From the IMG/VR virus record IMGVR_UViG_3300020182_000012: DNA of 64,000 bases. One strand, 5' to 3'. This DNA comes from a virus. Position numbers and translations under genes: made by a program. This document shows, piece by piece, positions 1 through 64,000 of the stretch (position 1 is the first letter of the stretch; every line of letters begins with the position of its first letter). The notes beneath the pieces are model-generated. The model was not told where the DNA came from. It did not search any database and worked only from the letters and a program-made list of their open reading frames with translations.

Positions 1-201
1 GCTCCTCAGGGCGCAGACAAGTCACAAATACTAAGTGATTTTAAAGACACTGACAAGTTATTATTTGTTGGCGATAAATGCGAAGAGGGCGGTAACGACT
101 ATGCAATTGCAAAAGCGATCGCTGCACGCCCTGGCGGAAAGTTTTATAATACAGAGGGATGGGAGCAAACTTGGAAAATTTTAAAGAATACACAAAGTTA
201 A
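1..201 (+). CDS. C-terminal fragment of HAD-IIB phosphomannomutase-like protein (5' truncated)
   Basis: Frame 1 reads ...GADKSQIL...LFVGDKCEEGGNDYAIA...; GDKxxxGGNDY is the motif of PMM-type HAD-IIB enzymes; TAA at 199-201. Confidence 0.7.
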   Translation, partial: APQGADKSQILSDFKDTDKLLFVGDKCEEGGNDYAIAKAIAARPGGKFYNTEGWEQTWKILKNTQS

Positions 202-208
202 AGACGCA

Positions 209-949
209 ATGACAACAAAGTGCTTAATACTAGGGTGTTCGCATGCAAACGGTGCAAACATGCATTTAGATCCAGATTTTGATATTGAAAATTATAACTT
301 TGTCGAACAAATCGAATACGGAGCTAGGAACAGCTATCCAGTATTACTAGCAGAAATGCTAGGACATGATCCGCTAAACTATTCAATATCCGGCGGCAGT
401 AATGACGCAATGCTGCGTATTGGCCTAGAGCAAATAAACGCCCTCAACAGTAATGATGTAATTATTGCTTGCTGGACTGGAATGGACCGAGGAGAAGTTT
501 GGCACGAAGAGCACCAATACTGGCGTCCCATACACTATGACCATCACATGATTCATCAGATTCGTCCCAATGAGTTTTCCAAAGCAGGAATAAACACAGG
601 ACCATTGGTTGCCCGCAATCAAGAATATTACGAATATGGAAAACAATGGTTGTTGTTTGAGGGGAATTATACCCGAGGTTATAATAACAAACTTAAAAAT
701 ATACTAGCACTAAACTCTGTGGCACACAGTCGAGGCATTAGACTAATTAACTTAGACAGTTTTCAAGCGATATGGGATTTTGCATGGCCAGATGTTGTGC
801 ATCGTCCTCAAAAATCATTTAATGACGAGTTTGGTAATTTTTGCCTTGATAGGAATTATCCACACGAGCCAGGCGGGCATTTTTTCCGCCCGGCGCATCT
901 TGCCTATGCTGAATACATTTATTCTATTATGCTAGACACCACAGTATAA
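209..949 (+). CDS. SGNH/GDSL-hydrolase-like protein
   Basis: N-terminal GCSH, NYSISGGSN block and C-terminal GHF..AH resemble SGNH blocks. Confidence 0.5.
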   Translation: MTTKCLILGCSHANGANMHLDPDFDIENYNFVEQIEYGARNSYPVLLAEMLGHDPLNYSISGGSNDAMLRIGLEQINALNSNDVIIACWTGMDRGEVWHEEHQYWRPIHYDHHMIHQIRPNEFSKAGINTGPLVARNQEYYEYGKQWLLFEGNYTRGYNNKLKNILALNSVAHSRGIRLINLDSFQAIWDFAWPDVVHRPQKSFNDEFGNFCLDRNYPHEPGGHFFRPAHLAYAEYIYSIMLDTTV

Positions 950-961
950 CTAATATTATAT

Positions 962-1036
962 GCGGGTGTAGCTCAGTGGTAGAGCACTTCGTTGCCAACG
1001 AAGATGTCGTGAGTTCGAATCTCATCACCCGCTCCA
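962..1036 (+). tRNA. tRNA-Gly(GCC)
   Basis: Cloverleaf GCGGGTG/CACCCGC, anticodon arm CTTCG-TTGCCAA-CGAAG, TTCGAAT T-loop, encoded CCA. Confidence 0.97.
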
Positions 1037-1060
1037 TTCTACAGTAGGATAAAGATCAGT

Positions 1061-1600
1061 ATGAATAATCAATCATTGAATTTTTTTCACGAAATCCCAA
1101 TTGAGGTATATCATGAGAACACAGATGTTTCGATTAAAGTAAGCATCAATGATTTGGTGATGTTTGAAAAAGTATACTCTCCCGGAGTGGTTCACACAGA
1201 AACAATAAGATTTCATAATGAATACATTGAGTCTAATAAAAATACAATTTGTTTTGACTTTTCTGGCGATGCAGAAGCACAACACAAGTATTTAAAAATA
1301 AATTCAATTTTAATTAACAATATTTGGTTAAATTTATTTAATGCAGATTATAGACCTATATTAAACCAGGAATGGTGGGATAGTTTACCCGAAGAAGAAC
1401 AAGAAAGTTATTTAGATATTATATACGGTATAAACGGAAATACATTTGGATGGTTTGGTAAAATAATTTTTAAATTTGCAGCAGGATACGACTGGAAAAG
1501 TAAATTTAACAAAGAGTCACACATGGCAACAATACTTAACAGCAAAGAAAATTGGATATTTCTTGACGAAACAGATAATCAACCATGGGAAAAAAGATGA
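1061..1600 (+). CDS. hypothetical protein
   Basis: 179-aa ORF, ATGA overlap with next gene. Confidence 0.7.
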   Translation: MNNQSLNFFHEIPIEVYHENTDVSIKVSINDLVMFEKVYSPGVVHTETIRFHNEYIESNKNTICFDFSGDAEAQHKYLKINSILINNIWLNLFNADYRPILNQEWWDSLPEEEQESYLDIIYGINGNTFGWFGKIIFKFAAGYDWKSKFNKESHMATILNSKENWIFLDETDNQPWEKR

Positions 1601-2613
1601 CAATAAACTCGTTCAATACATTTGACAGCATTAAAGAAATAATGCTAGGAGATGTTGATCACACTGTAATAGATTTTTGCGATGCTGACCAGCGTCCGCG
1701 ACTTAATCACATTTTTAACAAAACTAAAAAAGAACTCAATCAAATACAAAAAATCTTTGAATCAAGAGGTATCAAAGTTCATCGACCAGCTACTATTAAC
1801 AAGACCCAAGTTCGCACACCGTACTGGAGTAGCATGGGAACAAAAATACCATTGACTCCAAGAGATGTGTTTTTAATTATGGGCAACGATGTTGTTGAGT
1901 CGGCACACTGGCAAAAAGAAAGAATGTTTGAAACTTACCATTGGAGAGATCTGTTTATCAGCAAGCTCGAAAGTGGCGCACGTTGGCATAATATGCCGTT
2001 ACCAAGACATGATTATGCAAGTCTCGAAGTTGAGTTTGACGACATTGTAGTAGAACAAGACCCGATCCTCGACGGTTCTGCAATTTTAAGATATGGAAAA
2101 GATATATTCATCAGCGGCGATGGCAGTCACAATGAATTAGGCCGCAAATGGTTGCAGGCAATGTTTCCTGATAGGCGATACCACCAGTTAGATAAAAATG
2201 TGTTTAACGGCCATTTGGATAGCCATTTGACTATACTGAGACCAGGGTTGTTACTCACTTATCATAGCAAAGAAAACCTGCCGGAATATTTTAAAAATTG
2301 GGATATCATCCATGTAAATCCTGAGCACGACAAGTCGTTAAGTCTACCCCAAACTCTAGTAGACTATAAGATTCAAGACGACGATTTTGCCAATACAGTT
2401 CTAGCAGTTTGCACATTAAGTCTCGACGCTAACACTGTCATGATGTACAGTCATTACAAAGACAATCAATATTTAATAAATCAATTTAACAAATATCAAA
2501 TTGAAATAATTTTTGTTGATTTTACATATTCTCACTTTTTTAACCAAGGCATGACTTGCCTAACAAATGAGTTGAATAGAGACACCGACGGGTGTATTGA
2601 TTATTTAGGTTGA
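1597..2613 (+). CDS. amidinotransferase (glycine/inosamine-phosphate amidinotransferase fold), paralog 1
   Basis: Motifs PRD, HLD and C-terminal QGMTCLT with the catalytic Cys; start set at MTINSF. Confidence 0.8.
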   Translation: MTINSFNTFDSIKEIMLGDVDHTVIDFCDADQRPRLNHIFNKTKKELNQIQKIFESRGIKVHRPATINKTQVRTPYWSSMGTKIPLTPRDVFLIMGNDVVESAHWQKERMFETYHWRDLFISKLESGARWHNMPLPRHDYASLEVEFDDIVVEQDPILDGSAILRYGKDIFISGDGSHNELGRKWLQAMFPDRRYHQLDKNVFNGHLDSHLTILRPGLLLTYHSKENLPEYFKNWDIIHVNPEHDKSLSLPQTLVDYKIQDDDFANTVLAVCTLSLDANTVMMYSHYKDNQYLINQFNKYQIEIIFVDFTYSHFFNQGMTCLTNELNRDTDGCIDYLG

Positions 2614-2638
2614 CATTTACACCACTATATTATATACT
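2610..2638 (+). promoter_or_regulatory. sigma70-type promoter upstream of tRNA-Arg
   Basis: TTGACA-N17-TATACT. Confidence 0.8.
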
Positions 2639-2650
2639 ATTATATAACAT

Positions 2651-2727
2651 GGTCTCTTAGCTCAGCTGGATAGAGCAAGTGCCTTCTAAGCACTAGGTCG
2701 CAGGTTCGAATCCTGCAGAGATCGCCA
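2651..2727 (+). tRNA. tRNA-Arg(TCT)
   Basis: Cloverleaf, anticodon arm AGTGC-CTTCTAA-GCACT, GGTTCGAATCC, CCA. Confidence 0.97.
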
Positions 2728-2746
2728 ATTTAGGACACAAGTAAAC

Positions 2747-2977
2747 ATGTTCACAGTCGAAGAAGAGTTTGATGAAACCGTTGTTACAGTACTGGACTCA
2801 CAAGGTGAGTTTCAAGATATAAAAATGTACTTCGGAGAAGAATCAGTTCTAATAACACAAGCCATCAATGACGATGATGTCTGGGTATCAGTGATTGAAA
2901 TGTCTGATAGACAGTGGGAAAAATTGATACTTGCATATAATAGCACCGAAGGAACATATAAAACAGTTCCTGAATAA
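2747..2977 (+). CDS. hypothetical acidic protein
   Basis: 76-aa ORF with AGGA RBS. Confidence 0.65.
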   Translation: MFTVEEEFDETVVTVLDSQGEFQDIKMYFGEESVLITQAINDDDVWVSVIEMSDRQWEKLILAYNSTEGTYKTVPE

Positions 2978-2992
2978 GATAAAGATAATAAA

Positions 2993-4156
2993 ATGTTTAA
3001 TAATTTTATCACCGCTGGCTGTAGTTTTACCGCAGGTAACAGTGTAATTGAAGAAGTAACCCGCTCACCTAGCGTCTGGCCAGATTTTTTAGTGTCCAGG
3101 ATTGATGCAAAAGTTTTTTATAATATTGGGATCACAGGCGGCGGTAACTGCGCCATGTGTGATAGTTTAATTTATCTATTAGAAACAAAAAAGCATATCA
3201 ATCCTACTAATACATTAATAGGAATTAACATTACTGGATTAGATCGAATTGATACCATGTGTGCAGTTGGTCACCCAAATGATACCAATCGTTTTCCTTG
3301 GAAGCATGACTTTGGATTTAGTTGGATTAACGAGGGCGGATTTACTAGTCAAATACCGCCGTTTAACGGAGACTTGCAAAAACACATAGGACTAGAACAA
3401 ATACATCTGTTAAATGCATTGGCTGTAACGAAATGTCTTACTTACTTAGAATCGCATAAGTTTAGTTATTTTTTTATGGTTATGGATGATCAAGTTATTC
3501 AAGACAGCCCGCCATGGTTTCTTGATTTTTTAAACTGCCGAAAGAAAAAATGGATAACATTTGACAATCATAATACTATGAATTCGTTTGCCAAAGAAAA
3601 TTGTCTCTTAGAGGAGGATGGATTTCATCCCACTGATGCTGGGCACAAACTTATTGCCGACGCAGCAATAGAACAATTAGTTGACAACAACTTATTAACA
3701 ACTGTTAAAGGAGAAACTATGCCTGCTAAAATTTTAATATGCGGATTACCAGGAAGTGGCAAGACAACACTAGCAAAACCTTTTGCAGATTTAATAGGTG
3801 GTGTGCACATTAATGCCGACGAAGTAAGAACAAAATACGACGACTGGGATTTTAGTCCTAGGGGACGTATTAGACAAGCACAACGTATGCAACATTTAGC
3901 TGATGGGGTTGTTATGGCAGGTAAGGTTGCTGTGTGCGATTTTGTTTGTCCTACTGAAGCAGTGCGAGGAGAGTTTAACCCAGACTTCACAGTGTGGATG
4001 GACACTATTAAAGAAAGCAAGTATGAGGATACAAACAAAATATTTGAAAAACCAAGCTCTGTTGATTATCATGTATCCAAATGGTTTGATGATACCCACG
4101 AAGCATTAATGCTTGCTGTGAAAAGATATCAAAAATGGAAAGAAACAAATGTTTGA
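2993..4156 (+). CDS. fusion: SGNH-like N-domain + adenylylsulfate (APS) kinase-like P-loop C-domain
   Basis: GCSFT...DGFHP in N-half; GLPGSGKTT..INADEVR..DWDFS..GRIRQ in C-half; internal AAAGGAG RBS and ATG at 3719. Confidence 0.7.
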   Translation: MFNNFITAGCSFTAGNSVIEEVTRSPSVWPDFLVSRIDAKVFYNIGITGGGNCAMCDSLIYLLETKKHINPTNTLIGINITGLDRIDTMCAVGHPNDTNRFPWKHDFGFSWINEGGFTSQIPPFNGDLQKHIGLEQIHLLNALAVTKCLTYLESHKFSYFFMVMDDQVIQDSPPWFLDFLNCRKKKWITFDNHNTMNSFAKENCLLEEDGFHPTDAGHKLIADAAIEQLVDNNLLTTVKGETMPAKILICGLPGSGKTTLAKPFADLIGGVHINADEVRTKYDDWDFSPRGRIRQAQRMQHLADGVVMAGKVAVCDFVCPTEAVRGEFNPDFTVWMDTIKESKYEDTNKIFEKPSSVDYHVSKWFDDTHEALMLAVKRYQKWKETNV

Positions 4157-4541
4157 TTGGAAAAGTCCGACGGTACAAATGCTAGGTAGATGGCAACCGT
4201 GGCACGATGGACATACAGCATTGTTTAAAAAAGCATTAGAACAAACTGGACAAGTAATTATTATGTGCAGAGATGTTCAAGGGCAAGATGCCGGTCCTGG
4301 CCAAGATGACAATCCATTTAATTACTATGTAGTTAGAGATAATATCATTGCAGGATTAAAAGAACACGGGTATACAATACATCACGAATACGAAATAGCT
4401 AAGGTTCCTAATATTGTAGACATTAGTTATGGTAGAGGTGTAGGTTACACATTCACAGAGCACGATTTAGGCGAAGAAATACACAACATCAGTGCTACAA
4501 AAATAAGAAAACAAATGAGGGACAACGGTGAGCTTGACTAG
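4149..4541 (+). CDS. cytidylyltransferase-like (HxGH) nucleotidyltransferase
   Basis: GRWQPWHDGH and ISATKIR motifs. Confidence 0.8.
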   Translation: MFDWKSPTVQMLGRWQPWHDGHTALFKKALEQTGQVIIMCRDVQGQDAGPGQDDNPFNYYVVRDNIIAGLKEHGYTIHHEYEIAKVPNIVDISYGRGVGYTFTEHDLGEEIHNISATKIRKQMRDNGELD

Positions 4542-4707
4542 AACTTTACAAGACGGTACAGAAGTACCTGCTATTGATATAGCTGTTGAACTCAAAGTAA
4601 TTACCAAGTGCCCAAGTAAGTGGCGACTAATCGACGAAGAAACGGGTGCGGAGTACAGAGGACGTTTGCCACTGGATGGTGAATTACACTGGAAAAGAAT
4701 AGAATAA
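4534..4707 (+). CDS. small hypothetical protein (57 aa, not in ORF track)
   Basis: TTG start overlapping the upstream stop; MTRTLQDGTEVP...TKCPSKWRLIDEETG...; fills the gap exactly. Confidence 0.6.
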   Translation: MTRTLQDGTEVPAIDIAVELKVITKCPSKWRLIDEETGAEYRGRLPLDGELHWKRIE

Positions 4708-4791
4708 GTCAATGCAGGTTTGCCAACAGTTATCGATAGCACAGGCGTCATATCACAACTGCGGTGAGGTTCGATTCCTTGGTTGACACCA
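4708..4791 (+). ncRNA. tRNA-like RNA (acceptor stem + T-arm + CCA, non-canonical D/anticodon half)
   Basis: GTCAAT/GTTGAC stem, TGAGG-TTCGATT-CCTTG T-arm, 3' ACCA, internal CAGTT/AACTG and GATA/TATC helices. Confidence 0.6.
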
Positions 4792-4795
4792 AAAT

Positions 4796-5290
4796 TTATA
4801 GATTAGGATTGTCGCCCATACCCCAAACAGTTAACGCCCAGCGTGTGCCATTAGTTGGTGGTAGTGCTCTGTGTTCAGCAGTTGACGGAATAAGAACTGC
4901 TTCGCCTTGCTGCAAATCAAAGGTGTGATCTCTTGTTTCAAAGTGAGCGCCGAGTGCTGTTTGAAGTGTGCATGTTAGTGTAAGTATTCGAGAGCTAGTT
5001 CTTTTGTCCACTGATTGGTCTGTGTGCCAATGGTAGTACTGCTCTTTTTCATATTTAGAAATTTGTATAGGTTCCTGTATCCAGGATACATTGTAATCTT
5101 CGATATCCATCATAAGATTGCGCAACTTTTCGATATCTTTATAATCTATCCAAAATATTTTATTATTTCTTATACTAGTATTATATTTCCCCCCGGCAAT
5201 GCCATCACTTTCAGCAAGTTCTTTTGTATCTCTAATGATTTGCTCACATTCTTCAGGTGTAAACAATTGAAATGGGGTGTATAGTTTCAC
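4796..5290 (-). CDS. 2OG-Fe(II) oxygenase
   Basis: YHWHTD...H...R facial-triad pattern; FTPEEC N-terminus typical of prolyl-hydroxylase-like family. Confidence 0.85.
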   Translation of the reverse strand: MKLYTPFQLFTPEECEQIIRDTKELAESDGIAGGKYNTSIRNNKIFWIDYKDIEKLRNLMMDIEDYNVSWIQEPIQISKYEKEQYYHWHTDQSVDKRTSSRILTLTCTLQTALGAHFETRDHTFDLQQGEAVLIPSTAEHRALPPTNGTRWALTVWGMGDNPNL

Positions 5291-5410
5291 AGTGAAAATC
5301 CTTTGTACTTTTATTTATTAGCCAGCATTAAACCATACCTAACTTATGCAAGTTTACGCTAACATTTCGGAACCGTTGTAAATACAAATACAACAAGGAA
5401 AGGTCCCACC

Positions 5411-5653
5411 ATGTGCAGTCCATATGTACGTAAAGAAGCCAACCGTTTTAATTGGATCATCAAAGGCCAATTAATTGACAAGTCCGAATCAGACACAACC
5501 ATCGAAAAATTATACGATTCATATTTCAAAAGAATTTGGGGTAATCACGAAAATGTTGCGCACGAGGACGGGTTTGAAGAAGCTTATACTGTTAGGTTAA
5601 ATGAAATGTACGAAGAAGAACTTGAAAAAGTTGCAGTGCTAGGCTACGATTAA
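5411..5653 (+). CDS. hypothetical protein
   Basis: 80-aa ORF with AAGG RBS. Confidence 0.7.
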   Translation: MCSPYVRKEANRFNWIIKGQLIDKSESDTTIEKLYDSYFKRIWGNHENVAHEDGFEEAYTVRLNEMYEEELEKVAVLGYD

Positions 5654-5655
5654 GG

Positions 5656-5684
5656 TTGACAGCATGTCTATAATATGCTATATT
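5656..5684 (+). promoter_or_regulatory. sigma70-type promoter (extended -10)
   Basis: TTGACA-N17-TATATT with TGn before -10. Confidence 0.75.
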
Positions 5685-5707
5685 AACGTATAACATAGAG
5701 GTGCAAT

Positions 5708-5911
5708 ATGTCAAAGTTTGGTCCAAAAGTTTACACCAGTGAGATCATCAATACCAAAAAGCATTGGTTGGTTAACACAGTGTGGAATACTGTTGGCAGC
5801 AAAGGCAACATCTATAATATAGAAATGTTGGACAAAGGCTTTACTTGCGATTGTCCAGCTTTTAAAAAATGCAAGCATATAAAATCTGTAGAAGAAAAGT
5901 TATCAGCATGA
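5708..5911 (+). CDS. SWIM zinc-finger protein
   Basis: GSKGNIYNI...FTCDCPAFKKCKHI; GAGG RBS. Confidence 0.8.
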   Translation: MSKFGPKVYTSEIINTKKHWLVNTVWNTVGSKGNIYNIEMLDKGFTCDCPAFKKCKHIKSVEEKLSA

Positions 5912-6045
5912 GTACCCAGACGTTCACTGAAGTTAGTTTAAAAGATTTGCGTAAAATATTCAACGACAATGGATTAGAGTATTATATTAAAAAACAAAAA
6001 GGTAATGTAGTAAAAGTATGCTTTTTAGTTAATGACGATGAATAA
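5908..6045 (+). CDS. small hypothetical protein (45 aa, not in ORF track)
   Basis: ATGA overlap; MSTQTFTEVSLKDLRKIFNDNGLEYYIKKQKGNVVKVCFLVNDDE. Confidence 0.55.
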   Translation: MSTQTFTEVSLKDLRKIFNDNGLEYYIKKQKGNVVKVCFLVNDDE

Positions 6046-6087
6046 CAATCAGCACTAAATATAGTAATACTATACAAGGAAATAACA

Positions 6088-6252
6088 ATGAGTATGATTA
6101 AAAAACTATCAAGCAAAATTGCCAGTGTTTTTGGAAAAAAAGCACCTGCACCTGTTAAAAAGAAGACAGCAGCTAAAAAAACACCTGCCAAGAAGCCAGT
6201 GACTAAGAAGCCAGCAGCTAAAAAAACACCTGCCAAGAAGACTAAAAAATAA
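6088..6252 (+). CDS. histone H1-like basic protein (54 aa, PAKK/AAKK repeats; not in ORF track)
   Basis: AAGGA RBS; MSMIKKLSSKIASVFGKKAPAPVKKKTAAKKTPAKKPVTKKPAAKKTPAKKTKK. Confidence 0.75.
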   Translation: MSMIKKLSSKIASVFGKKAPAPVKKKTAAKKTPAKKPVTKKPAAKKTPAKKTKK

Positions 6253-6270
6253 CAGCCGGAGTGGCACCAG

Positions 6271-6687
6271 GTGGATATCCAACATCAACCAATCTTTGAT
6301 ACAGCAAAAATAGAAAAGCTCTACTCTGAAAAAGACAATGTAACAGTAAAGTATGTTTGCACAAGTGCAACCAACAAAAATGCTACATATGCAGCTGATG
6401 TTTATTATCGTGCCACTCCGCATCCTGAATATGGTAATTACTATTTCGGGTTATACAAAAACCCCCACGCTACCGGAAATGTAATAATTGTCAATGCCGA
6501 CACTATTGAAGCATTGGCATTTGGCATGATTGAAGCTGATGGTAAATATCATTACAGTCAGCATCGACATGATTATAAAGTAATCAATGGCAAGATGATT
6601 GACGGTGGTCGTGCTTATATCCGTTCAGGTGCGCACGAAGTAAACGTATTTAAAATACAGGATGGAGAGTTTATAACCTCCAAGTAA
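6271..6687 (+). CDS. hypothetical protein
   Basis: 138-aa ORF, GGAG RBS, GTG start, HRHDY..IDGGR motif. Confidence 0.7.
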   Translation: MDIQHQPIFDTAKIEKLYSEKDNVTVKYVCTSATNKNATYAADVYYRATPHPEYGNYYFGLYKNPHATGNVIIVNADTIEALAFGMIEADGKYHYSQHRHDYKVINGKMIDGGRAYIRSGAHEVNVFKIQDGEFITSK

Positions 6688-6696
6688 TCGTATAAC

Positions 6697-7137
6697 ATGC
6701 ATGCTAGAATTGATTTAGACAAAACTAATTACAGCCTGGGTGCTATACAGCAAATAGACTTAAAAGTTCGATTAATACGAGCATTTGACACAGACGAACT
6801 TGACAAAATTTATATTGCTTACTGTCGATACAAGAAATTTCCCAGCGTTATGCCGCTATTCAGTGAAGAATACTTGTATCCACAGTCAGATGTATTTGCA
6901 TACTACGACAACGAAGTAATGGTAGGGTTCACAATGATGTTTCGGTATAACACACATAGTGTGGCTGCAAATCAATTTGCCTGGACATATCATAAACCTA
7001 AAATACGACTGGGCATTCGAAGCTTGCACTATATTTGCGCTCATTACAAACAAGAAGGATTCAAGCATTTGTACCTTGGTGATGCTGCTAGTTATAAACA
7101 ATATCTCGATGGGTTTGAATTGTGTGGTCCAGCATGA
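6697..7137 (+). CDS. GNAT-fold protein resembling the C-terminal domain of aminoacyl-tRNA-protein transferase (ATE1/Bpt)
   Basis: FAWTYHKPKIRLGIRSL..CAHYKQEGFKHLYLG..YK resembles ATE_C (xYDP..SLG..SL..I..AK..G..YLYLG..YK). Confidence 0.55.
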   Translation: MHARIDLDKTNYSLGAIQQIDLKVRLIRAFDTDELDKIYIAYCRYKKFPSVMPLFSEEYLYPQSDVFAYYDNEVMVGFTMMFRYNTHSVAANQFAWTYHKPKIRLGIRSLHYICAHYKQEGFKHLYLGDAASYKQYLDGFELCGPA

Positions 7138-7301
7138 ACAATTGGATTGATATAGATAACTTCTTGCGTGGACTTATTATTGCATCCAAGGACAACGAAC
7201 AACTATATGCTGATGCTATGAAGAAGTTTAATTGGAATCGCAGTCAAGCAACGGCAGCAATTGAACCTTTAAAAAATAGGTTGACAAAGCATACAGAGTA
7301 G
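7134..7301 (+). CDS. small hypothetical protein (55 aa, not in ORF track)
   Basis: ATGA overlap; MNNWIDIDNFLRGLIIAS...LTKHTE. Confidence 0.55.
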   Translation: MNNWIDIDNFLRGLIIASKDNEQLYADAMKKFNWNRSQATAAIEPLKNRLTKHTE

Positions 7302-7311
7302 TGTATAAATA
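7281..7311 (+). promoter_or_regulatory. promoter for tmRNA (sigma70 -35/-10 overlapping T4-late-like TATAAATA)
   Basis: TTGACA-N17-TATAAA(TA). Confidence 0.75.
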
Positions 7312-7315
7312 GTAT

Positions 7316-7607
7316 TGTAACGTTGAAGCAATTTGACGACTGAACTGGACCTGGGGGCAGTACCCAGCAGCTCCACCATAAACACACTATACCTCTGGGA
7401 GTTCCCGGGGGAAACCTTGCAAGTTGTAGTGTGTTTTTGATGGGGCTGAACTAGGATCGACAGGCAGGATAGAAGAGTGGAGTTACCGGGATGTAAGCGC
7501 CGTTACCGCGAACAAACTTTCTAAATGCAAACGCAAATAGAGCGCCAGAAATGGCAATGGCAGCCTAGTTAGGCTTCCGGGGTGGATCACCTAGCAACAG
7601 AACGATC
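7316..7607 (+). ncRNA. ssrA: permuted two-piece tmRNA; tag ANANRAPEMAMAA* at 7527-7568
   Basis: Acceptor piece ends ...CTGGG-GGCAGTA-CCCAG-CAGCTCC-ACCA (7378); paired intervening segment 7379-7441; coding piece starts GGGGCTGAA..GGATCGAC (7442); tag ORF ends in AA-stop; outer ends approximate. Confidence 0.92.
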
Positions 7608-7609
7608 AA

Positions 7610-7647
7610 GAGAGTGTTGCAGCAATGTGACACTCTCGTTTTATTTT
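7610..7647 (+). terminator. intrinsic terminator after tmRNA
   Basis: GAGAGTGTTGCA-GCAA-TGTGACACTCTC hairpin followed by T-rich run. Confidence 0.8.
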
Positions 7648-7759
7648 ACTACAAAATCGCTGGATTTTGCATTTTTACGAGTTACATCTATATAATTAAT
7701 ACGTTGGGCAAAAGAGAATCCCGCCCACAAAAAAATCATTAATTATGAGGAAATTTAAA

Positions 7760-8563
7760 ATGCGTACATTCGTACTAGCAACGGTAGCTGCAATGATTGC
7801 TACATCTGCACTAGCAGAAGACACAGCAACTCCAGCTGCTCCAGTATTGTCGGGTGCAATAAATCTTGACTTTGCTGAAAACGGAAGCGACAAATACAAA
7901 GGCACAATGGGTGTTGAATTAGATATCGACGCAAGCGATGTTGCAACTGTTGACCTAGACTTTAAAGCAACAGACGGCAATTCATTGACATTAGACACAT
8001 GGACAGTTGGTACAACAGTAAACGGTCTTGATCTAGCATTTGGCGATAACAACAATCTAATGCCAGAAACAACAGCGGCTGCTGGTGCTACTGGTACACT
8101 AACAAAACCAGCAATGACTGAGTCACTAATGGTAACATCAGGTGCAGCAAGTGTAGCAATTGGTCTTTCCAGCTACGCAACAGACATCACAGAAGTAAGC
8201 AACCTACAAGGTGCATACACAATGGATGCAGGTATTGCAGACGTAACAGCAAGTGTAGACTATAACCGTACAAGTAAAAACTATGTATGGGGCGGTGAAG
8301 TTTCCGGAATTAATGCAGGATCACTAGAAGTGGGTAGCCTACTCACATATGACAATGATGCAAATCATTGGGCATACGAAGGTACTGTAGATGCTGGAAA
8401 TGGTTTCACAGCATACGTCAACGGTGACGAAACTGACATGAGCCAGAACATTGGCGGCGAGCATGTAATGGGTTTCGCAGGTGCTGAATTAACATCAGGC
8501 ATCAACTATGACCTTGACACTGAAGACCTAACACCAAACGTAAGCCTATCCTTTAAATTCTAA
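7760..8563 (+). CDS. outer-membrane porin-like beta-barrel protein
   Basis: Sec signal peptide ending ALA, amphipathic beta pattern, C-terminal beta-signal VSLSFKF; GAGG RBS before ATG 7760. Confidence 0.75.
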   Translation: MRTFVLATVAAMIATSALAEDTATPAAPVLSGAINLDFAENGSDKYKGTMGVELDIDASDVATVDLDFKATDGNSLTLDTWTVGTTVNGLDLAFGDNNNLMPETTAAAGATGTLTKPAMTESLMVTSGAASVAIGLSSYATDITEVSNLQGAYTMDAGIADVTASVDYNRTSKNYVWGGEVSGINAGSLEVGSLLTYDNDANHWAYEGTVDAGNGFTAYVNGDETDMSQNIGGEHVMGFAGAELTSGINYDLDTEDLTPNVSLSFKF

Positions 8564-8592
8564 GAATTTAAAAATATAAAAACAACGGCACC

Positions 8593-8618
8593 AAGGGGCG
8601 CTACGGCGCCCCTTTATT
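8593..8618 (+). terminator. intrinsic terminator after porin
   Basis: AAGGGGCGC-TACG-GCGCCCCTT followed by TATT. Confidence 0.75.
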
Positions 8619-8665
8619 ACTGGCTAAATAATATGGGTACGTTATTTAGACCGGAGAATTATAAA

Positions 8666-9259
8666 ATGTGGAAATGGATAGGATATATCACAGCAGTCTT
8701 GCCTTTGATTGGTGTGTTGTACGGAGGTCTTAGAATCGCCAGTGATCTACAAACTTCGCTTGAACAGTCTATACAGACATCAGCAGATGCTCACGCAAGG
8801 ATAGATTCTATTGCACAATCCCAAAAAGACATCAACAATCAACTATTAGATTTACAGTCAATCAGTGCTGAAGTAAACGGAATTGTAGGATCATTAGAGC
8901 GTCAGAAAAATGACTCAGTCACACGTGGTCAATTGGACACATTAAGAGATCAACTCTCAGCACTGAAAGAATCAATCAGTGCTGAAGTAAACGGAATCGT
9001 AGAATCATTAGAGCGTCAGAAAAATGACTCAGTTACACGTGGACAGTTGGACACATTAAGAGATCAACTCTACGCACTGAGAGACACACTTGAACAGATG
9101 GGTAACATGTCAAACAAAGTTTCAGATATCTACAGCAGACTTGACAAGATAGAACGTGAAGTTAACAACACACAGATAGATGATGATAAACGCATCCACA
9201 ATGTCTTGAAGGACATTGAAGAAATATTTAGACGGTTAGATAGAGCTAATATTGATTAG
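8666..9259 (+). CDS. membrane-anchored coiled-coil protein with 38-aa tandem duplication
   Basis: GGAG RBS, N-terminal hydrophobic helix, heptad-rich body. Confidence 0.7.
   Translation: MWKWIGYITAVLPLIGVLYGGLRIASDLQTSLEQSIQTSADAHARIDSIAQSQKDINNQLLDLQSISAEVNGIVGSLERQKNDSVTRGQLDTLRDQLSALKESISAEVNGIVESLERQKNDSVTRGQLDTLRDQLYALRDTLEQMGNMSNKVSDIYSRLDKIEREVNNTQIDDDKRIHNVLKDIEEIFRRLDRANID
8858..9084 (+). repeat. 114-bp in-frame tandem duplication
   Basis: Copies start at 8858 and 8972 (SISAEVNGIV.SLERQKNDSVTRGQLDTLRDQL.AL). Confidence 0.92.
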
Positions 9260-9316
9260 GCAAACACAACACTAAAAGGTCGATTTGTGCGGCCTTTATT
9301 ACTGGCTAAATATTAG

Positions 9317-9907
9317 ATGCAAATAGTTTACATACACGGCGCAACTGCAAGCAATAGAAGTTTTGCGTATATACAGAAAAGCATTCAAGCGATAGATCCA
9401 ATTTATCTTGATTATGATAAAGAAGATACCGCAGAAAATAATCTAGATCGTATGATTAATAGGTTGACAAACATCAACGAACCAGTGTATTATATAACAC
9501 ACAGTTTGGGAGGTATATACGGATTGCATTTGCAAAATTGTATACCAAACAGTGTGGGTGCTATAAGTTTGGCAACACCATTTAATGGCAGCGAAATAGC
9601 TGCGTGGAGCACATTGTTTGTTCCGCATTATCAGTTGTTCAAAGATATAACATCAAGAAGTAAATTTATCTCGCAAAGTAGGGAGATAAATATCAGTATA
9701 CCATGGATGCAGATTGTTACTACTGTAGGAGATGTACCATGGTTGGTTGGGGAAAATGACGGTGTAGTCACACGTTCCAGTATGACATGCAGGGATGATG
9801 TAGAATACGCAACAGTAGACCGCAATCACTACGAAATTGTGCAATCACAACGAGTAGTAGACTATATTAAAACACACATGACACACACAAAGGAAAAAAT
9901 ATCATGA
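9317..9907 (+). CDS. alpha/beta hydrolase
   Basis: IHG oxyanion motif, HSLGG nucleophile elbow, ATPFNGS, NDGVV, NH. Confidence 0.85.
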   Translation: MQIVYIHGATASNRSFAYIQKSIQAIDPIYLDYDKEDTAENNLDRMINRLTNINEPVYYITHSLGGIYGLHLQNCIPNSVGAISLATPFNGSEIAAWSTLFVPHYQLFKDITSRSKFISQSREINISIPWMQIVTTVGDVPWLVGENDGVVTRSSMTCRDDVEYATVDRNHYEIVQSQRVVDYIKTHMTHTKEKIS

Positions 9908-10173
9908 ATAAGAACCCATTTGAAATCCGTCTTGAAACACTAAAGATGGCAAAAGACATGCTGGACAAACAAGTCGAAATGCAAGAGTCTTTTACAAACC
10001 AAGCACTTGATATGTGGAAAGAGCAAGGCAAAGATGTTGCTGAATTTTGGGCCGACTACATGCCTAAAATGTATCAACCAGAAGAAATTGTCGAAAAAGC
10101 CAACGAACTGTATAGCTTTGTGAGCAGCAATCTACGCACTGTATCTGGTGGAAAAGGCAAAGACGCAGCCTAA
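9904..10173 (+). CDS. hypothetical protein
   Basis: AAGGA RBS, ATGA overlap, NPFEIRLE..KMA N-terminus. Confidence 0.7.
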   Translation: MNKNPFEIRLETLKMAKDMLDKQVEMQESFTNQALDMWKEQGKDVAEFWADYMPKMYQPEEIVEKANELYSFVSSNLRTVSGGKGKDAA

Positions 10174-10201
10174 TTATTTGCGCTAATGTTAGCAATAATG
10201 G

Positions 10202-10230
10202 TTGACATACTATTTACTAACCTATATACT
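10202..10230 (+). promoter_or_regulatory. sigma70-type promoter upstream of rpoZ-like gene
   Basis: TTGACA-N17-TATACT. Confidence 0.8.
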
Positions 10231-10310
10231 AATAATATAAACAGCATACACAGTCTGGAGAGTCTGGATTGTGTATGCAATTAGTAATGACATATAACCA
10301 GGAGAATAAC

Positions 10311-10568
10311 ATGGCACGAATCAGTAACAATAAAGGCCGCGAAAACGTTGGTGGATCGCCATATGATCTTATTGTGATTGCAGTAGAACGTGCACGGCAA
10401 ATTGGTCGCGGCGACCTTCCACTTGTTACCAAGCCAGGTAACAAAGCTATGACAGCACTTCGGGAAATTGAGCAAGGCTTGGTTGGTCGTGAGCTAATGG
10501 AAGAAATTATTTACAGTCACCAAACTGAAAAAAATGAGGAAGAAGATGACTTAGCTAACTATGTTTAG
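10311..10568 (+). CDS. rpoZ: RNA polymerase omega subunit-like protein
   Basis: GGAG RBS; MAR...YDLIVIAVERARQI...NK..TALREI...SHQ matches the RpoZ pattern. Confidence 0.75.
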   Translation: MARISNNKGRENVGGSPYDLIVIAVERARQIGRGDLPLVTKPGNKAMTALREIEQGLVGRELMEEIIYSHQTEKNEEEDDLANYV

Positions 10569-10591
10569 TAATTAAAACATGGAGGCTAAAA

Positions 10592-11182
10592 ATGATTTTC
10601 TTTAAAAAGCTATTGCAAGTTGTTGCAATTGTATTTGTATCCAGTCCTGTATTCGCACAAGATACAGATGGATTAACTATTTGCAATGGACAATTTGCAT
10701 TGTGTGCTGCTAGCGCATGTGTTCCAACCGGAGGCACAATTACTAACAGTCAAGGTGTTGAATATCCAGAAGTTGAATGCTCGTGCCCAATCCTCAAAGG
10801 CAACAACATAGCAGATGTTAATGCAGGCAACATGCAAGGTTCATGTGAACCCACAGATGAAAATCATGTGTGGAGTACATTTTGGCCACGTTTTGAATAT
10901 CCACGCCAACAAAATGATTTTTCTCACAATAAAAAAGACATGCGGGCCAGTATCCAAGAATGCCCAAGTGAGTTAAAGCAAGGCTATAACGCAAGTAATT
11001 GCTTTAGTTGGAACTGCGAAATTGGCAAGAACGGCCTAGCAAAGTGTAGTTGTCCAATGGGACAATCACCAGCAGAGACTCCGTTCTTGATTGAAACGTT
11101 GCCAGAAGAATTTCCCAAACGTTGTTTTGAGCATCCAGTTAGTTTGCCGTTGGCAACTATAAAAAAGTTAGAATTAGAGTAA
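10592..11182 (+). CDS. secreted cysteine-rich protein
   Basis: Signal peptide ending VFA; 12 Cys with duplicated Cx4C...CSCP pattern. Confidence 0.7.
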   Translation: MIFFKKLLQVVAIVFVSSPVFAQDTDGLTICNGQFALCAASACVPTGGTITNSQGVEYPEVECSCPILKGNNIADVNAGNMQGSCEPTDENHVWSTFWPRFEYPRQQNDFSHNKKDMRASIQECPSELKQGYNASNCFSWNCEIGKNGLAKCSCPMGQSPAETPFLIETLPEEFPKRCFEHPVSLPLATIKKLELE

Positions 11183-11200
11183 AAAAAAGCAATATAGAGG

Positions 11201-11229
11201 TTGACATTTGCTACAAGAGCCACTATATT
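11201..11229 (+). promoter_or_regulatory. sigma70-type promoter for tRNA cluster
   Basis: TTGACA-N17-TATATT. Confidence 0.8.
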
Positions 11230-11247
11230 AGTACTAAGTAGTTTTAT

Positions 11248-11322
11248 TCCCCAGTAGCTCAGTGGTAGAGCAATTGACTGTTAATCAATTGGCCGGTGGT
11301 TCGAACCCATCCTGGGGAGCCA
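11248..11322 (+). tRNA. tRNA-Asn(GTT)
   Basis: TCCCCAG/CTGGGGA, arm ATTGA-CTGTTAA-TCAAT, GCCA end. Confidence 0.96.
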
Positions 11323-11332
11323 AGAATAAAAT

Positions 11333-11420
11333 GGACAGTTGGCCGAGTGGTCGAAGGCAGCGGATTACTAATCCGCCGAACCGAAAGGTTCCGTGGGTTC
11401 GAATCCCACACTGTCTGCCA
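11333..11420 (+). tRNA. tRNA-Ser with rare ACT anticodon
   Basis: Type II tRNA: long variable arm GAACC-GAAA-GGTTC, G73, arm GCGGA-TTACTAA-TCCGC (anticodon 11367-11369). Confidence 0.92.
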
Positions 11421-11436
11421 GAATAGGGGCTTTTTT

Positions 11437-11510
11437 TTCGGTGAAGTGTTACGGTAGCACGTCAGTCTCCAAAACTGAAAGCCAGGGTTCGACTCCCTGC
11501 ACCGATGCCA
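11437..11510 (+). tRNA. tRNA-Trp(CCA)
   Basis: Arm TCAGT-CTCCAAA-ACTGA, GGTTCGACTCC, G73-CCA; U1:U72 mismatch and A8. Confidence 0.88.
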
Positions 11511-11696
11511 AAAGTCACGCAAGAGTTACTACTTGCTAGTATGGGTTACAAGGTCCCATATGAATGAAGTGAGGTTGTTCTCATACAAAAAAATGTCGAT
11601 GCAAGTATGCCGGCAGGTGTTTGTCGTTAGTGCGAAGCGTGGAGCGAAAGCGTTGAAACCGTTAGCACATACACCTTAATAAACAAAGGAACTACT

Positions 11697-12263
11697 ATGT
11701 TAGGTGCAACTAATTATGTCGGAAAGGGACTTTGGTATTTGCCTAAAGTCTTTAATCAACGATCAGATTACGTTAACATAAAACGCACCTATCGAGAAAC
11801 TGCCACACAATGGCAAATGCTATCCCCAAATAGAATAATGGCTATGCCCAACAATTACGAAGTGTTAAACACTATTGGATCACAATTATCAGGCCCAGTT
11901 GCTGAACTTACTGGGATTGCAAATCTAAAATGCAGTAATGTTGATATCTTTATTGATCTACCAGGACACAAGTTATCGTGGCATTTTGATCATGATAACT
12001 ATAAAGTGTTATTGCAAGTGTACACTGGCGACAAAGAAATTAAAAGAGGCGGCACACACTGGTACATTGGTGATCGCAATGAAGAACTATTAAATCAATA
12101 CGGCACTGACAGTATTGTACCAACGGTTGGGTTAGAACAAACTGAAACTCCGTACATGCCATTTGCAGGATATGTTAATGACAACACACAACGAAAAGCA
12201 CACGGTACTAATGTAGTTCCACCGGGTGTTGCACGTGAAAGCGTGTTGTTTACATTTAGCTAA
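11697..12263 (+). CDS. 2OG-Fe(II) oxygenase-like protein
   Basis: WHFD...H...RES pattern, AAGGA RBS. Confidence 0.7.
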   Translation: MLGATNYVGKGLWYLPKVFNQRSDYVNIKRTYRETATQWQMLSPNRIMAMPNNYEVLNTIGSQLSGPVAELTGIANLKCSNVDIFIDLPGHKLSWHFDHDNYKVLLQVYTGDKEIKRGGTHWYIGDRNEELLNQYGTDSIVPTVGLEQTETPYMPFAGYVNDNTQRKAHGTNVVPPGVARESVLFTFS

Positions 12264-12291
12264 AAAACTTTCTAAAAATGGCATTTAGAGG

Positions 12292-12320
12292 TTGACCTTT
12301 TCTTTAGTTTCGGCTATACT
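12292..12320 (+). promoter_or_regulatory. sigma70-type promoter
   Basis: TTGACC-N17-TATACT. Confidence 0.75.
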
Positions 12321-12354
12321 GTATGTAACAGTTAGGCAAACAGGAGACTACAAG

Positions 12355-12780
12355 ATGGCATATGTTTCACAAGAAATGAAAAAAGAACTTGCTCCAGCTA
12401 TTAAAGCAGTATTGAAAAAATACAACGTAAAAGCCAGCATTAGTGTTTACAACCATTCTACAATTTGCGTTAACATTAAAAGTGGCCCAATTGATTTTAT
12501 CGGCGAAGCTAATAAAAAGAACATGGAATTTGCAGAGCGCACAGGTCGCCAATATTACAAGTGCACTGGTTACCTTCAAGTAAACGATTGCTATCCAGAA
12601 ACATACGGTGCTGCAAGTGACTTTCTAGTAGAGCTAGTAGATGCCATGAAAGGTCCCAAATACTTTAACAACGATGATTCTCAGTCAGACTACTTTAGCC
12701 GTAGCCATTACACTGATATCAATGTAGGCAAGTGGAACAAGCCATATGTTTGCACAGCTACAGTTTTAGAAGCAGCATAA
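12355..12780 (+). CDS. hypothetical phage protein
   Basis: AGGAG RBS before MAYVSQEMKK; the TTG start in the ORF track is the promoter -35 box. Confidence 0.75.
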   Translation: MAYVSQEMKKELAPAIKAVLKKYNVKASISVYNHSTICVNIKSGPIDFIGEANKKNMEFAERTGRQYYKCTGYLQVNDCYPETYGAASDFLVELVDAMKGPKYFNNDDSQSDYFSRSHYTDINVGKWNKPYVCTATVLEAA

Positions 12781-12786
12781 AAAAGG

Positions 12787-12815
12787 TTGACAGCGTATAT
12801 CATTTGTAGTAATAT
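12787..12815 (+). promoter_or_regulatory. sigma70-type promoter
   Basis: TTGACA-N17-TAATAT after an A-tract. Confidence 0.7.
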
Positions 12816-12852
12816 AGTAATACAGTTAGAAAACAACAAAGGACAATAGCCC

Positions 12853-13944
12853 ATGTCAAACGCAATCGAATATCGCACCGTAACTGCCAAAGGCGCTGCT
12901 AGCGCAATCAAAGTTGCATTTAAAGTAAAACGCCCAGTGTTCTTGTGGGGACCTCCGGGCATCGGTAAATCAGATGTAGTTACCAACATTGTTGAAAACA
13001 TGGATGGTATTGTGTACGATCTACGTTTGGGACAAATGGATCCAACTGATTTGCGTGGTATGCCGTTTTTCAACAAAACAATGGGATTAATGGATTGGGC
13101 TCCGCCGATTGATCTTCCTACTGAAGAAGTTGCTGCACAATATCCTGTTGTTGGATTGTTCTTAGACGAAATGAACTCAGCAGCGCCAAGCGTACAAGCC
13201 GCAGCATACCAGTTGATTCTCAATCGACGTATTGGCAAGTATAAATTGCCCGACAATGTTGTTATTATTGCAGCAGGCAATAGAGAAAGCGACAAAGGTG
13301 TTACGTATCGTATGCCTACTCCGCTTGCTAACCGCTTTATCCACATCGAAATGCGGGCAGACTTTGAAGCTTGGATGGATTGGGCTGTTAACAATAACAT
13401 CCACGAAGATGTAGTTGGTTACCTGAGCTTTGCCAAACAGGACTTGTATGACTTTGATGCTAAAAGTGTGAGCCGTAGTTTTGCTACGCCCCGCAGCTGG
13501 AGCTTTGTTAGCGAGCTGTTAAGCGAAAATGTAGATGATGTAACAATGACCGATTTGATTGCCGGTTCTATAGGCGAAGGGCTTGCTGTTAAGTTTATGG
13601 CGCATCGACGCATTGCAGGCAAGCTTCCTAATCCAGAAGATGTGTTAAGTGGGAAAGTTAAAACACTTGAAGTTAAAGAAGTATCGGCTATGTATAGCTT
13701 GGTCATCTCCATGTGCTACGAACTCAAGCAAGCATTAAATGAAGTTAAAGATGCAGAGTTTCACAAAATGAGCGACAACTTCTTCCGCTATGCAATGGAC
13801 AATTTTGAAACTGAATTGGTTGTTATGGGTGCCCGAATTGCACTTACTACATACAATCTGCCGTTCCAACCAACCAAGCTAAAGAACTTTGACGAGTTCC
13901 ACCAGCGGTATGGCAAATACATTCTGGCTAGCCAAGAGCGCTAG
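12853..13944 (+). CDS. MoxR-like AAA+ ATPase
   Basis: Walker A GPPGIGKS, Walker B LFLDE, AAGN sensor, LANRF arginine finger. Confidence 0.9.
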   Translation: MSNAIEYRTVTAKGAASAIKVAFKVKRPVFLWGPPGIGKSDVVTNIVENMDGIVYDLRLGQMDPTDLRGMPFFNKTMGLMDWAPPIDLPTEEVAAQYPVVGLFLDEMNSAAPSVQAAAYQLILNRRIGKYKLPDNVVIIAAGNRESDKGVTYRMPTPLANRFIHIEMRADFEAWMDWAVNNNIHEDVVGYLSFAKQDLYDFDAKSVSRSFATPRSWSFVSELLSENVDDVTMTDLIAGSIGEGLAVKFMAHRRIAGKLPNPEDVLSGKVKTLEVKEVSAMYSLVISMCYELKQALNEVKDAEFHKMSDNFFRYAMDNFETELVVMGARIALTTYNLPFQPTKLKNFDEFHQRYGKYILASQER

Positions 13945-14002
13945 GTAGACCAAGTTATGGGTGAGATCCATCTTCTAACTGTAATCAAGAAAGCATAGGG
14001 CT

Positions 14003-14305
14003 ATGCAGGGTCTCACCCATATACAAGAAATACTGGACAAAACAGACTTATTACTAGACAGGCACCTGGAAGGATATTACCGGGTGCGTTACTGTATCAG
14101 CCCTTACAATCACGAAACTTGGATGAACTTGTTAAAGGATGTGCACCGTACATTTGGCAGGCCCAGTGAGCGTTGGCAATGGAGCAACGAACTCGACTTA
14201 ATACAGCGACCCGACCACGTAGTAGGTGACGAACCTGAATCACTTAATGTGATATTTCATTTTCGAAAAGAATCAGATGCAGTGATGTTTTCACTTAAAT
14301 ACTAG
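14003..14305 (+). CDS. hypothetical protein
   Basis: 100-aa ORF ending F.FRKESDAVMFSLKY. Confidence 0.6.
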   Translation: MQGLTHIQEILDKTDLLLDRHLEGYYRVRYCISPYNHETWMNLLKDVHRTFGRPSERWQWSNELDLIQRPDHVVGDEPESLNVIFHFRKESDAVMFSLKY

Positions 14306-14306
14306 C

Positions 14307-14651
14307 ATGCAATATGTTACTAAAAAATTAGACGGCAGATACAGCCACAAGAAGTATTTTAAATATTTCTTGGAATTTAAAAAGGAACGTGAAGGCCCGT
14401 TACAATTCCATATTGCAACAAAATGGATGATGGATGTCTACGGTTACACTGCCGAAATACGTGACTGGCAGTATATATTAGAATCACACAAACAACATCT
14501 AATTTGGAATTTAACCAACGAAGACACGCCCAGCATGGTGAACTATAGCTGGAGTTGGGCCAACAGTTACAACGAACGGCGCATATACGTCAAGGGTGAC
14601 AAAGAACTTGCATTCTTTAGACTCAAATGGCCGATTCAATCAAGAGTATAG
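14307..14651 (+). CDS. hypothetical protein
   Basis: 114-aa ORF ending RIYVKGDKELAFFRLKW. Confidence 0.65.
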   Translation: MQYVTKKLDGRYSHKKYFKYFLEFKKEREGPLQFHIATKWMMDVYGYTAEIRDWQYILESHKQHLIWNLTNEDTPSMVNYSWSWANSYNERRIYVKGDKELAFFRLKWPIQSRV

Positions 14652-14652
14652 T

Positions 14653-14886
14653 ATGCGAACCATTGACTTGCACGGTTACGTACTGCATGATGCATGGAAG
14701 AAGTTCAATGTATTTGCTCAAGACAGTTATTATGCAAGAAAAAAACAAATACGAGTAATAACTGGCCAAGGTGCTATGATGAAAGAATTTCCAAATTGGG
14801 CATCAGCTAATAGATATGTTAAAAGCCACGAACAAGTAAAATTTAATTCTGGTGCTTGGATACTAAAACTAAAAATTAAAGGTTGA
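14653..14886 (+). CDS. stand-alone Smr-domain protein
   Basis: IDLHG...A...VITGQG...NSGA motifs of Smr/MutS2-C domain. Confidence 0.8.
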   Translation: MRTIDLHGYVLHDAWKKFNVFAQDSYYARKKQIRVITGQGAMMKEFPNWASANRYVKSHEQVKFNSGAWILKLKIKG

Positions 14887-14910
14887 CTTTGCATGCACAT
14901 GTGTTACAAT
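14883..14910 (+). promoter_or_regulatory. sigma70-type promoter
   Basis: TTGACT-N16-TACAAT. Confidence 0.6.
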
Positions 14911-14934
14911 GTATATAACATTTAGGAGAAAGCC

Positions 14935-16191
14935 ATGAGCACTACTACAGTAAACAAAGATGTAGCCGACCAGTTCAAGGACATTCTGGGTCCAATGGAT
15001 CCCAAACTAGATCGAGAAGTGCGTGAATTGCTAGTAACTGCCCGGGTAGGCATGTTGCTTCGTGCTAGCTTTTTTGGAAATCTTGCCACACGTCTTAAAC
15101 TAGTTAATGCAGACGAGTGGTGCTCAACCGCTGCAACAGACGGCAGAAACTTTTATTACAACACTAAATTTATCAAAATGCTCAAGCCCAAAGAAGTTGA
15201 ATTCTTGTTTGGACATGAAGTATTGCACTGTGTGTACGACCATTTTGGTCGTCGGGGGGAGCGTGACCCGCAATTGTTCAACATTGCTGCTGATTATTGC
15301 GTAAATGCTGATCTTAAAAAACACAAAGTAGGCGAGTTTATCACCACTGTTCCGTGTTTGTATGACACCAAGTACACTAACTGGAGTGCAGAAGAAGTAT
15401 ACGATGATTTGTACGAAAATGCAGAAAAAATTGATTTACAAGACTTGCTAGATAAAATGCTGGACCAGCATCTTGATGGTGAAGGTGAAGGTGAAGGTGA
15501 CGACCGTGACGGGAAAGGTCCAGCACAGTACAGCAAAGAAGAACGTGAACAGATCAAACAAGAAATCAAAGAAGCAATGCTAAGTGCTGCACAAACATCA
15601 GATGCAGGAAACATACCAGGTGGTGTGAAACGACTTGTTCAGCATTTAACAGAACCCAAGATGGACTGGCGTGAACTGTTGCGCATGCAATTGCAAAGCA
15701 CAATTAAAAGCGATTACACATTTACACGACTGAATCGCAAAGGTTGGGATTGTGATGCTATTCTTCCGGGTATGGATTACGATGAGCGCATTGATGTTGC
15801 AATTGCAATGGACATGAGCGGATCCATTGGTGCAGAGCAGGGCATGGATTTTCTAAGCGAAGTAAAAGGTATCATGGAGGAGTTTAGCAACTTCAACATT
15901 CACTTGTTTTGCTTTGACACAAATGTTTACAATCCACAAGATTTTACTGCGGACAACTTAGACGACATCGGCGATTATGAATTAATGGGCGGTGGTGGCA
16001 CTGACTTTGATGCTATATTTAAATATCTTAAACAAGAAGAAATTGAGCCCAAACGCTTGTTGGTGTTTACAGATGGGTACCCATGGAACAGTTGGGGCGA
16101 TGCCAACTACTGCGATACAGTATGGATCATTCACGGTGATCCTAATCCCAACCCGCCCTTTGGAACATGGGCACTATACAATGAAGGCTGA
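14935..16191 (+). CDS. VWA-domain protein with N-terminal HExxH metallopeptidase-like domain (MoxR partner)
   Basis: TAATDG, HEVLH, DMSGS MIDAS, GGGTDF, FTDG. Confidence 0.88.
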   Translation: MSTTTVNKDVADQFKDILGPMDPKLDREVRELLVTARVGMLLRASFFGNLATRLKLVNADEWCSTAATDGRNFYYNTKFIKMLKPKEVEFLFGHEVLHCVYDHFGRRGERDPQLFNIAADYCVNADLKKHKVGEFITTVPCLYDTKYTNWSAEEVYDDLYENAEKIDLQDLLDKMLDQHLDGEGEGEGDDRDGKGPAQYSKEEREQIKQEIKEAMLSAAQTSDAGNIPGGVKRLVQHLTEPKMDWRELLRMQLQSTIKSDYTFTRLNRKGWDCDAILPGMDYDERIDVAIAMDMSGSIGAEQGMDFLSEVKGIMEEFSNFNIHLFCFDTNVYNPQDFTADNLDDIGDYELMGGGGTDFDAIFKYLKQEEIEPKRLLVFTDGYPWNSWGDANYCDTVWIIHGDPNPNPPFGTWALYNEG

Positions 16192-16357
16192 TACTCCGGG
16201 ATGTGAATACGAATATCAACAGCCTGAGCAAAACGGCAACGAAATCTTGGTAGATTGGGATTGGGAGGTGTCGTTGGGCGCAGAGCGTTCATGGGTGGTC
16301 GAAAACAAGTACGAGTGGGGCGAACCATTTGAAACACCTTATTACATGGACAGGTAA
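16181..16357 (+). CDS. small acidic hypothetical protein
   Basis: ATG overlapping the VWA gene end; MKADTPGCEY... Confidence 0.5.
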   Translation: MKADTPGCEYEYQQPEQNGNEILVDWDWEVSLGAERSWVVENKYEWGEPFETPYYMDR

Positions 16358-16436
16358 TTTTACCGAAATCGCGGTCAAACCACTTTATAACAGCAGATAA
16401 ACTGCGCAGTTAACGATAATAATGATAAGTATTAGT

Positions 16437-16679
16437 ATGGAAAACGAAAACGATACACCCGAAGAACAAAACACGGATGCACCAACCTTGGAAGTACAAG
16501 ATATTGCATACTGTAAGCAAATAATCGAAACAGCAAGTACTAGAGGTGCATTTCATGCAAACGAATTGCAAGTCGTAGGATTAACATACGATAGAATATC
16601 AAGCTGGTTAGCGTCAGTTACTGAAACAACAGAGCCTGTAGACGAAAATGTTGCAGAGCAAGGAGAAACAAATGATTAA
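16437..16679 (+). CDS. hypothetical protein
   Basis: IIETASTRGAFHANE core; overlaps next gene. Confidence 0.7.
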   Translation: MENENDTPEEQNTDAPTLEVQDIAYCKQIIETASTRGAFHANELQVVGLTYDRISSWLASVTETTEPVDENVAEQGETND

Positions 16680-17436
16680 ACATGTTGGTAAACAAGGTGA
16701 TCGCAAAGTAGCAATTATCTTTAGAGAAGTGCCAGGTGATGAGCACATGTGCCTAGTGGTATACCCAGATACATTGCAGCAAAACATGCACAACACACTA
16801 ATGGCAGCAATTGAAAGCAATGAAGCGCAGCAAGCCGACAGCCTAGGCGATGCACTTGCTAGTAAAATGTTTGGTGACGGTACAGTTATCTTGCAGCGAT
16901 TGCACCAAGAAGGCATGATTAAAAAAGTACAAACTGCACAAGTTATTGTTACGCCTACTCCACAAAGCCATGTTCGTTTAGACGAAATGAACAAGATTAT
17001 CAATGAAATGAAAACTGGCGAAGATGCAGTACGCCGTATGGCTGAGCTTGATGCAAACACAGGTTATACTGGTAAAGCAAGTCGCAGAGATGATTATGGA
17101 CGAGAAGTTGGTGCTCCGCAAGATATTGCCAAAGGCTCGCTTAATGAAACATCTAATCCCGGCACACGCCCTGCGCCCATGCAAGCAACAGGACAAGGTG
17201 CACTTGATGATGCAAGTATTGCAAACAACCTTAAGGCACAAGCAGACCGCATGGCAACCGAAGCAGCTAGCCTGATTGCTGAATCTCAGCGTATGCAAGC
17301 AGAAGCAGCTAGCTTGCTAGGCGAACCAGCGCCCCAAGCCAAAGCAAAAAGAACTACTAAGGCCAAGACAACTACCGCCGACGGCAGTGCTCCTAAGAAG
17401 CGTGGACGTCCGTCTAAGAAAGCATCTGTTGCTTAA
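16672..17436 (+). CDS. hypothetical protein with C-terminal AT-hook-like basic tail
   Basis: AAGGAG RBS, MIKHVGK start, KKRGRPSKK near C-terminus. Confidence 0.75.
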   Translation: MIKHVGKQGDRKVAIIFREVPGDEHMCLVVYPDTLQQNMHNTLMAAIESNEAQQADSLGDALASKMFGDGTVILQRLHQEGMIKKVQTAQVIVTPTPQSHVRLDEMNKIINEMKTGEDAVRRMAELDANTGYTGKASRRDDYGREVGAPQDIAKGSLNETSNPGTRPAPMQATGQGALDDASIANNLKAQADRMATEAASLIAESQRMQAEAASLLGEPAPQAKAKRTTKAKTTTADGSAPKKRGRPSKKASVA

Positions 17437-17738
17437 TGAATCTAAGTGTCACTGAAACAGAAAAATGGGACGAAGTTATAAACAGTATCGATCAAGATAT
17501 GATTCCAATTGATTGTGTTAAAAAGGTAGTGTTTAAACTTCGTGGTGGCAAGCAACGTACTATTAATCTCAACAGGTTAAGAAAACAAGGATTAATAATG
17601 GAAGACATCGAAGTTGTAGTTAATCGCAACATCGGTGAATTTGGCAAAGATATTGTTAATCTAATGTTTGTTATTGATGTGCCTGCGGTAGCTGAACAAA
17701 TTCAACCCTTAACTAGAAAGTATTTGGCAAATCTATGA
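17436..17738 (+). CDS. hypothetical protein
   Basis: TAATG coupling with upstream gene. Confidence 0.7.
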   Translation: MNLSVTETEKWDEVINSIDQDMIPIDCVKKVVFKLRGGKQRTINLNRLRKQGLIMEDIEVVVNRNIGEFGKDIVNLMFVIDVPAVAEQIQPLTRKYLANL

Positions 17739-18406
17739 GTGTTAAACTTATTTCCTATTCAACAGCAACAGAAGAATTAGCAACCGACGGATTAGATGAT
17801 CTTCAGGAATTGATTGCATTCTGTGCCAAGGTATCAAATCCCACTGCGCAAATTAATAACGAAACAAGCGAGCGTTTGCTTAACTATCTTGTCAAGCACC
17901 AGCACTGGTCACCTTTTGAAATGGTTAATGCTTGTTTAGAAATCGAAACAACACGTGATATTGCTCACCAGATTGTGCGTCATAGAAGTTTTTCATTCCA
18001 AGAGTTCAGCCAACGTTATGCTAATCCTGCAGAAATGGGAGACATGTTTGTATTGCGTGAAGCACGACTACAAGATACAAAGAACAGGCAGAACAGCGTA
18101 GAAGTTGACAGTGAAGAAGATATTCACTATGCTTGGGCAACCGAACAGCAAAAAGTAATTGATGCAGCCAGCGCGGCTTACAACTGGGCTATCAAAAACG
18201 GCATTGCTAAAGAACAAGCTCGTGCGGTGTTACCCGAGGGTAATACGAAAACAAGACTATATATGAATGGAACTATTCGTAGTTGGATTCATTACATTGA
18301 CTTGCGTGGTGCTAATGGCACACAAAAAGAGCACATGGATATTGCAAAAGCCTGCGCACAAGTCATTACCTCCATTTTCCCAAACATCAAAAACTATACA
18401 GCCTAA
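17735..18406 (+). CDS. thyX: flavin-dependent thymidylate synthase
   Basis: HWSPFE, RHRSFSFQEFSQRY, AKEQARAVLP, TQKEH. Confidence 0.95.
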   Translation: MSVKLISYSTATEELATDGLDDLQELIAFCAKVSNPTAQINNETSERLLNYLVKHQHWSPFEMVNACLEIETTRDIAHQIVRHRSFSFQEFSQRYANPAEMGDMFVLREARLQDTKNRQNSVEVDSEEDIHYAWATEQQKVIDAASAAYNWAIKNGIAKEQARAVLPEGNTKTRLYMNGTIRSWIHYIDLRGANGTQKEHMDIAKACAQVITSIFPNIKNYTA

Positions 18407-18447
18407 AATTAGACAACTAATTATTAGAATACAAAAGGTAAACACAC

Positions 18448-19500
18448 ATGGCTAAAAAGAAAAAACACCCAAACCAAAAGAAAAAACAAACAGAGGCAGT
18501 AGCAACCGAAGCAGTCTTGCCCACCGGAAGTAAAGTTCTAGTAACAGGCGGCTTGGGACTTATTGGCCACAATGTTGTTGCAAAACTACAATCAGCAGGA
18601 CACGAAGTACAAATTGTTGATGTGCTCACTACGTACAATAGTGTTAACAAAGAAGAATTAGAGTATTTGTACAACGAACGTATTAAAAAGATTTCTCCTG
18701 ACACACACATTTATAAATTAGATATTTGTGATGGCAAGGTCGACGAAGTCTTTGAAATCTTCAAGCCAGAATATGTTATTCACTTGGCTAGTTTTCCAAG
18801 AGAAAAGGCAGTAAAGCATAATCCAATTGATGCTGCACACACCATGGGCGAAGGTCTAATCAATGTCATGGAATGTTGTGTGCGTCATGATGTTAAAAAA
18901 GTACTGTATGCTAGCTCCAGCATGGTGTACGGTGACTTCGAGGATGACGTAAACGAAGATGCAGTGCTAAACCCACAGGGTGCATATGCTATTTGGAAAG
19001 TCGCTGGCGAACAAATCATGCGCCAATACAAACGTGCACACAATTTAGATTATGTAATTGTTCGTCCTAGTGCAGTGTACGGCCCATTGGATGTAGGCGA
19101 TAGAGTTATCAGCAAATTCCTTATCAGCGCAATGGCAGGCGGCACACTTCAAGTTAATGGTGCCACAGAGAAACTAGACTTTACATATGTTGATGATGCA
19201 GCTGATGGCATGATTGCTGCTACATTCAGTGAGCATGTTGGTACATACAATCTCACCAAGAGCCATAGCTGCACACTGGAAGCGGCTGCAAATCTTGCAG
19301 TTAAACTAGCTGGTAAAGGCTCAGTTAGCATGCACGAAAAAGACGACGACTTTCCAAGTCGCGGTGCACTAAACATTGATGCAGCAAGAAAAGACTTTGG
19401 GTTTGATCCAAAAGTTGATATTGATGAAGGCTTTCAAATCTATTATGATTGGCTTACAAACAGTAGTTATTGGGCCGTTAACAAAGCACAAGTTGCATGA
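18448..19500 (+). CDS. NAD-dependent NDP-sugar epimerase/dehydratase
   Basis: VLVTGGLGLIG, SSSMVYG, YAIWK, DFTYVDD; Lys-rich N-terminal extension. Confidence 0.9.
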   Translation: MAKKKKHPNQKKKQTEAVATEAVLPTGSKVLVTGGLGLIGHNVVAKLQSAGHEVQIVDVLTTYNSVNKEELEYLYNERIKKISPDTHIYKLDICDGKVDEVFEIFKPEYVIHLASFPREKAVKHNPIDAAHTMGEGLINVMECCVRHDVKKVLYASSSMVYGDFEDDVNEDAVLNPQGAYAIWKVAGEQIMRQYKRAHNLDYVIVRPSAVYGPLDVGDRVISKFLISAMAGGTLQVNGATEKLDFTYVDDAADGMIAATFSEHVGTYNLTKSHSCTLEAAANLAVKLAGKGSVSMHEKDDDFPSRGALNIDAARKDFGFDPKVDIDEGFQIYYDWLTNSSYWAVNKAQVA

Positions 19501-20582
19501 AAATACCATTTACTAACTTACAAGCCCAATATCAGGATTGTAAACAAGATATCGATGCAGCAATACAACGTTGCCTCGATATCGACAGTTTTATCACAGG
19601 GCCCGATGTTACAGAATTTGAATTAAAATTTGCAGAATATCTCGGCGCTGATGATGTAGCAAGTTGTGGTAGCGGTACTACAGGACTTTATTGTGCAATG
19701 CGGGCCCTAAACATTGGCCCAGGTGATGAAGTAATCACAGTAAGTCATACGTTTGTTGCTACACCCGAAAGTATTGTTATATGCGGTGCTACTCCGGTGT
19801 TCTGCGATATTGATCCAGACACTTGGCTAGTTGATCTTGATCAATTGGAAACACTGATTAATAAAAATACTCGTGCTGTACTATTTGTAGACATTTACGG
19901 ACAATGCCCTGACATTGAGCGAGTGCGCAACATATGCGATCATTACAATCTTGCAATGGTAGAGGATGCTGCACAGAGTGTGGGCAACCGGTGGAACGGT
20001 CGTCCGGTGGGAAGCCTCAGTGACATTACTTGTATGAGCTTTAATCCTGTGAAAAACTTGGGTGCAGTGGGTGATGCAGGCGCAGTAAGTGGCAGCAAGC
20101 ATTACATGAATGAAGTTCGCAAGTATAGAGATCATGGTAGAACTGGTCGTTACGACATTGTAGAAGTTGGATACAATGCTAGAATTGACAACATACAAAG
20201 CAATGTTGTTATGGCTAAATTGCCCAAGCTAGATGGCTGGCTTGAGCGCAAAAGAGAAATCTGTAACTATTATACCGAACAGTTATCAAGTGTGATTAAA
20301 ACGCCTGTTACTGTAGAAGGTAACAGTCATAGCTGGTATGTATATGTAATACAAACTGCTAATAGAGAGAGTTTAAAAGCACATCTCAATGATGCTGGCA
20401 TCGGAACAAACATTCATTATATGAGAGCTGCACACCAACAACCAGCATTTGCACAGTGGAGTCGTAGTTTGCCAGTAACTGAACGCACTGTAGACGAGAT
20501 ACTCAGCATACCGTGTTGGTATAGCATGACTGACAGCGAAGTTGATTATGTAGTAGACAGCGTTAAAGGTTGGAAATCATGA
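19497..20582 (+). CDS. DegT/DnrJ/EryC1/StrS PLP sugar aminotransferase
   Basis: SGTTGL, GDEVI, EDAAQS, SFNPVKNLG, GYNARID. Confidence 0.92.
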   Translation: MKIPFTNLQAQYQDCKQDIDAAIQRCLDIDSFITGPDVTEFELKFAEYLGADDVASCGSGTTGLYCAMRALNIGPGDEVITVSHTFVATPESIVICGATPVFCDIDPDTWLVDLDQLETLINKNTRAVLFVDIYGQCPDIERVRNICDHYNLAMVEDAAQSVGNRWNGRPVGSLSDITCMSFNPVKNLGAVGDAGAVSGSKHYMNEVRKYRDHGRTGRYDIVEVGYNARIDNIQSNVVMAKLPKLDGWLERKREICNYYTEQLSSVIKTPVTVEGNSHSWYVYVIQTANRESLKAHLNDAGIGTNIHYMRAAHQQPAFAQWSRSLPVTERTVDEILSIPCWYSMTDSEVDYVVDSVKGWKS

Positions 20583-21448
20583 AAATGAATTTGGTTGGAG
20601 CAGGCTATTGGGGTAGTAAACTCCTTGAAAGCTTGAAGCAGTTTGATGTTGATGCAACAGTAATTGACATACGCAACGGCCAAACCATTGATGACATCAA
20701 CAACAGCGATCCAGTTATACTAGCAACACCATTATGGCAGCACCACGAGCAAACAGTTGAGCTGGTTAAACGTGGACACGATGTGTATGTCGAAAAACCA
20801 ATGGCCGAGACTGCTGAACAAATCGAAGACATTGCCAGTCATCTTAAAGACGATCAATTGATAATGGTAGGTCACATATTCTTGCACCATCCTCAAATAC
20901 ATTTGATTAAAAGCATGCTGGACAACGGCGACATTGGCGACTTGACTTATATTCGCAGCGAAAGATCAAATTGGGGAATTTATCAAACTAAAACAGATCC
21001 AGTTCTGAGTTTAGCAACACATGACATTAGCATTGTGAATTATTTCCAAGGCCCAATGACTGTAACCAATGCACAAAGCTGGAACTACAGTAACAACATT
21101 GTGCCTGACAGAGTTTGGTTTAGTGGCACACCTGGTTACGATATTGATGTCAGCTGGTATAGCCCAGTGCGTATTCGCCGCACTGTGTTGTTAGGAACTA
21201 AAGGACAAATTGTCTGGGATCAAGATGCTAACACTGTTACTGTTAGCAAACATAGTATAGAAGATCGCAGAAGTATAACTGATGCTTCCCTTAAAGTGTA
21301 TGAATACGATTACAAATATTCGCCTTTAGAATACGAATTAAAGCACTGGGTAGATTGTGTTGTTAATCGCACTACACCAAGTACAGGCATACGCAATGCA
21401 TTAGAAGTTGCTAATGTTATTGATTCTCTTAAAGGGATCCGTACTTAG
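20579..21448 (+). CDS. Gfo/Idh/MocA oxidoreductase
   Basis: VGAGYWG, ATP..H, VEKPM, MVGH, HDIS. Confidence 0.88.
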   Translation: MKMNLVGAGYWGSKLLESLKQFDVDATVIDIRNGQTIDDINNSDPVILATPLWQHHEQTVELVKRGHDVYVEKPMAETAEQIEDIASHLKDDQLIMVGHIFLHHPQIHLIKSMLDNGDIGDLTYIRSERSNWGIYQTKTDPVLSLATHDISIVNYFQGPMTVTNAQSWNYSNNIVPDRVWFSGTPGYDIDVSWYSPVRIRRTVLLGTKGQIVWDQDANTVTVSKHSIEDRRSITDASLKVYEYDYKYSPLEYELKHWVDCVVNRTTPSTGIRNALEVANVIDSLKGIRT

Positions 21449-23003
21449 AATCAAAGTACTGTCTCAGCCAAGTCCAATCAAATGCCGCCTTTAATTTAGG
21501 CAAATCTGGGCCAGTTGCGTTAAAGAACTCTACACCATCACGAGCACCATTTAATACCCATTCACTGTGCGGGCCGTGTGCCTTATTGGTCCACACGTGC
21601 AATCGATGACGAGCTTCCATGTTGGGAGTTCCATCTAAGAAGTAACTCAATTTACTAGCTTCCCTAAATGCAGTACGCCAAGCTTGATACGGGCTAGTAG
21701 CAAAGTTTCCATAACAACTTAGCTCAGGTACTACCTCGACCGGAAAGCTCATTGTGAAGTCTAATCCAAGCTCGCTGTAATCAGCACTTTCAATTACCAT
21801 GCGATTGTTGTACAGCACAACACCCATATGACCGTATACTAAATTATTGCTCATGTTTTTGCAATTAAAGATATAGTTCTTAGGAATTTGCATATAATCC
21901 GGAATATAATCAAATTTAAAATTTGGATTTAATTCAGTTTTTGCAAACACATGATAACTCCAGGGTGTGTTGCTTTTCGAACTTGCTGCCTGCAATGCTT
22001 GCTGCATGCCTTTAACTCCGTGCACACGATGCACAGTATTAGGTAAATCTTTTGTTATTTCCAATAATGTATTATAATTCTTTTCGGCGTCAATTTCATC
22101 ATAACTGATATAAACAATATCTTGGGGATCAGCTGACAGCACCGGGTGACTTTTATCTACCCACGGATAATCATAAATTTGAGTATTCAAATGATTCTTA
22201 GCTTCTCGCGGAATTAACACAGTGCTTGCACCTGCTACTAACGGAACAACTGTCTTAGTTTGTTCTTGCCACAAACTAATTGCCGGCACATCAATTTGTG
22301 CATTGTCATAACGACGAAATACTGCATAAGGCTCAACAAATTCGTGTTGCCATACTGCATCAACCACAGTGTCTGCGTCAAAATCAACAAAAGTCATTGG
22401 ATGGCGTTTTACTGTCCACACATCTGTAACAAAGTGTAGTGTTTCAAACCACTCAAGTATCTTTAAGTTTTCTGTTTTAGCTAAAAAACTAGGCACATGC
22501 ACATAAAAAGTATCTCCAAACTTTTGTTCATTGCTAGGAAATACATGCAGCATGTCGTGCTGGTATTCACTGTGATGCCAAGTGAAATCAAAATCTTTGT
22601 AATCGCAAACATCAGCTGTGACCCAACAGTACTCCCAATCTACTTTCTTTAACACTCGGCGCATTGTACCCAAGTAATCACTGATATATCGTGTGTTAAT
22701 ATCTCCTAAGTCCGGACTGGATGGGCTGTGTTTTATATGCAGTCTAGGTACGTAACCGACTCGGTTTACAATGGCATGATTGTAGTTTTTGTCTACGGCC
22801 CCGTGTTTTGGAACAAGCATGGTACCGGAGTTTTCTTGGTGCTGACTAGGCCACACATGTATTTGTTCACTTTCCCAAGGCGCAGGCTCCCAGGAGAAGT
22901 CAAAGTTAGAATAATCGCACCGATCATCTAACATCCATAAGTATCTAGTCCTGCTGAGTTTGCAGGCTTCATTAATGTCCATGGAATAAAATTTATCAAA
23001 CAT
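21429..23003 (-). CDS. glycosyltransferase-like protein (SYDE family), multi-domain
   Basis: C-domain ISYDE, RVHGVKG, YGHMG, QAWRTAFRE; paralog of 46089-47015; N-half has repeated FDF(S/T)W...H(V)xPS units. Confidence 0.55.
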   Translation of the reverse strand: MFDKFYSMDINEACKLSRTRYLWMLDDRCDYSNFDFSWEPAPWESEQIHVWPSQHQENSGTMLVPKHGAVDKNYNHAIVNRVGYVPRLHIKHSPSSPDLGDINTRYISDYLGTMRRVLKKVDWEYCWVTADVCDYKDFDFTWHHSEYQHDMLHVFPSNEQKFGDTFYVHVPSFLAKTENLKILEWFETLHFVTDVWTVKRHPMTFVDFDADTVVDAVWQHEFVEPYAVFRRYDNAQIDVPAISLWQEQTKTVVPLVAGASTVLIPREAKNHLNTQIYDYPWVDKSHPVLSADPQDIVYISYDEIDAEKNYNTLLEITKDLPNTVHRVHGVKGMQQALQAASSKSNTPWSYHVFAKTELNPNFKFDYIPDYMQIPKNYIFNCKNMSNNLVYGHMGVVLYNNRMVIESADYSELGLDFTMSFPVEVVPELSCYGNFATSPYQAWRTAFREASKLSYFLDGTPNMEARHRLHVWTNKAHGPHSEWVLNGARDGVEFFNATGPDLPKLKAAFDWTWLRQYFDSKYGSL

Positions 23004-24099
23004 GATTAGAATCGACGAAGTTTACAATAATGTTTTCCTGCCACGTGCGTTGGCAAAATCCAACAAAGGCAGTGCAGATAATAGCAACCAACAAATTGGT
23101 TTGCACTGGTTTGATCCCTTTGGAACAACACAATTTAAAAACATTTGTAGTTTGCCACCTATTACTTGGGGACAGAGCATGGAAAGTAGTGCCACCAGAG
23201 TTATATTTTGGGATCAAGAACCGGTACATAAACATAGATTTCAAGAGTTCATTTCAATATTTTTAGAATCATTTGACGCCAGCACTACACGACTTGTTAC
23301 CAGTGAATACAATAGCGAAGATGTTCAGTGGGCTTGTGATACTTATGGACTCACAAGCGACTACTATTTTTTTCATGGATGGGCTGCACTTGACTGGTAT
23401 CGAGGATACAACAGAACTAGTGTAGCACAACCTTTTGCGGATCGCAAGCCATATAATACATTTCTTTGTCCTAATAATATAATTGGCGGCGAACGTCGGC
23501 ATCGAATCGAACTGTTAAACCAATTTGCAAACAGAAATATGTTGGATAAGAATCTTATATCATTTCCGGATACATGCCCATACGAAGGACTGTCAATTAA
23601 TGCTATATGCAAGAAGTATAACCTACAGGTACCAAATGTTCGACTACCTCTTACTATTGACAATGGTAGTGGATATGCTGCACAAAGCCATAGAATCGAT
23701 TTGTGGGAACAAGCAAACAATAGTTTAATACAAGTTGTAACAGAAACAGCATATGACGGTAACAAACAACACTTGACTGAAAAATCATTTAAACCTATAG
23801 TAATGCAACAGCCTTTTATAATACAGAGTTGCAAAGGCAGTTTAGAATACTTGCGCCGTTACGGGTTTAAAACATTTGGTGAATTCTGGGACGAAAGTTA
23901 TGACGAGCACGAAGATGACTCACGAACTCAAGAAATTGGTCGGTTATTATACGATATTAATAATATGAGCCAAAAAGAAAAAGCCTCTCTACAAAAAGCC
24001 GTAAGTAATACTGTGCAACACAACTTTGACTGGTTTTACAGTGACAAGTTTGAAAACATACTATGGGACGAACTCAACGAAATGACAGAACAATGGTAA
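23002..24099 (+). CDS. GT10/fucosyltransferase-like protein, paralog 1
   Basis: VVTET...LTEKSFKP...QPFI...YGFKTF..WDESYD. Confidence 0.5.
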   Translation: MIRIDEVYNNVFLPRALAKSNKGSADNSNQQIGLHWFDPFGTTQFKNICSLPPITWGQSMESSATRVIFWDQEPVHKHRFQEFISIFLESFDASTTRLVTSEYNSEDVQWACDTYGLTSDYYFFHGWAALDWYRGYNRTSVAQPFADRKPYNTFLCPNNIIGGERRHRIELLNQFANRNMLDKNLISFPDTCPYEGLSINAICKKYNLQVPNVRLPLTIDNGSGYAAQSHRIDLWEQANNSLIQVVTETAYDGNKQHLTEKSFKPIVMQQPFIIQSCKGSLEYLRRYGFKTFGEFWDESYDEHEDDSRTQEIGRLLYDINNMSQKEKASLQKAVSNTVQHNFDWFYSDKFENILWDELNEMTEQW

Positions 24100-25268
24100 C
24101 ATTTTGTGCAGATAAATTTAAAGGCAATGTGCCTTTTCCTAATTGTGCTGTCTGGGATGCACAACCATTTACCACTCAGTGGCGGCAATTTAGTATTAAC
24201 AGCCCGTTCAGTGAACCAGTGCATTTTTACGAATATCTAAAACAAGAAGGTATTGACTATAGTGTAGTCGACACCAGTGATGCACCCAACGGCAGCATAT
24301 ATCCAATTAGTCTTAGCTTTTTTGATTTTACTATAGAATGGTTTGATGTTATCCCGAAAAACGTTGTAAAACGTTTGGCAGACAACCAACTAAAAATTTG
24401 GTTTTTCTACAGCGAAGGAGATAACCCTTTTCGCATAAAAAAACATATTGAAAAACAAATGGTTACAGCAGGCATTTCGCCAGAAAACCTGCATTTCACC
24501 ACTGCAAACACTAAAAGTCACGATCTTACACAGTTCAGCTACTTATGTGACGATGAGCTGTTATACAGGCTCCGTAATGAAGGTCTAGCAACTGAGTTCC
24601 ACGACCTCCCACGCAGTAAAAATTTTACTGCACTTGTGCGCACACACAAATGGTGGCGTGCTAACACCATGACCAGACTGTGGATGAAAGGGTTGCACGA
24701 AAAAGGATTCTTTGGATACAATGCTGATATTAGTGTAGGTGATTTACCAGAAGATAATCCTGTTGAAGTTGATAGTTTTGGTAGTCTAAGACATCACACT
24801 GAATTCTTTTTAAAACTGTGCCCGTTTCATGCAGATTTATTGAGCAGCGACGAACACAATTTGTACCATCACACTGTGGCAGCACACCACGACGATGCAT
24901 ACTTTAACTTTGTAATCGAAACGCATTTAGATGTAGATCAAAGCAACGGTGTGTTTTTAACAGAAAAAACATTTAAACCCATCAAGCATGCACAGCCATT
25001 TGTAATTGTTGGTGCGGCAGGTAGTATACAACAGTTACGCAACATGGGTTATAAAACGTTTGATCATGTTGTTGATCACAGTTATGACAACATTGCTAAC
25101 AACACTGAGCGCTGGAATGCAGTGTGCAACGAAATGGAACGAATTGCAAAATCTAAAAAAATACATCAAATGTATATAGATTGTAAAGAAGATTTGCTGC
25201 ACAATCAACAGTTATTCTTGGCTAGCAAAGCCAATAGATTAGAAACAATATTAAGGAAATTAAAATGA
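24093..25268 (+). CDS. GT10/fucosyltransferase-like protein, paralog 2
   Basis: VIET...FLTEKTFKP...QPFV...GYKTF..DHSYD. Confidence 0.5.
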   Translation: MVTFCADKFKGNVPFPNCAVWDAQPFTTQWRQFSINSPFSEPVHFYEYLKQEGIDYSVVDTSDAPNGSIYPISLSFFDFTIEWFDVIPKNVVKRLADNQLKIWFFYSEGDNPFRIKKHIEKQMVTAGISPENLHFTTANTKSHDLTQFSYLCDDELLYRLRNEGLATEFHDLPRSKNFTALVRTHKWWRANTMTRLWMKGLHEKGFFGYNADISVGDLPEDNPVEVDSFGSLRHHTEFFLKLCPFHADLLSSDEHNLYHHTVAAHHDDAYFNFVIETHLDVDQSNGVFLTEKTFKPIKHAQPFVIVGAAGSIQQLRNMGYKTFDHVVDHSYDNIANNTERWNAVCNEMERIAKSKKIHQMYIDCKEDLLHNQQLFLASKANRLETILRKLK

Positions 25269-26293
25269 GTAAAGTAAGTAGTTACACCAGCTGGCAACCA
25301 TTGGAAGAAGTTATTGTTGGTCGTGCATACACACCTGACTATTTTGACTTTATCGACGATGCACAAGTGCGTAACCAGCTGCAACAAATTTTAGCAGAAA
25401 CAAATGAAGACTTGGACAACTTGCAAAAGACTTGTGAAGAATATGGTGCTGTTGTAAAACGCCCTGGCTTACCCGATAAAGACAATTTCCAAGGAGGCCA
25501 AGTCGCTGACGGCGGTGGCGCACCGTTGCCTCCGCTTACACCACGTGACTGGCAAATTAGCTTAGGCGACAAACTGCTGAGAGTGTTGCCAGTCGACGAA
25601 TTAAATGATATTTGTGCCGAATACGGAGATCAAGTTATTAACCCACACGGCGAAACATGGGACCCTGATTGTATTTTAAATGGTTCTAGTGCTAGTTGTA
25701 TTGTACGTGTTGGGCGTGACGTATTCTTCGACAACAGCGAGTATTTACAACCACATCAAACTAAATGGATTGTAGAGAATGTACTAGGTCCAGAATATCG
25801 TGTACACGAAGCAATCACAGACGGACACGGAGATGCTGTATTTGCCATTCTCAAACCAGGTGTTATTCTTTCAAGCAAGTGGGATGATCAACTCAACTTA
25901 GCCGAAGACTTTCCGGGATGGGACGTTTGTAAGATATGGGATAGTAGTATCTGGGCCGCAATGGAAGTTGGCAAGTTTAAAGAGGAAAACTTCAACGGCT
26001 CATGGTATGTTCAAGGGCAAACCCCAACCCAAGAATTCAGTAACTTTGTTGACCAGTATCTCAGTAAATGGGTTGGCTTTGTCAGCGACACAGTGTTTGA
26101 TGTTAACTGCCTTGTGTTAGACGAAGAGAATGTTGTCTTTAGTGCGTACAATAAAGAAGTATTTGATTATTGCGCCAAGCACAAAATCAATCCTATTATT
26201 AGCGAACTGCGTCATAGTTATTTCTGGGATGGCGGTATTAGTTGTTGCACACAAGACATTAGGCGCAAAGGTGGGTTAGAAGAATATCTATGA
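25265..26293 (+). CDS. amidinotransferase, paralog 2
   Basis: WQPLEEVIVG, TPRD, GHGD, GGISCCT. Confidence 0.85.
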   Translation: MSKVSSYTSWQPLEEVIVGRAYTPDYFDFIDDAQVRNQLQQILAETNEDLDNLQKTCEEYGAVVKRPGLPDKDNFQGGQVADGGGAPLPPLTPRDWQISLGDKLLRVLPVDELNDICAEYGDQVINPHGETWDPDCILNGSSASCIVRVGRDVFFDNSEYLQPHQTKWIVENVLGPEYRVHEAITDGHGDAVFAILKPGVILSSKWDDQLNLAEDFPGWDVCKIWDSSIWAAMEVGKFKEENFNGSWYVQGQTPTQEFSNFVDQYLSKWVGFVSDTVFDVNCLVLDEENVVFSAYNKEVFDYCAKHKINPIISELRHSYFWDGGISCCTQDIRRKGGLEEYL

Positions 26294-27549
26294 ATGATAT
26301 AGATAAAATATACAAAGAACTTGGTGAGGGTATATGCCTTTTTCCATTCATTGGCGGGTTTTATTCAACAGTTGATGCAAAGTCACGTGGAGATAACCGA
26401 GTTATCCTTAACAGAATAACACCTTGCTGCGTATGGCAGAACGGTATAGACAATTCATGGTATGAAGTCCAAGAAGGCGCAACTATTGCTGAAACACGTA
26501 ACAGCGATGGTTATCGACGTATTAGAGAAATGTTTCTTGCTGGTAAGTGGAAAGACATACCTGGCTGTAATTCGTGCCATATTGCTGAACAATATAGCAA
26601 TAGTTCGACACGCATTGTTAACAACGAATACTTTGCCGAAAACATCGAAGAAGACATTATTGCATTAGTTAAAGAAATACAAGCAAACAATTTTACAAGC
26701 AACACCATTAAACACTTAGATTATTTCCCTAGCAATTATTGTGATTACGAATGTGTAATGTGCTTCGGTGGAGCTAGTTCAAAACGCAATACATTTGAAA
26801 TAAAACACAAGAGCAGCGAACAAAGCATTGTATTAAATGATGTTGATAGTGATTTTTATGATGTACTAACAAATGTTGACATAATTGGATTTACAGGTGG
26901 TGAAACTATTATGCAAAAACAAGTGCACGAGTTAATTGATTATTTAATTGAAAAAGATTTAGCAAAAAACATCACCATTCATATACTAACCAATGCTAGT
27001 CAGTATCCAGAAAATTTTGTTAACAAGATTAAAGCATTTAAAAAAGTAGCGTATACTATTAGTATTGATGGCACAGGTGATATAATTGAATACCAGCGCC
27101 GCGGTGCAAAATGGAATACTGTGCAAGACGTTGCAAGAAAAATTAAAAAAACTGCACACTTGCACAATTTTGTTAACTATGTATTGACCAGCATGAATGT
27201 ACTAAATGCAATGGAATGGATTGACTGGATGCATGATAATAACTTTGAAATGTTTGCAGTTAGCCCGGTACACAGAGCAGATCATTTAAGTCTATTGGCA
27301 TTACCCGAAGAAATGAAAGCAACTGCATTAAATCGCTTGCGAAATGGTAGAAAACGTTACCAGCATTATATGCCAGACCGCGACGAGTACCGTTATGTCC
27401 GCGGCATTGATCAAATTATACAAACAATCGAGCAAGCAACGTTTGATCCTGTACAGTTACAAAAGTTTGTCGAGTTTATAGAAGTTGAAAACCGTGTTAG
27501 CAGAAAGCCACTGCACGAAATTGTACCAGAATGGGCACCTTACTTTTAA
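26290..27549 (+). CDS. radical SAM protein with N-terminal twitch/SPASM-like domain (1 of 8)
   Basis: CDYECVMC, TGGE, SIDG; N-terminal C..PF, PCC, CNSC. Confidence 0.88.
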   Translation: MNDIDKIYKELGEGICLFPFIGGFYSTVDAKSRGDNRVILNRITPCCVWQNGIDNSWYEVQEGATIAETRNSDGYRRIREMFLAGKWKDIPGCNSCHIAEQYSNSSTRIVNNEYFAENIEEDIIALVKEIQANNFTSNTIKHLDYFPSNYCDYECVMCFGGASSKRNTFEIKHKSSEQSIVLNDVDSDFYDVLTNVDIIGFTGGETIMQKQVHELIDYLIEKDLAKNITIHILTNASQYPENFVNKIKAFKKVAYTISIDGTGDIIEYQRRGAKWNTVQDVARKIKKTAHLHNFVNYVLTSMNVLNAMEWIDWMHDNNFEMFAVSPVHRADHLSLLALPEEMKATALNRLRNGRKRYQHYMPDRDEYRYVRGIDQIIQTIEQATFDPVQLQKFVEFIEVENRVSRKPLHEIVPEWAPYF

Positions 27550-27845
27550 ATCCAACCCATTAGGATTTTAGTATCGTCGGGAACCATATCTAGGCTAAAC
27601 GGTGGATCAAACACTAGTTGCCTGTCCACAGTTTCAACACCGTCGACACCTTGCACTGCTTCGTCGATGTCATTGCAAATTTGATCTGCAAAAGGGCACA
27701 TCATGCTAGTAAGTGTGTGTTCCACTATGCAATGTGATCCGGTTATTTCAATGTTGTAAATTAATCCCAAATCAAATACATTAATTGCAACTTCTGGATC
27801 GTGCACTTGTCGTAGTGCATCTTCTACTTTTTCAACTAACTGCAC
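27546..27845 (-). CDS. DUF59/SufT-like Fe-S cluster assembly protein
   Basis: LRQVHDPE..INVFDLGLIY..TLTS..CP..VFDPP. Confidence 0.88.
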   Translation of the reverse strand: MQLVEKVEDALRQVHDPEVAINVFDLGLIYNIEITGSHCIVEHTLTSMMCPFADQICNDIDEAVQGVDGVETVDRQLVFDPPFSLDMVPDDTKILMGWI

Positions 27846-29353
27846 ACTGTAACTCCGTATTCTTTTTCAAATCTGTCTGCATCTGCTCTGTCGTCAACCA
27901 TTGGTTCGCCGCGAATGTTCAACGATGTGTTTAGCAACATTGGGCACCCTGTTTCTTTGAACCAAGCTTCTAATAATTGTCTAATGCCACTACCGTCGTC
28001 GGGTACTGTTTGCACTCTTGCTGTACCGTCTACGTGTGTAATAGCAGGAAACTGGTCCGGATGTTTAACTGGCGCTACTACCTGCATGTAATGCGATGTG
28101 TTTTGATTTTTTGGCATATCAAAATAATCGTGTACATGTTCTTCAAGTATTACTGGTGCAAAAGGACGAAATTTTTGCCGCCTTTTTATTTCATTTACTT
28201 TGTCTTTAATTTCAGGCCCACGTGGATCAGCAAGTAAACTTCTGTTTCCAAGAGCACGTGGACCAAACTCGGCTTTACCACTTGCTACTCCTACTATTTT
28301 TTTAGTCTTTAATTGTTTGATCAATTTCTTTACTGGATACTTACCCGGAATATCAGTGCCCAGTAATGCTGTGTGCCAGTTGACTTTTTTGCCATATGCT
28401 AGTGCCGCAGCACCTAAACTACTACCTGCATCTCCCGGGTTGGGCATGATCCATATGTTGTCAAAAATATCACCCAACTTGCTGTTTGCTACGCAATTAA
28501 GTGCAACACCGCCCATATAAACAAGATTGTCCGAACCTGTTAATTCTTTAGCCTTGTGCATCACTTGCATAATCAACTCTTCACAAAGTTGCTGCCCTGC
28601 GGCTGCGATATCCATTTCGTCAACGCCTGCAGGAAACTCCAAGTCTTGCATGCCAATGTGTAAGTTTCTTTTAAATTTTGCCATTGATGTGTCGTCTATT
28701 AGATTATCAACCAACGTGCAGTATGCCTTTGTTGCATCGCCATATGCTGCCATGCCCATTGTGATGTATTCTTCATCCATTGGGCGCAAGCCTACACGCT
28801 GCGTAACAGCACTATAGTACATGCCGATGCTGTTAGGATACTGCTGACACCAAACACGCTTGTATTGGGCCTGTCTGTGCTTCTTATACCCCAAGTAACC
28901 AGTGGTAGCATCGTCGTATCTAGCTTTGTAAATGCTGATAGTATCTATTTCGCCGATTGCATCAATTACAACAACAGCGGCTTCGTCGTAAGGCGATGTT
29001 TGAAATCCACCAGCAGCGTGACTCATGTGATGCCCAACATTGGTTATAGCACCTTTGTGTTCTGACATTATTATCGGAATTGTATTTTTAAGTTCTGACT
29101 TTAGTCGCCAGTTACCACCCCAGGGTTCACCGCTGAGAAATTTACGCAACTGCCGTTTCCACGGTTTTTCATAGTATACAATTTTATCAAATGGGCCGTG
29201 TGCAAGGGCTGCCATCTCAAGTTCTAGGCAAATATTATTATCGTTTTTCTGTTTACTGTAACGCTCACTATGGCCAGCAAATACAATTTCGTCATCATGC
29301 AACACAGTTAATGCTGCATCATGAAATCCTGCACTAACTCCTAGTATTTTCAT
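27836..29353 (-). CDS. O-carbamoyltransferase (NodU/CmcH/TobZ family)
   Basis: HDAA, HHMSHA, DAIGE, GGVALN, PGDAG, EFGPRALGNRS, FRPFAP, LLNTSLN. Confidence 0.93.
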   Translation of the reverse strand: MKILGVSAGFHDAALTVLHDDEIVFAGHSERYSKQKNDNNICLELEMAALAHGPFDKIVYYEKPWKRQLRKFLSGEPWGGNWRLKSELKNTIPIIMSEHKGAITNVGHHMSHAAGGFQTSPYDEAAVVVIDAIGEIDTISIYKARYDDATTGYLGYKKHRQAQYKRVWCQQYPNSIGMYYSAVTQRVGLRPMDEEYITMGMAAYGDATKAYCTLVDNLIDDTSMAKFKRNLHIGMQDLEFPAGVDEMDIAAAGQQLCEELIMQVMHKAKELTGSDNLVYMGGVALNCVANSKLGDIFDNIWIMPNPGDAGSSLGAAALAYGKKVNWHTALLGTDIPGKYPVKKLIKQLKTKKIVGVASGKAEFGPRALGNRSLLADPRGPEIKDKVNEIKRRQKFRPFAPVILEEHVHDYFDMPKNQNTSHYMQVVAPVKHPDQFPAITHVDGTARVQTVPDDGSGIRQLLEAWFKETGCPMLLNTSLNIRGEPMVDDRADADRFEKEYGVTVCS

Positions 29354-30387
29354 TAAACGTCATCTTCTCTGTAGTACACACCATTATCTCCCCGTTGAGG
29401 AAATAAGTCTGTACTTTGATCATCTTCTCTGTGTATATCCAATGTTAAACAATGCCAACCACCGTCAAAGAAACTTCGTGGACGAAAATCAAATGTGTGC
29501 ACAGCAATTCCTCGACGGTCAAGCCATTCGGTGAGCGGAGGATGATCTTTCATACAAACTATATTTTTTTCATCGAGTACCAACATGTTAACTTCAAATA
29601 CTGTTTCATGAAATTCACCTATCCAATCGCTGGCATCGTCTTCAATCCACTTTTCAAATTTTTTACTATTATCATGCTTGCCCGGCACAGACCAGTTTTT
29701 GGGTTGATGAAAATTAAAATTGTTAAGTTCTTCAGGAATATGGAATACTTCCCAATTTGGAAAACTTGTACTATAATTTGTTTTCCAATGACTACTCGCA
29801 ATTACGTTTGGTGCAACAGGCGTAAACACACCATCACTATGTCCACCTGTGCTGCATATATTTACTCTATATTTTTTTGCCAATTCGACCATTGCTTCGC
29901 AACAGTATCCCCACATACCTTCATGCGGTTCTGGATCAATGTAAATGTCTTTTCCCATTCTTACCACTGCAGGCGGATTAAAACAATTTATTGGTGCATC
30001 AACGGGTGTTTGTACATCGTATCCTAATGCCTTGTACTCGTCCATGACATGGTGCCAGCGATCAAACGGTAATTCGTTATTATGATGCAATGAGTAAAGA
30101 GTCTTGTCAAGAACAATATAATGATCTCTCGGAGTAATTGGGGGCTTAACTAGTAAGCCACTCTTGCCAAGATGATGGTCAATTGAATCGAATTGTGGCC
30201 TGCGTACCTTGATGCCTCTACCTTCTAAAAACTTTTGTAGTTTGCCTGTGTCTTCCTTGCACCATTGTGTAATTTGACATAGTGGATCTGCTACTTCGTT
30301 GGGAAGATAATCGTAATAACTTTCAGGATATGTATCTCCTAGCCAAACTTCTTTTAATGGGGTAAATCCAAAGTTACTGTTAATCAT
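29353..30387 (-). CDS. amidinotransferase, paralog 3
   Basis: PLKEVWLG, TPRD, GHSD, GGWHCLT; start re-set to MINSNF. Confidence 0.85.
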   Translation of the reverse strand: MINSNFGFTPLKEVWLGDTYPESYYDYLPNEVADPLCQITQWCKEDTGKLQKFLEGRGIKVRRPQFDSIDHHLGKSGLLVKPPITPRDHYIVLDKTLYSLHHNNELPFDRWHHVMDEYKALGYDVQTPVDAPINCFNPPAVVRMGKDIYIDPEPHEGMWGYCCEAMVELAKKYRVNICSTGGHSDGVFTPVAPNVIASSHWKTNYSTSFPNWEVFHIPEELNNFNFHQPKNWSVPGKHDNSKKFEKWIEDDASDWIGEFHETVFEVNMLVLDEKNIVCMKDHPPLTEWLDRRGIAVHTFDFRPRSFFDGGWHCLTLDIHREDDQSTDLFPQRGDNGVYYREDDV

Positions 30388-31474
30388 TTTCCCAACCAAT
30401 CTTTTCCCACGGTACATCTTTGTCACCAAAGTGCCCATATGTACAATTTTTACTGTAGTTAGTATAGTTGAACAAATCAAATCTGTCAATGATTCCTTTT
30501 GGACTCATATCAATGTTTTCTTTAATAAACTTTTCAATACTGCGATTGTGCCCATTGCTATCAATATACACACTTGTTGGTGCCTTAACACCAATAGCAT
30601 ACGACAACTGAATGTTACACCAGTCTGCCATATCATCTGCTACTACATTTTTGGCGATCCACCTAGCCATGTATGCAGCACTTCTATCAACTTTTGTGGG
30701 ATCTTTGCCACTAAAAGCACCGCCGCCGTGAGGAGCAAACCCGCCATAAGTATCAACGATAATCTTACGTCCAGTAATGCCAGCGTCACCATCAGGCCCG
30801 CCAATAACAAAATTCCCAGTGGGATTAATATGCCACGTAGTATTTTCATCAATTAAATCTCCCAAAGCATGATTCGCGGCGCCTCTTGCAATCATTCTTG
30901 CTGTTTCAATTTCGCCGGCTGCATGTTGTGTACTAATAACAATTTGATCTGCACGTTTAGCTATACCGCCTTCATACTGTATACTAACCTGTGATTTTGC
31001 GTCAGGGCCTAATATGTTATCTAATAATCGAACTTCTTTTAATTCTTTTAAAACTTCGTGCGCATAGTAGATAGGCGCTGGCAAGTATGCCGAATTATCA
31101 TTACACGCATATCCAAACATAATACCTTGATCGCCTGCTCCAAAGTCGTCTGTTCCTAGTGCAATGTCTGCACTTTGACTGTGGATTTCATTGTAAATGT
31201 TTAGTTTATCCCAATGAAACCCTTCTTGCTCATAGCCAATTTCTCGAACCTTGTTACGCACAATTTCTTTAACTTCATCCTGGCTTACATTAAAGTTTTT
31301 TACTTCACCGGCTAATGTTACGTGATTGGTAGTTACAAGTGTTTCAACAGCAACACGAGTTGTTTCATCGCCTGCCTTTAGTCCTGCATCCACTAATGCA
31401 TCACTGATTTGGTCTGCGACCTTGTCAGGGTGCCCTTCACTAACACTTTCGCTTGTAAAAATATAATTATTCAT
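30380..31474 (-). CDS. metK: S-adenosylmethionine synthetase
   Basis: SESVSEGHPDK, GAGDQG, GRKIIVDTYGG, GGAFSGKD. Confidence 0.97.
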   Translation of the reverse strand: MNNYIFTSESVSEGHPDKVADQISDALVDAGLKAGDETTRVAVETLVTTNHVTLAGEVKNFNVSQDEVKEIVRNKVREIGYEQEGFHWDKLNIYNEIHSQSADIALGTDDFGAGDQGIMFGYACNDNSAYLPAPIYYAHEVLKELKEVRLLDNILGPDAKSQVSIQYEGGIAKRADQIVISTQHAAGEIETARMIARGAANHALGDLIDENTTWHINPTGNFVIGGPDGDAGITGRKIIVDTYGGFAPHGGGAFSGKDPTKVDRSAAYMARWIAKNVVADDMADWCNIQLSYAIGVKAPTSVYIDSNGHNRSIEKFIKENIDMSPKGIIDRFDLFNYTNYSKNCTYGHFGDKDVPWEKIGWEND

Positions 31475-31593
31475 TTGTAAATAAATGGATCCCTTTTTCT
31501 GAGTTCCTTGAGTTTTTTACGATAACGGATTTCAAGTTTAATTTTGTTGATTAATCTTTTCGGCCAACTTAGTATTTTTTTAATTGTTTTCAT
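31471..31593 (-). CDS. 40-aa basic peptide ending RKRDPFIYK (not in ORF track)
   Basis: ATGA-coupled to both neighbours; MKTIKKILSWPKRLINKIKLEIRYRKKLKELRKRDPFIYK. Confidence 0.75.
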   Translation of the reverse strand: MKTIKKILSWPKRLINKIKLEIRYRKKLKELRKRDPFIYK

Positions 31594-32648
31594 AGCAACG
31601 GTACCTGTAATTCTTCGCTGTTACGCCAGGTATAATCGTACTCGGCGTATGCATTTGATGTGCGTATACTGTACACATCCAAATGCTGTGTTAATTTACT
31701 TAGTATCTGATGAAAGTCGGTTGTTGAAAAGCTAGAATCTAAATCAACTTGAGCTACCTTTGGATGCCCAATTGTTAAACTTTTATCAGTGGGGTCAAAA
31801 TTATTGTCTACAAGCCATCCCCGAAAGGCGCTGAGGTGTTCTTGCATAAATGGCTGATTTAATGTATCTTTGCCCCACTCAATATCAAAGTCGCCCGCTG
31901 CTTCAGTTTGTGGCTTTAGTGATGTTGTAGTAAGCTCATCGACTCTGCTATCTCGTCCTTCGTCTTGGAATACTTCCCAGTGATGTTTTCCTACTGCCTT
32001 GTTAACACCGACGTATACTCCACCTTTGTCACGTGCAATCGTATCAATTCCAAACAGTTCATAATCTTCCTCGTCGAGAATAAATCGTGGCGCATTCAAC
32101 CAACACATAACATTACTAGGACGAATCCAATCTGGTGCATGTTGTTTTTTACGTAGACTTAATATGAGACTCTCTGCTTCGTGGCATAACAAATTCAATT
32201 GTCGAATATACCAACGAGTCTTAGGATCTGCTGCAAGGTAATGCGGTGACATCCTCCCGCTTTCACCTTGTGTCTCTTCAAAGTACAAGTGCAATTGATT
32301 AAACTTGTCGTGATTGATGCCCAATGTTTCGCCATGTCCATTGTGTTCCTCTGGCTCAACTACATTGTCTATTGTAAAATGATCATCAATGTAATAATCA
32401 ATACTGCTATCATTGATGCCTTTAATTGTTGCATTAATCTGATTAACAAGTAATTGCAAATCACGTTCGCCATCAGGAAATCCAAAAAAGCAATAATTCT
32501 TTTCGAGATGGTAATTGTTATTAAGCAACCCTTCAAGTGCTGGTAGCCATTTACGGCTTAAACTATTATCATACACATCAATATACACAGGAAATAATTC
32601 TCCTGTAATATTATGTCTAAGTTTCATTTCAATTTTATCCAGCATCAA
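31590..32648 (-). CDS. hypothetical protein in biosynthetic operon
   Basis: 352-aa ORF overlapping both neighbours; NQLHLYFE, LNLLCHEAE, VGKH motifs. Confidence 0.75.
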   Translation of the reverse strand: MMLDKIEMKLRHNITGELFPVYIDVYDNSLSRKWLPALEGLLNNNYHLEKNYCFFGFPDGERDLQLLVNQINATIKGINDSSIDYYIDDHFTIDNVVEPEEHNGHGETLGINHDKFNQLHLYFEETQGESGRMSPHYLAADPKTRWYIRQLNLLCHEAESLILSLRKKQHAPDWIRPSNVMCWLNAPRFILDEEDYELFGIDTIARDKGGVYVGVNKAVGKHHWEVFQDEGRDSRVDELTTTSLKPQTEAAGDFDIEWGKDTLNQPFMQEHLSAFRGWLVDNNFDPTDKSLTIGHPKVAQVDLDSSFSTTDFHQILSKLTQHLDVYSIRTSNAYAEYDYTWRNSEELQVPLL

Positions 32649-33951
32649 TGCTATCCCACCATTTTAATATATCTGTGTCGGCACTGAGAATATCTCTCAT
32701 GCATAACTTGTTGTTGCGTATACTCTCAAGCGCAAGCATACGTCTTTTGCCTTTGCGCATACCTCTTTGGTATTCGTCTTCTGAGTACGTTTCTTCCATA
32801 GTTGGTCTGTTTTTTAATTGTAGTAACACGTTTTGTAATGCATTGCCGAGTTTGTTGTTTGTAATTAGTTCGTCTACTAACCTGTTTAATATTTCACGCG
32901 GCAATGCCAATGGACTCATAATGATGTCTGGCGAAAATGTAAATATTACCTTGGCCAGAATATCAACATTGAGATCGTCTGCTAACTTTTGTATATTAAC
33001 TACATCCATCATACCCGGTAATGTAAGTGTAAAGTCTAAACGCATTTGTCGGCGGTGTGTTGCAATTTCCAAACCTTGTTTGAAGTTGTTAACAAATACA
33101 TCGTATTTCAATCCTGTGCGTATGTATTCGCCTAAGGCGCCTGTGCCGTCCAAGCTTGCACACATTTGCCAATCACGTGTGTGTGCTAGTATATCATGAT
33201 ATAAATTTACACCTTTGTAATCAACTCTGCTGAGATTACTATTATACCTTGCATACAAGCGATGGGCATCACCTAATTCAACAATGCGTTTCATATAACG
33301 CCAGTGCTGTTCATACATAAGAGGCTCGCCGCCTACCCAGTAAATCTCTTCAACCCGGTGCTCTTCAACTGCTTCGCTAAATTCTTTTTCAATCTGTGTG
33401 TCTTGAAATTTTGTTATCTCTGCACGTACTTCTGGTAACATCCAATTGTTTTTAGGATTGGTTAGATCAGTCATGTTGTGCTTTTTTTGTTCTGTTTCCC
33501 AACTACTACTCAACATATCACCGCATGTGCGACATTTAAAGTTACACAAATTACTAAAACGATAATCCCAACTAATAGGTTTCATTGTAGTATATCCACT
33601 GGCATCAGTGTTTTCCCAAATGTCATTGTACTTGTGACGGAACATTCTTTCAAAGTAACTGCGATATACATCCGTGTTTAGCAACTGACTGTTGCACACA
33701 TCACATTCAGGCAATGTTTCTCCAGCCATCATACGACGACGAACACTTTGCATATGTTCATTGTTCCAGTGTTCGTCTAGGCTCACTGGTTGATATTCGC
33801 CGCTACCCGATTTAGTGTCAATATATTGTTCAAAGCTTTGTGCTTCTTCGCGACTTGCGCAGCACATACGCCGTTCAGTTTGCGGGCTTAGATACGTGTG
33901 TGTCCATGGTGCCATGCACAGGGTAGGTGGCTTGTTATCAGGTTTTTGCAT
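32635..33951 (-). CDS. radical SAM/twitch protein (2 of 8)
   Basis: CMAPW, MCC, CDVC; CNFKCRTC; GGEP; SLDG. Confidence 0.9.
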   Translation of the reverse strand: MQKPDNKPPTLCMAPWTHTYLSPQTERRMCCASREEAQSFEQYIDTKSGSGEYQPVSLDEHWNNEHMQSVRRRMMAGETLPECDVCNSQLLNTDVYRSYFERMFRHKYNDIWENTDASGYTTMKPISWDYRFSNLCNFKCRTCGDMLSSSWETEQKKHNMTDLTNPKNNWMLPEVRAEITKFQDTQIEKEFSEAVEEHRVEEIYWVGGEPLMYEQHWRYMKRIVELGDAHRLYARYNSNLSRVDYKGVNLYHDILAHTRDWQMCASLDGTGALGEYIRTGLKYDVFVNNFKQGLEIATHRRQMRLDFTLTLPGMMDVVNIQKLADDLNVDILAKVIFTFSPDIIMSPLALPREILNRLVDELITNNKLGNALQNVLLQLKNRPTMEETYSEDEYQRGMRKGKRRMLALESIRNNKLCMRDILSADTDILKWWDSIDAG

Positions 33952-35009
33952 TAAAATGAATTCACTATTTCGTTATACCAATCAAAATCTTTAAATTTTG
34001 ATAATTCGCTTTTGAACAATTCTTTTTCTTTCGTAGTTGCTTTTTGTAATGACAATTCACCATACACAGTGTGTACATAAAAATTTGATGTAACATCAAA
34101 ATTTGGTAAAGATGCAAACCAATTGATTGTATCTTCTAAATCAAACACATTGTGTTTTCCTATAGTGTATGCGCAACTAATAGGAATACTGTTTAATAGG
34201 TTTACTTTTTTTATAACGTTTGATACCTTGTCCCATTTAAGGGGAGTACGAGTTTCTTCAAACCGTTCGCCGATTCCGTCGATACTAAAAAATAACTGAA
34301 CTGACTTTGCTTGCTCCCACAATGCAAGTGTTTCAGTAGACGGATAACAGCTACCATTTGTATTGTAGGATATATCAACGTTACTTAAATTTTTAATTTT
34401 TTTCAAAAGAGTCAAATGCTCTCCGGTTAGCAACGGTTCTCCACCGTTAAAATAAACCGACTGCACATCATCTAAGTTGGTGCCTATTAAATGATCGTAG
34501 TTGAGTTCGTCTCCTGCAACAATCTTAATACCTTCTTCGGCAGCCCAGAGACTCGAGTAACTCGAACTACATATTACACACTTAGCATTGCAAATTGGTA
34601 ATGTATTGTAATCTAAGCTATAGCACTTGTCTTTGTTGAGTTCGCTTTGCTGGAGGTTTATTGGTAAATTTTTAGATTTGTATTTTTTAATTGCAAGTGC
34701 TCTTGGGCTATAACCTCCATAAGATTCGTTCTCCCAACAATGCTCGCATGCTTCGGGTTTTTTATTATTTCTTACATCATTTCTTATATTTTCTAAATGT
34801 TGATTTGACATTAGATTATCATGTCCAGAAAAACGCTGTGAAGGTTTAGCTAAACAACACGGTGCTACTTGTTGAGTGTCGCCAGGAAATCTACGAGCGT
34901 ATAACCCGTGGAATACCAATGGGCAATAACTAGAACTCAAGAACTCCTTGAGTTCAGCTGCCTCTCGATCGATTGTTTCCTGAGAAACAGTTATAATTTC
35001 ACTTGGCAT
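33951..35009 (-). CDS. radical SAM/twitch protein (3 of 8)
   Basis: CPLVF, PCC, CEHCW; CNAKCVIC; GGEP; SIDG; start uncertain. Confidence 0.88.
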   Translation of the reverse strand: MPSEIITVSQETIDREAAELKEFLSSSYCPLVFHGLYARRFPGDTQQVAPCCLAKPSQRFSGHDNLMSNQHLENIRNDVRNNKKPEACEHCWENESYGGYSPRALAIKKYKSKNLPINLQQSELNKDKCYSLDYNTLPICNAKCVICSSSYSSLWAAEEGIKIVAGDELNYDHLIGTNLDDVQSVYFNGGEPLLTGEHLTLLKKIKNLSNVDISYNTNGSCYPSTETLALWEQAKSVQLFFSIDGIGERFEETRTPLKWDKVSNVIKKVNLLNSIPISCAYTIGKHNVFDLEDTINWFASLPNFDVTSNFYVHTVYGELSLQKATTKEKELFKSELSKFKDFDWYNEIVNSF

Positions 35010-35415
35010 GCTCAGCAACCCTTTTGCGTAGGTCACTACTGCTGAATCTATGATCTCGTTTGTTAAAGTGCAGTGCTATTCCACGTTTTTGACAAACATC
35101 TTTTCCACTAAAGTCTTCGTGTTTGTATTCTTCTCCTAAAAACCGCACATCTAATTGAAACAGTTCTAGTATATCAATAACGTCTTGTTCGGTTTGATAC
35201 GGAACAATCTCATCAACAAACTTGAGTGCGTTAAGTTGCGCATAACGCTCCACTAACGTTTGTACTGGTTTGTTTTTGGTGTCAGGTCTGTCAATTGTAG
35301 GATCACTTTGTAACCCTACAATTAAGTAATCACAATTATCTTTTGCTTCACGCAACATTCCAATATGCCCAGCGTGTAACAAATCAAACGTGCTAAATGT
35401 AATACCTTTTCTCAT
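34999..35415 (-). CDS. glycerol-3-phosphate cytidylyltransferase-like (TagD family)
   Basis: TFDLLHAGH, LIVGLQ, FSSSDLR. Confidence 0.88.
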   Translation of the reverse strand: MRKGITFSTFDLLHAGHIGMLREAKDNCDYLIVGLQSDPTIDRPDTKNKPVQTLVERYAQLNALKFVDEIVPYQTEQDVIDILELFQLDVRFLGEEYKHEDFSGKDVCQKRGIALHFNKRDHRFSSSDLRKRVAEHAK

Positions 35416-35987
35416 ATCAATTCCATTTGCTGTGGTACAATCTTATCCAACACAGTAGTAGTAAACAATTCTGCGCCTTTGTGCACATTAGCTGCCCATT
35501 CTGCACCTTGGTCTTCCCCGTCAGCATCGCTGTCAGAAATATACTTGTAGCAGTCAAATGGTGTGTCAAATTTTTGACAAACCTTTGCTAGTGCATATGC
35601 TTCCATTTCAACCACTTGGTAGTTAATATGTGGTACACTAAAGCTGTCTCCGGTTCCGCATACAAACAGACTATCGTGCTTGGTTTGGCAAATAATCATT
35701 TGTTCTTCGTCCCCTGGGCTAACATACAGCGGAAGACCAAGTGGGGTACAATCCATATCACGCTCAATCACTGCGCTCACTCCAACAAGTTGTCCTTTAA
35801 GTGCAGCACTTCCCCCGGCTGATCCATAGTTTATTACTTTACTATATCTATTAGAATTATTATAACACAATTCTGTAGTTAATGCAATACTTGCATTAAC
35901 CTTTCCAACACCGGTTACTAACTTTTTAAAGCCATGTGGCAAGGCACCTGGTAGTTCTTCTTCTAAGGCGATTACCACTAATATCAT
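35412..35987 (-). CDS. mtnN: 5'-methylthioadenosine/SAH nucleosidase
   Basis: TGVGKVNA, NYGSAG, TGDSF, VEMEAYA, KYISD. Confidence 0.85.
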   Translation of the reverse strand: MILVVIALEEELPGALPHGFKKLVTGVGKVNASIALTTELCYNNSNRYSKVINYGSAGGSAALKGQLVGVSAVIERDMDCTPLGLPLYVSPGDEEQMIICQTKHDSLFVCGTGDSFSVPHINYQVVEMEAYALAKVCQKFDTPFDCYKYISDSDADGEDQGAEWAANVHKGAELFTTTVLDKIVPQQMELI

Positions 35988-37186
35988 GCAGGGCCTCCAT
36001 ATTCGATTGCATCAGCAAGTTCTTTATGGTGATCACGCAAATCTTGATTTCTGCGCCAATCCACGTCTTTTACTTTCATGCGTAATACGTTACCGTCCAA
36101 GCTGACTCCACTATTGATAAAGTCAATAATATTATTGAATTCTTTTTTATGAAATTCAGTTACATCGGCATTTTGCAAACGTTTAATTGCTATCTGTTTT
36201 GCTGCTTCGGGCAATGTTCCCACACTGTGGTAGTATGCTTCGTGCAACATGTTCCAGTATACAAACTCAAAGGATCTGGTATCAATCCAATTGGCCAGAC
36301 CTTCGAGATACATTACATTAAACACATTAACAGTTGCGCAACATTGTAACTGTATGTTGTTTAGTCTATCTCGTAGATGTTCAAAGCGATCCATGTTGTT
36401 GTTAACCAGTTGCCACTCGGCATTAGCACGTTGATATTCGAATCGTTCGTCAACATCATCAATACTAAATGCAATTTCTACTAGCTTAAAGTGTTTCCAT
36501 ATAGATTCGGCATTCTCTGGATAATGTGTACCATTGGTATTATAGTGTATTTCGATGTTGCCTGCAATGCCTGCGTCTATGCAACGCTGCAACAAGGCAA
36601 AGTGTTCTTGTATCATAAATGGTTCGCCACCCGTGAATTCCAAGTAACGAATTTGGTCCATCATTGGATCAATTTGGTCCCAAAACTTTTGGTTCTTTCT
36701 GGGCCATGCGCCTTTTTGCAGCATTTCATAATGAAAGCTGTCCTTGCCTTCAAACTTGATCTCTTCGGTGGCAAATGTGCTACTGCTCCAGCTTCCGCAA
36801 ATACGACATTTGAGATTGCAAATGTTACCTAGTTTAAAATCAATAAACACCAAAGGCTTGGCATCAGCAGTCCACTCCGTATCTTTTACAATATGCTTGA
36901 GTCGATTTAGTGTATGCATACGTTTACTAGTACGCCCACTGCGTTCTTCGTTCCAGCACTTTCTACATGTCTGCGGCTTTTTAGCATCCAAGAAGTCTTG
37001 ACGCAAGTTGTTCATATAATTGCTGTGGTGTATTTCATTTAGTGTGCTGTTATTGAGATCAAACTTAACACCATCAGCATCTTTGATTTCGTCCTCGGCT
37101 AAACAACAAGGCCGGGTAGTGCCAATCGGTGATGTTTCAATGCTTACCCAAGGCAGCACACAGAATGTATCGTGAGGTAATTTCAT
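35984..37186 (-). CDS. radical SAM/twitch protein (4 of 8)
   Basis: CVLPW, PCC, CRKCW; CNLKCRIC; GGEP. Confidence 0.9.
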   Translation of the reverse strand: MKLPHDTFCVLPWVSIETSPIGTTRPCCLAEDEIKDADGVKFDLNNSTLNEIHHSNYMNNLRQDFLDAKKPQTCRKCWNEERSGRTSKRMHTLNRLKHIVKDTEWTADAKPLVFIDFKLGNICNLKCRICGSWSSSTFATEEIKFEGKDSFHYEMLQKGAWPRKNQKFWDQIDPMMDQIRYLEFTGGEPFMIQEHFALLQRCIDAGIAGNIEIHYNTNGTHYPENAESIWKHFKLVEIAFSIDDVDERFEYQRANAEWQLVNNNMDRFEHLRDRLNNIQLQCCATVNVFNVMYLEGLANWIDTRSFEFVYWNMLHEAYYHSVGTLPEAAKQIAIKRLQNADVTEFHKKEFNNIIDFINSGVSLDGNVLRMKVKDVDWRRNQDLRDHHKELADAIEYGGPA

Positions 37187-38562
37187 AAATCATACTTTCT
37201 AAATTCGTCGATTAACCATGGAAACAACTCGCGCCAATCTGTTTTGCGTCTTGCATCTGTGTTTTTAAGATGGTTAAATAGCTTACCAATCTCTACTACA
37301 TTTGGTTCATTGCTTTTACTTTGTTTTGCAATACCCAACAAATAGTTTTTACTTGAAATTTCTTCTGCTGTTTTTTCGGGTTTTAGTGCTAATGCTTTAT
37401 CAAAGTCATCAGAAAAGATATCTCCAAATATATCAATAAACATGTAACTCGGGCCGTTCACACTGTTTTGATAATGATAAACAGTGCGTACCTTATTCCA
37501 TTCTTGTATTTTGCTTAACAAGTCTGGCAATGTTTTCACAGTCAACGGCGTAACAGTTGAACTAATAATAAGATTAATCCAATCACACCCTAATAGATAT
37601 TCAAAGTTTGTTTCCCATGTTGTTAAATTTAAAGGAAAACGTACATACTCTTGCTGTGGGCCCCAACAATCAAGACTTGCAGTCACTTCAAACTCCCTGA
37701 GGCACCCTATATCTATTAAATGTTTAACACGATTTGTTACTTTTTTTACATAGTCAAGTTTTGCATTTAGATTTGTAAAGATTTGTAATTTCAATTCCGG
37801 GGCAGGATATTCTTCAAACAAGTCTAAACATTCTTCTAGCTCACTCTGATACAAAGGCTCGCCGCCTAATATATTAAAGTTAGTCAGGTACTGCCCGTTT
37901 ACTTTTAACCAATCAAATAGCTTTTGTTTATTAGATTGCAAATTTGGATCTTTGACAAATGCTTTATCACCAAATCTAACATTTTCAGCGTTCCATAAAC
38001 TGCTAAATTTTGGGCCACAATACAAGCACTTGAGATTACAAGTATTGTCAAAGTATATTTCAAGTGTCCTTGGTGTCACATGTGTTGCAATGGGATTATC
38101 ATTTAGCTCAACTGGAGCATGCTGCCCAGGAAAGTCTAAGTTGGTAATCCTGTCACTTTGGCCGCCTGCTTTTTCAATGTTAATGCAATAGTTACATCCT
38201 ATTTTTGGCCAGTTACCTTCTAACATCTGTTTACGATCATCAACTTTGCTTGGCGTATTATGAAAATCAAATTTGTCAATGTCAAACTTATGATGATTGG
38301 TTCTATGACAACTAGCAGTTTCGCCGGTGGTTAGAAATACTGTGCTCCAATTCCATTTAAGCTGGCATGCAGTCGGTGTATTAATTGGAAATGGTTTATT
38401 AACGAGTTTGCTTTTGTGTTTAAACTGCTCTGTGCTATACCCATATAGATTGATGCATTCATCTTGAATATGTTGAGGTAACAATGCAAAGTCTGCTTCC
38501 TGCTTACACTCGGGCCAGCTTGGGTCCTTTATATCATCATAAAATTCTTCCCAGGTGCTCAT
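37183..38562 (-). CDS. radical SAM/twitch protein (5 of 8) with extra N-terminal WxxFYxxIKDPSWP module
   Basis: CQLKW, SCHR, CNYC; CNLKCLYC; GGEP. Confidence 0.9.
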   Translation of the reverse strand: MSTWEEFYDDIKDPSWPECKQEADFALLPQHIQDECINLYGYSTEQFKHKSKLVNKPFPINTPTACQLKWNWSTVFLTTGETASCHRTNHHKFDIDKFDFHNTPSKVDDRKQMLEGNWPKIGCNYCINIEKAGGQSDRITNLDFPGQHAPVELNDNPIATHVTPRTLEIYFDNTCNLKCLYCGPKFSSLWNAENVRFGDKAFVKDPNLQSNKQKLFDWLKVNGQYLTNFNILGGEPLYQSELEECLDLFEEYPAPELKLQIFTNLNAKLDYVKKVTNRVKHLIDIGCLREFEVTASLDCWGPQQEYVRFPLNLTTWETNFEYLLGCDWINLIISSTVTPLTVKTLPDLLSKIQEWNKVRTVYHYQNSVNGPSYMFIDIFGDIFSDDFDKALALKPEKTAEEISSKNYLLGIAKQSKSNEPNVVEIGKLFNHLKNTDARRKTDWRELFPWLIDEFRKYDL

Positions 38563-39845
38563 ACTAATGCTCCTAACTCTGGAATCGCATCCAGTACGTT
38601 TTCTTTTCGTATGCCGTCGAGTCGATTGGTCTTCTGCCAGAACTTGTCCACCAGGTGTGTGTTGTCGGTGCTATCCATATATTGTAGCGCACTTTCAAAT
38701 CCCACTGTTGCTCTGTTCAGTTGATCCAATGGGCGCAGCCATTCCAGGTGTGCTTCGTACTTTTCTTTGATTTGATCTTTGTATGCTTGTGGCGCAATAT
38801 CAATGCGTAAATAGTCTGGATCTTGTAAAATATTTACGTTAAGGTCTTGTGGTTTTATCAAACCTTTTTCAACCCAATCTCTGTGAAAGTCAGGTAAGTG
38901 CAGGGCATTCATAATGCTTAATGTTGGACTAATATAAAAGTCGACGTTGGGGCATATTTCCATCATAGTACGTCTATTTTGTTCTACTTCTTCCCACTTG
39001 GTGCCTGTGCGAATGTATTCGCCGTGTGCACCCATGCCATCCAAGCTTGCACCTACAGCTACACTATCAAACTTTTTCCAGTAATCAAATACCAAACGGT
39101 CTTTTAATTTTGTTTTTGTAAAGTTTGTATTGTATATAAGACGCACGTCGAATCGGCCTCTGCGTTCTAATTCCTCAAGAATACGATAATGCTCGTCCAT
39201 CATGCATGGCTCACCACCTGCAAAATATATCTGTTCTACATGATCTAGGTGCTCGTACAATTGCTCGATCATATCAGCTTCAAATCGACCTGCGTAGTTC
39301 ATTGGCTTGTTTTCTTTAGCCCACCCAGGGCCTGCCAGTACACTTTGATCCTTGTACCAACTGCTACTAAAAATGTGCCCGCAACTGCGACAACTTAGGT
39401 TGCACAAGTTGGAAAATCTGATGTCCCAGTATGTCATTTCAAAGTTGTCGTATTGCCCGTCTTCGTGCGTATTAAGTGCACGACCAATATGATGCCCGTG
39501 GTGCTTGTTTGCACTCTGGCGACCACTAAAAAATCCGCTTTTCTCTTGTTCGTAGCAACGCCCACACGCAGGGTTTTCTTGTTCTAACAACATGTCTTTG
39601 CGTAGTTGCTTTTGCTCTGGGCTATTCCAGATCTCTTCTATTGTGTTGTTTTTACAGTTTCCAACTTGACCAACACCCATTTCGGCATGACAACAAGGGT
39701 ATGCTTCGCCTGTAGGATAAGCATGCAAGTGTATCCACGGGTACATACAAAATGTTTTACTTTCAGAAAGAAGTTCACGTTCTCTTTCACTTACATCTGC
39801 TAGCCTAATCTTAATTGGATCGGCACTGTTATAACTATAGCTCAT
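38559..39845 (-). CDS. radical SAM/twitch protein (6 of 8)
   Basis: CMYPW, PCC, CGRC; CNLSCRSC; GGEP; SLDG. Confidence 0.9.
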   Translation of the reverse strand: MSYSYNSADPIKIRLADVSERERELLSESKTFCMYPWIHLHAYPTGEAYPCCHAEMGVGQVGNCKNNTIEEIWNSPEQKQLRKDMLLEQENPACGRCYEQEKSGFFSGRQSANKHHGHHIGRALNTHEDGQYDNFEMTYWDIRFSNLCNLSCRSCGHIFSSSWYKDQSVLAGPGWAKENKPMNYAGRFEADMIEQLYEHLDHVEQIYFAGGEPCMMDEHYRILEELERRGRFDVRLIYNTNFTKTKLKDRLVFDYWKKFDSVAVGASLDGMGAHGEYIRTGTKWEEVEQNRRTMMEICPNVDFYISPTLSIMNALHLPDFHRDWVEKGLIKPQDLNVNILQDPDYLRIDIAPQAYKDQIKEKYEAHLEWLRPLDQLNRATVGFESALQYMDSTDNTHLVDKFWQKTNRLDGIRKENVLDAIPELGALV

Positions 39846-41187
39846 TGTACCAATCTTTCATGCTAGGAAATGCAGTAGCAAAGTCTTTACCTCTGCGCTT
39901 GTCGTACTGCGTATAAAAACGTTTAAAGTCGTTGTGTAGTTTTGGCATATCAAATGTGTCGCTGTGTGGTGTTTTAACAACATCAAGATAGTCAATCAAT
40001 CGTTCAGTTTGGTTAATCTCATGTTCGTGTAATAATGTATTGTCTCTGTTTGTGTCTAGCCAATTCTGCAAACGATCTTTATGCAACATCCGAATTTCGT
40101 CCGGCAATACCAATGGGCTTTGGAAACTAGGAAAACGTAAAATGTTCAATGTAAAGCTTGGAAAATCTCTGCCATATGTTTGTTTAAATGTTAATAGATA
40201 ATCTAAAAACTCAGGAAGTGTTTCTAAACACAATGCGTTGATTGTGCACATATTGTGCAACCCACGTATTTTACCCGAACTGGCCAACATGTGCATGTTT
40301 CGATCCCAGGTTTCCCATTCTAGTCCGTCACGGATGTATTCTGCTTGTACTGGCATACTTTCATTTGATGTATAAATGTCCAGTGGCGCACTAGCAGCTC
40401 TGTCAAGCAATTTTTCCATGTCGGCAGTAGCAAGGCCTAAGTTACTGTTGATTGCAATTCGTGTGGTGCTTGCGCCTTTATTTTCTTTAAACCAGTCAAG
40501 CAACTTCCACAAGTGGCCGCTCATTGCTGGTTCGCCACCTGTGATGCGCAATTCGTCGAGTGTTCTATGCAAGTCGCTTTCCCACCATTTAAAAAACGCT
40601 TCGATGTATGGGTTTGTTTCGTTGTAAGTGTACAGTTGATTACTGTCATGTGTGTGCGTAAAATGATTGCGACCATCACTGATTAAATCTTCGTATGCAC
40701 CGTGTTTTTTTAGATCTTTGACCCAGGTTGAACTAAATGCTGGATTGCAATAACTGCAAGCAAACTGACAAGTTCTATCAAATGCAATTTCCAATGTTTT
40801 AAGATCAACATCTTCGTTATAATCCAGTGCATGTGCTGATTGCAAATCTTCATCTGAATAGATTACACTTTTATATGTTCTGTCGGATATATTGTCTCTG
40901 CCAATGTCCTCAATCTTCCAGCAATATTCGCAACCTTTTGGCCGCTCGCCGCACTGCATTTGTTTACGCTCTTCTTTTTTACGAAGAGTGTTGTGCAATG
41001 CTTTTGGATTTGCTTGTACTTCTTCGACAGATATGTGATGAGGCAAAGGATGGTGGCAGCTAGTTGTCATACCCGATCCCAACCATATAGTAGCATTATA
41101 CCATTTAGCTCCGCACATACTAGAACTCAATGGATCAAGCACACGTTCTTTGTATTGTAGGTCAGTTTCGTTATTTTGCTTAGGCAT
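39835..41187 (-). CDS. radical SAM/twitch protein (7 of 8)
   Basis: CGAKW, SCHH, CEYCW; CQFACSYC; GGEP. Confidence 0.9.
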   Translation of the reverse strand: MPKQNNETDLQYKERVLDPLSSSMCGAKWYNATIWLGSGMTTSCHHPLPHHISVEEVQANPKALHNTLRKKEERKQMQCGERPKGCEYCWKIEDIGRDNISDRTYKSVIYSDEDLQSAHALDYNEDVDLKTLEIAFDRTCQFACSYCNPAFSSTWVKDLKKHGAYEDLISDGRNHFTHTHDSNQLYTYNETNPYIEAFFKWWESDLHRTLDELRITGGEPAMSGHLWKLLDWFKENKGASTTRIAINSNLGLATADMEKLLDRAASAPLDIYTSNESMPVQAEYIRDGLEWETWDRNMHMLASSGKIRGLHNMCTINALCLETLPEFLDYLLTFKQTYGRDFPSFTLNILRFPSFQSPLVLPDEIRMLHKDRLQNWLDTNRDNTLLHEHEINQTERLIDYLDVVKTPHSDTFDMPKLHNDFKRFYTQYDKRRGKDFATAFPSMKDWYNEL

Positions 41188-41851
41188 TAAAATATAACTC
41201 TTTGTTTAGTAGTTGATATTCAACAATCAGTTGTTTTATACTATTAGTAACCGGTTTATTCAAAATAGTTTCTAAACTATCTGTAAGTGACGAATTATCT
41301 AATCCAAAAATTGTTTTAAAATTTATAATATGGTTTACATTTTTACGATCTAGAGTATTATGCCAATTAATGGTATCCTTATTGAGTTGTTCATGCATTA
41401 TATCAAATACATCTGGATGGTCAAGGTTACTAATATTATATGGAGGAAAGTTGCATCCTGTTGCTACCCACTTGTTGTATTCTTGCTGTGTCCAAAGATT
41501 TGGAAATCCTTTTTTTATAAACAACGTTGTTATGTGTTCAAAATCATCCTCGTCTGCGTCGATTGCAATCACTGTTATATTATTAAACATGGTTTGGAGT
41601 TTACTTACAAAATCATGTTGATGTGTGTAATATATCTTCGCTGGCACACTCTGGTTTTCCCAATAATTTCCCATAAAACATACATCATCTTTGTTATTAT
41701 TGTGTGCCCATACACCTCTATCACACCGATGGTAATCACCATGCGTAGCATCTATACGATTTGTTATCTGTATATCAAGCATCTTGGCAATTATTGTCGT
41801 AAGAAATAATCCACCACTTCCACTAACATGATGTATGCAGATTCTAGACAT
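41180..41851 (-). CDS. hypothetical protein, possibly P-loop/sulfotransferase-like fold
   Basis: N-terminal SGSGGLFL loop and YTH motif; weak assignment. Confidence 0.4.
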   Translation of the reverse strand: MSRICIHHVSGSGGLFLTTIIAKMLDIQITNRIDATHGDYHRCDRGVWAHNNNKDDVCFMGNYWENQSVPAKIYYTHQHDFVSKLQTMFNNITVIAIDADEDDFEHITTLFIKKGFPNLWTQQEYNKWVATGCNFPPYNISNLDHPDVFDIMHEQLNKDTINWHNTLDRKNVNHIINFKTIFGLDNSSLTDSLETILNKPVTNSIKQLIVEYQLLNKELYFNA

Positions 41852-42887
41852 TGAAAATATTTTTCATCTTGTGTTTTTGTTCAGTACTAAATTCTTTTAG
41901 TCTATGTTTATTATAACGCAAATCTGGTAACATGTCAAGATACATTTGTTCAAGTTCAGATTTTGGCATGTCCACTAAATGATGTATCACACTCATTAAC
42001 GCATCATGTTGTCCGGTGGTTTCAACTGGAATATGATCCCAATAATGATTGAATGTGCGGAAGCCTCTGTCTCTCAACCATTGATATGATCTTGGATTGC
42101 CGTGTACATGAAAAGGACGCAATCCTACCATTGGCTTCCAAATTTTTTCTGTCATAAACACAGGCTTCCATTCATCAAATTCAGTTTCGCTTACTACATT
42201 CAAAAAATGATTTTTCCATAGGTCAAGACGTCCAACAGTAACAAGATCATTGGGTACACCGGCATGGTCATCATGATCGCCTTGCGTTTGATTGTACGCT
42301 GCCGGGAGATCATCAATTGTCATTGGAACTACTTCCAGACCTTGTTGCCAATCTGTGCCGTCTTTTGCTGCGCCGCCTAGTGTGACAATACCACGTTCTA
42401 ATAAATGGGGGTTCTCACGCAAAATATTCGTAATTTCAATCCTGTGCCGTCTTGGTTTTCTTTGATATAACATGTATGCAAAATCAGCACTTTGCATTAC
42501 TACTTGGTCTTCTGTGTACGCAGGCATACGATCGTTTGCAATCATGGCATGAAAGTTCCACTCCTTTGCTTCACCTTCGTACATGCCTATTCTGTGTACA
42601 TTTTTAATTTTGTATTTGTTGATTATTTTTTGTAAATCTTCTGTGAAAAGATATTCAGGATCGATTACACATAGCAAAAATAAATTATCAAATTCACCTT
42701 CTAAATTCATCGTTTGTTTCCAGCAATCGTTATCAAATTGACTGCCAAACCATGTTGTGTTAATTAAAAGATTTTTCTCATTCGGAAAACGTTGCTTAAT
42801 TTGCATTTCTGTGCTATCAATTATTTCCAACTCGTCTTTACCGTACGGCCAAGTCAACGGGAAGTGTGTCCCGATTCTTACAAGCAT
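41844..42887 (-). CDS. GT10/fucosyltransferase-like protein, paralog 3
   Basis: VVSET...FMTEKIWKP..RPF..GFRTF. Confidence 0.5.
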   Translation of the reverse strand: MLVRIGTHFPLTWPYGKDELEIIDSTEMQIKQRFPNEKNLLINTTWFGSQFDNDCWKQTMNLEGEFDNLFLLCVIDPEYLFTEDLQKIINKYKIKNVHRIGMYEGEAKEWNFHAMIANDRMPAYTEDQVVMQSADFAYMLYQRKPRRHRIEITNILRENPHLLERGIVTLGGAAKDGTDWQQGLEVVPMTIDDLPAAYNQTQGDHDDHAGVPNDLVTVGRLDLWKNHFLNVVSETEFDEWKPVFMTEKIWKPMVGLRPFHVHGNPRSYQWLRDRGFRTFNHYWDHIPVETTGQHDALMSVIHHLVDMPKSELEQMYLDMLPDLRYNKHRLKEFSTEQKHKMKNIFNV

Positions 42888-43705
42888 TCTATCATTTTCC
42901 TTATCCCGTGCTCCAATGGAGTATCACAGATTAGTCCCAAACTTTGCATTCTTTCAGTGCTACCAACCCTGTGGCCAGCACCTTCTGGTTCATTGGTTTG
43001 CGTTTTAACTGGTATTGTTACACCGTGCACTAGTTTGTAAACTATTTCGGCTACTTCTTTAAATGTAATTGCATTACCAGATGCAATGTTTACAGTAACT
43101 GGTTCTTCTCTATGCAACAAGTATTCAAATACTTTAAGTGCATCATCAATGTACACCCAGTCTCTTGTTTGTGTTCCGCTGCCCCACACACTACATTCTC
43201 CCTGGCGTGCTCTTTCTATTATAGCAGGCAATGGATAGTCCATGTCTTGTCCTGGACCGTATATGCTAAAAGGACGCATAACATGGACAGGAATGTCAAG
43301 TGTTTTTAGCATACCCTCTGCTACTAGTTTGGAGAGTCCATACAAGTCAAAGGTTTTTGAATTTCCAAACTGTTCTTCGTGCATTGGAGTATTCGGCGAT
43401 TCTTGCAAGTGTGTTGGATATGCTGCACAACTACTAGGGTAAATGATCTTTTTACAAAACTCATCTGCCCACTTGAATGTTATTCTATCTATTTCTATAT
43501 TTTCAGCAATACGCCATTTGTTATTGTCTATACCTTTACGCCCGCCCACAAAGGCTGCAAAATGATATAGACAATCAAAACGTTCATAAGGTAAATTGCG
43601 TCTTACATCTTGTGTAAAGGGTGTAACATCATGCCCCTTTTCTTTAAGATACCTAACAGTATTCCTGCCAAGGAACCCGTCTGCGCCAGTGATTAATACT
43701 TTCAT
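42878..43705 (-). CDS. NAD-dependent NDP-sugar epimerase/dehydratase
   Basis: ITGADGFLG, YGLSK, YGPGQ, TRDWVYIDD. Confidence 0.9.
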   Translation of the reverse strand: MKVLITGADGFLGRNTVRYLKEKGHDVTPFTQDVRRNLPYERFDCLYHFAAFVGGRKGIDNNKWRIAENIEIDRITFKWADEFCKKIIYPSSCAAYPTHLQESPNTPMHEEQFGNSKTFDLYGLSKLVAEGMLKTLDIPVHVMRPFSIYGPGQDMDYPLPAIIERARQGECSVWGSGTQTRDWVYIDDALKVFEYLLHREEPVTVNIASGNAITFKEVAEIVYKLVHGVTIPVKTQTNEPEGAGHRVGSTERMQSLGLICDTPLEHGIRKMIECL

Positions 43706-43717
43706 ACAAATATGTAT

Positions 43718-45160
43718 CTATTTTAAGTTGCTGGCTGCATATTTACACTCGGCCCACCAGTCAGCCATTTCGGGGAATGTTTTTAAAAAGTCTGTTCCGC
43801 GCCGGCGATCGTGCTCAGTAAAGAACTTATAGAAGTCTGCTTTATTGCGATTAACGTACTCAGTGGATAGTTTTTGTCCATTGCGCATCCACGCAATATC
43901 TCTGTCTAATCGGTTAACTTCATAGTCTTTAAATCCGTGAAACCGAGTGGCTTCAGTTTCTAGATTGTCCAACATCCAAGACTTAATATTTTCAAGTTCA
44001 TACACATAGCTCTCAGGCAACAGTTGCAGGCTTTGCCAAGAAGGTGTGCGCAGCACAGGTGTATCAAACCACACTCGTTGATACGTTGTACTATATGCTT
44101 GCCTTAGTTCAAGTATAGAAACAAACAATTTGTGTAGAGTAGTTACACTTAGATTGCTCATTGTTATGATAAATGTAACACTGTTACGTTCCGGAATGTC
44201 ACGTAAAAATTGATGTACTCTATCCCACAACAAGTCAAAGTCGAGTCCATGGCGTACATATTCTACTTGCTCGAACATCCCATCCAAGCTTACATACTGC
44301 ATAAAGTGTTCCACAGTGTCTGGTTGACTGCATATTTTTGAGACATACTTCTTGTACTTTTGCCACAGTTTTTCATCTACGCTAAAGTTTGATGTTGTGC
44401 TTAGATGCAAGTCTGACTTGGGATTGGCCAGCACATGATCAAATACTCGATATGTATTTTTATCCATCAACGGTTCGCCACCAGTCATTCGGAAGTGCTC
44501 TAAATCTGGATACAATGTGGGCCACCATTCCCAGAATGCATCGACATACGGATTGTGTTCTCTTGCAGGAATAGGTCTACGTTCACCAGCGAAATGTGCT
44601 GGATGGTTGTGCGGTGTGCTAGTTGGCCATGCACCGTGTTTTTCTGTTTCAGCCATCCATGTTGAACTATACTGCGGCGAACAATAACTACAACTCAGAT
44701 TGCATGCGCTGTTAAAGTCTACTTCAACGTAACTAGGAGTAATGTCTTTGTCCCATGATGCGTTTGTTATTTTTTCAAAATCTTTCATTGCCCAAGGTTC
44801 GCCGCTGCGATAATGTCTATCACTTAGCTTTCCGTTGTCTTCCATAGCCCAGCAGTAATTACATTCAGTTGGGCGCACTCCTTCGAGCATCAACTTGCGT
44901 TGTTGTTTTTTATAATCTGTGTTGTGTAGCGCACTGGGATTTTTCTTAATAGCTTCTGCATCTGCTTTGTGCAATGGCGGATGATAACAACTATTGTTCA
45001 TGCCAGTTGTTAAATGTAAACTAAGTTGTTTCCACTTAGCTAAACACATACTAGGACTTACTGTGTCTAACTTCTGTTGTGCTTGTTCAGCATCAGTGAG
45101 AAAATTACTTTTAAAATTTTCATCAACGCCATCACCTTTGTTTTGTTTAGTATTTGTCAT
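43718..45160 (-). CDS. radical SAM/twitch protein (8 of 8)
   Basis: CLAKW, SCYH, CNYCW; CNLSCSYC; GGEP; SLDG; close paralog of 39835-41187. Confidence 0.9.
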   Translation of the reverse strand: MTNTKQNKGDGVDENFKSNFLTDAEQAQQKLDTVSPSMCLAKWKQLSLHLTTGMNNSCYHPPLHKADAEAIKKNPSALHNTDYKKQQRKLMLEGVRPTECNYCWAMEDNGKLSDRHYRSGEPWAMKDFEKITNASWDKDITPSYVEVDFNSACNLSCSYCSPQYSSTWMAETEKHGAWPTSTPHNHPAHFAGERRPIPAREHNPYVDAFWEWWPTLYPDLEHFRMTGGEPLMDKNTYRVFDHVLANPKSDLHLSTTSNFSVDEKLWQKYKKYVSKICSQPDTVEHFMQYVSLDGMFEQVEYVRHGLDFDLLWDRVHQFLRDIPERNSVTFIITMSNLSVTTLHKLFVSILELRQAYSTTYQRVWFDTPVLRTPSWQSLQLLPESYVYELENIKSWMLDNLETEATRFHGFKDYEVNRLDRDIAWMRNGQKLSTEYVNRNKADFYKFFTEHDRRRGTDFLKTFPEMADWWAECKYAASNLK

Positions 45161-46088
45161 TTTTAAATATTTCAAAATCTTTTGTGGTTAGTTCCATAAA
45201 CCGTTTTTTATTATGCTGTAGTATGGGTTGCATTTCCTGATGCATAGTTCTAAGTTCTTGAGTGCTTTTTTTTGCTAGAGAATCAATGACTTTAATAATT
45301 TCATGCGGTTGATAGTCAGCTGGATCTTCAGCATAACCTTCGTTCCACCAACGATCAAATGTTTGAAAACCCATGTTACGCAGTCTGTGTAAGTGCCATT
45401 GAGGCCCTTGTATTATAAATGGCGTTGAAAGCATTATTGGCCTCCACGTTTTTTCAGTGGGATAAAATGTATTTCCGGTATAGTAGGTTTCGCAAACAAT
45501 TTCAATTAAAAAATTATTATATTCTTGATAAAAATTATGGTGTTGTTTTACTATAGGATAAGACACTTCGTCTTTTATAATAGGTGAATTTTCTAATAAA
45601 TTTACTGTTTGCGGTAATGCAATTGTTCCATATAATTCAACTAACTTGTCCAATCCAAGATTGTTCCTATGAAAGTCCATATTAGGATTATAATGAAATG
45701 TTTGGTTTGCTAAATTGTGTTCGTATAGATAGCCACTTAGATATAACCTGTGTACATTACTGCGTCCAATAAACATTCCAAATGTATTGTCTATAGTTTT
45801 GTTTACTACTACGTCTTTAAGGAAATTTATTGTATCATCTACCCAATTATTTGATATAATATCAAATACAATATTATTAATGTTTTTTTGTACTGGATTT
45901 CTAAAATTAACAACTTTTGCTGGATAGTCGCCAATCAATTCTACTAGCCCAAGTGTTTCAAAGTCTGGACCTTCGCTGTTTAAATCTAGTACCAGATCTT
46001 GTTTTGTTGCCTTGGCAGTAGCAATAGCCGTACAAACTTCAGCAAAATTCCAAACTTTGCTGTCACTGGTAACTACAACTACATTCAT
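45147..46088 (-). CDS. GT10/fucosyltransferase-like protein, paralog 4
   Basis: IVCET...PTEKTWRP..PFI..GFQTF..W.EGY. Confidence 0.5.
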   Translation of the reverse strand: MNVVVVTSDSKVWNFAEVCTAIATAKATKQDLVLDLNSEGPDFETLGLVELIGDYPAKVVNFRNPVQKNINNIVFDIISNNWVDDTINFLKDVVVNKTIDNTFGMFIGRSNVHRLYLSGYLYEHNLANQTFHYNPNMDFHRNNLGLDKLVELYGTIALPQTVNLLENSPIIKDEVSYPIVKQHHNFYQEYNNFLIEIVCETYYTGNTFYPTEKTWRPIMLSTPFIIQGPQWHLHRLRNMGFQTFDRWWNEGYAEDPADYQPHEIIKVIDSLAKKSTQELRTMHQEMQPILQHNKKRFMELTTKDFEIFKNDKY

Positions 46089-47015
46089 CTACCAGCCTTC
46101 TTGACTACGAATAACATCAATCTCGCGAGTCATAATATTTTTATTATTCCAGTTACTACGATAGTGATGTTTGAAAAACTTACTCTGTTCAGGAGAAAAT
46201 GTGTTCATTGGCAAATCTAATTGTCTGTTTAATGCATTAGCATGTTGTTCGACTATGTTAAGTGGATCAGTGTTTTCTATTTCGTTCCAAATTTGTTCTA
46301 GATTGTCGAACCATTGTACTTCTTTATGATCCCAATCTGTTAGCATGGTTTTGTATGTTCCGAGTCTTGCACCAGCAATTGCCCACAGACCGTAATCTGC
46401 ATCGCTACCCACATTTTGCCAGACAGTCAAGTGATCGAGATTGCGACTGTGCACTCGTTCTTTAAATTCGCTGACACTTGGTTTGCGGCCTCTGTCAAGG
46501 CACATCTTTACACCTTCACGAAAGCCAGCACGCCAGGCCTGTTTAGCACTTCCATTTGGATGTGTAGTTGAATAGCAATTGTACATCGGCCAGTACAGCG
46601 GATCAAAACAAAACTCTACATCAGTATCATCTGCGCCTTCACTTGCTTCATGTGTGCGCATGTTCATAACAAACTCTTTTGTCCAAGAACTCATGCCGCC
46701 GTTACCATACATCAAACCATTAACATGATTACGTGCTCTCCAGCGATAAACTGCCTTTTCGTAGCTACTGTCCTTGTATTCAATGGTTTGATTGAAAAAA
46801 GACTCCTCAGGAAGATTGTCACCATCAATTAATATAAAACGTTCAGTATCGCTTGCTTGTGCTGCGGCTTTGTGTGCAGCATCGCTGCCTTCTACCCCAT
46901 CAACACGTTTTGCCCACGGAACCATGTTGCGTATCTTAACCCAAAACTCTTCTTTTTGTGGTTCATCGTAAGAAAGATAGATACAGTCCAAATCGGCAAT
47001 ATCAATTGAATCCAT
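46089..47015 (-). CDS. glycosyltransferase-like protein (SYDE family, DxD)
   Basis: LSYDEP, RVDGVEG, IDGD, YGNGG, QAWRAGFRE. Confidence 0.6.
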   Translation of the reverse strand: MDSIDIADLDCIYLSYDEPQKEEFWVKIRNMVPWAKRVDGVEGSDAAHKAAAQASDTERFILIDGDNLPEESFFNQTIEYKDSSYEKAVYRWRARNHVNGLMYGNGGMSSWTKEFVMNMRTHEASEGADDTDVEFCFDPLYWPMYNCYSTTHPNGSAKQAWRAGFREGVKMCLDRGRKPSVSEFKERVHSRNLDHLTVWQNVGSDADYGLWAIAGARLGTYKTMLTDWDHKEVQWFDNLEQIWNEIENTDPLNIVEQHANALNRQLDLPMNTFSPEQSKFFKHHYRSNWNNKNIMTREIDVIRSQEGW

Positions 47016-47029
47016 GTTAACTCCGTGAT

Positions 47030-47365
47030 TTATCTTGTGTAGGGTTTAAAATCTTGGCCATTAGCAACCAAACACGCTGTTCCGTTATCATACAAACTCA
47101 CTAGTGTCCAGGTGCCCGAGTTCTGGTTAACAAAAAACATCATTGAACTCCAATATTCTTTGCTGTCAGATGAACTCCGTTGCATGCCTCTGCCACTGTG
47201 CAAAGGTTTTTCGCCATAATTGTTCATAACCGTATTAGTCATCTGAATAACTGGTGCACAAGGTTGTGTAGTAAGAAAAAATTTAGTTTCTTGTTCTTGC
47301 GACAACACCGTTGCTGGTAGTAGTACTAGTATTCCTGCAATAAATGCATTTAATATATACTCCAT
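47030..47365 (-). CDS. secreted hypothetical protein
   Basis: Signal peptide; two Cys; GTWTLV..G.AC. Confidence 0.65.
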   Translation of the reverse strand: MEYILNAFIAGILVLLPATVLSQEQETKFFLTTQPCAPVIQMTNTVMNNYGEKPLHSGRGMQRSSSDSKEYWSSMMFFVNQNSGTWTLVSLYDNGTACLVANGQDFKPYTR

Positions 47366-47394
47366 TTAATATTTTCCTTATTATTATAAAGTAT

Positions 47395-47742
47395 TTACTT
47401 TAAATAATACGTTTTACTAGCCCACTTAATATCACTGTTGTTGTCCACAATCATTACATTATCAGCTCTACACCTAGTACCAGTCTCAGATGGTACTAAT
47501 TTTGTCCAACTCACAGCATCATTTTGCCTAACAATCTTGCCTTTAAGAACAAGTATATCATACCGTCCTTCGCTGTGTTGTTTTTGTGTTACTGTAATAT
47601 AATCGCCATCATGTTGCCCTTCCATACTGTAGAACAATGGTTCTCCAGTTTCTTTATTATAGTACAATCTATATTCATAGTCAACCGGTTTATTATCCGC
47701 TATTATTTGATCAAACAATTGTGCTAGTTCTTCTTCAGTCAT
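47395..47742 (-). CDS. hypothetical protein
   Basis: EYRLYY..GEPLFYSM; overlaps upstream gene. Confidence 0.7.
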   Translation of the reverse strand: MTEEELAQLFDQIIADNKPVDYEYRLYYNKETGEPLFYSMEGQHDGDYITVTQKQHSEGRYDILVLKGKIVRQNDAVSWTKLVPSETGTRCRADNVMIVDNNSDIKWASKTYYLK

Positions 47743-48514
47743 AGTACTGCCCTAATTGCTGTGCTAATTCTTTTTGATGATAGTGAACAAATCCGTGTTG
47801 ATTATGCCCGTTGATACGTAGTACTCCATCGTCTACTTCCCATGTCAGCTCTTTTGCCCAGTCGTCGGCACTAGTGCCAAGTATTCTCGGTTTCATGTGT
47901 ACAATTTGAGGACCTGTGCCCGGAGTAACAAAGTCGCTGCCATTTAATGCATAAATTAAATCTGTATTGGCTATTTCGTCGCTGCCTAGTTTAATGTTAA
48001 GTTTGATCTTATCCCAATCTTCAAAGCACTGTTTTACATTGTTAAAGAATCGCTGTGCATCGGGACTTACTCTCCAGTAAGTAATTGCATTATATACATC
48101 GGGTAAATTGTTATGATCAAATATTTTCCTATAGTGTCGCACAGTTGATGTAGTTCCGTGGAAGTCTCGTGCACCAGTGCTAATCCAAACCGGCTTGTTT
48201 CGATACAAGGGCCACCAATGGTCAATCGGACCACTAACAACCATGTCTGCTTCTAATTTTACAGTTTCGTGAAACGGGCTAGCATAAAATACTTGCCAGT
48301 CAGTGGACCAGCCGCCTGTATTGCCTTGTGGAAATTGCCTAACATAATCAAAAAGAGGATTTGCATAGTTCTCATGATCTGTAACCAAACAAATCTTTAC
48401 ATCCGGGTGCCAGTATTTGAGACTTTTTGCAAGTGTTTCTGCACAAGAAATATAGTCAACACCGTCGGTGATTCCTGCAACAATTAGATATCCTCGATCA
48501 GCTTCGTACTGCAT
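47735..48514 (-). CDS. GT-A (GT8-like) glycosyltransferase
   Basis: LAKSLK...ICLVTD...SPFHETVKLEAD...VHMK; start re-set to MQYEAD. Confidence 0.65.
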   Translation of the reverse strand: MQYEADRGYLIVAGITDGVDYISCAETLAKSLKYWHPDVKICLVTDHENYANPLFDYVRQFPQGNTGGWSTDWQVFYASPFHETVKLEADMVVSGPIDHWWPLYRNKPVWISTGARDFHGTTSTVRHYRKIFDHNNLPDVYNAITYWRVSPDAQRFFNNVKQCFEDWDKIKLNIKLGSDEIANTDLIYALNGSDFVTPGTGPQIVHMKPRILGTSADDWAKELTWEVDDGVLRINGHNQHGFVHYHQKELAQQLGQYYD

Positions 48515-49292
48515 ACAGTTTCTCCAAATAACTCTTGCACATAACATGTAGATCATGATTTTTAACACAAATTTTCTTTTTGCGGTTATCATTAATATAG
48601 TTAATCCACCATATATCATCAACTAGGTCAGCTTCTACATCAGTTTCTACATTTGCCATTGGCCACGGGATTTCGCACTGATGTGGGTGTGTATTTCCAT
48701 TAGCCAATAATAATGCAATGCTTATTGCAAAGTCGTTGCGATATTGTTTAGTGTTGAATCCAAACAATGTTCCGTAGTGCGCATAGTTTTGTTCTACCAT
48801 CTTCCAAACATTAAACACATCTTGTGTAAATTGACTGTGACGGTCAAAAATAACAACTGTTGCCCACCACATGTGTGATTTTTTTGTCCCAAACGTTTGC
48901 AGCCTCGGTAACGGCTGATGTACATTGCGAACATGTCTGTGGCATAAGAACGGTTGTGAACTATCTAGTAACGGTGCCAACGAATCGCCGTTGACCATGT
49001 AATCTGTGTCAACTAATAGTGTTCTATCGTAAGGTGATAGATCGAGTGCAGCGTTTCTGCCAAAATTATACCAAGTTGTTGTTTCTTTTCTGTCATGAAA
49101 ATATCGCCTATTGGTGTTTTTACCGCGATCAACTATAACTTGACTGTCAAACATATCTGAATCAACAGATTTGTCAGTAACCAGTGTTACCGGAATATTG
49201 AGGTGTTTTTTTATTCGTCGTGCACACTCAACAGCAAGTTTAGTATACTGTATTTCACTGTCAAACGCAAAAAGTAAAGCGCCCGTTGTCAT
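48498..49292 (-). CDS. GT-A (GT8-like) glycosyltransferase
   Basis: VTLVTD, SPYDRTLLVDTD (DxD), RNDFA, HVMCK; paralog of adjacent gene. Confidence 0.65.
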   Translation of the reverse strand: MTTGALLFAFDSEIQYTKLAVECARRIKKHLNIPVTLVTDKSVDSDMFDSQVIVDRGKNTNRRYFHDRKETTTWYNFGRNAALDLSPYDRTLLVDTDYMVNGDSLAPLLDSSQPFLCHRHVRNVHQPLPRLQTFGTKKSHMWWATVVIFDRHSQFTQDVFNVWKMVEQNYAHYGTLFGFNTKQYRNDFAISIALLLANGNTHPHQCEIPWPMANVETDVEADLVDDIWWINYINDNRKKKICVKNHDLHVMCKSYLEKLYAVRS

Positions 49293-49594
49293 CTTTGTTT
49301 GGAAATTTCATTGTATTCGGCTTGCCAGGCATTCATTTGTTCTTGCCATCGCTGCATTGCTAATTTTTTAAGTTCATGTGGATCTACACTAACTGGCGTA
49401 TTGTAATAATCTTCAAGTACCACAAGTGTATCTTGGCAACAATCACACAACACAATCAAGTCCGGCGATGCTTTCCACATACCGCCATCGTGCGCAAAAA
49501 GCATCTTGGCTTCATACGTTTCCCGCAAGACAATCCTAGCTTGCTGATGATCAAATCTGGTTTTAATGTTTTGGGAGAGTTGGTCTGTTTGCAT
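49289..49594 (-). CDS. hypothetical protein, first gene of the minus-strand biosynthetic operon
   Basis: GGMWKA..LI..VVLEDYYNTP; ATG 49594 lies inside a 13-bp hairpin. Confidence 0.7.
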   Translation of the reverse strand: MQTDQLSQNIKTRFDHQQARIVLRETYEAKMLFAHDGGMWKASPDLIVLCDCCQDTLVVLEDYYNTPVSVDPHELKKLAMQRWQEQMNAWQAEYNEISKQR

Positions 49595-49616
49595 GCTAGT
49601 AGTTAGCATGCAAACA
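49586..49616. promoter_or_regulatory. 13-bp perfect inverted repeat enclosing a start codon and a TAACTA box
   Basis: TGTTTGCATGCTA-GTAGT-TAGCATGCAAACA. Confidence 0.7.
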
Positions 49617-49640
49617 ATGACCTGATTAAATTTTTAAATT

Positions 49641-50570
49641 TTAAGTTAACGTCCAAGTGGCAGAGTTCTGTGTCACTGAACCCCAAGTGTCTGCAATGTA
49701 TGTAGTAGACGGTGGGCGAATTGTTGTATTCATCGTAAGTGTTCCGTCAACACTATCAAGTCCGCCAGGCACGCCCGGAGTTTTCTGATCATCCATTGTT
49801 GCAGTGATTGTAATCACACTACCACTAATTGATGCTTGAATTTGAGCAAAGTTTGCTGTGTAAGTGTATGTGGTAGCAAATTGCTTGAAAAGTGTTTGAT
49901 TAGTGCCAGTAAGATCGTATGCACCTATGCCTTCGGCAAGTGTATCTGCTGTTCCGCTGCCACCAATCTTAGTAGTACCAGTATAAGATGTACCTGCAAT
50001 GGTTTTGTTTGGTCCTGGGTCGCCAGCTCCTGTCAGCACAATTGTACCGCATGCTGTTAACAAGTTTGTCCAAGAAGTGTTTTGATCACTTGCTGTACCA
50101 CCTGAACGACTAAAGCTCATTCTAATCATGCCGCCTGCATTAAAGAAATAACGCAGTTGGTTGGCACTTGCAAATGTGATAGTTTTAGATGTTGTTGCAG
50201 TGTTGACCCAGGCAGTAGTTGTTGTGGTAGCCGCTGTAGAATCAGAGCCACTAGCAGCGGCATTATTACGCCCAGATTCTATTGCTGTAATGTTTGTTGA
50301 TAAGGCAGCGTATGCCGAGATAGTATCACCGGCTGTTGGGCTTGTTATTGCTGTAATTGACGTCCCTTGGTGACTAGCTGCACTTGATGTTCTTGCTAGC
50401 AAAGTTGCCCATTGTGTTGCTGATATGGTTGAACCAACGACTGTTTCGCCAATGATATTGGTTTGTCCGTAACCGTTTTCGCCGCTTCCGACTCCCCAAA
50501 CAGCATCGACACTGTTTGTGAAAGTGTTATAGTCTGCGGCAGTAATTGTAGACCCTGATGAATATGTCAT
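49641..50570 (-). CDS. virion structural protein (Ser/Thr-rich, tail/baseplate-associated)
   Basis: MTYSSGSTITAADYN, GYGQ, RYFFNAGG; T/S/G/A-rich; next to tail genes. Confidence 0.7.
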   Translation of the reverse strand: MTYSSGSTITAADYNTFTNSVDAVWGVGSGENGYGQTNIIGETVVGSTISATQWATLLARTSSAASHQGTSITAITSPTAGDTISAYAALSTNITAIESGRNNAAASGSDSTAATTTTTAWVNTATTSKTITFASANQLRYFFNAGGMIRMSFSRSGGTASDQNTSWTNLLTACGTIVLTGAGDPGPNKTIAGTSYTGTTKIGGSGTADTLAEGIGAYDLTGTNQTLFKQFATTYTYTANFAQIQASISGSVITITATMDDQKTPGVPGGLDSVDGTLTMNTTIRPPSTTYIADTWGSVTQNSATWTLT

Positions 50571-50732
50571 CTTTTATTTTTCCCTTTGTATTAGTAGGTG
50601 TCTCCTACGCTATAAAATTAGGCGCCCTGCAATGCAGTAAAGATTTAAACTTTTATCTTTTTAGTAGTTACCTACCACGTCTGGTTAACTATTGTGTATA
50701 GCTGGGTTATCCTTCTATCAGTATTTACCGTA

Positions 50733-52124
50733 TTAGCTAATTTTCACAATTGCTTCTACAGTGCCGAGACCCTCGGTTTTTTTGTTCGTTAGCGCACGGC
50801 CAATCACATTAAACGCTGTAACTTCGTCTAAAGTTGCTGCTCTGGCTGCGCCGTTTCCTGCACTCACTAGTCTATCACCTTTAGACACAAAGCCCATTGT
50901 CATAACCGGAACACGCCCTGTCATAGCAATTGCCGGGTGTGTAACATCATTTCCGTACCCTGCATTCATTGTGTAAGCTGGGCGAGTTGATACTACTCCA
51001 AAAACATTAGTTGAAAGATCATCTGCACAAATTGTGATTTCTTCACTGCCGCCGAGCTCGACTACTGTGCCAGATGCGTATTCTGCATCTGCTGAAAAAC
51101 GCTCTGCCAAGTCGGCGTATTCTGCAGACGTTGCTTTAGCAAATATTGTATTAAACGAGCCGCCTGCAGCGCCGATATTTCCAATACCGTCAGCATTGCC
51201 ATTTGTTATACTAGCAACTGTTACCGAGCCAGACGAAACCAAGCTGGTGTTAACAGTAACAACTGAAGATGCGCCATCAATTGTCATAGCAGTAGTTTGC
51301 GAACCGCCGTCATTGACACGAATTATAATATCGCCATCTTGTGTTTGGTTTTGAAAGTACACATCTGTGCCGCTAACATTTAGTCGACCATCGTTGTCAG
51401 CACCAAAATAGATACCTGTATCATTTAATACACTTACTGTTCCAGTTGTACTAGTAGCTGCATCTGAGCGCATAAACTGGGACGCTGTGAGTCCTTCTAG
51501 TCCATCACTGTCACTTGCTGTACCTTTAAATGTTGCACCAGCTACTGTGGTACTCATGTTTAGACCTGGAGAAATTGTAGCAAAGCCTGAAAGTGCCGCA
51601 GCCGGAGTAAACGTTGCGTCTTTAGACCAAATACCACAAATAACGTTGTTAACATACATCAACACAACAACATGATCTGAACCAGGGCTACTGTCAGTAA
51701 TTGTATCAACAATAGCACCAGATGTGCCTTCGCCGCTAGTAAACGCTGGGCCAATTGTTACAAAAGCACTACCACTGTAGACTTTAAGTTGATCATTTAC
51801 TGTATCAAACCAAAGATCACCTGCTACATTACTAGTCGGTGCTGTTGATGATGAAGTTGCTCCTGAAATAGACTTGAACAATGTGCCGTTATATACTTTA
51901 ATAACGTTGTTGGTTTGGTCATACCATAATTGCCCTTGCAAAGGTGTGCCTGGTGCAGTTGTGTTTGCTGCATTTTCCAACAAGTGAACAAAGTTCTCTC
52001 CTAGGAACTCGCCATAGCCTGCGTAGTTTTTACCTACAATGACTTGGCTTGAATCTGTGTTAATAGTACCATCTGCAACTACTGCAAAGATTGTACCATC
52101 TGTTTTGTTAATGGTATACGCCAT
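50733..52124 (-). CDS. tail fibre/spike with C-terminal intramolecular chaperone-like domain
   Basis: GKNYAGYGE..ENF..LLEN, GQLWYD/GDLWFD repeats, YADLAE...GVVST.P..GRVPV..KGD. Confidence 0.75.
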   Translation of the reverse strand: MAYTINKTDGTIFAVVADGTINTDSSQVIVGKNYAGYGEFLGENFVHLLENAANTTAPGTPLQGQLWYDQTNNVIKVYNGTLFKSISGATSSSTAPTSNVAGDLWFDTVNDQLKVYSGSAFVTIGPAFTSGEGTSGAIVDTITDSSPGSDHVVVLMYVNNVICGIWSKDATFTPAAALSGFATISPGLNMSTTVAGATFKGTASDSDGLEGLTASQFMRSDAATSTTGTVSVLNDTGIYFGADNDGRLNVSGTDVYFQNQTQDGDIIIRVNDGGSQTTAMTIDGASSVVTVNTSLVSSGSVTVASITNGNADGIGNIGAAGGSFNTIFAKATSAEYADLAERFSADAEYASGTVVELGGSEEITICADDLSTNVFGVVSTRPAYTMNAGYGNDVTHPAIAMTGRVPVMTMGFVSKGDRLVSAGNGAARAATLDEVTAFNVIGRALTNKKTEGLGTVEAIVKIS

Positions 52125-52177
52125 TTGTTTATTACTCCGTTTCCAAGTGTATTTATATCTTTATAATATACGTGTAT

Positions 52178-52843
52178 TTATGTTGCACTAAGATTTGTTA
52201 AAGTCTGAATGCGCACTGTGTAATCAATTTGTATTTGTCTGTTCAATGATTTTTGAACTGGGTGGAAAATAACATGTGTTATTAGTCGCAAATTGGTTGC
52301 ACTACCGTTCCAAACTTTAAGTCCAAGTTCGTCGAACACATAATCTCCATTAAAATCTGTTGAATTATCAAATGCCTGTTGTCCACTCGGCTCTCCATAA
52401 TCTAACAGACAACTAACTAGAATGTCTGTATACACTTTTCCGGTAGTATGCGTCACCGTTAGTTTGTTTCTACTAGTGTCAGTGTTTGATGCACTGTTGT
52501 CGTCAACTACTTTTGAATAAGTTGGATTGTACAGATTAGCGTTTTGCCCTGTAGTGTTAGGTGGCAAGTATGTAATAACCCCTGTTGGGTCTACACTACT
52601 GCCGCCGTTTCCAAATGACATATTATAGATTTGTCCAATGCTTTTATTTGCAAGACTATTTGCAAGTGCTTCGCTCATATTTTCATAATGAATTGCATTG
52701 CGTTTATCTATAATTACTTCATCGGTGTTTGGATCAAAAATTTTGATGTGCCCACTAATAGCAACCTGGCCATTTTCGTTTGGCGCAACTTCTTTATTTT
52801 GTTCCATTGACATCTCGTTAACGTTATCTTTATCTACTTCCAT
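52178..52843 (-). CDS. virion structural protein (baseplate/collar-like)
   Basis: GHIKIFD..KRNAIH..FDELGL..THVIFHPVQKS..IDYTVRI; between structural genes. Confidence 0.65.
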   Translation of the reverse strand: MEVDKDNVNEMSMEQNKEVAPNENGQVAISGHIKIFDPNTDEVIIDKRNAIHYENMSEALANSLANKSIGQIYNMSFGNGGSSVDPTGVITYLPPNTTGQNANLYNPTYSKVVDDNSASNTDTSRNKLTVTHTTGKVYTDILVSCLLDYGEPSGQQAFDNSTDFNGDYVFDELGLKVWNGSATNLRLITHVIFHPVQKSLNRQIQIDYTVRIQTLTNLSAT

Positions 52844-52862
52844 GCTGTATTTACCTATCTAG

Positions 52863-55800
52863 TTAACCTTGGTCTTTAAGAAATAATGCTGCTACGGTAG
52901 TTTGATCTTGCAGCGCAATTCCGTTACTTGCTGTATTATTTCCTTGTTTGTACATTACGTTACCATTGACTATTGAGATATCAATTTCTACGCCATCAGC
53001 TGGTGCAGTTGTAAGTGTTACTTCAACTTGGGTTGCATCAACTTGAGTTACAGTATAATCAACAGTATTAATCAGCTCTGCGCCGCCAACGCTAACTCTA
53101 ACTGCTTCGTCGAGCTCTGTACTGTCAACTGTTGATGGTACAACAATCCCAGACCCAATAAAGGTGGTAGTTGAACCGTCGCCAATATTTGTTTTATCAG
53201 TTGTAGTTTTTTGCTGATACGTACTTGGCAACTGTTGTGCTAGTCCAACATCGCTGACACTTACGCCGCTAACGTGCGCCATTGCACCGGTACCGGCTAC
53301 ACCTCTGCGCAATCCACTAACAGTGTTGTTTGATAAATCCCGTGATCTGTAAGTGATACGCTCTGCACCAACTATCATCTGTCCAAATATATTTGATTCT
53401 AGATTTGGTGCACTCAATTTGCTTGCATCCTTAACATAAACAACATCATCGTCTATTGCTAGTGCAGATGTTAACTCAGTGGTATTGCCAGTGTTCAGTT
53501 TGAGTATTTTTTGATTTCCCAACATGTCCTGGAAGATACGGAAGTTCAAACTATCCGGAACGACACTCATTGTAAATATAGTTACTATCAACACATCAAT
53601 AGGTCCGAGTATACTGCCATTGACAGTAAGAACACTAAGCCCGTCTGTGCCGGTACTTAGTTCGAAGTCTACACCGTTTCTAAGATACTTGCCATTTAGA
53701 GATACAAATATTCTTTCAGGATTAGTTACAAGTCTACCGAGAGCAAAATTGTTAGTCTCTATAGATATACCAATTGTGTAGTCAAATGGGCCGTCGTCAT
53801 AGTCATTTTCATCAAATGCAATACTAGTAGTTGCACCCTCAGTAGTAGGCCCTTGGTATACCTTGGTAATAATGCTTTGCTCTGATGTGTCATTGAATGT
53901 ATACACAGTAAACGGTGTATCGGGTATAGCACCAACCCGCAACAATAAATCATTTGTGTTCACTATTGTATAATCAGCTTCAGTTGTTACTGCAATCAGA
54001 ATTTTTGCACCATCTGCTGGTTGTGCATTTGCATTAAATTCAACATACCTGTCGCTACTGCCGTCAAACTCGCTTAGTGTCCAATCAACTGCTAGATTCT
54101 GTTGTACGTTATCAACGTACACAATTACATCGTTGTCTGCAATTAATCCTTGATTTGTTTTACCTGTTGTACTCAAATAGTAAGGACCCAAACTCGATCC
54201 GTCGCTAGTATATTCAATGCCCTCTGGTGCTCTCAAACGTAAACCATCACGTTCAACTAACATGTTAACAATGTTTGTTCCTTGTAAACTGTTTGTTAGT
54301 GCATATTGAGATGTACTGCCGTCGTGGGTGAAACGTTGTATTTGAGGTGCACTCCAACTTAGTTGCGTTGGTGTTGTTACTCCAAGTGCAACAATAGTAA
54401 CCCAATCAGTTGACGTGGGCTGTGTATTAAATGTTACATCAGTTGCAAAACTGCCGCTGGCTGCATAAGTGTAGTTTGTAAAAAGTGCGCCATTAACAAA
54501 CACAACCATCTCGGCAATTTCTGTGTATGCTACGTTAATCTGCTGTGTTGCATTGGTGATGGTGTTGCCTACAAAACTTTCTTTGTAAAGTTGCGATCCA
54601 CCTCCTAGTCCATAGATTTGAACATTAAACACATCTCCTACATTTCCACTATTAAGTGTAATTACTTTAGTAACCCAATTAATAGTGTAGCTACTTGGAT
54701 CAACATTTTGTCCACTGAGCTCGTTATAAACTTCAAGCTCAATGGGGTGCTGTATAAGACCTGCAAAACTAACTGTTGTCCCAACTCCGGTGTACTCAAC
54801 GCTAACACCCTTGATGCTAAAGCCGTGGCCGTTATTAGACCAATCACTGCCTGGGCGAGTGTAAACTTTGAGATCTAATGTATCAAACTCACTACCTGGG
54901 ACTAGTTCCTCTGGTGCATGTGAGCTGTATGTGTCGATAAATTCGCCACCTTCAACATTAATATCAGTTGCACGTATTCCCAAGTATGAATCAGTAAACG
55001 AGCTCTCATATATAACATCCAAGATTTCGGCGCTGTATGTTGGCAAGCCCTCGGGGCCAAACTCGATGTTATCAAACGGATTAATATCGTAGTTGCCTAC
55101 ATCAAAACCGGTGTTTTGGTCAAAGTCTGGTCCTTGTACTTGTACACCAGGGTAATCAATCCCTGTCATTAGCTGTGCTAATTCTCGACCTGGATCAGAT
55201 GGAGTTGGCGTATACATACCAATTGTTCTGTCTGCGCCGTCTAGTGTACTTGGATCAACTATTGTATAATTGTCAGGATCGAATGTTGAGGTACTAGTAA
55301 AGTCTGCAATTACTTGATAAACTTTTGCTTGTGTTGTAGCAACCGTGCCAACAGTAGGCACAGGATATCGCACAAGTTCATTTGCAGTATAAACTGTATT
55401 TGCTTGCCAATCAACTACTTGACTGTTGTAAGTAATTCTGTCGTACTTGATTGTTGTTACTATGTCTCGAACTAGACTTGGCGCAAGCACTGCAATTGCA
55501 GTTGCACCAACGCCGTTGCCACCCGAGATAGTAATAATTGGAGTAGTCGTATATCCGCTTCCAGGTGTAAGCACAGTTACACTAATTAATTGTCCAGCAC
55601 TATTAACTTTTGCTTCCATTGTTGCTTGTGTATCTGCATCACCTGTTACAATAACTTGTGGAGGAACAGTATACCCCGAACCACCATTTATTACAGTAAC
55701 ACTGCTCAGTTCTAGCAAGTAGTTGCTAATCCATTGGCTGTAGGGCCAAGTTTTCCATATTGGGTCAGTACTAGGAAAGCTGCTCAATGACATAGGATTG

Positions 55801-58800
55801 TCAGTGTTGTTGTCCAAGATAGGCGATATGAATCCTTGTCTTAGCTCGTCATAATAAGCTGGCACATCAAAATCTGTAGCACTACCATTGTAACTGTCAA
55901 TGCCTTCATAACGCAGGTTAAATTCACGAATTTGAACATGATAAGGTTTAATTTCATCGATGTAATCGCTAACAAAGTCTTGGTTATCACGTTTATAAAT
56001 CGGATACGGAAGCAAGTCGCGAATTTTGTGCGAAACATCAATCAAACTAGTTTTGAACAACCAGTCTGGTGCTGTTTGCTCAGTTATAATAAATTCAAAT
56101 GTTTGAATTAGTAGCTCATTTCGATGAATTTCTAAGTCTGTTGTGAATATTTCTTGATTTAATGCTTTGAGAATCTGACGTGTTTCAGTGTTTGGTGCTT
56201 GATCGAATCTTTGTGCATCAAAAACTTCAGTGTCAAACCCAAATCGCCCAATTGAATAATCCCAAATAGTATTATTGATTGCAACTGTACCATCAGTGAG
56301 CTGTACACGCACCCATTCATTAGAAGCACTAGTCCATTGGTATATTTCGCTTTTGCCAAAACTATTTGCAGTTACTTTAACTGTTTGGCCATTTACTGGT
56401 GTTAATGCAAGTAGGTCACTGTATACTGCAACTTCAGTTTTTGGGCTAATTGATGCATCATATCCTACTGCTACCCAGTCAACATAGCTCCAATAAAGTT
56501 TAGTATCGTATGTTTGAACTCTACTGAGTAACAAGGATTTATCTGCTTGTACTGTATAAGTTGTCCACAATCCTTGCTGAGTGCTGTCACTTGCTACCAA
56601 GTAAATATATCCAACAGGAACTTGACGCAGGTCTTGATATGTCAATTCTGCATATGTTGCAATTCGTTTATCCCAGGCGCCACTATCTTTAGTCGGCTCT
56701 GGTTCTTCGCTATTGAGCAAATCAAACTTCTTGCTGTCTGTAATAGGGTACAGTGCCATAATTTTATTTGCTCGTGATAGATAATTGTCAAGAGCAAGGA
56801 ATCGATCTTTGAACATGCTCTGTCTTGGTCTAAAGTTAACCCCGTACTCGTCGGCTGCACTTAATGTTGCATCTGGTACTATGTTGCCTAGTGTATCTTC
56901 GCCGCAGAAACTATCAAGTAACTTTCTATAAAGGCTGGCGCCAAGGAAACTACTAGGGTTTCCAACAGTAACCAAGTCGTATTCAGCATGGACATTGTCG
57001 GTGTTTGCAATTTTATCAAATTCGATGTGTAAAATTGTATCTTTAGCACTAATAAAACTATTACAGTTGTAAAGTGCTGTTGTGCTAGGTGTTATTGCAG
57101 CCGCATAACTAATGCCACTACTACGTGGATTTTCGATATACTGTGTTACCCCAGCAGCACTTAGAGTTTTACCCGGGCTTACGCTTGTGATGCCTTTTAC
57201 CCAATAGTAATAATAAGTTACAAAAGTTCCTGCACTGTCGAGCACACTTGTCATAGTGTAACTCGTGGTACTGTAAACTGTGCCAGTTCCTGTGTATTCG
57301 CTTGGCGGCACTGTATTCTCTGTCCACTGATACACATCTACAACAGAACCTTCAAATAGTTGACCCCATCGTCTGGCTTTGTATTCGATTGTGTCTTGGT
57401 GATAATCAATAAATCGAACTGTTGATAAATCCCACCACATTTCTCCGAGATGATTGCTGTTCCATTGTGAACCAAAATTGTTTACTTCGCCAGTATTGTA
57501 TGCAGCAGGATCAACACCGCCGGTGTAGTTAATATTTGCCTGCGCTGCTCCAAGTATTTTTCCATTCAGTGGATCAATAAAGTCCAAGTAATTAGTAACA
57601 TCGTTGCTGCGCTTGTCATAAAGGAACACACTGTTTAGAAGTGCGGTGTTGACAACTGGCTCTTGCTTGTATACTATTTTCCAAGCTAGTTCTTTTTTGG
57701 CATTAATAACTTGAATAGTGCGGCCGCTGTTAAGGTCTGTACTGTCATCGAGATCATTATTTGGTGCACCTACTAGCAACGTACCGTTGCGATAATCAAC
57801 AGCTGATCCAAATTTATCAAGACTGTTTATAGTTGTGTCAAATATTTGTTGACCAAACACAAATTTACCAAAGTTTGTAATACTTGGGTTTGCTGCATTT
57901 AAGAAATCATATGTTATTGCAACGCCTGATTGTGTTACTGGATCATTAAATGGTGTGCTACCTGAATCAAAATCAGTGGTTGCAGCATCAAATGTTGTTG
58001 CCATAATTGCAGTTGAGTCTGGTGCACCAACTACTAGTGTTAGTGCATTATTACTAATGCTTGCACTGGTTCCAAAATGACCATATGCTTGCACTATTGG
58101 CGATGTGATCTGTTGTGCAAATACCATTTGTTCAATTCCAAGATCAGCATAGGCTGTTCCAGCGCCAGGTAATACTTGCAACTTGATAAATTCATCGCCA
58201 GCAGCTACATTTTGCAATGTGAGAAGCAATTTACCAGCATTGTCAATTGCAGTTATATTAGGAATATTTGCATCATTGATATCACTAACCAATGACGCAA
58301 CTGTTGTACCAGTTAATACAACATAATAATTGTTAATACGAATACTATTTCCAACAGTTAATACTGGATTAGCAATAGTTCCTGTTATAGTGCCAAACAA
58401 TCTACTTTGATTTGCCCAGCGCTCAACACTACCAGCTTCGGGTTTAATTGCACTGTCGTTTGGCACACCGACATACAAACTACAATTTGTTGGGCAGTTT
58501 TTAACTACACTACCAAAATTATAACTAGCGCCAGGTGCAGTTGATTGTATGCTTTGCATCAGTCTAAAAGTATTGGTTTCAATTTCAATTATATCGCCAA
58601 CATTTAGTGTTACAGGATTAGCAGTAGTGCCAATTGTAATAACATTGCCAGCAACACTAAACTGCGGATTGTTAAAGTTATTAGTTGGAATTAAATAATT
58701 GCCATTAACAGTGACACTTACCGGGCCATTTGGGGTATCTGTAACAGTGTAAGTTTTAACTGTTGCATCGGTTACTTGAAATCTTTCAACACTCCTGTCC

Positions 58801-61800
58801 ATAATATGAACTGTGCCTGCTAGAGTGTCAGAACCAACTGTATCGTCGGGTGCGCCAACCATGATTTGACGTCCGTCAGTTGTCGTCGAAATGCTTTGAC
58901 CAAGTCGGGCACCGCCTACTATACCAGATACAGTAAATGTGTCAATGTGTTTCCAGTAATTTTTTGAATTAATAACAACTGTACCTGTTGCAGGCGAAGT
59001 AAGCACAACATCATCACCAACAAGCGTATAATCAATAGTTGGGCGCTGTAGTACGTTATTAACATATACTGCAAAACTATAAATGTCACTTACAGTATAC
59101 AACATGCTGGTATCAAATGTAGTTTTTGCAACTGCGTTGTTGTCTGTAAAACCCTGAAGTCGTGTAATTCGCAATGCATCGCCGTTGTTTAGTGCTGCAT
59201 TAAATGTTACATATGTTACGCCGCTAACAGTTTCTAAGACCCAATCTCCGCCAACTGGTTTATTAATGTTGTTAACAGTTACACCAATTTGTGTTTGGTC
59301 GCTAATTACAATATCTGGGGTGATTGCAAATCGAGTAGTAGTAGAATCGCCGGTGTATTCCTTAGCTTGATTTTGTACATCAACCAAGTTATATGCGTCA
59401 ATTTCGTTGGTAGCTGGTGAACTAATATACATCCAGCGTTCGTCTCTACTGATAGCTACTCCGTGTCCGTGCTCTGGTGTACCAGCTGCACCGACAAAGA
59501 TTTGTGTTTGCCTGTAGCTACCATTGGTTGGATTTCTATTAATAGCAACTGCGTAACCTTTATTGCTGTCACTGGCAGGTGCGCCCACAATTGCCCAATC
59601 AAAATCACCCACTGCTAAACTACTACCAAATCCACTAAATCCAGTGGTTGCAGGAGATATAGTACTAGTTTCTACATATACACCTTCGCCACTATTGTAG
59701 GCATTTATTGCGCCAACACCGGAATTAAAACCTGGAGCACCAACTATTAACCCTTGGTTACGCAAGCCTTGGGCAATAGCTGTACCAAATCGTGAATTCA
59801 TTTCAGTAGTAGGAGAGGCTAGGTCACTTGGTTCACCGAATGGATTAATTTTCTCCAACACTTCCCAGTTGTCGTTGCCGTTGTTGTCAACCCACACTTC
59901 GTTGGTAGGCAATATGTCGTTTACAAAGCTCAAGTTAGCAATATCAGCCGGCTGTGCAACACGAACACTTTCTAACACAAACGCACGACCGTTGCCGGTT
60001 ACGTCAGTTGTATTTCCGAGTAGTACTAAATCAAGAACTAGAGTTTTTAACCCTGTTACCGATTTAACAATATAGGCGCCATCAACATTATTATTGAAAT
60101 ATTTAATAACCAATCTATCTGCTGCCAACAATCCGTGATTAACATCAAATGTTACTGTGCATGTCCCGTTTAAATTATCAAATACACGGACAACATTGGC
60201 ATTAACCAAATTGGTCCTATAGATATTCCAATTATATCTATTGTCCTTTGCTACCCATACATTAGTACCAACAGTAACTTTCTCCATGTTAAGAATAACA
60301 TTTGTCAAGTCATTGTAGTCAAAAACTTTAATATCAACATCGTCGTAATTTACATAACCAGCACTTGGTAATCCCACATCTTGAGGAATCTGAGACACTG
60401 TTGGTAGTATGTCTGGATCAGTGATTTTATAACTTTGTTTGTATAAGTTGTTTACTAAAACTGTTTGATTTGCGGTACTTGTTTCACCAGCATTAACAAC
60501 ACCAATTGTGGTTGGATTACCAAGTAATTTGCTTTCGTCAAGTTGCAATTCATAGTAACTACGATTTGCGCTTGCACCATATAGCCCACGCTGTATTGCC
60601 CAGTTTTCAAATATTTCATATTCAGCTTGTTCTTTGCCAAGATTGGCACTCTTAAAGACTTCGGCTGCCTGTAGTGTGCCTTTTGTTCCCAAGAATTGCG
60701 AGTATAGCCCGGCTTGCGAAATATCGTCTAAGTTTAAATTCTGCATATACTGTCTTGGTCTGAATCCAATTAGTCCCATACCAAGTAATGTAGCATCGTC
60801 TTCGAGATTTGCAGTGTGGATATCATAGTTTTCTTGTAAACCGCTTGCTTTACTAGAAAGGTTCGGCAACAACCCTTTTTGTATTTTACTATAATCGCTT
60901 TTTATCCACTTGGAGAAATCAAATTTTTCTGTTGGTGCTAATAGTTCAACTGCACTCCAGTAAGAATTCTTATAAAAAACAATTTGCCCTTTGGTATATG
61001 CTTGGTTAGGAACCCAAGGCTTAATGTTATCCTCATTGAGAATAAATCCTTGTGCATCAAGTGTACCGTTCCAATCATACACTGTGTAACCATTCAATAA
61101 CAAGCGACTTTGTCTTGCTGCGGTCTTTGGTTCGTACACCAGGTCATTAAAGATACTAACATTATCAAAAACAATAATGTGTTCATAGCTAGTAAATCTT
61201 GCATTAAGATAACTGAAGGTTTGGTTATTAAGACCAACTAATTTTAGTTCATTGTCCAATCTTTCGACTGCATATTCGTTTGTTGTTAGCGGAGTATAGT
61301 TCTGATCCAACAATACATCATTGATGTTTTCGTTTTTTAAACTTTCGACTACGCTGTTTGGCTGCTCTAATTTTAGTACATTAGCAGCTGGGTTTAAATT
61401 AATCAGACTGCCTGCAATCCAGGCCTGCCCGGCCCAGTATAAAAATTCTTGCGCCATTTGATCCCAATTAAGGATCACTGTATCTTCACGTGATTCAAAC
61501 GCCATACCTTGTGACTCAAGTAGTTTGCCGTAGCTAACTAAAAAGTCAACAACTCCGTTTTTACTAGTGAATTCGTAACCATATGGCACAGTGATTACAT
61601 TGTTAGAATATGTATTAGCAACACGGAATGTTTCGCCATTCACCGTCATCCTGTTGAAGTTTCCGCTTGGTACACTTTCTAGTATGCTGAAATATGGTTT
61701 TGTAGTTGAGTACCCGCTAACAGTATAGCCTGTTGTAGTTCTTTGTACAATAACGCTGCTATATTGTATTTCAGAGAAACTTGGGTTTTGGTACAGGAAT

Positions 61801-64000
61801 AGTTGATAACTTTCGTCAGGCAACAACAGGCTAGCATTAAGACTGTTCGGAGAACTCTTCTCGCTGAATATCTTTAAATAATTCTGATCGCTGAACGCTG
61901 CCATTCTATAACATAAACGCACATCAATGTTTGCTAATTTATCTGTTAATAGTGTAGTGCTGTCTAAACCAGTAACTCTATTATAGTCAACAATGAAATT
62001 AATATAACTGTTCTTAATACTGCCGTTACCATAAATTCCAATTTGTGACGCATTTAATCTAAATCTATTGTTTAACAAATACTGACCAAAGACTGCATTA
62101 TAATTCCAAGCATCTCTGTCAGAGTACAACGAGAAGTAATCTGCTGGCTTAGTCAGTGCAAGTAATCTTTGTATTGCAAAAGGATAATAACTACTACGTC
62201 TCCAGGCTGTTTCAGCTGGTCCCATGTCACCGGTAACCCAAGATTTTTTGAAACTGTTTTGGTCATAGTTGCCAACAACACTGTCAAATGGTGATAACAG
62301 TCTTCCTTGGCTATCAGTGGGAATAACATTCAACAAACCAGGGCGTACATAGTCTGGCAGCACATATGGTGCAATTGGATCTGCAACACGGCCCGCTGCT
62401 AGATCTTCCCATAGTACCAAGTTACCCGAAGTGTAAGGCGCAGGGCCATATCGTGTTTCCCACCATGATGGCTTTTCGGATAATCCTAGCATTTCCCAAG
62501 GACGGGTGTCTGGGCTGTCTGTGTCGTATAATTGGAAGTAAATTGCTCTCCATCCACCTAGTAAAGAATCGCCTGACAAACGATTGGTACTGTTACTATA
62601 GTTCCAAGTAAATTCATTGGTTGCAATGTAATCTTGATTTTTATATGGAACACGATTACCGCCTGCCCAACTTAAGAAACTAACAGCAAGCATGCTATTA
62701 ATTGTAGCTAACGAGTAATTAGTGGTACGGAATTGACCAGGAATAACATCAGCTGCACTAATAGGCAACGTTTTGCGGCTTTCGGCACTAATTTTTATAT
62801 TGTTGTATACTCGCTTTTCAAACTCAAGCAATACATCGTTTCTAAAATCACCTTCGTCCCATGCAATTGTTATACTGCCGTCGTGTCCTCGAATAACCTG
62901 CTGCGGTTCAACGTATGTAGTATCCTCAAATTTTTCTGGTTTAAATATTTCGTACATGCCCATCATTGACGGGGTTGCTGGCACATAACTGCCAGATGTT
63001 GAAGTATATTCGCGGATACTGATAATGTCACCTGTTGCTAATGTAACATTCTCAGTATTAATTGTGATACGAGGGCCGTCGGCTGCTACCGTATAGTCGT
63101 GTCCGTTACCAATTAGGATAGTCTCGATTCCGGTGCTCTTCGGTGTATGGTATACCAATATACCTGCATAATTTGCCGCAAACATGTTGTAACTATAAAG
63201 TGTGTCAAACACGTTTGTAGTAATTGCACTAACTGTGTATGTTGTTAACTCGAACACAGGCCCCGACGGGATAGCATCGGTCCAATAGAATGGACTTAGT
63301 TGATTTTTGCCGCTGTTTATTGCGTCCAGTGTATCATCTAATATTTCGGCAGTTGTTTTTGATTGCCAGTCATTTTGTGCAACATAGTTTAAAATCTTAT
63401 TTTTTGTTTTGTTGTATTCAGTTGCATTAAATTCCAATGCACGAAAAAACTCAAAGTCCCTGCCATTAATGAAGTTTGTCATCATACTCAATGGAGCACT
63501 TTGTTGCAGAATTAATCCGCCAAACGGAACAACATTGCCGAGGTCACGTACATTGTTTGCACCGTGAATCTTCCCGGAGAAGTTTTCTAAATTTTGACAA
63601 ATACTCTCGTAATGCTTACGAATAGTGCCTAAGGTGAATCCGTTGCTATTTTCGTTTAGTGCATTTGATTCAAGGTTAACTGGTATAGTATAAAAAGCAA
63701 CACCGCTTTCAGTGTCACTGATAACTTGAACTTCAACGATTGCATCAACTGCTGGTTGTTTGTCCGTATTAAACGTAATTGTAGTCGTATTGTCAACATT
63801 GGTTGCATAGGTGTAATCTTCTGGAAGAACAAACTGTCCTTCAACATACACTTTAACAGGAATTAATGACGTATCAGCAATTACTTGTACGTCTAGCACA
63901 AGCGGTGCAGCATTATATTCAAAACTAAAACTTTGTCGCTGAACTGTTTTAGTAAATGATGTTTGCCATCCTAGCAGTTTATCAAATGTAGTTCTAGTAT
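52863..64000 (-). CDS. giant (>3700 aa) baseplate/tail structural protein, 5' end outside window
   Basis: Frame stays open to the window edge; FG-GAP-like FG.S....VGAP repeats, NGGSGYT..P repeats, many V.VNG Ig-like units. Confidence 0.8.
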   Translation of the reverse strand, partial: TRTTFDKLLGWQTSFTKTVQRQSFSFEYNAAPLVLDVQVIADTSLIPVKVYVEGQFVLPEDYTYATNVDNTTTITFNTDKQPAVDAIVEVQVISDTESGVAFYTIPVNLESNALNENSNGFTLGTIRKHYESICQNLENFSGKIHGANNVRDLGNVVPFGGLILQQSAPLSMMTNFINGRDFEFFRALEFNATEYNKTKNKILNYVAQNDWQSKTTAEILDDTLDAINSGKNQLSPFYWTDAIPSGPVFELTTYTVSAITTNVFDTLYSYNMFAANYAGILVYHTPKSTGIETILIGNGHDYTVAADGPRITINTENVTLATGDIISIREYTSTSGSYVPATPSMMGMYEIFKPEKFEDTTYVEPQQVIRGHDGSITIAWDEGDFRNDVLLEFEKRVYNNIKISAESRKTLPISAADVIPGQFRTTNYSLATINSMLAVSFLSWAGGNRVPYKNQDYIATNEFTWNYSNSTNRLSGDSLLGGWRAIYFQLYDTDSPDTRPWEMLGLSEKPSWWETRYGPAPYTSGNLVLWEDLAAGRVADPIAPYVLPDYVRPGLLNVIPTDSQGRLLSPFDSVVGNYDQNSFKKSWVTGDMGPAETAWRRSSYYPFAIQRLLALTKPADYFSLYSDRDAWNYNAVFGQYLLNNRFRLNASQIGIYGNGSIKNSYINFIVDYNRVTGLDSTTLLTDKLANIDVRLCYRMAAFSDQNYLKIFSEKSSPNSLNASLLLPDESYQLFLYQNPSFSEIQYSSVIVQRTTTGYTVSGYSTTKPYFSILESVPSGNFNRMTVNGETFRVANTYSNNVITVPYGYEFTSKNGVVDFLVSYGKLLESQGMAFESREDTVILNWDQMAQEFLYWAGQAWIAGSLINLNPAANVLKLEQPNSVVESLKNENINDVLLDQNYTPLTTNEYAVERLDNELKLVGLNNQTFSYLNARFTSYEHIIVFDNVSIFNDLVYEPKTAARQSRLLLNGYTVYDWNGTLDAQGFILNEDNIKPWVPNQAYTKGQIVFYKNSYWSAVELLAPTEKFDFSKWIKSDYSKIQKGLLPNLSSKASGLQENYDIHTANLEDDATLLGMGLIGFRPRQYMQNLNLDDISQAGLYSQFLGTKGTLQAAEVFKSANLGKEQAEYEIFENWAIQRGLYGASANRSYYELQLDESKLLGNPTTIGVVNAGETSTANQTVLVNNLYKQSYKITDPDILPTVSQIPQDVGLPSAGYVNYDDVDIKVFDYNDLTNVILNMEKVTVGTNVWVAKDNRYNWNIYRTNLVNANVVRVFDNLNGTCTVTFDVNHGLLAADRLVIKYFNNNVDGAYIVKSVTGLKTLVLDLVLLGNTTDVTGNGRAFVLESVRVAQPADIANLSFVNDILPTNEVWVDNNGNDNWEVLEKINPFGEPSDLASPTTEMNSRFGTAIAQGLRNQGLIVGAPGFNSGVGAINAYNSGEGVYVETSTISPATTGFSGFGSSLAVGDFDWAIVGAPASDSNKGYAVAINRNPTNGSYRQTQIFVGAAGTPEHGHGVAISRDERWMYISSPATNEIDAYNLVDVQNQAKEYTGDSTTTRFAITPDIVISDQTQIGVTVNNINKPVGGDWVLETVSGVTYVTFNAALNNGDALRITRLQGFTDNNAVAKTTFDTSMLYTVSDIYSFAVYVNNVLQRPTIDYTLVGDDVVLTSPATGTVVINSKNYWKHIDTFTVSGIVGGARLGQSISTTTDGRQIMVGAPDDTVGSDTLAGTVHIMDRSVERFQVTDATVKTYTVTDTPNGPVSVTVNGNYLIPTNNFNNPQFSVAGNVITIGTTANPVTLNVGDIIEIETNTFRLMQSIQSTAPGASYNFGSVVKNCPTNCSLYVGVPNDSAIKPEAGSVERWANQSRLFGTITGTIANPVLTVGNSIRINNYYVVLTGTTVASLVSDINDANIPNITAIDNAGKLLLTLQNVAAGDEFIKLQVLPGAGTAYADLGIEQMVFAQQITSPIVQAYGHFGTSASISNNALTLVVGAPDSTAIMATTFDAATTDFDSGSTPFNDPVTQSGVAITYDFLNAANPSITNFGKFVFGQQIFDTTINSLDKFGSAVDYRNGTLLVGAPNNDLDDSTDLNSGRTIQVINAKKELAWKIVYKQEPVVNTALLNSVFLYDKRSNDVTNYLDFIDPLNGKILGAAQANINYTGGVDPAAYNTGEVNNFGSQWNSNHLGEMWWDLSTVRFIDYHQDTIEYKARRWGQLFEGSVVDVYQWTENTVPPSEYTGTGTVYSTTSYTMTSVLDSAGTFVTYYYYWVKGITSVSPGKTLSAAGVTQYIENPRSSGISYAAAITPSTTALYNCNSFISAKDTILHIEFDKIANTDNVHAEYDLVTVGNPSSFLGASLYRKLLDSFCGEDTLGNIVPDATLSAADEYGVNFRPRQSMFKDRFLALDNYLSRANKIMALYPITDSKKFDLLNSEEPEPTKDSGAWDKRIATYAELTYQDLRQVPVGYIYLVASDSTQQGLWTTYTVQADKSLLLSRVQTYDTKLYWSYVDWVAVGYDASISPKTEVAVYSDLLALTPVNGQTVKVTANSFGKSEIYQWTSASNEWVRVQLTDGTVAINNTIWDYSIGRFGFDTEVFDAQRFDQAPNTETRQILKALNQEIFTTDLEIHRNELLIQTFEFIITEQTAPDWLFKTSLIDVSHKIRDLLPYPIYKRDNQDFVSDYIDEIKPYHVQIREFNLRYEGIDSYNGSATDFDVPAYYDELRQGFISPILDNNTDNPMSLSSFPSTDPIWKTWPYSQWISNYLLELSSVTVINGGSGYTVPPQVIVTGDADTQATMEAKVNSAGQLISVTVLTPGSGYTTTPIITISGGNGVGATAIAVLAPSLVRDIVTTIKYDRITYNSQVVDWQANTVYTANELVRYPVPTVGTVATTQAKVYQVIADFTSTSTFDPDNYTIVDPSTLDGADRTIGMYTPTPSDPGRELAQLMTGIDYPGVQVQGPDFDQNTGFDVGNYDINPFDNIEFGPEGLPTYSAEILDVIYESSFTDSYLGIRATDINVEGGEFIDTYSSHAPEELVPGSEFDTLDLKVYTRPGSDWSNNGHGFSIKGVSVEYTGVGTTVSFAGLIQHPIELEVYNELSGQNVDPSSYTINWVTKVITLNSGNVGDVFNVQIYGLGGGSQLYKESFVGNTITNATQQINVAYTEIAEMVVFVNGALFTNYTYAASGSFATDVTFNTQPTSTDWVTIVALGVTTPTQLSWSAPQIQRFTHDGSTSQYALTNSLQGTNIVNMLVERDGLRLRAPEGIEYTSDGSSLGPYYLSTTGKTNQGLIADNDVIVYVDNVQQNLAVDWTLSEFDGSSDRYVEFNANAQPADGAKILIAVTTEADYTIVNTNDLLLRVGAIPDTPFTVYTFNDTSEQSIITKVYQGPTTEGATTSIAFDENDYDDGPFDYTIGISIETNNFALGRLVTNPERIFVSLNGKYLRNGVDFELSTGTDGLSVLTVNGSILGPIDVLIVTIFTMSVVPDSLNFRIFQDMLGNQKILKLNTGNTTELTSALAIDDDVVYVKDASKLSAPNLESNIFGQMIVGAERITYRSRDLSNNTVSGLRRGVAGTGAMAHVSGVSVSDVGLAQQLPSTYQQKTTTDKTNIGDGSTTTFIGSGIVVPSTVDSTELDEAVRVSVGGAELINTVDYTVTQVDATQVEVTLTTAPADGVEIDISIVNGNVMYKQGNNTASNGIALQDQTTVAALFLKDQG

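Follow-up and report, generated by a model that had tools for sequence, protein, structure and literature searches.

A conserved gene island of T4-like jumbo phages that may direct synthesis of a carbamoylated, guanidino-bearing virion glycan

In a large T4-like phage from water, about 31 kb next to the tail-fibre genes hold some 33 enzyme genes, a block that is kept in more than 100 uncultured phages. We tentatively propose that this conserved and probably late-expressed operon makes a heavily tailored glycan which is attached to a Ser/Thr-rich, fibre-like virion protein. Most likely, the product would be an unusual carbamoylated, guanidino-bearing sugar coat. As already assumed in a preliminary description of this DNA, literature searches retrieved no characterised phage pathway of such composition.

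Extent and conservation of the island

The window analysed here comprises 64,000 nucleotides and belongs to a fragment of 135 kb from a T4-like jumbo phage, with a completeness of about 39%. The phage origin was supported by a gp23 match (1e-100) and by the IMG/VR record. Profile searches bore out the gene inventory of the preliminary description, i.e. eight radical SAM genes, two amidinotransferases, a carbamoyltransferase, DegT, Gfo, two SDR, one cytidylyltransferase-like and eight glycosyltransferase (GT)-like genes. The island is real as a block of genes. Genes for MetK, a MTA/5'-dA nucleosidase-like protein, a Fe-S assembly protein, a cyclophilin-like protein and a 40-aa peptide were not listed in that description. 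Between 27546 and 49609 the minus-strand genes indeed form a nearly gapless run with overlaps of 1-38 nt, which follows the fibre-like gene.

Co-occurrence and synteny in relatives had been suggested as a check. Conservation was counted over 80 related IMG/VR loci. The core was syntenic in at least 80 such loci, four near-complete genomes of 316-349 kb among them, and was always located downstream of a fibre gene with a conserved N-terminus. The carriers are T4-like jumbo phages of one clade, which come from fresh as well as marine waters. Accessory genes, restricted to the nearest relatives, are the aminoglycoside-like DegT/Gfo/SDR set, MetK and those for the nucleosidase and the Fe-S protein. 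The conserved core had no genes for nucleotide-sugar synthesis; a nucleotidyltransferase was present only in close relatives.

Table 1. Features of the island and the adjoining fibre genes (positions in the window; loci are related IMG/VR loci).
Position	Strand	Feature	Basis
18448-19500	+	SDR epimerase/dehydratase, accessory	Pfam
19497-20582	+	DegT aminotransferase, accessory	Pfam, 346 bits
20570-21448	+	Gfo/Idh/MocA oxidoreductase, accessory	Pfam
21429-23003	-	524-aa protein; C-terminal half a set-B paralog of 46089-47015 (GT-A/GT2-like), N-terminal half with internal repeat	blastp
23002-24099, 24063-25268	+	Two set-A GT-B paralogs	AF2; 73-74 loci
25265-26293	+	Core amidinotransferase (AGAT/StrB1 family)	PDB phmmer: AGAT 5e-15, StrB1, HsvA, SxtG
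26290-27549	+	Radical SAM paralog 1 (N_Twi_rSAM), accessory copy	NF033640, 232 bits
27546-27845	-	Fe-S cluster assembly protein (FeS_assembly_P), accessory	Pfam 2.9e-16; 7 loci
27836-29353	-	Core O-carbamoyltransferase (NodU/CmcH/TobZ type)	Carbam_trans_N and _C; PDB NovN/GdmN/TobZ, E 3e-49
29353-30489	-	Second amidinotransferase paralog	32% identical to 25265-26293
30380-31474	-	S-adenosylmethionine synthetase (MetK), accessory	Three Pfam domains; 8 loci
31471-31593	-	40-aa basic peptide, C-terminal DPFIYK, ATGA-coupled to both neighbours	Codon and neighbourhood analysis
31590-32648	-	Core protein, cyclophilin-like barrel with inserted helical bundle, always directly upstream of peptide gene	AF2
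32635-33951, 33951-35036, 35984-37186, 37183-38562, 38559-39845, 39835-41187	-	Six radical SAM paralogs	Pfam; NF033640, 189-415 bits
34999-35415	-	Cytidylyltransferase-like	Pfam
35412-35987	-	MTA/5'-dA nucleosidase-like, among radical SAM genes	Pfam
41180-41851	-	223-aa uncharacterised protein	
41844-42887	-	Set-A GT-B paralog	Paralogy by blastp
42878-43705	-	Second SDR epimerase	Pfam
43718-45175	-	Core radical SAM, subtype as 39835 and 37183	NF033640, 313 bits; 66% identity, 80 loci
45147-46088	-	Set-A GT-B paralog	Paralogy by blastp
46089-47015	-	Core set-B GT2-like protein, DGD motif	69% identity, 67 loci
47030-47365, 47395-47742, 49289-49609	-	Small conserved uncharacterised proteins	Conservation in loci
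47735-48622, 48498-49292	-	Two GT8/Nucleotid_trans-like set-C paralogs (lead)	hhalign, cluster proximity
49641-50570	-	Ser/Thr-rich (32%) fibre-like protein, operon head, candidate glycan acceptor	Composition
50733-52124	-	Fibre-like structural gene; upstream T4 late-promoter consensus TATAAATA (52150-52157)	PHROG tail-fibre and virion matches

The carbamoyltransferase and the DPFIYK peptide

The O-carbamoyltransferase was present in 67 of the 80 loci (median identity 60%). It is linked to the gene of a strongly basic peptide of 33-40 amino acids without a transmembrane helix: of 78 other phage loci, 74 have both genes side by side. In at least 40 other phages the pair is located between primase and helicase genes; a position beside RNR also occurs. 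For the peptide, 1770 clusters were counted. The cultured Ralstonia phage RsoM2USA has the peptide gene too, along with a homolog of the island carbamoyltransferase (45%). A radical SAM gene accompanied only about five of the 78 other peptide loci. The distribution is nested: peptide and carbamoyltransferase; radical SAM, peptide and carbamoyltransferase (RsoM2USA, L180); and finally the full island. RDPFIY was invariant in 57 distinct DNA versions in which third codon positions were free to vary, whereas the flanking enzymes were only 55-60% identical. Judged by its codons, the peptide gene is under strong purifying selection. The model of the cyclophilin-like protein, present in 73 loci (median identity 57%), had a pLDDT of 82 and matched cyclophilins VIA-wide at Z 7-8.

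This extreme selection and the nested distribution would suit a peptide-based or small-molecule product. The peptide would be a ribosomal precursor or scaffold whose invariant C-terminus is carbamoylated, cross-linked or otherwise altered by twitch radical SAM enzymes, then amidinated and glycosylated, giving a glycopeptide, a cofactor or a toxin-like molecule during infection; alternatively, the cell would contain a free guanidino/carbamoyl metabolite as the product. In favour of a peptide, the TobZ relative HypF is an enzyme that carbamoylates HypE at its C-terminal residue. Although foremost among the rival explanations, we consider this one unlikely. The usual companion of the peptide is the carbamoyltransferase and not a radical SAM enzyme. 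Pfam detected no RRE-like domain in the island, and eight glycosyltransferases are many for a core of 6 to 20 residues. Further, the bacterial SxtK and DUF5989 proteins, which have a similar N-terminal motif and a C-terminal PFIY, accompany carbamoyltransferases acting on non-peptide substrates (PMC2679770).

From this resemblance we propose that the peptide is an SxtK-like partner of the carbamoyltransferase. In the cyanobacterial saxitoxin cluster (SxtI/SxtJ/SxtK) and in bacterial DUF5989 pairs a NodU/TobZ-type enzyme similarly lies beside a same-strand protein of about 35-55 aa. The shared features are an L-K-x-L-W-x-F-like motif at the N-terminus and PFIY near the C-terminus; the AGAT-family amidinotransferase of the island is in addition SxtG-like. 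However, the Pfam DUF5989 model did not match the phage peptide and hhalign was weak (17%). In place of the transmembrane helix of the bacterial protein there is a basic helix in the phage peptide; the phage gene is upstream of the enzyme, the bacterial one downstream. Nor does the island contain further sxt genes (SxtA PKS, Rieske oxygenases). As proposed for SxtI with SxtK, the carbamoyltransferase and its small partner may transfer carbamoyl groups onto hydroxyls.

Radical SAM enzymes, amidinotransferases and glycosyltransferases

The eight radical SAM genes (Pfam and NCBIfam) are mutual paralogs. All exceeded the 170-bit cut-off of NCBIfam NF033640 (N_Twi_rSAM, with an N-terminal twitch domain), and all have a CX3CX2C motif and four invariant N-terminal cysteines. 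The earlier assignment as BtrN-like was not supported. The genes belong to a separate, uncharacterised family; literature searches retrieved no member of established function, and no activity on glycans is known for any of them. Five copies are core across the clade; those starting at 32635, 35984, 38559 and 39835 were 61-69% identical over the 80 loci. The island shares model and Cys motifs with the family and differs by its five to eight copies in a single operon. This number of paralogs, as well as tandem fusions elsewhere, is unusual.

In the one bacterial N_Twi_rSAM pair examined, the neighbours were Fe/2OG dioxygenases (PhyH), a WelO5-like halogenase and a methyltransferase. This context indicates small-molecule or peptide tailoring and not a glycan locus. 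It speaks for a peptide or small-molecule product, as does the fact that twitch/SPASM radical SAM enzymes are typical peptide maturases, to which secondary NCBIfam matches were obtained. For the favoured virion glycan, the five core enzymes, eight in the present phage, would carry out sugar C-H chemistry such as epimerisation, oxidation or deoxygenation. MetK, the 5'-deoxyadenosine/MTA nucleosidase and the Fe-S assembly protein, present here and in the closest relatives, may support the radical SAM load.

In the core amidinotransferase the catalytic Cys and His were aligned (54 loci, median identity 78%), and both amidinotransferases retain the C-terminal catalytic-Cys motif. They would convert amines to guanidino groups. 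The preliminary description had invoked the oxidase/DegT/amidinotransferase logic of the streptidine branch of streptomycin (StrI/StsC/StrB1). All three kinds of genes are in the window, yet they are no conserved unit: DegT, Gfo and SDR occurred in 0-11 of the 80 loci at low identity, and the amidinotransferase alone is core. Inositol-phosphate or kinase genes were not seen in the island. DegT, Gfo and SDR may provide the present phage and its nearest relatives with an additional amino sugar.

The eight GT-like genes form three paralog sets which together could assemble the glycan. A GT fold was substantiated for set A (23002, 24063, 41844, 45147). The AF2 model me77de053925d had a pLDDT of 90, and all Foldseek and VIA matches were GT-B, with VIA Z scores of 13.1 for H. 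pylori FucT and 12.2 for T4 BGT. For sets B and C, assignment to GT-A is weak. In set B (46089; C-terminal half of 21429) GT2 matches were only weak and came from 5-7 of 23 orthologs. The set-C genes (47735, 48498) are paralogs (hhalign 98%) with GT8/Nucleotid_trans as nearest clusters, and GT8 likeness is a lead only. Orthologs of 21429-23003 flank the island in relatives; the segment 41180..43705 with the 223-aa protein, a set-A GT-B and an SDR is variable.

T4 beta- and alpha-glucosyltransferases were among the top set-A fold matches (Z 11-12). This bears on DNA hypermodification, a further suggestion of the preliminary description: the carbamoyltransferase with a basic DNA-binding peptide, BGT-like GT-B enzymes, amidinotransferases and radical SAM enzymes would modify genome bases against restriction. 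A phage-encoded enzyme of the same NodU/TobZ-type family, widespread in viromes, is a proven 5hmC carbamoyltransferase (MetaGPA, eLife 2021, PMC8670742). ThyX adjoins the island, and the charge of the peptide and the primase/helicase or RNR neighbourhood in other phages also fit. On the other hand, the BGT matches were tied with fucosyltransferases and protein O-GTs, the island lies on the late strand in the region of the structural genes, and the phage's own fragment had no dCMP deaminase. The MetaGPA enzyme has a ThyA-like dCMP hydroxymethylase as its partner, whereas the island enzyme lies among GTs and radical SAM genes. PF00303 (ThyA/dCMP hydroxymethylase) was absent in four relatives with the full island (91-100% complete) and in the own fragment, which argues against an hmC-type route. 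Overall, DNA hypermodification appears quite improbable.

Fibre genes and the acceptor of the glycan

Ser/Thr-rich virion proteins had been noted previously, and the protein at the operon head, adjoining the fibre gene, has this composition: Ser plus Thr amounted to 27-33% in its orthologs (n = 19) compared with an island median of 12%. It is the best candidate acceptor. The virion-glycan reading is favoured by this conserved richness of the first gene and by the strict synteny with fibre genes. Counting against it are the tailoring context of the bacterial example, the peptide-carbamoyltransferase pairs between primase and helicase, the lack of core nucleotide-sugar genes, a radical SAM family in which no glycan-acting enzyme is known, and the weak GT-A assignments.

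Viral GTs and sugar-tailoring genes beside structural genes are similarly found in virion glycosylation systems (capsid/tail O-glycosylation of mycobacteriophages; chlorovirus, mimivirus) and in P-SSM2-type LPS islands. For the present phage, glycosylation is a prediction. Radical SAM enzymes, amidinotransferases and the DPFIYK peptide are not known from mycobacteriophage, chlorovirus, mimivirus or cyanomyovirus glycan systems. The P-SSM2 sugar island does carry a carbamoyltransferase: in cultured cyanophages and a pelagiphage these enzymes lie among sugar-nucleotide genes, e.g. for heptose (P-SSM2) or UDP-glucose dehydrogenase (HTVC008M). In MetaGPA, carbamoyltransferases on unmodified-DNA contigs had group 1 glycosyltransferases as neighbours (PMC8670742).

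The P-SSM2 and HTVC008M gene sets are of the LPS type, and the enzymes might instead remodel LPS, capsule or another envelope glycan of the host during infection, e.g. against superinfection or trapping of progeny, similar to the LPS-type clusters of cyanomyoviruses. The GT and sugar-nucleotide content is compatible with this, and the transmembrane helix of bacterial DUF5989 partners suggests membrane-associated substrates. However, the phage peptide has no such helix, no gene for a flippase, a polymerase, a lipid-carrier transferase or a membrane protein was recognised in the island, and the fibre-gene synteny and the Ser/Thr-rich first gene favour a virion target. We judge host-surface remodelling improbable. 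Expression of the proposed virion-glycan operon is probably late, as suggested by the T4 late-promoter consensus that precedes the fibre gene and by the tight coupling of genes on one strand.

Source phage and content of the gene island

The stretch belongs to a single IMG/VR virus record of 135,142 bp with an estimated completeness of 39%; among its genes is one for a major capsid protein of the T4 type (Gp23, E 1e-100). Relatives bearing the same island measure 316-349 kb and are 91-100% complete; one of them has terminal repeats. Gp23 and these large, near-complete relatives identify the source as a T4-like jumbo phage, represented in metagenomes only. A megablast search with 17 kb of the island gave no DNA-level match to cultured phages. 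Some island contigs sit in MAGs labelled Haliscomenobacter, Legionellales, Polynucleobacter, Lishizhenia, Legionella and Gammaproteobacteria (loci L167, L168, L172, L173, L175, L176 and L180); the labels are either due to mis-binned phage DNA or are host hints. The minus-strand genes form a nearly gapless run downstream of a fibre-like gene, and a T4 late-promoter consensus is located 26 nt 5' of the start of the latter. Immediately 5' of the fibre genes lies one open frame of 3678 codons (3711 if taken to the window end). Elsewhere in the window a gene for a MoxR-type AAA ATPase lies near one for a DUF2201 metallopeptidase/VWA-like protein, as in the known MoxR-VWA systems of bacteria.

Pfam, NCBIfam and PDB sequence searches bore out every enzyme class listed in the preliminary description. 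In addition, the island contains genes for MetK, an MTA/5'-deoxyadenosine nucleosidase-like protein, an Fe-S assembly protein and a conserved 352-aa protein (31590-32648, called cyclophilin-like below). The former three fit with a demand for keeping eight radical SAM enzymes running. With one radical SAM query 127 related IMG/VR stretches were retrieved, 80 loci were fetched and all island proteins were compared with them by tblastn; gene order was read in 8 of these. The co-occurrence in relatives that had been expected was indeed found, as a strictly syntenic core; within the clade, core enzymes share 57-78% identity. Confined to the nearest relatives (0-12 of the 80 loci) were DegT, Gfo/Idh/MocA, both SDRs, MetK, the nucleosidase, a cytidylyltransferase-like gene and the Fe-S protein. 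A streptidine-like trio of oxidase, transaminase and amidinotransferase had been proposed as the logic of the island. It is not conserved as a unit: Gfo was present in none of the 80 loci, DegT in 6 and SDR in 11, versus 54 for the amidinotransferase. Because DegT, Gfo and SDR are restricted to the nearest relatives, the trio is therefore not the island's conserved logic. The island itself is a real and widespread system, and a minimal version is present in the cultured Ralstonia phage RsoM2USA.

Features of the window and their rank in the syntenic core, counted from the fibre gene (D, divergently read after the carbamoyltransferase)
Core rank	Coordinates	Strand	Feature
1			fibre N-terminus
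2	49641-50570		first operon gene
3	from 49289		core gene
4	48498-49292		set-C glycosyltransferase-like
5	47735-48622		set-C glycosyltransferase-like
6	from 47395		core gene
7	46089-47015		set-B glycosyltransferase-like
8	from 43718		radical SAM
9			set-A glycosyltransferase-like
10	from 39835		radical SAM
11	from 38559		radical SAM
12	from 35984		radical SAM
13			set-A glycosyltransferase-like
14	from 32635		radical SAM
15	31590-32648	-	cyclophilin-like protein
16	27836-29353	-	carbamoyltransferase
D1	25265-26293	+	amidinotransferase
D2, D3			two set-A glycosyltransferase-like
D4	21429-23003		homolog, C-terminal half set B
	from 23002, 24063, 41844, 45147		set-A genes of the window
	18448-19500; 42878-43705		SDRs
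	19497-20582		DegT
	20570-21448		Gfo/Idh/MocA
	27546-27845		Fe-S protein
	29353-30489	-	amidinotransferase paralog
	30380-31474		MetK
	31471-31593	-	DPFIYK peptide
	47030-47365	-	111-aa protein
	17735-18406	+	ThyX
	12853-13944	+	MoxR-type AAA ATPase
	14935-16191	+	DUF2201 metallopeptidase/VWA-like
	52863-63899	-	long open frame

Among the island's unknown ORFs, set A, set C, the cyclophilin-like gene, the ORF at 41180 and the small ORFs had no match in Pfam and NCBIfam, and PDB-sequence profile searches with five island family alignments (A1, A2, A3, A7 and A8) gave no credible match. For the cyclophilin-like family Foldseek against the PDB and an Atlas feature search were empty; VIA-wide and atlas comparisons returned only a core of moderate likeness to cyclophilins (Z 7-8, TM 0.3). 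The 111-aa protein inside the operon has a hydrophobic, signal-peptide-like N-terminus, matches a PHROG of unassigned function and is conserved in close relatives only.

Radical SAM enzymes and transferases

The eight radical SAM genes are mutual paralogs. All matched NF033640 of NCBIfam ("twitch domain-containing radical SAM protein", N_Twi_rSAM) with 189-415 bits at a curated cut-off of 170. The CX3CX2C motif is present in each, C33, C52, C94 and C97 are invariant N-terminal to it, and Pfam SPASM matches were located at residues 9-98. At the level of sequence this confirms the predicted N-terminal auxiliary-cluster (twitch) domain. Many relatives consist of two or three such radical SAM domains fused in tandem (800-1400 aa). 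For one island enzyme more than 7000 metagenomic homologs were found, and the family comprises 7358 clusters of 50% identity at E ≤ 1e-30; the encoding contigs of two representatives were 3 kb only. A literature search on the family name gave no characterised NF033640 member and nothing relevant. Identification of the island product would assign a chemistry to a large radical SAM family. In Bacteroidota NF033640 is rare, with 1 of 151 sampled genomes above cut-off. There (L199, G086:C2:1208500-1228400), two adjacent N_Twi_rSAM genes are accompanied by five PhyH-type Fe/2OG dioxygenases, a WelO5-like halogenase, a methyltransferase and a dehalogenase-like ferredoxin protein. Its gene content makes this a tailoring cluster rather than a locus for polysaccharide synthesis.

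The carbamoyltransferase matched Carbam_trans_N and Carbam_trans_C above the Pfam cut-offs (125 and 176 bits) and the structures of NovN, GdmN and TobZ with E-values of 3e-49 to 1e-31. All 29 homologs compared have kept its HH..H motif unchanged. These matches place it in the NodU/CmcH/TobZ family as a predicted O-carbamoyltransferase. In a PDB sequence search the core amidinotransferase matched AGAT (4.9e-15) and StrB1 (2.2e-11), and its catalytic His and C-terminal Cys motif were aligned. The paralog, 32% identical, has kept the C-terminal catalytic Cys motif of AGAT/StrB1.

The eight glycosyltransferase-like genes fall into three sets. An AlphaFold model of set A, which comprises four genes, was built with 23 orthologs and reached a pLDDT of 90. 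All its top matches in Foldseek and VIA were GT-B enzymes, with Z-scores reaching 13.1 across 272 residues; an alpha-1,3-fucosyltransferase of H. pylori (Z 13.1) and the T4 beta-glucosyltransferase (Z 12.2) were tied at the top. Thus, set A is modelled as a GT-B fold of two Rossmann domains. The other two sets are putative GT-A enzymes, and for them the assignment is weak. In set B a DGD motif is invariant and 5-7 of 23 orthologs had weak GT2 matches. The two set-C genes are clear paralogs, and their nearest named atlas clusters were Nucleotid_trans/GT8 (0.95-0.96). PDB profile searches with sets B and C were empty.

The DPFIYK peptide and the carbamoyltransferase

Between the cyclophilin-like gene and MetK we noticed a gene of 40 codons, coupled to its neighbours by ATGA overlaps at both start and stop. 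It is also present after the cyclophilin-like ortholog in 68 of the 80 loci. The C-terminal 21 residues are nearly constant among 57 different DNA versions, and R-D-P-F-I-Y is invariant. Since third codon positions are free in spite of the constant residues (Pro CCN: G16/A25/T15/C1), the peptide itself is under strong purifying selection. The protein collection holds 1770 clusters of distinct relatives, none of them named, and a literature search on the peptide motif and on this gene combination yielded nothing relevant. In the genome collection all contigs with the peptide came from MAGs and contained the same phage island; isolate genomes were without it. The core is abundant, yet no member of its peptide, N-twitch radical SAM and cyclophilin-like families is functionally characterised.

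A pattern search for the variant QDPFIYK-stop uncovered 78 further viral loci, 74 of which have a carbamoyltransferase homolog on the same strand. Its start overlaps the peptide stop in 35 loci and is 9-10 nt 3' of it in 16. In at least 40 T4-like viral contigs of IMG/VR (L083-L160) the pair is inserted between Toprim primase and DnaB-like helicase genes, and KdsA and KdsB are encoded 4-5 kb 5' of it; 11 other loci have it after the gene of the RNR small subunit. In RsoM2USA (MG752970) an unannotated ORF of 36 codons (about 22220-22330, plus strand) ends with KQDPFIYK; it is located between RsoM2USA_201 and RsoM2USA_200, and the flanking genes encode the radical SAM RsoM2USA_202 (52% identical to the enzyme at 39835) and the carbamoyltransferase RsoM2USA_199 (45%). 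The module genes are currently annotated as hypothetical proteins; with radical SAM, peptide and carbamoyltransferase this minimal module constitutes a cultured entry point. The variety of these loci shows that peptide and carbamoyltransferase are a mobile two-gene module, and the island is its most elaborate setting.

A comparable pairing exists in bacteria. DUF5989 (SxtK) genes were found in 114 of 301 Bacteroidota genomes, and in 12 of 12 fetched loci they were immediately 3' of a carbamoyltransferase homolog. The bacterial proteins have 49 aa, an N-terminal L-K-D-L-W-x-F, a transmembrane helix of about 20 residues and a C-terminal A-P-F-I-Y-T-L-F. The phage peptide is of similar size, with (I/L)-K-x-(I/L)-W at the N-terminus, PFIY near the C-terminus and a same-strand carbamoyltransferase neighbour; yet it has a basic helix rich in Lys, Arg and Glu where the bacterial proteins have a membrane helix. 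The Pfam model PF19451 was without match in our sequence G000 (E ≤ 10) or in 33 phage peptides, and hhalign gave a probability of 17%. The putative link is based on common motifs and gene context, and homology lacks statistical support. From the likeness in motif, size and context we read the peptide as a probable carbamoyltransferase partner rather than a RiPP precursor. Identification of the island product would explain why small proteins of the SxtK type are paired with carbamoyltransferases, as has long been noted. A complex prediction of carbamoyltransferase and peptide scored 0.00, was run without controls and counts neither way.

That the peptide is a precursor or scaffold we consider unlikely. 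An obligatory co-occurrence with a maturase, as in RiPP biosynthesis, fails: radical SAM homologs, like those of glycosyltransferases and amidinotransferases, occurred in about 5 of the 78 further loci compared with 74 for the carbamoyltransferase. Pfam showed an RRE/PqqD-like recognition domain in none of the island ORFs. In a specific version, to be rated slightly lower still, the peptide would be a ribosomal scaffold, and carbamoyltransferase, twitch radical SAMs, amidinotransferases and glycosyltransferases would build a glycopeptide or cofactor-like molecule on its C-terminus. If true, a RiPP-like pathway would for the first time be seen conserved throughout a major, abundant clade of phages, and many T4-like marine phages would have a minimal version of it. 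Two other functions were discarded. A ribosome-arrest leader of the carbamoyltransferase was downgraded because the peptide is equally ATGA-coupled to MetK, a whole gene separates peptide and enzyme in RsoM2USA and about 10 loci, and the bacterial look-alikes are 3' of the enzyme. A capsid-targeted peptide cleaved after L-E does not agree with the QDPFIYK variants, in which the L-E site is missing.

Virion glycan or modified DNA as possible products

DNA hypermodification had been considered as an alternative target. A phage enzyme of the NodU/TobZ family is a proven 5hmC carbamoyltransferase, which is always paired with a ThyA-like hydroxymethylase; in contigs with unmodified DNA the family is found beside glycosyltransferases (PMC8670742). 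This partner, a ThyA-like dCMP hydroxymethylase, was missing from the island-bearing genomes searched: PF00303 (ThyA family) was absent from four island-bearing relatives of 91-100% completeness, and the 135-kb fragment has neither a ThyA-family gene nor a dCMP deaminase. These absences argue against an hmC- or hmU-based modification, which appears unlikely, and leave room for other base chemistries. A gene for the flavin-dependent thymidylate synthase ThyX abuts the island. In RsoM2USA the ThyA family is represented by two genes, which lie far away from the peptide/carbamoyltransferase module.

The virion glycan suggested in the preliminary description is kept as our main reading: the island may be a late pathway for attaching a tailored glycan to virion proteins. 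This reading is favoured by the fixed position 3' of the fibre gene, by the first operon gene, the orthologs of which contain 27-33% Ser/Thr compared with an island median of 12%, and by the presence of three glycosyltransferase kinds. Further, the carbamoyltransferases of cultured cyanophages and one pelagiphage are in a sugar-gene neighbourhood. We put its probability somewhat short of even because the radical SAM family is uncharacterised and the peptide module is also found in replication-gene contexts. Product identification would reveal if large aquatic phages use guanidino/carbamoyl glycans as a coat of their fibres or of something else. Such a coat would bear on host recognition and on the evasion of defences. 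In the cyanophage S-CAM8 (L163) and the pelagiphage HTVC008M (L165) several 2OG-Fe(II) oxygenases flank the carbamoyltransferase, whereas its island counterpart has radical SAM neighbours. These may be oxygen-dependent and oxygen-independent forms of one tailoring logic.
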